The notes under the pieces are model-generated. The model was given only the letters and a program-made list of their open reading frames with translations, was not told the DNA's origin and made no database searches. The position numbers and the translations under genes are program-made. From Chiloscyllium plagiosum (lineage: Eukaryota), in contig NC_057719.1 in the NCBI RefSeq assembly GCF_004010195.1, forward strand, positions 19,874,623-19,920,800: DNA of 46,178 nt, written 5' to 3'. The first letter of the stretch is position 1, and each line of letters starts with the position of its first letter. Shown here in pieces: positions 1 to 46,178 of the stretch.

Positions 1-360
1 CCCTGCTGCTCCCGCTCTTTCTGTGAAGAGGAAAAAAAAACACCGCTGCCCGCTACCGGTAAGTAATTTTAAAACAAACTGTCTCACCTTAGCTGTAGCC
101 TTCCGGGTTCTTTTAAACTCTGCTGCTGCTCGCACTCAAAATGACCGTTGGCGTCGAAGGGTGAGTACTTATACTCACTGTTTTCCTTCCCTGCTGCCCC
201 TCTGGTCTTTGTCACTTCCCCCTGTTGCTCCCGCTCTTTCTGTGAAGAGAAAAAAAAACCCACCACTGCCCGCTACCGGTAAGTAATCTTAAAACAAACT
301 GTCTCACCTTAGCTGTAGCCTTCCGGGTTCCTTGAAACTCTGCTGCTGCTCGCACTCAAA
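1..360. repeat. ~220-bp tandem repeat (about 1.6 units visible), possibly the 5' UTR repeat of a minus-strand CR1 running off the window
   Basis: 1-140 is repeated almost exactly at 220-360 (ccctgYtgctcccgctctttctgtgaagag...gctcgcactcaaa). The LINE 5' UTR assignment is inference. Confidence 0.7.
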
Positions 361-362
361 AA

Positions 363-456
363 AGTCGAGAGTGTGGTGCTGGAAAAGCACAGCAGGCCAG
401 GCTGCATCCGAGGAGCAGGAGAATCGATGTTTCAGGCAAAAGCCTTAATCAGGAAT
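363..456 (-). mobile_element. PLE family A (Neptune-like) pseudo-LTR fragment with degenerate hammerhead (423-455)
   Basis: Reverse complement matches the 3' end at 13607-13690; core mutated to CUGAUUA. Confidence 0.85.
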
Positions 457-869
457 CAATGACCATTCTTCAGGGAAGAACGTTGACTCGACAGTTTTCG
501 GTCCAGATTTGCTGCCATACCTGTAGAGTTTCTCCAACAATTTCTGCTTTTATTACTCACCTGCTCTTACATTGAGCTTTTCCTGTTATCTCTAATATCA
601 AATTGCTGTGATTTGCCAGATGAAATAGCTATCCAAATTAGTTGGGATTGTCTCAGAATTATGAAGATCATTGTCATGTTACACCAATAGAATTCTGATT
701 GCAATTTAACTGCCTTCTGAATGAGGAGAGCCCCCAAGGTTTCCTCCTCAGGTCAGCAGCAAAGTACTGAGGGAGTCAGAAATCAAGATGTTTTCTATTG
801 TTACAAGGTGGGACACAGTTCTTCAGCTCTCTAGTTGGGTTGAAACAAGTTGGTAGCTAATAGGAAAAT

Positions 870-1112
870 TAGAATCCCTCCAGTGTGGAAACAGGCCCTT
901 CAGCCCAACAAGTCCACACTGACCATCAAAGAGTAACCCACCCAGACCCATTTCGCTCTGACTAATGCACCTAACACTGTGGGCAATTTAGTATGGCCAA
1001 TTGACCTGGCCTGCACATCTTTGGACTGTGAAAGTACCTGAAGGAAACCCACGTGGACACAGGGAGAATGTGCAAACTTCAAACAGACAGTCACCTGAGG
1101 CTGGAATTGGAT
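870..1112 (-). mobile_element. HE1-type SINE, 5'-truncated
   Basis: Colinear with the fuller copies at 17199-17508 and 37800-38136. Confidence 0.85.
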
Positions 1113-1881
1113 AACCACTCAGCGACCGTACCAAAAACAAAAGAGAATCTTCATCCCATCTCCCCATTAACCAATAAAAGTGACACTAGAGGTCCTCAAG
1201 ACACTCTTCAATTGCGTTCCTTGTATGAATAACACTTTAACAAGGCTTGTTGTACCTCTGAATAAGAAATTAACTTGTTGGTCAAGTCTCCTGCCAGAAA
1301 TCCACATCAAGTTGAAATCACGGATGCATACAACCATATGGAGTTATGAACATAAGAACATAAAATCTAGGAGCAGGAGTAGGCCGTACAGCCCTTCGAG
1401 CCTGCTTCACTGTTCATGGCTGATCTTTTCATGGACTCAGATCCACTAACCCTCCTTGCTCCATAATCCTTAATTCCTTTATTGTTCAAAAGAAATCTAC
1501 CTTAGCTTTGAAAACATTTATTGAAGTAGCGTCAACTACTTCACTGAGCAAGGAATTCCATAGATATACAACCCTCTGAGTGAAGAAGTTCCTTCTCAAT
1601 TCAGTCCTAAATCTGCTCCCTCTAATTTTGAGGCTATGCCCTCTTTTCTGAGTTTCACCTGCCAGTGGAAACATCCTCTCTAATTCTGTCTCATCTATTC
1701 CCTTCATAATTTTGTATGTTTCCATAAGATCCCCCCTCAATCTTCTGAATTTCAATGGATATAGTCCCAATCTATGCAGTCTGTCCTAATAGGAGAAAGT
1801 GAGAACTGCAGATGCTGGAGAAGAGTTGAAAAATGTGGTGCTGGAAAAACACAGCAGGCCAGGCAGCATCCGAGGAAGAGA

Positions 1882-1915
1882 ATCGACGTTTCGGGCGTAA
1901 GCCCTTCTTCAGGAA
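1882..1915 (-). ncRNA. Minimal type-I hammerhead ribozyme motif (family A, intact core)
   Basis: RC reads UUC-CUGAAGA-A-GGGC-UUAC-GCCC-GAAA-CG-UC^GAU. Confidence 0.85.
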
Positions 1916-2029
1916 TGAGGCTGGTGTGCCAAGCAGGCTGAGATAAAAGGCAGGGGTGAGGGAATTTGGGGGAGGGGCACTGGGAATACGATAGGTGGAA
2001 GGAGGTGAGGGTGAGGGTGATAGGCCGGA

Positions 2030-2097
2030 NNNNNNNNNNNNNNNNNNNNNNNNNNNNNNNNNNNNNNNNNNNNNNNNNNNNNNNNNNNNNNNNNNNN
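2030..2097. other. Assembly gap
   Basis: Run of N. Confidence 1.
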
Positions 2098-2284
2098 TCT
2101 CAACCCCCAGATTCAGCACCGCCCTCTTGACCTGCAATCTTCTTCCCGACCTCTCCGCCCCCACCCCCTCTCCCGCCTATCACTCTCACCGTCACCTCCT
2201 TCCACCTATCGTATTCCCAGTGCCCGTCCCCCAAATTCCCTGAACCCTACCTTTAATCTCAGCCCGCTTGGCACACCAGCCTCA

Positions 2285-2318
2285 TTCCTGAAGAAGGGTT
2301 TATGCCCGAAACGTCGAT
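2285..2318 (+). ncRNA. Minimal hammerhead ribozyme motif (family A)
   Basis: UUC-CUGAAGA-A-GGGU-UUAU-GCCC-GAAA-CG-UC^GAU. Confidence 0.85.
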
Positions 2319-3031
2319 TCTCCTGCACCTCGGATGCTGCCTGGCCTGCTGTGTTTTTCCAGCACCACATTTTTCAAGTTTGTCCTAATAAGCTAACCCC
2401 CTCAACTCTGGAATCAACCAACTCCTCTGCACCCCCTCCAATGCCAGTACGTTCTTTCTCAAGTAAGGAGACCACAACTGCACACAGTACTCCAGGTATG
2501 GCCTTAACAGCACCTTGTACAGCTGCAACATTACCTCTCTGCTTTTAAACTCAACTGCTTTAGCAATGAGGACAAAATTCCATTTGCTTTCCAAATTACT
2601 TGTTGTACCTGCAGACCAACCATCTGTGATTCATGCACGAGGACACCAGGTCCCTCTGCAGAGCAGCATGCTGCAACTTTTTACAATACAAGTAATAATC
2701 CTTTTTAGTATTACTCCTATTAAAATAGATAATTTCATATTTATTTACATTGTATTCCATCTGCCAGACCTTTGCCCACACAGTCAATGTATCTATGTTC
2801 CTTTGCAAAGCTTCACAGTCCTCTGCACACTTTGCTCTGCCACCCACCTTAGTGTCATTGGCAAACTTTGACACCTTACACATGGTCCCCAACTAAAAAT
2901 CATATATAAGTTGTAAAGAATTGCTGTCCCAACACTGATTCCTGAGGCATACCACTAGTCACTGATTGCCAGCCGGAATAGCACTCAATTATGCCCATTC
3001 TTTGCTTCCTGTTAGTCAACCAATCTTCTAT

Positions 3032-3100
3032 GAAGCTGTGCTTTTCTAGCAACACACTCTCAACTCTGATCTTCAGCATCTGCAGGCCTCACTGTTTCCT
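3032..3100 (+). mobile_element. 69-bp PLE family A 3'-terminal stub with 14-bp TSD
   Basis: gctgtgcttttctagc...cagcatctgcaggcctcactgtttcct matches the pLTR end plus tail; TSD aaccaatcttctat (3018-3031) / aaccaattatctat (3101-3114). Confidence 0.8.
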
Positions 3101-4712
3101 AACCAATTATCTATCCATGCTAATACTTTACTCGTAATGTCATGCATCCTTATTTTTTGCAGCAGCTTCTTTTGCAGCACCTTGTCGAAGGACTTTTGGA
3201 AATCTAGGTACACCACATCCACTGGGCCCCCATTGTCTATCTTGCTCGTAATGTCTTCATAGAATACCAAAAGATTTGTCAAGCATAACAGGCCTTTCAT
3301 GAACCCATGCTGTGTCTGCCCAATGGGACAATTTCTATCAAGATGCCTTGCTATTTCTTCCTTGATAATAGACTCAAGCATCTTCCCTGCCACAGGGGTT
3401 AAGCTAACCGGTCTGTAATTCCCCATCATTTGCCTACCATAATTTTTAAACAGTGGCATCACAATTAGTGTTTTCCAGTCTCCTGCGACTGCCCCAGAGT
3501 CCAGCAAATTTTGGAAAATTACTGCCAGCGCACGTGCTATTTCTTCCGCCATCTCTTAGAGTACCATGGTGCATTCCATTAGGGCCAGGAGACTTATCAA
3601 TCCGTAGCTCCATTAGCTTGCCCAACACTACCTCTTCCGTAATAATGATTGTTTCCAGGTCCTCACCTGCCTTTGTCTCTTTGTCAATTACTGGCATGTT
3701 ATGAGTGTGAAGACCGATACAAAATACCTGTTCAATGTCTCGGCCATTTCATCATATCCCATATCTAAATTCCTCTTCTCATCATGTAAAGGGCCAATGT
3801 TTACTTTAGCCACTCTTTTTCATTTTATATATTTATAGAAACCTTTGCTATCTGTCTTTATATTCTATACTAGGTTTTTCTCATGTTCTATCTTACTTTT
3901 CTTTATAGCTCTTTTTGAGGCTTTCTGTTGAATTTTAAGGTTTTCCTAATCTTCTAGCTTCATGCTGCTTTTGGCCATTTTGTATGCCTTCTCTTTCAAT
4001 TTGATAGCTTCCCTTATTTCCTTAAACATCCATGGTAGATTACTCCTTTTCTTACAGTCCTTCCTTTTCACTGGAATATACTTTTGCTGAGAGATTTGAA
4101 AAATTACTTTGAAAGTCCTCCACTGCTCGTCAATTGTCCCACCATAAAATCTTTGTTTCCAGTATACTTTAGCCAAGTCCTCCTTCATTCTATTGTAGTC
4201 CCCCTTATTCAAGCATAGGATCCTGGTATTGGATTTTATCTTCACATTCTGTATTCTAAATTCACCCATACTGTGATCATTCCTTACAAGAGGGTCCCCA
4301 ACTATGAGGTCATTAATTATTCCTGTCTCATTACACAGGTCCAGATCTAGGGTACCTTGCTCCATCATCATTTCCATTACATTATGCTAAAACTAAATTA
4401 CCACAGATACACTCAACAAACTCCTCCTTAAAGCTACCCTGACTGAGGTGGTTCAACCAACTTGCATGTAGATTAAAATCCCCCATGATAATTGCCGTAC
4501 TATTTTTACAGGCATTAGTTATTTATTTGTTTATTGCCTGGTACAATGTGATGGCCTATAGACTACACCTATTAGTAACTTGTTCCTCTTAGAATTTCTA
4601 ATTTCCACCCAAATGGATTCAACCTTATTCTACACAGAACCTACATCATCTGTTAGCACTGCCCTGATGTCGTTTTTGAATATCAGAGCTGCACCACCTC
4701 CCTTACTTTCCT

Positions 4713-5734
4713 ATGCCCTCCAACGCATCTCATCTACATCCCGCACCTCCGCCCTCAAACCCCACCCCTCCAAACGTAACAAGGACAGAACCCCCCCCTG
4801 GTCCTCACCTTCCACCCTACCAACCTTCGCATAAACTGTATCATCTGCCGACATTTTCGCCAGCTCCAAATGTACCCCACCATCAGGGATATTTTTCCCT
4901 CCCCACCTCTTTCTGCTTTCCGCAATGACCGTTCCCTCCGTGACTACCAGGACAGGTTCACGCCACCCAACAACCCATCCTCCCATCCTGGCACCTTCCC
5001 CTGCCACCACAGGAATTTTAAAACCTGCGCCCATACCTCCTCCCTCACCTCCATCTAAGATCCTAAAGGAGCCTTCCACATCCATCAAAGTTTCACCTGC
5101 ACATCCAGCAATATCATTTATTGTATTCGTTGCTCCCGATGCGGTCTCCTCTACATTGGGGAGACTGGATACCTTCTTGCAGAGCACTTTAGGGAACATC
5201 TCCGGGACACTCGCACCAATCAACCCCACTGCCCCATGGCCCAACATTTCAAACCCCCCTCCCACTCAGTCGAGGACATGCAGGTCCTGGGCCTCATCCA
5301 CTGCCACTCCCTCGCCACCTGACGCCTGGACGAAGAATGCCTCATCTTCTGCCTTGGAACACTTCAACCCCAGGGCATCAATGTGGGCTTCACCAGTTTC
5401 CTCATTTCCCCTACCCCCACCTTACCCCAGTTCCAAACTTGCAGCTCAGCACCATCCTAATGACCTGTCCTACCTGCCAATCTCCCTTCCCACCTATCCA
5501 CTCCACCCTCCTCTCTGACCTGTCACCTTCATCCCCATCTCAACCACCTATTGTACTCTTTGCTACCTCCTCCCCAGCCCCACACCCCCCCTTCACCCCC
5601 ACCATTTATCTCTCCACCGTGGAGGCACCCTGCCTCCATTCCTGACAAAGGACGTTTGCCCGAAACATCGATTTTCCTGCTCCTCGGATGCTGCCTGACC
5701 TGCTGTGCTTTTCCAGCACCATTCTAATCTAGAC
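4713..5734 (+). mobile_element. 5'-truncated Neptune-like PLE (Cys-rich linker, GIY-YIG endonuclease, C-rich 3' UTR, degenerate hammerhead 5639-5672)
   Basis: Translation gives GTFPCHHRNFKTC, then NIIYCIRCSRCGLLYIGETG...FREH and EECLIFCLGTLQPQGINV; colinear with 12660-13547 RC. Confidence 0.92.
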
Positions 5735-6122
5735 TCCTGTCCTTTCAAATAGTCTGGCATTGAGTTGGAGGAAGCCATTCAGTCTATCATGTCTGTGTCT
5801 GTACTTTGAAAGAACTTGCCAGTCGATTGAATTATTAAAAAGAAGAGAATGGCACTGTAAAATGTTCCAGCTCTGGTTCTTTGCATGCTGTAGTATGATT
5901 TCAGCATTGTTTATTATGCATGATAATTGAATAATGCAGTTCCTTATTCTGGGAGCTAAATAGCACAGTTGTATTTAAGAGCAACTCAGAGTATTTTTGT
6001 AAGTCACTTTAGCTGCATTATTGAAGAGATTTGTTTTAACCTGAGAAATTTTGCTGACTGGGTGGAGTTTTAAAGAACTGTTTTCAGTATATTGATGAAT
6101 CTGAAGTCTAGAAATATAAATT

Positions 6123-6300
6123 AAACATAGATCACAGAACAGTACAGGACAGGGTCAAGCTCTTCGGTCCATCATATCTGTGCTGACCATGATGCCGTTC
6201 TGAACTCATCCTACTTGCATGTGGTGCGTATCTCTCTATTCTCTGTCTATCTGAATGTTTCTTATTGTATCTGTTTCTACCAACTCCCTTTTAAACTGCA
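6123..6300 (-). mobile_element. Degenerate CR1 3'-end fragment
   Basis: acatagatcacagaacagtacag...cttcggtcc resembles the CR1 tails at 40330, 44248 and 45541. Confidence 0.5.
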
Positions 6301-6489
6301 AGGTATGTCTATCTATGTAATTCCTGATATAACACCAAATTTATCTCAGCACTTCTTTGCAGGTGAGGATTTTAAGAAGATGTACTCATTCGTGACGGTC
6401 CCATTGTTGAATAGGCAGGCATATATGTGACCAGCAGATTCTCCCACACAAATGAAGGCATCGTCACTTCTGGGGACAAGTGAACCTAT

Positions 6490-6960
6490 CCTTCTTCTTC
6501 CTTCTTCTTTCTCTATCTTGCTGCCCCTACATTGAGACTCAAAGTTGCCTATCGTACTCCTGAATTAGAATCTCCAGGCCCTGAAAATCAATGGCCTGTG
6601 CCTCCCAATCATGATGGTTGTTGTGCACACACAGAGGGAGATTATTGTCAGGGAATCCTTGAAATATTTGTCTGGTGCTCTTCGGTTCTGTTTATCAGTG
6701 GACAGCTCTCTGTACAGTACAATCTTGAGCAAACAGCTGTCATCCATCTGGGCAATGTAGCCTACTGAATGTAGTTGGTTTTGCAGGAGGATGATGTTGG
6801 CTGCTTTTTAGACCTTGTCTTGCTGGCAGATCCTGAGGTTGCCATGAAGGGAGTGTTGGTGAAAGTTCAATAGAAGTTGTAAATGTCAGTGATACAAGAC
6901 CCATGACTTTGTGCCATACAGGAAGATAGTGAGAACTACAGCTTTATACACTGAGTTGAG
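6490..6960 (-). mobile_element. Decayed RTE-clade LINE 3' end
   Basis: Minus-strand QLHSVGYIAQMDDSCLLKIVLYRELSTDKQNRRAPDKYFKDSL resembles the RTE C-terminal motif QLRWxGHxxRMxDxRLPKxxLYGEL; (GAA)n-like tail at 6490-6510. Confidence 0.7.
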
Positions 6961-7384
6961 TCAGTGCATTAAGGCTGTGGTTGCTCCACACTCATTTGTA
7001 AAGTTAGGCAAACAGGCTGTTTGCTTTGAAAAGCCTATTGTCCTGTTCTATGGTAACATCAAAGAGGATGAAGCTTCCCTAGACAGCATTCAGCTTGGTT
7101 CCTTCAATAGCAATACTTGTTGGTTTATATTCTTTTAGGGTGCATTCAGACTTCAATTTTCTGATTTTGAGTCTGAAAGCTAAGTATTCAACATGATTAT
7201 CTGTAATAGTTTGCGAGAATGTAAACATACACTGACAGCAAGACTTCTTGCACTGTTATTAGGCTGATATTAAAGTCAAAATCATGTGCCCTAGGCAATG
7301 CCAATGTCATGTCAAAACAAAATTGTAGATAATTATTTTGGTAAATATTTCAAAGGGCATGGTGAAGAAAAATAAGGAGGCTTA

Positions 7385-7910
7385 GCTAAAGCTATACAAG
7401 GTACTAGTCAGACCACAATTAGAGTATAGTGAACAATTTTGGTCCCATTATCAAGGGAAAAAAATACTGGCACCAGAGATAGTCCAGAGAAGGTTCAATA
7501 GGCTGGTATCCAATATGGAGGATCTGTCTTATGAGAAGAGGTTGAGTACATTGGTCATTGCTCATTGGAATTTAGAAGAATGAGAGATGACTTTATTGAA
7601 ACATACAAGATTCTTAGGCGATTTGACATAATTGCTGCAGAGGTGTTGTTTCAAGGTTGTGGGAGAATCTAGAGATGAATAATTTCTTCTCTTACAGATT
7701 AGTAAATCTATGGGATTCTTACCGCCAGAGGCTGTCAAGGCTGGGCCATTACATACATCCAGTGCTGACATAATGAGGTAATCAAGGGTTATAGGGAAAA
7801 GGCAGGAACGTGAAATTGAGGATTTTCAGATCATCCATGATCTCATTGATGGCAGAGCAGACTTGATAGGCAGAATGGCCGAGTTCTGCTATTATATCTT
7901 CTGGTCTTAT
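7385..7910 (+). mobile_element. Decayed CR1 3' portion
   Basis: LYKVLVRPQLEY..QFW, RRMRDDFIETYKIL; ends in a tcttatg tail. Confidence 0.85.
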
Positions 7911-9184
7911 GCTGACCCTTCAGAATCGTTTGGTTAACTTTTATGTTTTTTTTGGTGAAGTGTCAGTTTCATGTTTCATGGAGGGTTTTTCTCCACGAGA
8001 CCTAGTATGGTTTCTTGCGGTGTCGCAACAAAGTAGCCTCATGATCTACCTACTTTCCCATGACACTCCTCTTGAATGATTCCAGTCATCTTCCACGAGT
8101 TGCCAGGTCCATAATAACTCACCCATCCCAGGATATTCTGGAATTGACTGACATCCCTAGCACCAGTGCCATGTTTGAAATGCCATTGTGACCTGGCACT
8201 GTTCCTAATATATGGACCGGACATGGTAGAGAATGGAAAATTAGCCTCCTGCTTTAAGGGCAGGGATGGAAGGTTGCAGAGGCAGGATGCTCTCTTCCTC
8301 CAGTACTGGCACTGATGCCTTCAGTACCAGAAAATGCCAATCTGGCCACAGGGTGACACCTGGGTCAGTACAGTCTTGGCCTTCTCGAGATATTTGCTGC
8401 AATGACCTCCAAGAAGATCAATGCTGAGAGAGTAAGCGAAGAACATGGAGATGGAACCTCATCCATTCCATGAGTTGAGTAGATATCCCTGAGTACAAAG
8501 TTTCCTTGCTTCAACATTATAATAACAGTTGTCAGTACAGTCTGAAGTATAGCATTGAGGATCAGAAGCTACTCCAAGTTGGAGGGTTGCAATAAGGGTT
8601 CCTGGAGGTTAGCACACGTTGGATGCCAATGGTTTTAGCTGCTTTGGTTTGAAACATTTATTTCAGCCCTGTTATAGTTTACAGTTCTGTGCTCACTCTG
8701 TACTCAAAAGATTTTCCTCAGAGAATGAATGAAAAGATTATTTGAGGATGTCCTATTTGCAGAATTTCACAGTATGCAATCTGCACATCAAGAATACTTG
8801 AAGGGCGCAAAGCTGTCTCCCTTGTCCTGTGAGGATGTGAGAATGCCTTTGCTTTTAGCAAAATACTTTGAAAGGATCCTGCGATTGAACCCTCTCTTTT
8901 TCTTTTTGGTTTTATTCAAGTGTTGACATTTAAATAAATCTATTTTAAAAATTGTTTTTCTGCTTTGTACTCCCCACAGAGAATCAGTTTCAGTAGCAAA
9001 AAAAAAAGCAGCTCAGCCTATGTTCTTTTCTCATTCATGATTAGCCAATTGAAAATGCTCAAAATTGCTTCACGTGTGTCCATAATGAAAGAAAAAGTAG
9101 AAACATTTAAGCATGTATGTTTTTCTGCAGGTGCTGGTGATGTTCAGGATGCTGGGCTGGTTTGAGCAGTCACTATTTGTTCTT

Positions 9185-9616
9185 TTTTAAATTCATTTGT
9201 AGGATTCGGGTGTCTCTGACTGGCCAGCATTGATAGCCTACCCTTATTTGCCCCTGAGGAGGTAGTGATGAGCTGCCTTCTTGAATCGCAGCAGTCCACC
9301 TGCTGTGGGTTGACTCCCAATGCCAGTAGGGAGGGAATTCCGGAATACTGACCCAACGACTGTGAAGGAACAGCAGTATATTCTCAAGTCAGAGTGCTTG
9401 GAGGGGAACTTGCAAGTGGTTATGTTCCCAGGTACCTAGCTGCCCTTGTCATTCTAGATGGAAGTGGCCATGGGTTTGGAAGGTGCAAAGGATCTTTGGT
9501 GAATTTCTGCAGTGCATCTTGTAAATAGTAATCACTGCTGCTACTGAGGGCTGACAGTAGAGGGATTGAATGTTTGTAGATGTGGTACCAATCAAGTAGG
9601 TTGCTTGAGCTGGATG
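9185..9616 (-). mobile_element. CR1/L2-group LINE 3' portion; host of the PLE at 9617-13704, continues at 13705-13791
   Basis: RC encodes NSLPTGIGSQPTAGGLLRFKKAAHHYLLRG, a CR1/L2-type C-terminus; sequence resumes after the TSD. Confidence 0.7.
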
Positions 9617-9716
9617 ATAGGCAAAAGTGAGGACTGCAGATGCTGGAAACCAGAGTTTAGATTAGTGTGGTGCTGGAGAAGCACAGCAGGTCAGGCAGTA
9701 TTCTAGGTGCAGGAAA

Positions 9717-9750
9717 ATCAACATTTCAGGCAAAAGCCCTTCATCAGGAA
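9717..9750 (-). ncRNA. Minimal hammerhead motif (family A)
   Basis: RC UUC-CUGAUGA-A-GGGC-UUUU-GCCU-GAAA-UG-UU^GAU. Confidence 0.75.
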
Positions 9751-9789
9751 GAGAGGCAGAAAGCCTCCAGGGTGGAGAGGGGAGGGGAA

Positions 9790-12562
9790 ATGAGGAAACT
9801 GGTGAAGTCCACATTGATGCCCTGGGGTTGTAGGGTTCTGAGGCAGAAGATGAGAATTTCTTCCTCCAGGCGTCAGGTGGTGAGGGAGCAGTGGTGGAGG
9901 AGGCCCAGGACCTGCATGTCCTCGGCAGAGTGGGAGGGGGAGTTGAAATGTTGGGCCACAGGGCGGTGGGGTTGATTGGTGCAAGTGTACCGGAGATGTT
10001 CCCGAAAGTGCTCAGGACCTGCATGTCCTCAGCAGAGTGTCCTCAGCAATGTAGAGGAGACCGCATCGGAATCAACGGATACAATAAATGACATTGGTGG
10101 ATGTGCAGGTGAAACTTTGATGGATGTGGAAGGCTCCTTTAGGGCCTTGGATGATGGTGAGGGAGGAGGTGTGGGCGCAGGTTTTGCAATTCCTGTGGTG
10201 GTAGGGGAAGGTGCAGGATGGGGGGATGGTTTGTTGGGGGTGTGTGGATCTGGCCAGGTAGTCACGGAGGGAACGGTCTTTGCAGAAAGTGGAAAGGGGT
10301 GGGGAGGGAAATATATTCCTGGTGGTAGGGTCTGTTTGGAGGTGGCGGAAATGTTGGAGGATGATGCGGTTAATGCAAAAGTTGGTAGGGTGGAAAGTGA
10401 GGACTGGAGGGTTCTGTCCTTGTTACGGTTGGAGGGGTGGGGTTCAAGGGCGGAGGTGCGGGATGTGGATGAGATGCATTGGAGGGCATCTTCAACCACG
10501 TGGCAAGGGAAATTGCAGTCTCTAGAGAAGGAGACCATTTGGTGTGTTCTGTGGTGGAACTGGTCCTCCTGGGATCAGATACGGCAGAGGCAGAGGAATT
10601 GGGAATATGGGATGACATTTTTGCAGGAGTTAGGGTGGGAAGAGGTGTAATCCAGGTAGCTGTGGGAATCGGTGGGTTTGTAAAAAATGAATGAGAGTGT
10701 CGGTGGAAGGGTACTGTTGGGGACATCGGGAGAGGAAGAAACTGATGGCTTGAGGCCCTGGTCTTGGCAGATGGAGATGTAGAGAGATGGGATATCCATG
10801 GTGAAGATCAGGCGTTGGGAGCCGGGGAAACGGAAGTCTTGGAGGAGGTGGAGGGCATGGGCAGTGTCTCGAACATATGTGGGGAGTTCCTGGACTAGGG
10901 GGGAATAGGACAGTATCGAGGTAGGTGGAAATGAGTTCAGTGGGGCAGGAACATGCTGAGACAATGGGTCGGCCGGAGTGATCAGGCTTGTGGATCTTGG
11001 GAAGGAGGGAGAACCAGGCAGTGCGGGGTTCCCGGACTATGAGGTTGGAAGCTGTGGGTAGGAGATCTCCTGAAGTGATGAGGTTCTGTATGGTCTGGGA
11101 GATGATGGTTTGGTGATAGGGGTTGGGGTCATGGTGGAGGGGGCAGTAGGAGGAGGTGTCTTCGAGTTGGCGTCTGGCTTCAGTGGTGTAGAGATCAGTG
11201 CGCCAGACTACCACTGCGACCCCTTTATCCGCTGGCTTGATGGTGAGATTGGGATTGGAGCAGAGGGAGTGGAGGGCTGCGCGTTGTGAGGGTCAGAGGT
11301 TGGGGTGGAGGAGGAGGGTAGACAGTTTGAAGCAGTTAATGTCTCGGAAATGAAGAGGTCGAGGGCAGGTAATAGGCCACCGTGGGCTGTCTAGGTGGAT
11401 GGAGTGTGTTGGAGGCGAGTAAAGGGGTCCTCGGAAGATGGGCGGGAGTCCTGATTGTAAAAGTAAGCTTGGTGGCGGAGGAGGCGGAAGAAGTGTTCGC
11501 CGTCACAGCGTGTATTAAATTTATTGATGAGTGGATGGAGGGGGATGAAGGTAAGGCCTTTGCTAAGGACTGTTCATTCGTCCTCAGTGAGGTGAACGTC
11601 TGGGGGGATGGTGAAAACTCGGCAGGGCTGGGAGCTAGTACCTGGTGTAGGTATGGAGCTGGGAGTGGGGACAGGGCCTGTAACTGGAGTGGGTGTGGTG
11701 GTGGGGGAAATGGGGGTGGAGTTATGAGCAGGGGTGGTGTTCCCCTCAGGGTTCTGGAGCGGCAGGGATGGTGACAGTGGGATCTGTGGGGGGCATGTCA
11801 GCAGAATGCAGGTGAATGGCATTGGTGGGGGTGGAAGATGTGGCAAAAGTCGCTGAACGTGTGACATCAGCGATGACGTTGGGGGCGGAAATTATGTCAC
11901 GTGTGGTGCATGAAGAATCATGAGGGGTGGAAGTGGTCATGATAGGGGCAGAAGTGATGTCATCAATCACCATGGGGATGGTAGCTGTACCAGCCACATG
12001 GCTAATGGGCGTCCAAGCAGTTCCAGAGGCCGGGGGAATCTTCTGGAATGTTTGAGGAGCGCTGGTTATGGAGGTGGGTGTATAAATGTTTATTGTAATT
12101 ACAGTTTTTGATATTTGAGATGGTGTTGAAATACTGTTTGTTGAGAGTATGAATTCTTCTTAAAATATAGTACAGATTGGGTTCTTTGCAGTTCTGAGAG
12201 AGTGTGGCCCTCAGCTGACGCAGGGCTGACTGTAGAGAGGTTAGGTGCTGGCGCATTGCTGCGAGTGTGAAGGGGAGGATCCGGAAGGAGAAGTGTTTCT
12301 GGTGGTTTTTGAATCTGTAGTCTGTACTGTTTGTCCTGTTCGGATCCGAACTATGCTGGGTTGAATGTAGTCCGGAGTCCATGCGGGATCAGTTGGTTAT
12401 GGAGCAGGCACTGAGGAAGCAAATGTCGCTGTGGTAACGATTCTGTTTCAGTACATGGTTGAAGAGCTTCAGGGCAGAGGAGATGACCTGGGGGTTTCAG
12501 TGAGAGAGACACTCACTGAGATTCTTGTGGAGAGAGGAGGAGAGCTTCTTCAAGGTAGGCAT
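9790..12562 (-). pseudogene. Disrupted PLE polyprotein ORF (N-terminal domain, T/P/S-rich linker, RT with internal deletion near 10690, GIY-YIG)
   Basis: ATG at 12562 (MPTLKKLSS..., homologous to 20324); frameshifts and stops; RT motifs B-C are missing. Confidence 0.85.
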
Positions 12563-12697
12563 CCTTGCTAGAGGGTTCACAGTAAGGTTAAAATCAACTA
12601 GGCAAAAGTGAGGACTGCAGATGCTGGAAACCAGAGTTTAGATTAGTGTGGTGCTGGAAAAACACAGCAGTTCAGGCAGCATCCGAGGAGCTGAAAA

Positions 12698-12731
12698 ATC
12701 GATGTTTCGGGCAAAAGCCCTTCATCAGGAA
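12698..12731 (-). ncRNA. Minimal hammerhead motif (family A)
   Basis: RC UUC-CUGAUGA-A-GGGC-UUUU-GCCC-GAAA-CA-UC^GAU. Confidence 0.8.
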
Positions 12732-13606
12732 GAGAGGCAGGAAGCCTCCAGAGTGGAGAGTAAATGGGGGGGCTGCTGGGGAGAAGGTAGCATAAAGTAC
12801 AATAGGTGAATGGGGGTGGAGATGGAGGTGATAGGTCAGAGGGGAAGGGTGGAGCAGATAGTTGGGAAGGGAGATTGGCAGGTAGGACAGGTCATGGGGA
12901 CAGTGCTGAGCTGGAAGGTTGGAACTGGGGTAAGGTGGGGGAAGGGGAAAAGAGGAAACTGGTGAAGTCCACATTGATGCCCTGGGGTTGAAGGGTTCTG
13001 AGGCGGAAGATGAGACGTTCTTCGTCCAGGCGTTGTGTGGTGAGGGAGCGGCGGTGGATGAGGCCCAAGACCTGCATGTCCTCGGCAGAGTGGGAGTTGG
13101 GCCACGGGGCGGTGGGGTTGATTGGTGCGGGTGTCCCGGAGATGTTCCCTAGAGCGTTCTGCTAGGAGGCGTCCAGTCTCCCCGATGTAGAGGAGACTGC
13201 ATTGGGAACAACGGATACAATAAATGATATTGGTGGATGTGCAGGTGAAACTTTGATGGATGTGGAAGGCTCCTTTGGGGCCTTGGATGGTGGTGAGGGA
13301 GGAGGTGTGGGTGCAGGTTTTGCAATTCCTGCAGTGGCAGGGGAGGGTGCCAGGATGGGGGGGGGGAGGGGGGGGGTGGTTTGTTGGGGGGTGTGGACCT
13401 GACCAGGTAGTCATGGAGGGAATGGTCTTTGCGGAAAGCGGAAAGGGGTGGGGAGGGAAATATATCTCTGATGGTGAGGTCCGTTTGGAGGTGGCGGAAA
13501 TGTCGACAGATGATGTGGTTAATGCGAAAGTTGGTGAGGTGGAAAGTGTCCTCCTCCCCAGGCCACCCCCCATTTATCTCTCTACTCTGGAGGCTTCCTG
13601 CCTCTA

Positions 13607-13640
13607 TTCCTGATGAAGGGCTTTTGCCCGAAACGTCGAT
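13607..13640 (+). ncRNA. Minimal hammerhead motif (family A, intact core)
   Basis: UUC-CUGAUGA-A-GGGC-UUUU-GCCC-GAAA-CG-UC^GAU. Confidence 0.87.
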
Positions 13641-13797
13641 TTTCCTGCTCCTCGGATGCTGCCTGACCAGCTGTGCTTTTCCAGCACTACTCTGACCTCA
13701 ACTCTGCTTGAACTGGATGGTGTCAAGCTTCTTGAGTATTGTTGGAGATGCACCCATCCAGGCAGGTGGTAAGTATTTCATCACATTCCTGAAGCAA

Positions 13798-13960
13798 TAA
13801 TCCTGGAAAACCCTCCCTAATGGCATCGTGGATCAACCCACAGCTAGTTGACTGCAACAGTTCAAGAAGGCAGCTCAATCCACCTTCTCAAGGGCAAGTT
13901 GGGATGGGTAATAAATGCTGGCTCTGCCAGTGACACCCACATCCCTCAAATGAGTTTTGA
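13798..13960 (+). mobile_element. 3' end of the same CR1/L2-group family as 9185-9345, opposite orientation
   Basis: ccctccctaatggcat...ttcaagaaggcagctca...aataaatgctggc aligns to the RC of 9190-9345. Confidence 0.75.
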
Positions 13961-13964
13961 AAAT

Positions 13965-14465
13965 GCTGACCAGATATCCTAAATTAATCTAATCGCATTT
14001 GTCAGCATTTGGCACATATCCTTCTAAATCCTTCTTATTCATGTGCCCATCCACCTACCTTTTAAATACTGTAATTGTACCAGCCTCTTCCACTTCTGCT
14101 GATAGCTCGTCTGTGTGAAAAATATTATCCCTTAGGTCCCTTCTAAATCTTTCTGTCTCACCCAAACCTATGCCCTTTAGTTGTGGACTCGCCTAACCTG
14201 GAAAAAAAGACTTTGGTAATTCACCCTATCCATGTCCCTCATGATTCATGAACCTCTACCAAGTCATCCCTAAACCTCTGATGCCCCAGGGAAAATAGCC
14301 CCAGCCTCCTCAACCTCTCCCTATAGTTCAAGCTCTCCAACTCTGGCAACATTCTTTTAAATCTTTTCTTAACCCTTCCAAATTTAATAACATTTTTCTC
14401 AAAGCAGCAAGAACAGAAGTGAATGCAATATTCCAAAAGTGGTTGAACCAATGTCCTGTACAATG
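13965..14465 (-). mobile_element. CR1 3' fragment
   Basis: LYRTLVQPLLEYCIHFCS...RLRRLGLFSL. Confidence 0.88.
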
Positions 14466-14626
14466 ACCTCATTTGAGTCCAAATGAGTCCTCATTTGAGA
14501 CCTTGCCTGCACTACCCCATACTTTGGGTCTGTGTTAACATGATCTTACATTACAAATCTGCAACCTATGTGAAGTGTCAAGGTCTGAATCAAGGACTGC
14601 GAGGTTCAGAGCAGCATGCTTCATTT

Positions 14627-14666
14627 TCAGATGTTTCGTTACCATACTAGGTAACATCTTCAGTCA
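14627..14666 (-). ncRNA. Minimal hammerhead motif (family E, intact core)
   Basis: RC UGA-CUGAAGA-U-GUUACC-UAGUAU-GGUAAC-GAAA-CA-UC^UGA. Confidence 0.8.
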
Positions 14667-14693
14667 GCCTCTGGACTGGCTTCATCTGGAGGC

Positions 14694-14733
14694 TCACTGA
14701 AAATGTTACCTAGTATGGTGACGAAACATCTGA
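14694..14733 (+). ncRNA. Minimal hammerhead motif (family E, G8 mutated)
   Basis: UCA-CUGAAAA-U-GUUACC-UAGUAU-GGUGAC-GAAA-CA-UC^UGA; stem I UCA/UGA. Confidence 0.7.
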
Positions 14734-17198
14734 AAATGAACCTTGCAGCTCAGCGACCAAACCTACATCCAGAGCCTCAGCCTGAGCTACAAACTTTCTT
14801 AAAACTTGCTAGGTTCAGTTCAATTAATGTGGTCACTTCATAAACCCTGTGCTGTTGTTTTCTTTCCTCCCAATGGCTGCACTGATGGGGCAGTTGGCAG
14901 TTTTGGGATATCTGAAAACAAGAAATCAGCAGAGGAAGCTTGATGTGAGAGAATTCTGGTGAGGTGGGTAGCTAGTGGTTCATGAACACGCCATCAGAAT
15001 AGGTCAAATATCAGATTGATAGTGAGCTGGGCATTAAGAGGCAAATAACAAGAACAAAACATCATCCTCAATGTTATTCATGATGTTGGACATGATGGGA
15101 CCATAAAAGTGCTCCCATAACGTGAACAACCATTTCCTCTGTAGTGCTCAGGAATTATAGGTATCCTTGTCTTCTGTCAGTCTTGCTGTGCTCTCCTCTA
15201 TTGTAGCCAAACTTGTCTTACCAGAGACCAAACAGGATGTCTGTAGTTGGACAGCTCTCTGTTTGGTGAAGGGGTCTGCCATTACCGAATAGCTGGAAAT
15301 GTGTGGAGGCAGTGAGAAATGGGTGTGAGGCTTGTATCATTGCAGGTGTATGTGAGGGTGAAGTGGCATAGCTGGATAGTCCTGAGTACCACGGAATGCA
15401 ACTGGGTGAGTGATGGGGGTGTGCTAGATTGATTTAGTGCGGCAGGTTGATGACGCAGTGGATGGAAAATGTCAGGTGAGAATTGATTTTCCAATGTTGA
15501 TCACTTATGTATAATAAAAAAACTTATTGTGGCACCGCTGCCAGGTTCTCAGTTGATGCCAATGGTCACCTGCTCTCACACCCTCCCAATAGTGGAGTTT
15601 CAGAGCCTCTTCATTAACCATAGTGTTACGCCTCACTGGGGGAGCACATTCAAATTCAAGTCTCATTTTTCCCAGAGTCATCACAAATGTTTGAAAAAAC
15701 TCAATGAAAGCAAAGATCTCAATGTACCTGCCCATTAGACTGAGGCTTACCAAAAACACAAACCAGGGGATTTTGTACTGAACTAGAACTATTCTGTATT
15801 ACACATTAGTAAATTCTAATCATAAGTAAACAACCACAAACTATCAACATATGGCTCTACTAGTTTCAAATCTAACCCCCTGCTAAAACTACACATGGAC
15901 AAACCACCACACACACATACAGACTAGAGACAAATAAAAATTTTGGTTTTAATGGTGGAGGGAAAAAAGGCACTGGGCTAATAGTTAAATGGCATCAATC
16001 CGCAGGGTTCACTGAGAAGGTATTTTTGCTTGCCAGCATATTCTGTTTTTTAAGCTCTTTTCTCCAAGTTCTTTTCACTTTTCTGAAAAGGCATAGACAA
16101 TTGGTTCACTAACTATCTTGCTTAAAGGCCTGAGATTACAGCGACTAGTGGGAAAGACCTACTAGCTTTCTTCAAACTTCAGGTGTTTTATTTTCTGGAG
16201 ATCTCAAGGTGTCTTGCTATATTGTTCACCCTTCCAAGTTGTTCAGCCATCCAGAAACCAATGAGAGACTTATCATCATGGCAATGACCTTTGACATTCA
16301 CAACTGGTCACAAATCAACAGACCAATCATCAACCTGTTGCCAGCTGAATCTTCATTTTGTAAACACACACCCAAATCATGCAATCTCCTTTTATACCTG
16401 CCCTGCTAGTTATAAAGCAACAGTGTGAACATGACTCACAATGAGTTTCAATAATTTTTTTAAAAATTACAGCAATTACTTTCTCAGTCCTTTGTTCTAA
16501 AACAGTGCTTTTCCCAATTTAATCCATAATCAACAGAACCGTGGCATCGACCCACTTGCCTGTGCAGCAATTGCTTCACTGCCCCATTGTAACTATGGAT
16601 CCCTCTGACTGCACTGATGTTCTCTTTGTAATAAATTACAGTGCTGAAATACTTTTTTGCAACTTTTCTTTAAAATACAGCCTGCTTTTGAAAATGACAG
16701 GTTAGTTGTATCAGAAAACAATTTCCTTGCAACGTGAGAGGTCACAGAGCATTTTGAAAAACAGACACTAATGCTCAGGTGAAGGCTATCCTCATGCAGA
16801 TGAGGTATGGTTCACAAAACTGATTTGGTCCACATCTTGATCCTCATGAATTCCAACTGCTCTCAAATCTGGTCAAATGCAAGGTCAGCCCAGTGTTTTT
16901 CCCCAACTATGTACAATAAATGGATCATCATTTATTGCTTTTAAGGATCATTTATGAAGCCTAATGATTTTTTTATTTCTATCAATTTTTCAAACTGATT
17001 TAAGTATGAACTTCTGAGTGTTTCATGAAGCGGGTTTGTTTGTTTATGGAAATTTATGGTTATTACAAGCTGTACAAGTTGGCAACTATCTACTCGAACA
17101 CTCAAATTTCTGTTTGTGCATCACAGTTGAAGCATAAATGAGGACATTAAACTCCCTGGTCTGTATTTTTGCTTGTTCACAGTGTGTGAACATAAATT

Positions 17199-17508
17199 AG
17201 ATTCCCTACAGTGTGGAAACAGGCCCCTTGGCCCAACCAGTCCACACTGACCCTCCGAAGAGCAACCCACCCAGACCCATTTCCCTCTGACTAATGCACC
17301 TAATACTATGGGCAATTTCACATGGCCAATTCACCTGATCTGCACATCTTTGTGACTGTGGGACGAAATGGGAGCACCCGGAGGAAACCCATGCAGACAC
17401 GGGGAGAAAGTGCAAACTCCACCCAGACAGTCGTCTGAGGCTGGAATCGAACCTGGGACCCTGGCGTTGTGAGGCAGCAGTGCTACCCACTGAGCCACCG
17501 TGCCACCC
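17199..17508 (-). mobile_element. Full-length HE1-type tRNA-derived SINE
   Basis: RC begins gggtggcacggtggctcagtgggtagc (A box) ... ggttcgattcc (B box); CR1-like 3' tail. Confidence 0.9.
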
Positions 17509-18169
17509 AATTGATGCTGGAAAAGACAGTCTCTGCTATCTGTTTTTATTTATTGAGTGAAGTGGGTAGTGGGCCTTCCTGCGCTACTTCAATCTTATAG
17601 TGGGAGTGCTCAATAGTGTTAGGTCATCAGTTTCAGCACTTTGATCCAGCAATGATGAAAGAATAATAATCAGAAGGGAGAACCATTAAAACCAGTAATA
17701 ATTGGAAATTAACATATTGGTCTTACTTGAACTCTAAGTGATACGTGCTAGACTAATATCCACCATTTCTACGTTTTATTATATTTTCCTTTTGCGAATA
17801 CATTTATGATGACACTTGTGTGACTTGGAGGAGAAATTGAAGTGATATCCTTACTATAGCTTTGCTGCTTCTATCCTTTTCAGTCACTGAGTTCACAGGA
17901 AAGGAGATAGCTGTCAAGTAGCAACAGTGAATGGCTTCCCTGATACCTGTAGATCATACAATCTGCAGTTAGAGCAACAATGGTCAAGAGACTGTATTTA
18001 CTTGTTGTTTGAACCATTTTGTACTAATGGTGTGAGGTTATTGCAGTTGCATCACATACCTGGCTTGAATCTTGCAGATAGTGATTGACTCTGAGGGGTG
18101 AGTAATTGAGTCATTCCCATATATGACCCAGTTTCCTTCCATCTGTGACAGTATTGAGGTGATTGATGA

Positions 18170-18330
18170 TTTAAAAATCTGAATTAAGAATCTATTGATG
18201 ATCATGAAACTATTGACAATTATTGGAGAAACTCATCTGTTTCACTAGTGTCCTTTTAGGGAAGCATCTTTACCTGGTCTGGCCTATGTGTGATTCCAGA
18301 GCCATGGTAATGTGGTTGACTCTTAACTAG
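18170..18330 (+). mobile_element. Fragment of the second SINE family (same as 27004-27353)
   Basis: catctgtttcactagtgtcctttt...cctggtctggcctatgtgtgattccaga aligns to the RC of 27095-27190. Confidence 0.65.
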
Positions 18331-18334
18331 GCCA

Positions 18335-18595
18335 TAAGTCACATGACACCAGGTCATAGTCCAATAGGTTTATTTGAAATCACAAGCTTTTGGATGAAGT
18401 GGTTTATCATTTCAGCTGCATAACACTGTAATCATTTGCTATAAATACTGTGCCTTGTGGCCCTGCTTCATAGCCACCTGATGAAGGAGCCACACTTTGA
18501 AAGCTAGCGCCTCCAAATAAACCTGGTGGACTATAACCTGGTGTTTTGTGATTTTTAACTTTGTCCATCCCAGTCCAAAACCGGCTACTCCAAAT
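18335..18595. mobile_element. PLE family C inverted pLTR remnant with degenerate hammerhead (18475-18509, +)
   Basis: Minus arm 18335-18392, plus arm with TATAAA, CAC-CUGAUGA...GAAA-GC-UA^GCG, AATAAA and tail; matches 36810-36997. Confidence 0.82.
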
Positions 18596-20158
18596 AATGA
18601 TGGTGATGACAGTATCGGACAGAGAGAGAGGCTTGCGCTTTCTCTTGATCAAGATAAAGTTCGATTAGCACTTACATAGCAAAATGTTATCTGGCTTGAT
18701 TAAACCAAGGTATAGATTTTGCAGTGGAAGACTTTATTGCTCTTTTATCTTACTTGGATAACCCATGTTAATTTAAAACCTTTTACTCACTGTGAACAAT
18801 AATGCAAATAGTCTGCTAATTATATGAAAGTATTAATTCCATCTGGTGGTTTGTAGACCCATCTCTATTAGTAGCAGGCATGAAGACACAGGTTTTGTGG
18901 CAGGCTATGCTATTTCAATGTCTATTGGTTATGCTTTTTTTTCTAAGTCCTATGTTTCTCATTAAACTGGAAACACAGTAAAATTAGTTCAATGAAAATA
19001 GCTGGCTGCAGGTCTGATTTAAAGACCAAATTGATATCGTCTTCCTATTTATTAAATGTAATGTTATGGAATTGAAGGTGAGTAGTAGCATGTGTTACAG
19101 TACTTATGGCTGACAAACCTCATCTTTATAATTAATACATTAAAAGAGGAAGATACAAGACAAGACTTTACTTGTCCCACTCATGATTGCCTTACAGGTC
19201 AGACGAATGGAGCTTAAATCTCATTAATTGGTCACGCATTCGAGAGGAAATAAGTCTTAGTGTCGCACATGTTGACACCTGCAGATGCAATTAGATTTTT
19301 GACTCCAGTATTTTTCTCTGCTCCGTGTCAGAAAATATGTCAAAATCAGCGATGTTGAGCTGCAGACCAATAAGAGCATGTCCCAGATAATTTATAGCCT
19401 TGCCTTCAGCCCTGTTGCTTGTAAATAATGCTTTATGTGAGTGTCAGTTCCTGTAATAGTAGGATCAGCGATTTATAGCAATTTGTTGTAAGGGCTTCAA
19501 ATTCCTTAATAAAGAATAAAGCTCTCTTTGGAAGGAACTCACTTATTGTTTTGTTTATCTCAATGCATTTGGTTCTGTCCAGATGTGCACAGCTAATTCC
19601 AGGAATAACACAAACACTCAAAGATGGAAAGGGTCCTTAAAACATTCCTGGAAAAATACATTGCAAGTATTATTAAATTCTGGTCTTATCATCTTACTTG
19701 TAAATTTAATATAGAAATTTAATATAGAAATAGACACCCGGACCCAAGCAACCCAACCACCCCGTGGCTCAACACTTCAACTCCCCCTCCCACTCCACCA
19801 AGGACATGCAGGTCCTTGGACTCCTCCATCGCCAGACCATAGCAACACGACAGCTGGAGGAAGAGTGCCTCATCTTCCGCCTAGGAACCCTCCTACCACA
19901 AGGGATGAACTCAGATTTCTCCAGTTTCCTCATTTCCCCTCCCCCCACCTTGCCTCAGTCCCAACCCTCGAACTCAGCACCACCTTCCTAACCTGCAATC
20001 TTCTTCCTGACCTCTCCGCCCCCACCCCCACTCCGGCCTATCACCCTCACCTTATCACCCTCACCTTAACCTCCTTCCACCTATCACATTTCCAACGCCC
20101 CTCCCCCAAGTCCCTCCTCCCTACCTTTTATCTTATCCTGCTTGGCACACTTTCCTCA

Positions 20159-20192
20159 TTCCTGAAGAAGGGCTCATGCCTGAAACGTCGAT
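20159..20192 (+). ncRNA. Minimal hammerhead motif (family A, upstream pLTR)
   Basis: UUC-CUGAAGA-A-GGGC-UCAU-GCCU-GAAA-CG-UC^GAU; the downstream copy at 23511-23544 has GAAA>AAAA. Confidence 0.82.
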
Positions 20193-20323
20193 TCTCCTGC
20201 TCCTTGGATGCTGCCTGACCTGCTGCGCTTTTCCAGCAACACATTTTCAACTCTAACCTCCAGCATCTGCAGTCCTCACTTTCTCCTAGAAGATTTTAAC
20301 CTACTGCAAATCCTCTCACAAGG

Positions 20324-23002
20324 ATGCCTTCCTTGAAGAAGCTCTCTTCCTCCCTCTACAAGGGTTTCAGTGAGTCCCTCTCTCACTGCACACCCCAGGT
20401 CATCTCCTCTGCCCAGAAGCTCTTCAGCCACGTTCTCAAACATACTCGCTACCACAGCCACATCTCCTTCCTCAGCACCTGCCTACGGAACCGACTGACC
20501 CCACACGGACTCTGGACTACGTTCAGACCAACAAAATTTGGACCCAACCAGGACAACCAGTACCTACAACAAATCCGAAGCCTCCAGCAACAGACCTCCC
20601 TCCAGATCCTCCGTTCCACGCTTGCAGCCATGCGCTGCTACCTACATTCCCTGCAATTAGCCCTACTCCAGCTCAGGACAACACTCTCACAGACCTGCAA
20701 AGGACCTCTACTGTTCTTCATCCACAGAAGAATCCATACACTAAACAAACAGTTCTTCTTAGCCATATCAGAAATTAAAGACAGTAAGTACCAAAAACTT
20801 TCATGTACTTACCCCCACACTCTGGGTTCCTCAACTGTTCCAGAATCTTCCATCGGCCTCCGGAATCACTCTAGCGCCATTAACAACGCGGCCGCTGCAG
20901 CGCCGCCGCAAACCATGACGTCACTTCCGCCCCTACCGACCATGCAGCCTCCGCGATCACTGCCCAGACAACCGCCTCCACGATCGCCAGAAAGACCATT
21001 GCCGACAGATTCGCAGGCTCCGCGGGCTCCACGGCTATCGCAAACAGCACCTTTCTGCCATCGCCACAGCCACTTCCGCCCCCTGGGTTGCCGTCGCTGC
21101 AGCCACTTCTGCCCCCAGTGACATCACTCACCTGCACAACAACCATGCCGCATGCGTCACCGCCCCCACGCCGATCTCCATCCGCACGCCTAACCCCGCC
21201 CCCACGCCGATCTCCGTTCGCACACGTAACCCCGCCCCCCCGCCGGTCTCCGTCCCCGCCCCGATTCCTGCCCCCACGCCTCACCCCGCCCCCCCTCCCA
21301 GCTCCACACTTAACCCTGGCCCCACTCCCAGCTCCAGCCCCACACCAAGTCCTAGCTCCCAGCCCTGCCGTATTTTCACCATCCCTCAAGACCTCCCCCT
21401 CTCTGAGGATGAAAGATCAGTCCTCGGCAGAGGCCTCACCTTCATTCCCCTACCTCTCTGATTAACGAGTTCAACACGGGGCGAGATATCGAACAATTCT
21501 TCCGCCGCCTTCGCCTCCGCGCCTACTTCTTCAACCAGGACTCTCGCCCACCCTCTGACGACCCCTTCTCCTGCCTCCAACACACCCCATCCACCTGGAC
21601 ACCCTGTGCTGGCCTCTTACCTGCCCTCGATCTCTTCATAGCCAACTGCCGCCGCGACATTTCCTGTCTCAACCTCTCCATCCCTCTCACCCACTCCAAC
21701 CTCTCACTCTCGGAACATGCAGCCTTCCACTCCCTCTGTTCCAACCCCAACCTCACTATCAAACCGGCAGAAAAGGGAGGCGCAGTAGTAGTTTGGTGCA
21801 CCGATCTTTACACCGCTGAGGCTAAACGCCAGCTTGCAGACACCTCCTCCTACTGACCCTTGACCATGACCCCACCTCCCACCACCAAACCATCATCTCC
21901 CAGACCATCCATAACCTCATCACCTCAAACCATCATCTCCCATCCACCGCCTCCAACCTCATAGTCCCACAACCCCGCACCGCCCGTTTCTACCTCCTGC
22001 CCAAAATCCACAAACCTGACTGGCTCGGCCAACCCATTGTCTCAGCCGGCTCCTGCCCTACTGAACTCATCTCTGCATACCTCGACACGGTCCTGTCCCC
22101 CTTAGTTCAAGAACTCGCCACCTACGTTCGGGACAACACCCACGCCCTCCACCTCCTCCATGATTTTCGCTTCCCTGGTCCCCAATGCCTTATCTTCACC
22201 ATGGACATCCAGTCCCTGTACACCTCCATCCCCCATCACGAAGGACTCAAAGCCCTCCGCTTCTTCCTTTCCCGCCGCACCAACCAGTACCCTTCCACTG
22301 AGACCCTCCTTCGACTGACTGAACTGGTCCTCACTCTGAACAACTTCTCTTTCCAATCCACCCACTTCCTCCAAACCAAAGGAGTAGCCATGGGCACCCG
22401 CATGGGCCCCAGCTATGCCTGCCTCTTCGTAGGATATGTGGAACAGTCTATGTGGCACACTGGCACCACCCCCCCACATTTTCCTCCGCTACATGGATAA
22501 CTGTATCGGCGCTGCCTCGTGCTTCCACGAGGAGGTTGAACAGTTCATCCACTTTACCAACACCTTCCACCCTGACCTCAAATTTAACTGGACCATCTCA
22601 GACTCCTCCCTCCCCTTCCTAGACCTCTCCATTTCTATCTCGGGCGACCGAATCAACACGGACATTTACTATAAACAAAGCGACTCCTACAGCTACCTAG
22701 ATTACACCTCCTCCCACCCTACCCACTGTAAAAATGCCATCCCATATTCCCAATTCCTTCGTCTCCGCCGCATCTGCTCCCAGGAGGACCAGTTCCAATA
22801 CCGAACAATCCAGATGGCCTCCTTCTTCAAAGACCGCAATTTCCCCTCAGATGTGGTCGACGATGCTCTCCACCGCATCTCCTCCACTTCCCGCTCCTCC
22901 ACCCTTGTGCCACACCCCTCCAATTGCCACCAGGACAGAACCCCACTGGTCCTCACCTATCACCCCACCAACCTCCATATACATCGTATCATCCATTGTC
23001 AT
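20324..23002 (+). pseudogene. Disrupted PLE polyprotein (N-terminal domain, low-complexity linker, Penelope-type RT; endonuclease lost in the gap)
   Basis: HISFLSTCLRNRLTPHGL; LSEDERSVLGRGLTFIP; IKPAEKGGAVVVW; YLLPKIHK; FTMDIQSLYTSIPH; QTKGVAMGTRMGPSYACLFVG; catalytic motif degraded to YMDN; LPFLDL; stops and frameshifts. Confidence 0.9.
21150..21300 (+). repeat. ~36-bp GC-rich tandem repeat in the PLE linker
   Basis: Three copies of (a/c)ccgccccc(a/c)cgccg(a/g)tctcc(a/g)t. Confidence 0.75.
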
Positions 23003-23369
23003 NNNNNNNNNNNNNNNNNNNNNNNNNNNNNNNNNNNNNNNNNNNNNNNNNNNNNNNNNNNNNNNNNNNNNNNNNNNNNNNNNNNNNNNNNNNNNNNNNN
23101 NNNNNNNNNNNNNNNNNNNNNNNNNNNNNNNNNNNNNNNNNNNNNNNNNNNNNNNNNNNNNNNNNNNNNNNNNNNNNNNNNNNNNNNNNNNNNNNNNNNN
23201 NNNNNNNNNNNNNNNNNNNNNNNNNNNNNNNNNNNNNNNNNNNNNNNNNNNNNNNNNNNNNNNNNNNNNNNNNNNNNNNNNNNNNNNNNNNNNNNNNNNN
23301 NNNNNNNNNNNNNNNNNNNNNNNNNNNNNNNNNNNNNNNNNNNNNNNNNNNNNNNNNNNNNNNNNNNNN
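23003..23369. other. Assembly gap
   Basis: Run of N. Confidence 1.
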
Positions 23370-24412
23370 GCCCCCACCCCCACTCCGGCCTATCACCTTC
23401 ACCTTATCACCCTCACCTTAACCTCCTTCCACTTATCGCATTTCCAACGTCCCTCCCCCAAGTCCCTCCTCCCTACCTTTTATCTTAGCCTGCTTGGCAC
23501 ACTTTCCTCATACCTGAAGAAGGGCTCATGCCCAAAACGTTGATTTTCCTGCTCCTCAGATGCTGCCTGGCCTGCTGCGCTTTTCCAGCAACACATTTTC
23601 AATCTGTTGTTAATGACTACTTCTCAGGAAATCACTTCCTGTTTTTCTATGTGAGATATTGAGTTTTGAAAATTCAAATTTTCGCACAATGTAGATTGCA
23701 CATTATTTCTGTAAGTTGGAGTAGTAGAGTGGCAAGAATTGAACAAAAGTATGGATATTCCTTGATACCCGATTTATTGAAATCGGGCACGTCACTTTCC
23801 TAATGCAACTGTGAAGATATTTGGTCTAAAAATTTTGAATTCATTGCAATATTTGCAAGGCGACAAGAATATTGAAATATGTGATGTTTCTTATTCTGCA
23901 ATTTGATGCTAACAGTTAAGTCTTATGTTTTAAAATACATACCAAGGCAATTCTGGTACATTTCATGCTTCTCCTTTCATACTTTTCAATAAAATGGTAT
24001 TTTCGCTTCGAGGTGAACCATCAAAATACAATCAGACATTAATCGAAATCATTTAGAAATGTAGAAAAAAATCAAATTTAATTCTGGTTGCTTACTTCAC
24101 TTGCAGTGTTGCTAACAAAAGCAAGTCACGAACCAACAGTTGAAACTCGCAAAACATTTCAAAACCTGTGATCAAGATAGAAATTCATCTGAATCATTAG
24201 GAGGTCATAATCACATTGGGACAGTTACGTATACCTTCTTGCTTAGTATCATGAAATTCAGATAAATGTGACAATGGCATTTGCAAAATTGAATATCTTT
24301 TAAGTATATGTATTGTTGCATGATGTGATGAGTTTAGCTGAGATGTGTTTTATCTCTTGAGGCTCAGTAAATTTTATCCAAGTGAATGGGCTGCCACTGA
24401 ACCAAGTCTATT

Positions 24413-24768
24413 AAATCATACAATCCCTGCAGTGTGGAAGCATGCCATTCAGCCCATAAAGTCCACACCGGCCCTTTGAAGAGCAAATCACCCAGACCCA
24501 CCGCCCTATCCCTGTAGCCTTGGATTTCCCATGGCTAACCATATCTAGCCTACACATCCCTGTACAATATTAGCAACTTAGAATGGCTCCTCCACCTGAC
24601 CTGCACATCCTCAGACTCTGGGAGGAAATCAAAGCGCTCAGAGGAAACTCACACAGACATGGGGCGAATGTGCAAACTCCACACAGAGAGTCACCCGAGG
24701 GTGGAATCAAGCCTGGGTTCCTGGTGCTATGAGGCAGCAGTACTAATCACTGAGCCACTGTGCTGCCC
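24413..24768 (-). mobile_element. HE1-type SINE
   Basis: Colinear with 17199-17508; RC begins gggcagcacagtggctcagtg. Confidence 0.88.
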
Positions 24769-24961
24769 TAATGCAGCTTCATCATCATAAATCTCTTCCT
24801 CAGCTATAAACCTGAAGGATCTCATCGATGTTACATCTGCATCTTGCCATGTTAGATTACATTTATGTTTTATATCCAGCTCTAAAGGTGCAAGCCTTGT
24901 CATAGTTCATAAAGATGTCTGACTTGTGAAGTTTACTATGAATTAATGATTTTTTAAAAAA

Positions 24962-25140
24962 AGAATTATTTCATGAAATGTGAACTTCACTGGCAAGGCC
25001 AGCATTTGTTGACCATTTTAACTGCCCTTAAACTGAATGGCTTGCTATGCCATTTCAGAATACAAAGAGTCAACCACATCTCTATGGATCATGTATGCCG
25101 GAATGGGTAAGATTGGCAGATTTCCTTAAAGGACATTAGA
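24962..25140 (-). mobile_element. 3' fragment of the second SINE family
   Basis: ggccagcatttg...gagtcaaccacat...ccttaaaggacattag matches 27045-27175. Confidence 0.6.
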
Positions 25141-26814
25141 TTTGGTCCTAGATTTATGTCTATTTGCTTAATGCAGGACAGATGTCTTTAAAAAAATTTA
25201 AATGACAGGCAACAAAATGCAACTAGTTTTTAAATCTTTAATACTTTCCAGAACTAACTCCATTTCTTAGTGCCTTCAGTTCCTACCCCAATATTTCTTT
25301 CAAATTTCACAGTTCATGATCTTTTGATCCCTCCCTCTCTTTCTCTTTGGGTCATTGTCCATTTTTCTCACATTGTCCAAAGAGTGCCTTAAAGACATGT
25401 TAAATTGCTTTTCTACATTAAAAGCACTCTATAAGCCTCCAAGCTGCAGTTTTAAAATCAGTCTACTTGAAGCGGAAGTCAAGGGATGCGTGTGGTGTTC
25501 CTGTCTCGCATTCTTTCATGTTTAAAGTGCTGCTTATCACACACTGTAACACCATAATGATATAACAATCCATGAAGTGATGCATTGTATGTGAGAAAAA
25601 TCTCGAGACAACCAGTTATACTTCTGGTGCTAAAAATAAAAAACAAGCTATCATTTTCTTCTCAGCTACAGAATATAGTAAGTGATTAATTGAGTGTCAT
25701 ATCTGAGCTATGGTTATTCTTTTAAAATAATGAACTGAATGCCAGATATTATGCAGGCACAGCATAGCCCCACTGATACTGTATCACCTAGGAGTTACTG
25801 TGTCACTATACGAGTAGATACATTGATCTATGCTGCATTTAATTCCTTTCATTCCAGTGTTCTTCATCAGTCATGTTGATAGACAGTGTGGTAGATAATA
25901 ATCTTTTGCTCTGCTTTAATGTTGCAGAGTCACTGAGGTAATGCTTCTTGCAGTAACACAAGCTATGAGGGAAAGTAAGTTCATATTTCTGTAAATCCCA
26001 CTATAGCTGAATACAAATGTACTGGGAAAACCTGCCTGCCAGTGCTAGTAGTAAAAATGAATGCGTAATACACTAGTGATCATCTGACATCAGGTACCCA
26101 CAGCACGATACAAAGCAATTTGCCATATTATTTGAATACAGAAAATGCAAAACAGGAGAAATAGGAGCCGCAGCAGAACCTATGGTGCCTTATGCCTCCT
26201 CTACCATTCAGTACAATCATGGCTGCTGCTTTCCATCACTTAAATTTGATTGGAATTTAGTCAGGAAGCTGGGATCAAACAGAATGATGGCTTTCAACAA
26301 TTTGAAAGACTTTTGGTTGCCTTAGCTTAAGAGCTAAATTTCTAGTTTTTGACTCTGTAAAGCACAAGGTAATTTTGTAATCACCAAATAATAATATAGG
26401 TATAAGTGAGGGAGAACATTTGGTGCATTACCTATCCAGATTAATTTGTTCTTCTCTCCTTAGATTATGAATAAGTCACCAATCTGCCATATTTAAGGGA
26501 GAAGATGATTCAAAATATTAATCACTCTGCAGGAAGATATGTTTGTTGACAATCTACACAAAACTTATCTATCACCAGTTTAATCATATGCATCACAGTT
26601 CTAATATTATGTGACACTATGAATCAATGCTCTAGTTTAATCGTATTTATGTAATTCAATATCTTGTATCCATCCATAAGGTCCCCACTCAGTTACCTCT
26701 TCTTACTTTTCCATTGGATGTGGATAGCACCAACAAGACGAGTAGTTACTGCCCATTTAAATTGGCCTGGAATGAATAGTTTGCTATGCTATTGCAGGGA
26801 GCAGTTAAAAGTAA

Positions 26815-27500
26815 ACCCCTCACCTTAAAAATATGCCCCCTAGTTTTGAACTCCCCTACCCTAGGGAAAAGGCCTTTGCTATTCACCTTAACTATATCCC
26901 TCATGATTTTATAAACATCTACAAGGTCACTCCTCAACCTCCTACGCTCCACTGAAGAATGTTCCAGCCTATCCAACCTCTCTTTGTAACTCAAACCCTC
27001 CATCTTTTTAATATTCATTCACAGGACAAGGGCGTCGTTGTCTGGGCCAGCATTTATTGTCCATCCCTAATTCACCAGAGGGCAGTTGTGAGGTGACCAC
27101 ATTGCTGTGAGTCTGGAGTCACATGTAGGCCAGACCAGGTGAGGACGGCACTTTCCTTCTTAAAGGATATTAGTGAACCAGATGGGTTTTTACAGCAATC
27201 AACAATGGATTCATGGTCATTATTAGACACTCAATTCCAGATATTTTATTGAATTCAAATTCCACCATCTGTCCATGCAGGATTCAAATCCAGGTTCCCA
27301 GAAAATTCCCTGTGTCTCTGGATTAACAGTCCAGCAATAATACAATTGCCTCTCCCTCCATTCTCACCAATATCCTGGTAAATCTTTTCTGAACTCTCTC
27401 CAATTTAATGTCCTTCGTATAGCAGGGCAACCTGAACTGTGCACAGTACTCCAAAAGAGGCTTCAGCAACTTCAACATGACAGCCCAACTCCTATCCTCA
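26815..27500 (-). mobile_element. CR1 3' fragment interrupted by a SINE
   Basis: EGLSYKERLDRL..ERRRLRSDLVDVYKIMRD..TRGHIFKVRG; resumes at 27354. Confidence 0.85.
27004..27353 (-). mobile_element. Second shark SINE family, 3' tail shared with the LINE at 9185/13798; 8-bp TSD
   Basis: TSD ccctccat (26996-27003, 27354-27361); RC tail agggatggacaataaatgctggccc matches 13900-13925; degenerate B-box-like ggatttgaatcc. Confidence 0.75.
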
Positions 27501-30500
27501 TACTTCGGACAATAGTGTATTATTTCTGTTCTGTGAAAAACAATGAAAAAGAGTTACCACTATGATTAAATGTTGACTTTAGTTCAATGCTGCAACGTGG
27601 TATTAGTGACATTCCTTCAGATTTCAATGAAAACTGTTGTGAAAAATGACAGCACATTCTCCTTGTAATGGGATGAAGTACAAAATAGTAACCCAGTCAC
27701 CCGGTAATGTAATGTGTGACTCAAACAGACTCCTAAAGACTGAATAAGAAAGTTAATGGCTTCCACACTTTTTCTGTAAATCTTATATGATGTCAAGACA
27801 ATAGTGACTTATTATTAATCGCAGTAAATATCCTGATTTTAATGTTCTTTCTCTAGTGTAAACATGCGAACATATGAATACAAAGCATTATTTCATGCTT
27901 ACTAAAATGTTAAGTTGAGATATTAAACTCTTTTATTCAAGGAGATTTATATTCTGATGATAGAGTACAAGATTTTTCATTATAATCTGGGTGATCTATT
28001 CACCTTTTTGGTTTTGAGATTTTTTTCTAAGCAAAGCTTTGGTTTTCTAATTATATGCAAAATAGCACAGGGGAACAGCAGCTTCCTATCCACCTCTCTA
28101 TGCCCCTCACAATCTTCTCCATAATCTTATACATTGTCCTTGACTTCAAACGATGATTGGGAACTATATCATCAGTTCGCAGGTAGAACTTCAAACTTTC
28201 CTGATGTTTTTAATGGTTACCTTGAAAAATCTTTGGAGAACTCATCATAACAGCATCTATGACTAACTATAACTTACAGAGTGGATACATTTACAGCTTT
28301 TCTGAAAGAACTGTCATAAATTTGTAATACATGGACTACTAATGTTGAATTCCATCGACTGATCTAATATCTGAGACTTCTGTTGAAAGGAAACAATATT
28401 AAATGAGGCAAAACATGGTGTCTTAAAGTGACTGTGGGAATAATCTGACCTACAAGAGTGGGCACGTGTACCTACAAACCTCAAAAATGGATTAACAGGG
28501 CTTGTTCCTGAGCAGTATCCTTACTGAATTTCACACTTGCCTTTGTATGAAGTTTCTGGAACATAAAAGGAAGGATAATATGTCACAGGTATCTCAGTTG
28601 CAGAAACTTCCAGACTCAAAAGAAAATTTACAAAACACATCATGCAAAAAAGGGTGCTGACGACTCCCTTATCTGTTACATTGGTACCTTGATAACTTTG
28701 AGAATCAAATAGTTTGTTTGTCCTTATGATGTTCTAATAGCTATCTAAACAAAAGTTCCCTGCTCCCTCCCCCAACCATAAAAAGCTATGATTGTAAGTT
28801 TATTACGGAAGGCAGAAATAAGTTGCAATATATCACACTGATAGAGAGTTTCACATTAAAAGGAACTTCAATTGCCATAGCATGAACTCCATAAATGAAT
28901 AGATTGCAGTTTAATAAAGACTGTCACCAGAAGAACAATTGATTTACATTGGCCACACACCCACCAGAACTTCAAAGCCACCAAATGGAGTCTTAGAACA
29001 CATAATTTTCTTGCATGAGAGCATAGGAGGTTGAGGGGTGACCTTATTGAGGTTTATAAAATTGCAGTTATTGTGAGTACTTTCACTGAACTGGGAATAT
29101 GGTTTGCAGACCCTTTCTTGGGACATCTTCAGTTCATGTGGAATCTCCTATGAAGCACTGCTGTACTGTGTAAGTTGGAATGTTTTGGTTTTGTTTCCAC
29201 TGCTTCTGATTGCCAGTTCCAGTTGTTCATTGCCTATGGCCAGTATATTGGGTCTGGGTCAATGTGTTTATTGGTGGAGTCCATAGATGAGTGCCAAGCT
29301 TCTAAGAATTCTTTGGCTGTCCTCTGTGTCACTTGTCCTGTTATTGTTGTGTTGTCTCAGTCGAATTTGTGGTCCTTGTTATCTGTGTGTATAGATACTA
29401 AGGGTGGCTGGTCATGGTGTTTACTGACTAATTGTCTGCCTGTTTGTCCTATATAGTGTTTCGTGCAGTCTCTTCATGGAATGTCGTACACCACGTTTGT
29501 CCTGCACATGTCAGATGTTGGATCTTTTGTCCTGATAAGTTGTTGTCTGAGCGTGGCTGTTTGTATACATGCTGTCATAATCTGAGTGGTTGGAGGAGTC
29601 AGGCTGTCAGTTCTGAAACGGTTTTTATATAAGGTAGTGTATTCGGTCGGGGCATGTCCTCATCGCATTGTTGTCTGCTAGGCATCTGCGGATGAAGTTG
29701 CGGGGATATCCATTCTTGGCAAGGAGTTTGTAGAGGTGTTCTTCTTTGACTCTTCATAGTCGGGGATGTTGTAGTGTGTTGTAGCCATTTTGAACAGGGT
29801 CCCAATGCAGCTTCTCTTGTATATGTTTGGGTGGTTGCTTTCTAATTCAGGATCTGATCCATGTGTGTAGCTTTTCTGCACACTTTTGTTGTTGTGTATT
29901 CCCCTTCTGTTCTTTCTATCATCACAGCCAGGAATGGGAGTTGGTTGTTCATTTCTTCCTTTCTCGGTAAATTTGATCCCTGTGAGCATGGTGTCGATAA
30001 TCCGGTGTGTGCTCTCAATCTCTATTCTTTTAATTATTACAAAAATGTCGTCCATGTATCTGATTCAAAGTTTGGTTGGATTTTGGGAGGGCTGTTTGTT
30101 CTAGTCTTTGCATCATCAATTCTGCTATGAGCCTGGAGATGGGTGAGCCCATCTGTTGAAGATGAAATGCATCATCAAGCACTGGTTCAGTAATTTGAGC
30201 ATGCAGTCCTTGTTGATAGGTTCCCTGTCATGTGGTCTGTTCTGTTTGTCCAGGAGGGTGTTTATTGCCCCTCTTGATAGGGTTTTGTCACTTGAGGTAA
30301 ACAGTGCCATTACATTGAATAAGACCATTGCTTCATCCTTGTCTATGTTTATGTTCTTGATGTTGTCTAGGAATTTCTGTGATGATTGTATGGAATGTTT
30401 GGATCTGCTGATTAGATGTTTGAGTTTGATGCCTGATGACGCACTTCATATTCAAAAGCCCGATATATGAACAAATTGTTGTGGTTCTGTTCGCCGAGCT

Positions 30501-30513
30501 GGAAATTTTTGTT

Positions 30514-30553
30514 GCAAACGTTTCGTCCCCTGTCTAGGTGACATCCTCAGTGC
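30514..30553 (-). ncRNA. Minimal hammerhead motif (family D, intact)
   Basis: Exact RC of 31005-31044. Confidence 0.87.
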
Positions 30554-31004
30554 TTGGGAGCCTCCTGTGAAGCGCTTCTGTGGTGTTTCCTCCGGCATTT
30601 ATAGTGGCCTGTCCCTGTCGCTTCCGGTTGTCAGTTTCAGCTGTCCGCTGTAGTGGCCGGTATATTGGGTCCAGGTCGATGTGTTTGTTGATGGAGTTTG
30701 TGGATGAGTGCCATACTTCTAGGAATTCCCTGGCTGTTCTTTGTTTGGCTTGCCCTATAATGGTAGTGTTGTCCCAGTCGAATTCATGTTGCTTGTCATC
30801 TGCGTGTGTGGCTACTAGGGATAGCTGGTCGTGGCGTTTCCATGAACAAAACTAATGTAGTGTACAAAATCCTATGCAAGGACTGCACAAAACACTATAT
30901 AGGACAAACAGGAAGACAGCTAACAATCCGCATCCATGAACATCAACTAGCCACTATAAATGCTGGAGGAAACACCACAGAAGCGCTTCACAGGAGGCTC
31001 CCAA

Positions 31005-31044
31005 GCACTGAGGATGTCACCTAGACAGGGGACGAAACGTTTGC
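31005..31044 (+). ncRNA. Minimal hammerhead motif (family D, intact)
   Basis: GCA-CUGAGGA-U-GUCACCU-AGAC-AGGGGAC-GAAA-CG-UU^UGC; stem I GCA/UGC. Confidence 0.87.
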
Positions 31045-32187
31045 AACAAAAATTTCCAGCTCGGCGAACAGAACCACAACAACAAGCACCCGAGCTACAA
31101 ATCTTCACCCAAACTTTGAATATGAACAAATCAATGGGACACCTGTGGGCTCACACATCTCTGGGCTTACAGCAAAAGCAGTAATGCGAGGACTAGAACA
31201 AACAGCCCTCCCACAAATCCAATCCAAACTTTGCATCGGATACATAGACAACATTTTTGTAATAATTAAAGGAACAAAGATTGAGAGCACTCGACGGATT
31301 ATCAACACCATGCTCACAGGGATCAAATTTACCGAGAAAGGAAGAAATGAACAACCAACTCCCATTCCTGGCTGTGATGATAGAAAGAACAGAAGGGGAA
31401 TACACAACAACAAAAGTGTACAGAAAAGCCACACACATGGATCAGATCCTGAATTAGAATAGCAACCACCCAAACATATACAAGAGAAGCTGCATTGGGA
31501 CGCTGTTCAAAATGGCTACAACACACTACAGCACTGCTGACATATGAAGAGTCAAAGTAGAACACCTCTACAAACTCTTCGCCAAGAATGAATAACCCCA
31601 CAATTTCATCCGCAGATGGCTAGACATACAACGCGATGAGGACATGCCACCTAATATACTAACTACTCCACCTGATATAAAAACGGTCTCAGATCTGACA
31701 GCCAGACTTCTACCACCACTCGGGTTTATGACAACAAATAAACTGACAGGCACACTCAGACAACAACTCACCAGAACAAAAGACCCTATACCCATCATGT
31801 ACAGGACAAATGTGGTGTACAAGATTCCATGCAGGGACTGCACAAAACGCTATATAGGACAACTAGGCAGACAACTCGCCATCTGCATTCATGAACATCA
31901 ACTAGCCACTAAATGCTATTACTAGCCATCCTTAGTATTGATATGCACAGGTGACAAGGACCACAAATTTGACTGAGACAACACAATTGTAATAGGACAA
32001 GCCAAACAGAGGAAAGCCAGAAAATTCCTAGAAGCATGGCACTCATCCACAGACTCCATCAGTAAACACATTGAACTAGACCCAATATACCAACCACTGT
32101 AACTAACAACCGGAACCGCAACTTGAACCAACGTGAGCAAAACCAAATAAATTCCAACCGACACAGCGCTTCACAGGAGGCTACACA

Positions 32188-32226
32188 GCACTGAAGATGT
32201 CACCAGAAAGGGGACGAAATGTCTGC
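32188..32226 (+). ncRNA. Minimal hammerhead motif (family D, outer element)
   Basis: GCA-CUGAAGA-U-GUCACC-AGAAA-GGGGAC-GAAA-UG-UC^UGC. Confidence 0.8.
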
Positions 32227-34757
32227 AAACCAAATTCCCAGCTCGGCGAACATACCCACAGCAACTGCAACCGGCATCAGAGCTACAAATCTTTACATAA
32301 ACCTTGAGGTTTATAAAATCATGAGGGGTACACATAGCTGAATAGCAAAGATCTTTTCCCAAGAGTAGGGGAATCCAACACTAGGGAGCATATGTTTGAG
32401 GTGAGAGGAGTTAGATTTAAAAGGGACCTGAGGGGCAACTTTGTTACACAGTTGGTAGTTCATATCTGGAATGAACTGCCAGAGAAAGTGGTAGATGCAG
32501 ATACAGTTACAACATTTAAATGACTTGTGGATATATGAATAGGAAAGGTTTAGATGATTATGGACCAAATGTAGGCAAGTGGGACTAGTTTAGTTTGGGA
32601 GATTTGGTTGGCATGGATGAGTTGGACAAAAGTATCTATTTCCGTACTGTATGACTCTATGGCTTTCTAACTTCATTTCCCCACTCTATAATTTGTTCTA
32701 CTTTACTCACTGGCATGCATGTTGTGGGAGTCAGGTTCAATTTCCCCTTTTTAATTTGTCGTTTTCTTTAACTGTGTGTGGGTTTACAATAAAGCTAGCT
32801 TCTTCTTTCACAAATTCAAATGGATGCGGCTAGCTTACTCCTTCATCCAGCTTTACACATCATAAAGTTCATAATTAATTCAGAAAAATATTTTTAAAAT
32901 TCAAAATCTATTATAACCAACTGCAAGAGGTGAAAAGAGATAAATGTATTCATCCCTCTGGAATTGAGTGTAATAGACTCCATACATTCTCATTGTCGCA
33001 TCTATTGAATACACGATTACTGAATGCAGCAGAGATAAAACATATAGTCGCTACATTAGGTCTCAGTCACATGACATTGCCCTGGGATAACTGAGCCTGT
33101 GCCTTTAGAGACCTAAGGTAATTATGTAAAGTGCTGGACTAGTTCCATATCATGCAAGATTATCATGGAATTATACTGCACAAAAGGAAACCATTTGGCC
33201 CATCATTAATGTGCCAGCTCGACAAAAAAAGCTATGGAATTATTCACAATCCCCGCATCTTGTCCAATACCTTTGTAACAGTTTCCTTTCAAATGCATGA
33301 AAACTCTTTTAAAAGTTACTATAGGATTTGCTTCCACAAGTTTTCCAGGAAATGCATTCTCACAAATCACTGTATCAAACAAATGTTATCAAACAAATGC
33401 ATCTTGTTCTTTAACTATTTACCTTAAACTTATGCCTATAGGTCTTTAACCCTCCAGCTATTAGAAATTGTTTCTCTTTATTTATGCCATCAAGAAAATG
33501 TTTGATTTTAAATGTTCTTCTTGTCGTGGCACTGCTGTATTCTTTCAGTGAACCCTATCGGACTTAATAACTGTCAGTCTGTGAGTCACATCTTGGGTCA
33601 TGACTCTTCTTTTGGCCAATGGCCATGTTTGAAATGCATTCAGGCTTCATCCTTAATATGGCCTGTGTTGGAAATTACTGGAGGAGGAGAACCTGATCTA
33701 CTAGAGCTTCTGTTTAATTTAAGTTCCAACTGCCTGATCTTGGTAGTATTTAGGGCAGGGTTACAACCCTGTTCTTTCCAAATGCATCACAAAGGTCATA
33801 TAAACAACAGTACATGGAATGAATTGAATACAATCAATATTCTCTTGTGCATGATGGAACCTTTTCATCGCGGGTTGAAGTTAGATTTACCTCTTAATTC
33901 TACTAGTTCATGCATCTTTTCAACTCTAGATTATTGAACATGTAATTAATCTACAAATCTGCACCATAAAGATAATGCTTGCCAAGAGCACCTCCTTTTC
34001 TTTACGGAGTTTATAATGCCAGTATATAAATCACACATCCCTTTACAGGTCTTATTTGAGGGGTGATATGAGACTCACACTGCATTGGGATAATGCAATG
34101 AAAATCAAACTCTGCTATTCCCGGCCTGTGCCAAAGTTAAAGATGATAATATAAGTGAATAATATTTCCCAACTTTTCTGACTTTCTGATCCAGGTTGAT
34201 AGAAAACACAGACCAGGTTTCTGTACTTAATAAAAATTATGATTTGTTGCAAGTAATTAGACTTAAACAATTATAAACTAACAGCAAACAACTTAAAACT
34301 ATAAGATCCTGAGCAACTCCTAAATGTGTGCGTACACACACACCAGTAAAAATGTTATTGGAGAAAGAAAGCTGGCAGATTGTTCAATGCATCCTATTCA
34401 TGACTTGCTGAGGTGGTCTTCTGTTGGCCTGAATACTGCTTTTCAGTTGCTGTCCTCCAGATCCATCCATTGGTTTGCAAGAGATGCAGGATGCCTGGTT
34501 TGCTTATGAAAATTCTCCTACTTATCAATTAAAGCTTACAACAACTACTGAATGGAAGATGCTCTGGTTTTCTTCAGGTTTAAATGGTTTTGATTCCAGA
34601 CAATAAAAAGATAGCTCCTGTGCTGGTGGAGATCAGAACTCCTCTCCCTATCTTGTTTTCTACCTCAAGCTGTTCAGTTACCTGAGAACAAATTACAAGA
34701 TTGTTGGCAGGAAAAAGGCTATTGCCATCAATAACTGATCACTGGACCATAGACCAT

Positions 34758-35111
34758 TGGCACAGTGGCGCAGTGGTTAGCACTGCTGCCTCATAGTGCT
34801 AGGGACCCAGATTTGATTCCAGCCTCAATCGACTGTCCGTGTGGAGTTTGCACATTCTCCCTGTGTCTGCATGGGTTTCCTCTGGGTGTTCTGGTTTCCT
34901 CCCACAGTCCAAAGATCAGCAGGTTAGGTGAATTGGCCATGTTAAATTTCCCATAGTGCTCAAGGATGCGTAGGTTAGATGCATTAGTTAGGGGTAAATG
35001 TAGAGTAATAGGGTAGGTGAATGAGTCTGGGTGAGTTACTCTTCAGAGGGTCAGCGTGGACTTGTTGCACCAAAGGACCTGGTTCCACACTGTTCTATGA
35101 TTCTATGATTC
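34758..35111 (+). mobile_element. HE1-type SINE, full length
   Basis: tggcgcagtggttagc A box, degenerate B box gatttgattcc, (ttctatga)n tail. Confidence 0.88.
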
Positions 35112-35745
35112 AAATTCTTGTTGCCATCCAGCTGCATCTGTACAGGGAACACGATGCTTACCAAAATTGTCAGTTTGCTTCCTCTTCAAAGCATACAGCA
35201 ATCTTTTGAAACAGTTCTTTCTTACCTTAGTTCATAATTTAAATAAAAAACACAGAAATAGACAAAATTAAAAATCTCACAACTCCAGATTATAGTCCAA
35301 CAGGTTTATTTGGAAGTATTAGCTTTCAGAGTGCTGCTCCTACATCAGACAATTAGTTGGGCAGGATCATAAAACACAGAATTTACAGCAAAAGATCATA
35401 GTGTCATGCAACTGATAAGATATATTGAACACATCTAGATTGCTGTTACGTCTTTCATCCTTTAGAATGGGTTGCAGGTATCGATTCATTAATAGGTAAA
35501 TCTCAGAACTTCTTTCGAGTCTTTACTTAAAAAAAAGAGGTGACATCTCAGCTCAAACAATGCATTAAAGGTGTGAGGTTAGAGTCTGTTTGTGTTCCAA
35601 TCTTGACTCAGATTGGTTTTATTTCTAAAGTAGAAATTTATAAATGTCACATGGATTGACTGCCCGCAGATTGAGTGCTTTTTGAACAAAATAGAAAGTA
35701 TCTGCAAATACAAGTCTGCAAATGCAGATTCACCCTATTGACTTA

Positions 35746-35990
35746 TATGTGTGTGTGTGCGTACATGTGAGGGAGAGAGAGAAAGAAGAGTGAGAGAGAG
35801 AGAGACTGCGTGTGTGTGTGTGAGAGAGAAACAGTGAGTGTGTGTGTGTGTATGCGTGTGTGTAAGAGTGTGTGTATGTGCATGCTTGGTAGAGTGTGTG
35901 CATGAGTGTGACGAAGTATAAGCCTGCGAGAGGGTGTGTGCATGGGTGATAGCCTGTGGGGTGTATGTGTGTATGTGTCTGAGAGATATC
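35746..35990. repeat. Degenerate (GT)n/(GA)n tract, PLE 3' UTR on the minus arm
   Basis: Visible dinucleotide runs, mirrored at 36205-36465. Confidence 0.9.
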
Positions 35991-36204
35991 ACGTGTCTCT
36001 CAGACAGGGATGTTCCCTTCCAGTTGGGGAACACTTCAGTGGCCTCGAACATTCGGCTCCAGATCTTTGGGTGACCATCCTCCAATGTGGACTTCGGGAT
36101 ACGCAACAACAGAGTGGCTGAGCAGAGGCTGAAAGCCAAGTTCAGTACCCATGAGGGTGGCCTTAACCGGGACCTTGGGTTCATATCACACTACAGGTTA
36201 CCCC

Positions 36205-36465
36205 ACAACACTATACATTCTCACATACACACACACACACATAAGCACACATTCTTACATGCTCACACAAGCCCTCTCTCAAACACACTCTATCTCTCAG
36301 ACACACACATGAACACCCTACACACTCTCACCCATGCACGCACCCTTTCATAGGTTATACTCTGTCATACTCATGCATACACACACTCATACACTCATAT
36401 GCAGACAGTCACATGCGTACAAACACACACACACACTGTCTCCCTCACATGCACGCACACACACA
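36205..36465. repeat. Degenerate (CA)n tract, PLE 3' UTR on the plus arm
   Basis: Visible dinucleotide runs. Confidence 0.9.
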
Positions 36466-36876
36466 GTGGGTGAATTTGCATTTGCAGAATTGTATTTGCA
36501 GATACATTGTATTTTGTTCAAAGACTTCCCAACCTGCAAGTAGTCAATCCATGTGACATTTTATAAATTCCTACTTTGGAATTAGAATCAGTCTGACTCA
36601 AGATTGGAATACAGGCCGACTCTAACCTCACACCTTTAATGCATTGCCTGGAGCTGAGATGTCACCTTTTTTTTGAAAAAAAAACCTTAAGTTATCTCGG
36701 GAATGTGACTCAAAAGAAGTTCTGGGATTTACGTATTAATGAATCGATACCTGCAACCCATTCTAAAGGATGAAAGACTTAAAAGCAATCTAGGTTTGTT
36801 CAATATACCTTATCAGTTGCATGACACTATGATCTTTTGCTATAAATTCTGTGCCTTATGATCCTGTCCCACTAGT

Positions 36877-36911
36877 TACCTGATGAAGGAGCAGCGCTCT
36901 GAAAGGTCGTC
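36877..36911 (+). ncRNA. Minimal hammerhead motif (family C)
   Basis: UAC-CUGAUGA-A-GGAGC-AGC-GCUCU-GAAA-GG-UC^GUC; mutated mirror copy at 35317-35351. Confidence 0.75.
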
Positions 36912-37654
36912 CTTCGAAATAAACCTGTTGGATTATAATCTAGTGTTGTGTGATTTTGAACTTTGTACAGCCCAGTCCAAAACCAGCACCTCCACTTCAG
37001 AAATAAACAAGTCAGTGTTTCCAAGACCAATACGTTGATCATCATTGCCATGCATATGAAGTGATTACTCAACGATATGCATGAAGCCCAATTAATTTAC
37101 AATGTAATCTATTGGGAATCCAGCCTGCTTGTTACTTTGACTCAGTGAAGGAATGTCTTATTTCTTTCAAAACTGTGTACTTAATTTGAAATTTATCTCA
37201 AGGCTTGAATGTGATAGGTTTCACATATTAATCTCAATGCTCGACATATATTTGAATGATACAATGTACAGATGCATTACCTCTGTGGTTAGCCCATAAA
37301 AGTCAGAGTTCGGCTAAGTTCAGTTGGTTTCTTTCAGTTTCAGCTTACCCTAGAGATAAAGCACCTCACTCTCGCATAGGGCACCATCTGGCAGCTTGCT
37401 GGAGAACTGACAAAGCTCACCCGACCACAACAAGTAGTCTAGAGTGACAGGCGTTGAGAGTGAAATGTGTGCATTTTTAGTTGGGAGCCAAAGCTCCAGC
37501 AACTGGGGTACCCCTTTGCTAGCAATTACATGCTTTAGCAAATTCTGAAGTTAGTTTTAGCAGCAGATAGTGAATGTTGAGCTTTGGAGAGGAAACTAAG
37601 GGAAGTTGTGGACATATCAAGCTGAATATTTTCTTTTAAGCTTGACTGTAATCA

Positions 37655-40060
37655 TTTCATAGAATCGTAGACTTAATTAAACACTGCAGAAAAGGCTCTT
37701 CAGCCCATTGAATCTGGACTGACAAAACTACCCTTAACCTTCACTTTCCTTGCTTTCCAGCACCTGGTCCATAGTCTTAATTATTACGACATTTCAATTA
37801 TAGAATCCCTTCGCTATGGAGACAGGCCCTTCGGCCCAATAAGTCCACACCTACCCACCGAAGAATAACCCATTCAGACCGATTCCCCTACATTTACCCC
37901 TGACTAATGCACCTAGCCTACGCATCCCTGAACATGATGGGCAATTTAGCATGGCCAGTTCATCTAACCTGCATATCTTTGGACTGTGGAAGGAAGCCAG
38001 AGCACCCGGAGGAAACCCGCGCAGACACGGAGAGAATGTGCAAACTCCAGACAGACAGTCACCTGAGGCTGGAATCGAACCCAGGTCTCTGGGTGCTGTG
38101 AGGCAACAGTGCTAACCACTGAGCCACCATGCTGCCATTCAAGTCCTCATCTAAGTATGTTTCAAAATGTTTTAAATGTTGCCTCAACTACTATTCTAGA
38201 CCGGGCATTCCTGATTCCCAGTGTCTCTGCGTGAAAAATCGTTTTCCTCAAATTCCCTCTCAAGCTTTCACTTAAAATGATGCACTCTTGTTACTCACTC
38301 TTCAACAAAGGGGAAACAGCTGCTTCCTGTTCATTCCCCGTCATAACTTTATACACTTCAATCAGGTCCCCTCTCTGTCTTCTCTGATCGAAAGAAAACA
38401 ACCCAAGCTTATGCAGCCTCTCTTTATAATTATGCTGCTCCATCCATGGCAACATCCTGGTGAATCTCCTCTGTCCCCACTCCAGTGCAATCACATCCTT
38501 TCTAACATGCAGTGACCACAACTGCGCAGTACTCCAGCTGTGACTTTAACCAAAGTCCTGTGTAGCTCAAATGTAACACCCCCATTCTTAGAATCAATGC
38601 CACAACTGAAAAAGGCAATGTCCTGTATGTCTTCTTCACGACCTTATTAAACTGTCCTGCTTCTTTCAGACATCTGTAGACAAGCACCTGAGATCCTTCT
38701 GTTCCTCTGAGCTTCCTAGTGTCTCACCATTGATTGAGTGATCTCTTGACATGTTCTTTCTTACAAAATGCATCACCTTACGTTTATTAGGGTTAAATTC
38801 CATTTGCCACTGATCTACCAATCTGATCAATCTATCTATACTTCCTATAGTCTCTGGCTTTCTTCCCTACTGTCAACCACCTGTGTCATCCTCAAACTTA
38901 CATATCAATCCCTCCAACCCACAATTTCATCCATGTATATAGAAAGTTCATGTCATATGTTATGAGATACCAGCCTCAAGTCCTACAAACAACATGCTAC
39001 CACCATGCTCTGTCTCCTACTAATCAACCAATGTTGGATCCAATTTGCCATTTACCCTGGATGCTAAGTGCTTTTATCTTCTTTATCAGTCTCCCATATG
39101 GGCCCTTGTAAGAGGCTTTGCTGAAATCCATGTTAGCTACATCAACTGCATGAACCTTATCTACACACCTGGTCAACTCCTCAAAAAATTGAAGTAAATA
39201 TATTAGGCATGACCTTCCCCTGACAAAGCCATGCTAATTATCACTGACCAAATCTTGTCTTTCCAACTCAAAATTTATTCTTTCCTTCATAATTTTCTCC
39301 GATTGTTTCCCTGCCACTGATGTGAGACTTAACGGTCAGTCATTAACAGGCTTATCTCTGTCATCTTGCTTGAAAGTTGGAGCCACATTAGCTATCTTCC
39401 AACCCACTGGCACCTCTCCTGTGGCCAGAGAGGAATTAAACATTTGGGTAATTTCTTCTCTCATCTCCCGCAGCAGTTTGGATACAACTCATTCGGACCT
39501 GTGGGTTCTGTCAAATTCTAAAACCTCCCCACTCCCTATGTCAGTCTGGTCAAGAGCTTCACAGTTCCACCTCTCCAATTGTGCATTGATATCTTCCTTC
39601 TCCAAAGTTAAGACAGATGTGAAGTACTCACTTAACGTTCTACTAATATCCTCTGATTTCACGCATAGAGTGCCCCCTTGTTCTCTCATGGGCCCTATTC
39701 TTTCCTTGTTTATCTTCTTTCTATTGATATATACTTACAGAATATCTTGGGATTCTCCCTAATCTTACCCTCCAGTATTTCTTCAAGCTCCTCTTTGCTC
39801 TTCGAATTACTTCCTTAGGATCTACCCTGCACTTGCTATACTCCACTAGGACCTCCACTGATTTGCTACCTGCTAAAAATCTTTATTTTTCTTCTTATCC
39901 AGTCCTGACTATTCCTAAGCATCCAGGGTTCTTTGGACTTGTTACTCTTACATTTCATCTTAAAGGGAACATGTGGGTACTCTTGCCAATTCCATTTGAA
40001 TGAGCCTTTCTCTTGAACATCCCTCCTTTCCTAAAGCTGCCCTTAATGCATTTTGACAAC
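37655..40060 (-). mobile_element. Old decayed CR1 ORF2, interrupted by an HE1 SINE
   Basis: DVIALEWGQRRFTRMLP..ERLHKLGLFS..RGDLIEVYK; LSEYFTSVLTLE; degraded HGFVRG and DF.KA motifs at 39100-39240. Confidence 0.85.
37800..38136 (-). mobile_element. HE1-type SINE, full length
   Basis: RC tggctcagtggttagc A box, ggttcgattcc B box. Confidence 0.9.
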
Positions 40061-40329
40061 AATATGAAAAGTGCCATAATGTCCCTGTCCTTCCCTGTTT
40101 TAAGTGAATAAAATGTTGACTTTTCCTGAAGGTTTTGATTCCCTACAAATGCTTGTTTTCTCATGAGCACAATTTGTTTCTGGACATATCTTCAAGATTA
40201 AACTCATATTCTGGTTCATGAGGTGAAGTGTTTTCTCAGTAGTCTCTCTAGCTTTGAAATAATGAGCAGTTCCCAATCTTCACATGGCTCTGTGATAAAG
40301 AAATAGATGCTCCACAGCTTTGACTGATT

Positions 40330-40486
40330 TAGAGTCATAGAGTCATAGAGATGTACAGCATGGAAACAGACCCTTCGGTCCAACCCGTCCAGGCCAACCA
40401 GATATCCCAACCCAATCTAGCCCACGTGCCAGCACCCGGCCCTCCAAACCCTTCCTATTCATATACCCATCCAAATGCCTCTTAAC
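40330..40486 (-). mobile_element. CR1 3'-terminal fragment
   Basis: (tagagtca)n tail and a close match to 45544-45706. Confidence 0.88.
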
Positions 40487-41387
40487 TTATGCTTAATATA
40501 AATCAAGGAAAACTGAAGAAATCGCATTCCTGTTAGTCTCATCGAGACAGCTGCTATTCCTTCATGAAGGTCTTTGCTGCTCTTTGTATTGAACTGCCAA
40601 AGATTGCAAAAGGGGAATAATTTGTAAAACTAGCTTGAATAACAGACCCATCAGCTAGTTTAAGTAGAGATCTGGTGCTAAATTGCAATGAAAGAGAGTT
40701 ATAATAAAGGTAAAGTCACCATAGCCCTCCTGGACCATATAGTTGCTCTCTTATTAGAGAGAGATCACTGATGGCAGTTTAACCTGAGAGTCAAAATGCT
40801 TGAGGTGAGGGGAGAGGTCAAGAAGGAAAATCCTGCCTTGCATTCTCAACCAGCTATCCAGCCACCTAAGCTAATATTCCAGAATACAAGTGCCATATGT
40901 GAGCAGTGCATTGCATTTTTGTTTTTATTTTGCTGCATTGCACATTTGTCAATCGTTTTATATTGGAACCTATAGTGAGCAAAATGGAGTCTGTGTGAGA
41001 AGGTTTTCTTACAGTTTATGTCACAAAGTGCCTGAAAAAGGAACTAAAAATGAGGGTTTTAGAATCAAGAAAGAATTCCAACAGATGTTGCTGGATGGGT
41101 TATCACATCTAAATCCCCATTAACATTCCCTGATTTCTTTGCTCTTGGAAACACAACTAGCTGACTTTGGATTATGGCTATACTATGAACTAAAATGGTA
41201 AACAGGTGTTGGATTTTGAAGGTTGATGTTAGTTTATGATTAGAAGTTATAGCTATTTCTCAAAATGAATTCAGTTCCTGAAATGAGTTAAATTGTTAAT
41301 AGTTTATATATAGCAAGCAATAGTACTTGGACACACACTTAGAATCTAGTACTTGCAACTGTATCTGAAGTTATACAAGACACTTCG

Positions 41388-41920
41388 TGTCATAAAGTCA
41401 TAGAGATATACATTACAGCAACAGATCCTTCGGTCCAACCCATCCATGCTGACCAGATATCTCAATCTAATCTAATCCCATTTGCCAGCATTTGGCCCAT
41501 ATCTCTCTAAACCCTTCCTAATCATATATCCATCCAGATGCCTTCTTCTGGCAGCTCATTCCAAACATGTACCATGCACTGCATAAAAAAATTGCCCAAC
41601 CAGGTCTCTTTTACATCTTTCCTTTCTCACCCTAAAACTATGCCCTCTTGTTCTGGACTCCCCTACCCCAGGGAAAAGACATTGTCTATTTATCCTATCC
41701 ATGCCCCTCATGATTTTATAAACCTTTATCAGGTTACCCCTTAGCCTCTGACGCTCCAGGGGAAAAAAAAAAACAGCTATTTAGCCTCTTCTTATAGCTC
41801 AAATCCTCCAAACCTGGCAACATCCTTGTAAATTTTTTCTGATCCCTTTCAAGTTTCACAATATGCTTCCAGTAGGAAGGAGACCAGAATTGCATGCAAT
41901 ATTCCAAAAATGGCCGAACT
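41388..41920 (-). mobile_element. CR1 3' fragment
   Basis: VRPFLEYCMQFWSPSYWKHIVKLE; colinear with 45545-46110. Confidence 0.9.
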
Positions 41921-41929
41921 GACACTTGT

Positions 41930-42490
41930 TAGATCTCAGTTGGTGTATCATGTACAATTCTGGATGCCACATTATAAAATCAATGTGAATACGTTGGAGA
42001 GAGTGCAGAAATGGTTTATAACAATATTTCCAAAAATGACAAACTTCATTTATGAGGATAGATTGGAGAGGTTGGGTCTAATCTCCTGAGAGAGAAGAAG
42101 GCTGAAAGGAGATTAGATAGAAGATTTCATAATTCTGAAAAGTCTGGATATAGCAGATAGAAAAAGAAAGCTTTAGCTGCTCATGAGAGGAGCAAAAATG
42201 TGAGACCATAGATTTAAAGTGATTTGCAAACAAAGCAAATTGGTTGTGAGAAAATACCATTGCATACAAGTGGCTTGAATCTGAAATGCACTGCTTGGAA
42301 GTGTAGTCAAGGCAGAATGGATCAAAGCATGCAAGAAGGCATTGGATGATTATTTGAATAGAAACCATGTGTAAGGGATTGTGGTTAAGGTGAATTGCAT
42401 TTTGTCATGATGCTGATTGGACAGATGGTAAGATATAATGGACCAAATGGCCTCTATCTGTACTGTTTCAATTCTGTGATTCTTTGATTT
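41930..42490 (+). mobile_element. Old CR1 3' fragment
   Basis: HVQFWMPHYKINVNTLERVQKWF..YEDRLERLGL..RRRLKGD. Confidence 0.75.
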
Positions 42491-42786
42491 CTCATAATAT
42501 ATTAGCTGTGGTTTAGTCAGCAGTACTCTCATCTAGAAAATGAAAGGTTATGGCTCAATTCACACTCCAGACTTGAGCACAAAGCCTAGTCTGACCCATT
42601 TGTGCAGTACAGAGCAAAAGCTACGCTGTCAGAAGTGTAGTGTTATGGATTAATATTAAACCCAGGTTCTGCCTGTCCTTTCAGGTCTCTGTAAAAGTTC
42701 CAATAGGATCATTTTAAAGAAAATCATGGCAGTTTATTTATATTTATATTTCAATTAGCATAATCAAAATGACAGATAATACCTTG

Positions 42787-43090
42787 ATTTGGCGATGCCA
42801 GTGTTGGACTGGAGTGTAAAAAGTTAAAAATCACACAACCCCCAGTTATCATCTAACAGGTTTACTTCGAAGCACTAACTTTCAGAGCGCTGCTCCATCA
42901 TCAGGTGGTTGTGGATTATAAGATCATAAGACACCGAATTTATAGCAAAAGTTTACAGTGTGATGTAACTGAAATTATATATTAAAAAAGACCTGGATTG
43001 TTTGTTAAATCTCTCATCTAAAAGTGCTCCAAAGGCTAGTGCTTCCAAATAAACCTGTTGGACTATAAACTGGTGTTGTGTGATTTTTAA
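42787..43090. mobile_element. PLE family C inverted pLTR remnant
   Basis: Minus arm with tail 42787-43020, plus arm 43023-43090; possible degenerate TSD agataataccttg / agatgatattttg. Confidence 0.85.
42873..42907 (-). ncRNA. Minimal hammerhead motif (family C)
   Basis: RC CAC-CUGAUGA-U-GGAGC-AGC-GCUCU-GAAA-GU-UA^GUG; stem I CAC/GUG. Confidence 0.8.
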
Positions 43091-44247
43091 AGATGATATT
43101 TTGTAGAACATAGCAGTACACAAATTGGTTGTGAGATTCTTCAGGTTACAATAGTGACAGCACTGTAAAGCACTCTGCATGTCCTGAGTGAGGTGGAAGA
43201 TACTCTAAAAATGTAATTCTTTCTTTCTCTGTCAGCAGAAGTAAATATCAAGACTGCAAAGAAACCTTCCTATGTCAATGTGATTGAAGAGAGCAAACTG
43301 GTCAAAACTAGGAGCATCATGATTATACAAGAAGTGCTCAGAATTGACTTCTTTATGCTTTTATTCAACCCGATGTAGACCATTGACAGGATAAGCCTGG
43401 CAGATATGGAATCGGTTTGTCTTCATACATGAGCATAAAATATTGCACCTACCATGTAAACTTAAAAAAAATTGGAGTTCACTTGAATCACAACTGACAG
43501 GAAAATTCGTGCAACCCAACAAAGATTCCCCAGGCAACTATCTGTTTTGAGTATGTGACCTCAGTTGACAAATTCAAATGATGCCCACACTGACAGCTAT
43601 GAGAGTTAAAGGAACAACGCTTTTGTTCTGCATTGAAAAGATGTCACATTTTCAATAATTCATTGTCACCTGTGGTAAACCAACCTTACTGTGACATGAA
43701 ATAGAAAGCTCACCCTAGGATTTGCTAGATGTGATGTTTGATGAAAAAATACAATCAAGATTATAGAAAACTCGCTTTGGTACATATGGGAATAATTTCT
43801 CCATATATCTCTAAAGAGTAACTTTAATTTCTGCAGTGTGTGCCAACTTATTAAATCGGGATAATAGAAGAAAAAAACATTAAGCTGATTTCATCCATGT
43901 GCAACAGTGAAAGCTTGAGCTTCTCGGGGAGGTGCCGTGCCTGTGTATTAATGATGCTATTGCGTGCATGTAAAGAAGGCTGACATGTCTGCAAAAGTGG
44001 ATACAGCATCCTGTAAAACAGCTCCTGGGGGTGACAAGACTGTCCTTGATGATTCACTATCAGCTAAAGAAAAGTAGACAGACTGCTGTACTATCCGTCA
44101 CAAAGGGAGATAGTTAGAACTTGATTAACCCTTGGACTACACAATAAGTCCTTCTCATGTGTGGGCATTCACAGCTTGTGGGGAAAATAGAAGATAGAAG
44201 CATCTCTACAGCAAATTCCAATATAAACCACTTTTCTTTCTGGAATG

Positions 44248-45540
44248 TTAGAACATAGAACGTTACAACGCAGTACGGGCCCTTCAGCCTTTGATGTTAC
44301 GTGGACCTGTGGAACCAATCTGAAACTTATCTATCCTACACTACTCCATTTTCATCCATATGTTTATCCAATGACTATTTAAATGCACTTAAAGTTGGCG
44401 AGTCTACTAGTGTTGCAGGCAGGCCATTCCATGCCCCCTACTATTCTCTGAGTAAAGAAACTATTGCTGACATCTGCCCTGTATCTGTCATCCCTCAATT
44501 TAAAGCTATGTCCCCTCATGTTAGCCATCTCCATCCGAGGAAAAAGGCTCTCACTTTCCACCCTATCTAACCCTTTAATTATCTTATTTGTCTCAATTAA
44601 GTCACCTCTCAACCTTCTTCTCTCTAATGAAAACAGCCTCAAGTCCCTCAGCCTTTCCTCATAAGACCTTCCCTCCAGACCAGGCAACATCGTAGTAAAT
44701 CTCCTCTGAACCCTTTCCAAAGCTTCCACGTCCTCCTTATAATGCAGTGACCAGAACTGTGAGCAATACTCCAAGTGTGGCTGAACCAGAGTTTTGTACA
44801 GCTGCAACATCACCCCATGGCTCCTAAACTCAATCCCTCTATCAATAAAAGCTAACACACCAAATACCTTTTAAACAACCCTATCAACCTGGGTGGCAAC
44901 TTTCAGGGATCGACATACATGGACACTGAGATCTCTCTGCACATCTACACCACCAAGAATCTTACCATTAGCCCAGTACTCTTTATTCCTGTTGCTCCTT
45001 CCAAAGTGAATCACCTCACACTTCTCTGCATTAAACACAATTTTCCACCTCTCAACCCAGCTCTGCAACTTATCTATGTCCTTCTGTAACCTGCAACATC
45101 CTTCAGCACTATCCACAACTCCACCGAACTTAGTGTCATCCGTAAATTTACTAACCCATCCTTCTATGCCTTCCTTTAGGTTATTTATAAAAATGACAAA
45201 CAGCAGTGACCCCAAAATAGATCTTTGTGGTGCACCATTAGTAACTGAACTCCAGGATAGACATTTCCCATCAACCATCACTCTGAGTCTTCTTTCAGCT
45301 AGCCAATTTCTGATCCAAACCACTAAATCACCCTCAATCCCCTGCCTTGCACCCTTGCCTCTGTATTTTGTGCAATAGCTTACTGTGGGAAACCTTATAA
45401 AATGCCTTACTGAAATCCATACACACCACATCGACCGCTTTACCCTCATCCACATCCACAAAGAACTCAATAGGATTTGTGAGGCACAACCAACTTCATA
45501 AAACTGTACTGACTAATCCCTAATCAACTTATTCCTCAAC
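44248..45540 (-). mobile_element. CR1 RT and 3' end
   Basis: WIRNWLAERR, GAPQRSILGSLLFVIFINNL, SKFTDDTK, LYKTLVQPHLEYCSQFWS; (tagaaca)n tail. Confidence 0.93.
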
Positions 45541-46178
45541 AGATAGAGTCATAGAGTCATAGAGACGTACAGCATGGACACAGACCCTTTGGTCCAACCC
45601 GTCCATGTCGACCAGATATCCCAACCCAATCTAGTCCCACCTGCCAGCACTCGGCCCATATCCCTCCAAACCCTTCCTATTCATATACACATCCAAATGC
45701 CTCTTAAATGTTGCAATTATACCAGCCTCTAACACATCCTCTGGCAGCTCATTCCATACACGTACTACCCTCTGCGTGAAAAAGATGCCCCTTAGTTCTC
45801 TTTTATATCTTTCCCTTCTCACCCTAAACCAATGTCCTCTGGTTCTGGACTCCCCGACCCCTGGGAAAAAACTTTGTCTATTTATCCTATCCATGCCCCT
45901 CATGATTTTGTAAACCTCTATCAGGTCACCCCTCAGCCTCTGACGTTCCAGGGCAAACAGCCCCAGCCTGTTCAGCCTCTCCCTATAGCTCAGATCCTCC
46001 AACCCTGGCAACATCCTTGTAAATCTTTTCTGAACCTTTTCAAGTTTCACAACATCTTTCTGATAGGAAGGAGACCAGAATTGCACGCAATATTCCAACA
46101 GTGGCCTAACCAATGTCCTGTACAGCCGCAACATGACCTCCCAACTCCTATACTCAATACCCTGACCAATAAAGGAAA
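45541..46178 (-). mobile_element. Younger CR1 3' end, truncated by the window edge
   Basis: Open 167-aa ORF2 C-terminus LYRTLVRPLLEYCVQFWSPSY...FFTQRVVRVWNELP; (tagagtca)n tail. Confidence 0.95.

Follow-up and report, generated by a model that had tools for sequence, protein, structure and literature searches.

Most copies of the hammerhead-bearing repeats of Chiloscyllium plagiosum were probably reverse-transcribed from capped, sense, uncut RNA that begins at the hammerhead, with at least 160,000 intact cores now lying in PLE terminal repeats. Three observations carry this reading: genomic copies stop at a sharp 5′ wall behind a TATA-like box, an extra G often precedes the wall base, and the predicted cut site has no surplus of 5′ ends, which together make tail-primed, capped, uncut sense RNA the likely template.

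Minimal hammerheads in the window

The window, the whole 46,178-nt stretch of contig NC_057719.1 analysed here (positions 19,874,623 to 19,920,800), holds 18 minimal hammerhead motifs, all found where the first-pass annotation had placed them, with coordinates and strands correct for 18/18. The catalytic core (CUGANGA, GAAA, U16.1 and H17) is unmutated at 13 of these sites, and the motifs at 423, 5639, 14694, 23511 and 35317 each carry a single core mismatch. Of the 18 sites, 11 pass a strict descriptor that asks for the core, at least 2 bp in stem I and at least 3 bp in stem II, and six of the 18 (1882, 2285, 13607, 20159, 30514 and 31005) also have an intact palindromic tetramer, compared with a mean of 0.005 expected from 200 dinucleotide shuffles of the window. 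The shuffles and reversed-pattern controls rule out a chance origin. The 18 motifs represent ~11 PLE insertions, several of which are head-to-head pairs on opposite strands, and additional partial copies lie at ~29132 (−), 43026–43090 (+) and 18336–18390 (−).

Judged by sequence, the motifs belong to the already known class of minimal type-I PLE hammerheads, which they match feature for feature. As far as the published descriptions compared here go, both share CUGANGA, one extra base, the G10.1–C11.1 pair, a palindromic 15.2–16.2 step, a short helix I and the loss of helix III; in both, solo motifs and opposite-strand pairs dominate and few motifs lie in full elements. The extra base between positions 9 and 10.1, annotated earlier as an A or U after A9, is an A in 51 of 58 copies and a T in the other 7, and the II.1 pair is kept in 0.96 of copies. 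The proposed replacement of helix III by a self-complementary tetramer with CpG-decay variants was likewise recovered (15.2–16.2 being CG in 34, GC in 9, CpG-decay in 13 and other in 2; n = 58). A canonical type-I hammerhead is ruled out by the missing helix III and the lack of an Rfam hammerhead family match. The Rfam hammerhead model matches none of the motifs in the window and six further loci, so Rfam can neither confirm nor deny the minimal class.

Helices I and II are short and their compensatory pairs are family-specific. Their earlier description stands. The third stem-I pair of family A is mostly U·U (37/57 copies, against U–A in 10/57), giving a weak helix I of 2 contiguous bp plus U·U, and in stem II of family D two purines face each other at pair 4. 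This two-pair helix I in the commonest family differs from the minimal motif in the published work compared. With the 3′ flank used to sort copies into families (57 in A, 21 in C, 8 in D and 1 in E) and pairs counted from the core, pairing was 0.71–0.97 within families and 0.18–0.38 across families at six of seven non-invariant pair positions, in agreement with the claim that pairing is kept while family sequence differs. For the palindrome, the values were 0.62 and 0.32, respectively. A cross-family MAFFT alignment misaligned families D and E and was left out. Of the four annotated families (A, C, D and E), the last two are related to each other (72% over 65 nt), which leaves about three independent lineages.

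Host elements

Remnants of RT and GIY-YIG domains adjoin families A and D (tblastn, and Pfam matches below the curated cut-off), bearing out the placement of the motifs in PLE pLTRs; family E is assigned to PLE by its similarity to family D. Two family A partial tandems are present. The first, 9618..13548 (−), comprises an upstream endonuclease end and pLTR, a decayed RT-EN ORF with a CxxCxxC linker (frame 12836–13573, −) and a downstream pLTR, the pLTRs being identical at 145/160 positions. Its hammerheads at 12698..12731 (−, upstream pLTR) and 9717..9750 (−, downstream pLTR) have intact cores and broken palindromes, the latter through CpG decay. The second, 19733..23602 (+), has an endonuclease end with a pLTR, a decayed RT ORF (N gap at ~23000–23370) and a final pLTR (218/231 identical); the upstream pLTR carries an intact motif at 20159..20192 (+; H17 at 20189) and the downstream one a motif with a mutated G12 at 23511..23544 (+). 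Two intact motifs occur together in neither of these tandems.

The remaining family A motifs belong to shorter copies. A decayed motif at 423..455 (−), with one core mismatch and a broken palindrome, heads a solo stub at ~370–459 that begins with a G and the first stem I base. Intact motifs at 1882..1915 (−; H17 at 1885, in the inverted arm) and 2285..2318 (+; H17 at 2315) stand head-to-head, and another intact motif at 13607..13640 (+; H17 at 13637) lies within an inverted 5′ arm, 13550–13709. The decayed motif at 5639..5672 (+) marks the 3′ end of a 5′-truncated copy (~4713–5736) with endonuclease remnants.

In family C, the motif at 18475..18509 (+) keeps its core and palindrome, has a broken stem I and is accompanied by the partial inverted arm at 18336–18390. 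The motif at 35317..35351 (−), with one core mismatch, is head-to-head with 36877..36911 (+), which has an intact core and a broken palindrome, as does 42873..42907 (−), whose partial partner at 43026–43090 begins inside the motif. Upstream of a family C 3′ UTR lies a C-terminal remnant at 35990..36230 (+), its translation read by eye and giving no profile match, which we take to resemble a PLE endonuclease. Families A and C would both be Neptune-type, family C being without an RT in the DNA compared. The published criterion for this type is a CX2-5CxxC linker before GIY-YIG (PMC8557442), and such a linker is what the family A sequence encodes.

Family D contributes an intact motif at 30514..30553 (−), in an inverted arm with 99% identity to the intact motif at 31005..31044 (+; H17 at 31041, TATAAA at −87), and a motif with a broken palindrome at 32188..32226 (+) that ends an older copy (31146–32307) with RT and GIY-YIG-like remnants; the partial copy at ~29132 is its motif-deleted inverted partner. 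No CxxCxxC was seen before the family D endonuclease remnant. The family E motifs at 14627..14666 (−; core intact, stem I and palindrome broken) and 14694..14733 (+; G8 mutated) form a head-to-head palindrome. In the latter, A9, the extra U and G10.1 together spell ATG. The equivalent ATG of family D, at 31014..31016 (+), is likely the start of its ORF; an ATG at this place was found in 8/8 family D and E copies translated, with an open frame of 50 codons in one. The ORF likewise begins at stem II in PAc, a Poseidon element from Anolis (Frangieh et al. 2024, PMC11167929), where 26 nt separate ATG and cut, compared with 28 nt in families D and E. An ORF that starts within the hammerhead and a linker lacking the zinc finger are marks of Penelope/Poseidon PLEs, to which families D and E may belong.

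Genomic copies stop at the start of the hammerhead

Copies picked by their 3′ flank alone from a 0.78 Mb sample end abruptly, 69 of the 91 that reach the motif stopping at its 5′ edge. Among copies reaching −21, stops fall within −40..−21 in 52/69 of family A and 17/22 of family C. Before stop rates were counted, 66/167 family A and 24/55 family C copies were left out (identity <90% or N at the boundary). The family A stop rate per nt is 0.108 at −36..−28 and 0.006 upstream of there. At the cut site it is 0.010, against 0.011 just before, and 0/31 family C copies stop at the cut; the cut site thus gathers no surplus of 5′ ends in the 0.78 Mb sample, and this sample sets the limit on such ends. 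In a score-ranked list of ORF-entering copies, which under-samples cut-site starts and lacks 23/39 earlier-found places, 19/39 start at −37..−25. No wall appears in 7 copies of family D. The window itself is atypical, with a wall start in only 1/16 motif-reaching copies and upstream extension in 15/16 (versus 69/91 in the sample, p = 2e-7).

The first stem I base at 20158..20158 (+), −32 from the cut, is where other genomic copies start, and loose ends before this base occur in independent sequencing runs (104 reads in one, 95 contigs in another). We infer that 20158 is a transcription start. The wall lies ~30 nt downstream of a TATA-like box, which is TATAAA at −67/−69 in 3/3 long family C copies and a TTATC box, not a canonical TATA, at −62/−64 in 9/13 long family A copies. 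Predicted RNA start positions are −32 for family A and −37 for family C. A structural block to RT was rejected as the cause of the wall, as it would halt RT at the 3′ side of the helix and not after copying through.

Splicing could place such a wall if stem I began with an acceptor site, and a Drosophila virilis intron whose last base adjoins helix I on its 5′ side is a precedent (PMC4209133). Here, the wall lacks an AG, and solo copies have mutually unrelated upstream flanks (agreement 0.34–0.48) with no common exon; splicing is therefore rejected as the cause of the wall, its probability being close to nil.

A G precedes the wall base in 57/100 family A and 67/100 family C copies among the non-templated matches listed, and in 7/11 solo copies not chosen for this G. 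In five solo units with a clear target duplication, the G lies outside it in 2 and within it in 3. The inverted arm is another possible source of the G, 25/42 checked G-started copies being fold-backs, and the excess among solo copies alone is modest (p = 0.02). Extra untemplated 5′ G residues have been attributed to copying of the cap (PMC3287187).

Fold-backs adjoin 33/52 family A and 13/17 family C wall copies. Their frequency would fit a scheme put forward for the rotifer Penelope (PMC3846280), in which an antisense template primes itself, with the wall as the 3′ end of the antisense RNA. However, the wall is at sense-strand promoter spacing and carries the extra G, solo units without an arm have the same wall, and the RNA on which PAc primes in vitro is the sense strand (PMC11167929), so that we regard an antisense origin as very improbable.

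At the other end of the copies, 3′ ends form two peaks per family. The tail at 20242..20291 (+) contains the two family A end points, ~+55..+65 and ~+95..+104 from the cut. Solo units have fixed ends and target duplications of 9–14 nt, and both properties would also be expected if the 90–140 bp stubs were a self-propagating, SINE-like family that uses an internal promoter and PLE protein in trans, rather than dead-end by-products. In a DNA-like sequencing run, stubs are covered ~100x as deeply as the ORF start, and an internal promoter is known from Drosophila Penelope (PMC2377424). On the other side, every stub subfamily variant is also found in long copies, the candidate promoter box is upstream of the stub and not inside it, the tail end points are those of long copies, and RNA reads come from both strands, with 93% continuing into unrelated sequence. 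An autonomous stub family is accordingly unlikely. Single-cell poly(A) reads show no pile of molecule starts or ends, although such a library cannot show cut ends, and these reads thus speak neither for cleavage nor against it.

Cleavage of tandem transcripts is probably not the main route

The first-pass annotation proposed that tandem transcripts are processed by the hammerheads, and routine cutting by dimeric hammerheads would supply unit-length RNA as the template of the copies. The conservation of the palindromic tetramer and of the core fits this, as do the two partial tandems in the window, with same-strand motifs ~3 kb apart, and the weak in vitro cleavage by Schistosoma motif dimers (PMC4209133). 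A review (PMC6765202) credits dimer cleavage to Lunse et al. 2017. Yet, besides the missing excess of 5′ ends at the cut and the position of the wall, the priming tail sits downstream of the cut, and tandem context (a same-strand partner with long upstream sequence within 5 kb) was found for at most 4/106 family A and 0/43 family C sampled copies. In folding, pairing of the tetramers contributes just −1.7 to −2.5 kcal/mol, and the double-hammerhead fold was absent in 4/4 cofolds; the modelled energies weakly support a putative self-cleavage 3′ of H17, whether by dimers or with the aid of protein. Processing of tandem transcripts is thus not supported as the main route, and we consider it an improbable source of most copies, though marginally less so than the stub family above.

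The window contains no head-to-tail array of hammerhead units, which, with the rarity of tandem context in the sample, rules out identity with non-LTR retrozymes (PMC7229834; bioRxiv 10.64898/2026.07.22.740005). Both are type-I, PLE-linked and very high in copy number, but retrozymes are tandem arrays with canonical hammerheads and circular RNAs, whereas here minimal motifs sit in stubs that are scattered through the genome, either solo or inverted.

The core is nevertheless conserved. Columns split between subfamilies number 0/23 at constrained positions and 4/5 at free positions (p = 2e-4), showing that the source elements keep the core under selection; the expected contrast with the 3′ flank is marginal (8/50 split columns, p = 0.05). 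With the core under selection, cleavage likely matters at a step other than the making of most copies.

Genome-wide abundance

The expectation of a very large number of motifs was borne out. Exact cores number 160,835 genome-wide (129,905 + 30,930), or one per 22 kb, against 18 (14 + 4) for control patterns, and one family A motif has 49,376 exact copies (control 0). Sampling gives ~196,000 intact motifs (95% range 142,000–265,000), an estimate extrapolated from the 43 that are intact among 778,671 sampled bases. The exact-core count exceeds the 126,247 hammerheads of the axolotl, whose genome is far larger and whose number is the largest reported among those compared (PMC7229834; bioRxiv 10.64898/2026.07.22.740005). 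For minimal PLE hammerheads, the published figures we compared are ~9,000 in Xenopus and ~4,000 in coelacanth, against at least 160,835 exact cores here, with descriptors that differ. We found no cartilaginous fish in the portion of the published alignment compared, and no mapping of copy ends in the portion of that work compared.

Discussion

The preferred reading, a capped sense RNA copied uncut, can be set out as a sequence of steps. A promoter in the repeat, with its TATA-like box ~30 nt upstream, would have RNA polymerase II start at stem I or immediately ahead of it. The element protein would then prime reverse transcription internally at the two tail ends, 55–100 nt downstream of the cut; these end points are seen here in copies, and internal priming itself is known in vitro from PAc. 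From the 5′-proximal tail, RT would run only 90–140 nt to the cap, a putative cause for ends that are themselves seen, and may often copy the cap as an extra G. The product would then join the target or fold back into a head-to-head palindrome, and these cap-reaching short products would account for the bulk of the solo stubs. Cleavage likely serves a rarer step, for instance promoter-rebuilding circles. Protein-assisted dimer cleavage and ligation of a few full-length RNAs might yield such circles, from which more-than-unit copies would rebuild the upstream promoter; we rate this at slightly below even chances. Cutting would, in families D and E, strip off the cap and the start codon as well.

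In PAc, priming is internal, unprocessed RNA is used and cutting occurs only with protein (PMC11167929), and its two internal 3′ end points, in a tail downstream of the cut, resemble those seen here, as does its uncut template. PAc is one element in vitro; the in vivo insertions of two putatively Neptune-type families add the 5′ wall and the extra G. The partial tandem, inverted 5′ pLTR and tail of known PLE insertions (PMC3846280, PMC8557442) all occur in the window, and those studies report target duplications of similar length and note TATA and Inr elements in pLTRs. They left the template strand undecided and favoured antisense, whereas the ends mapped here point to capped sense RNA.

PLE hammerheads have low in vitro activity, and in one study cleavage was dispensable for insertion. 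Hundreds of thousands of copies offer single-base statistics on the start and stop points of RT. It is possible, though we hold it tentatively, that this genome, the most hammerhead-rich among the reports compared, is a record of 10^5–10^6 independent RT events on a capped, sense, uncut template starting at the hammerhead, with the ribozyme acting as a gate solely for the rare copies that derive from circles and restore the promoter. If true, the capped, sense, uncut template would settle the question of which strand PLEs use.

Hammerhead motifs in the window

All 18 minimal hammerheads listed in the first-pass annotation were found, on the strands implied. A site-by-site table shows an unmutated core in 13 of the 18; core, both stems and palindrome are all retained in 6, and 11 pass a strict descriptor that omits the palindrome, whereas 200 shuffles gave 0.005 on average. 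Decay is mostly at CpG. The 18 motifs represent about 11 insertions, comprising head-to-head pairs (1882/2285, 14627/14694, 30514/31005 and 35317/36877), motifs facing partial partners (18475, 32188 and 42873), a minus-strand partial tandem at 9618-13548 with an inverted arm at 13550-13709, a plus-strand partial tandem at 19733-23602, a truncated copy at 5639 and a solo stub at 423. Neither partial tandem holds two intact motifs. One younger family D inverted pair (30476-31113) is nested centrally in an older one of the same family (29062-32307).

The window also contains decayed LINE remnants at 3073-4386 and 44379-46176 (-), presumably CR1-like, with RT hits to Pfam RVT_1; related 3′ ends lie at 14251, 27355, 38437 and 41722. 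A dispersed SINE-like repeat (1033, 17194-17535, 24415-24778, 34758 and 37797-38146), which we take to be tRNA-derived, contains no tRNA gene detectable by ARAGORN.

Host elements

Family C has a (CA)n tract, a long 3′ UTR and a C-terminal remnant that resembles an endonuclease but gave no profile hit. Families A and D are flanked by RT and GIY-YIG remnants, seen by tblastn and as Pfam hits (E = 2e-5, 4e-5 and 7e-4) that all fall below curated cut-offs. A CxxCxxC linker, given in PMC8557442 as a mark of Neptune-type elements, is present in family A, whose ORF contains a proline-rich tandem repeat (18/36 nt) at 21156-21341. Family A's tail ends distally (20270-20290, plus strand) in a sequence resembling a 3′ splice site, with a branch-like motif, pyrimidine tract and TAG, about 35 nt upstream of where the ORF probably begins; no matching donor was identified. 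Part of this tail is shared by older hammerhead-like families elsewhere in the genome (loci L038:1541, L046, L060, L065 and others), which have other stem II lengths and 14-15 nt between core boxes. An ATG formed by A9, G10.1 and the extra U between them is present in 8/8 translated copies of families D and E, and the family D copy at 31005 has a 50-codon open frame from it. The Anolis Poseidon element PAc is reported to show the same overlap of ORF start and hammerhead (PMC11167929).

Genomic abundance

Exact patterns requiring the core, G10.1, C11.1, palindrome and H17, with other pairs free, matched 129,905 and 30,930 sites genome-wide, against 14 and 4 for reversed-pattern controls, bearing out the predicted very large motif number. 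The exact-core density is one per 22 kb. A sample of 80 evenly chosen 10-kb stretches on contigs C1-C25 (778,671 non-N bases) contained 43 fully intact motifs, which scales to ~196,000 genome-wide (142,000-265,000). Counted regardless of state, copies number 155 in this sample, or ~0.7 million in the genome. The sample's density is half that of the window. Comparison is rough, as descriptors differ, with the figures in PMC4209133 (~9,000 minimal motifs in Xenopus, ~4,000 in coelacanth) and PMC7229834 (>6,000 in Acropora, 126,247 canonical motifs in axolotl).

Pairing and selection

When the core alone is used to find copies and the 3′ flank to assign them (A 57, C 21, D 8, E 1), pairing is more frequent within than across families: 0.93 versus 0.33 at I.1, 0.95 versus 0.34 at I.2, 0.75 versus 0.38 at I.3, 0.94 versus 0.34 at II.2, 0.97 versus 0.18 at II.3, 0.71 versus 0.29 at II.4, and 0.62 versus 0.32 in the palindrome. 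II.1 is G-C in all families. The proposed cross-family covariation thus stands, although it reflects about three independent lineages, not four.

A set of 61 family A copies was selected without reference to the core and scored by hand for subfamily splits, requiring a minor letter in 15% or more and ignoring CpG decay. The splits fall at N7 and in three of the four columns of loop II, versus 0/23 constrained columns (p = 2e-4); the contrast between constrained core columns (0/23) and 3′ flank (8/50) is marginal (p = 0.05). Splits in 17 family C copies include loop II and H17, where A or U is tolerated by the ribozyme. Since splits spare constrained columns, the motif is evidently under selection in source elements. 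A young family A subfamily (loci L038, L043, L052, L058 and L059) has a perfect stem I, with U-A replacing U.U; of four tested, it alone has the hammerhead as its minimum-energy fold.

Ends of copies

Searching with the flank at +7..+56 from the predicted cut gave 167 A-like, 55 C and 7 D copies, of which 101 A and 31 C remained after requiring ≥90% identity and a boundary free of N. Among those that reach -21, 52/69 (A) and 17/22 (C) stop within -40..-21, a wall of 5′ ends at the hammerhead's 5′ edge. In family A the per-base stop rate is 0.108 at -36..-28 versus 0.006 further upstream (p = 3e-22), and shows no excess at the cut (0.010 versus 0.011 just before; p = 1.0). Family C behaves alike, with 0 stops at the cut; no wall appears among the 7 family D copies. 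A further list, ranked by score and biased against cut-start copies, comprises 39 copies that extend 410 nt into the ORF: 19 start at -37..-25, 16 continue upstream of the wall, 4 have other starts and 0 begin at the cut. In other runs, reads and contigs have loose ends immediately before 20158, where stem I begins, and their flanks are unrelated. The window is an exception, in that only 1/16 motif-reaching copies starts at the wall; its copies are unusually long, 15/16 reaching 88 nt or more upstream of the cut, in contrast to the genome sample, where 22/91 pass the wall. In each family the 3′ ends cluster in two peaks separated by 30-40 nt, which correspond to the known tail, and solo units span ~93-131 bp with target duplications (TSDs) of 9-14 nt.

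Some contigs from sequencing runs X16 and X2 on 19900-20700 join +30 to +230 back to wall base 20156-20159, one with a single G at the junction; these are head-to-tail additions restarting at the wall.

A G precedes the start in 8/9 intact copies starting at -32 (A) and 4/4 at -37 (C). Hand counts of the non-templated letter in genome-wide lists covered the first 100 of 17,743 cases in family A (G 57, A 27, T 16) and the first 100 of 3,965 in family C (G 67, T 23, A 10). Fold-backs make up 25/42 G-started copies checked, and in these the G may come from the inverted arm. In five solos with a clear TSD, the G lies outside it in 2 and is the last TSD base in 3. Where solos were chosen without regard to G, 7/11 carry it (p = 0.02). 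PMC3287187 explains an untemplated 5′ G by copying of the cap. TATAAA lies 30-32 nt upstream of the family C wall in 3/3 long copies, and a TTATC box at the same distance from the family A wall in 9/13.

Mode of copying

The insertion record is best read as that of a capped sense RNA that begins at the hammerhead and serves as template from internal priming at one or other of its two tails. The window's copies and those of family D, which depart from the wall pattern, count against this reading. Stubs would result from priming at the 5′-proximal tail, and folding back of the cDNA end would give head-to-head palindromes, which lie beside 33/52 (A) and 13/17 (C) wall copies. Copying through tandem transcripts cut as dimers, the route first proposed, would leave ends at the cut; the lack of excess there argues against cut RNA as the main template. 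This agrees with PAc, for which PMC11167929 describes unprocessed RNA as the in vitro substrate and cleavage as requiring protein. The hammerhead is the minimum-energy fold in 1/4 natural monomers and the tetramer duplex contributes -1.7 to -2.5 kcal/mol, consistent with cleavage needing help.

Because wall-start copies lack the upstream box, it is likely that only copies passing it can become new sources. Cleavage and ligation to a circle, as proposed in PMC4209133, would yield such copies and could account for the selection; read-through of older tandems could do likewise. For families D and E, cleavage would take away the start codon as well.

Our literature search, which extended to sources other than subscription papers, returned no report of shark PLE hammerheads, and none describing PLE copies with a 5′ wall or cap-G; bioRxiv 10.64898/2026.07.22.740005 covers one cartilaginous fish. 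The motifs are real, very abundant members of an already known hammerhead class, and what they add is a count and an insertion record that tests how PLEs copy themselves.
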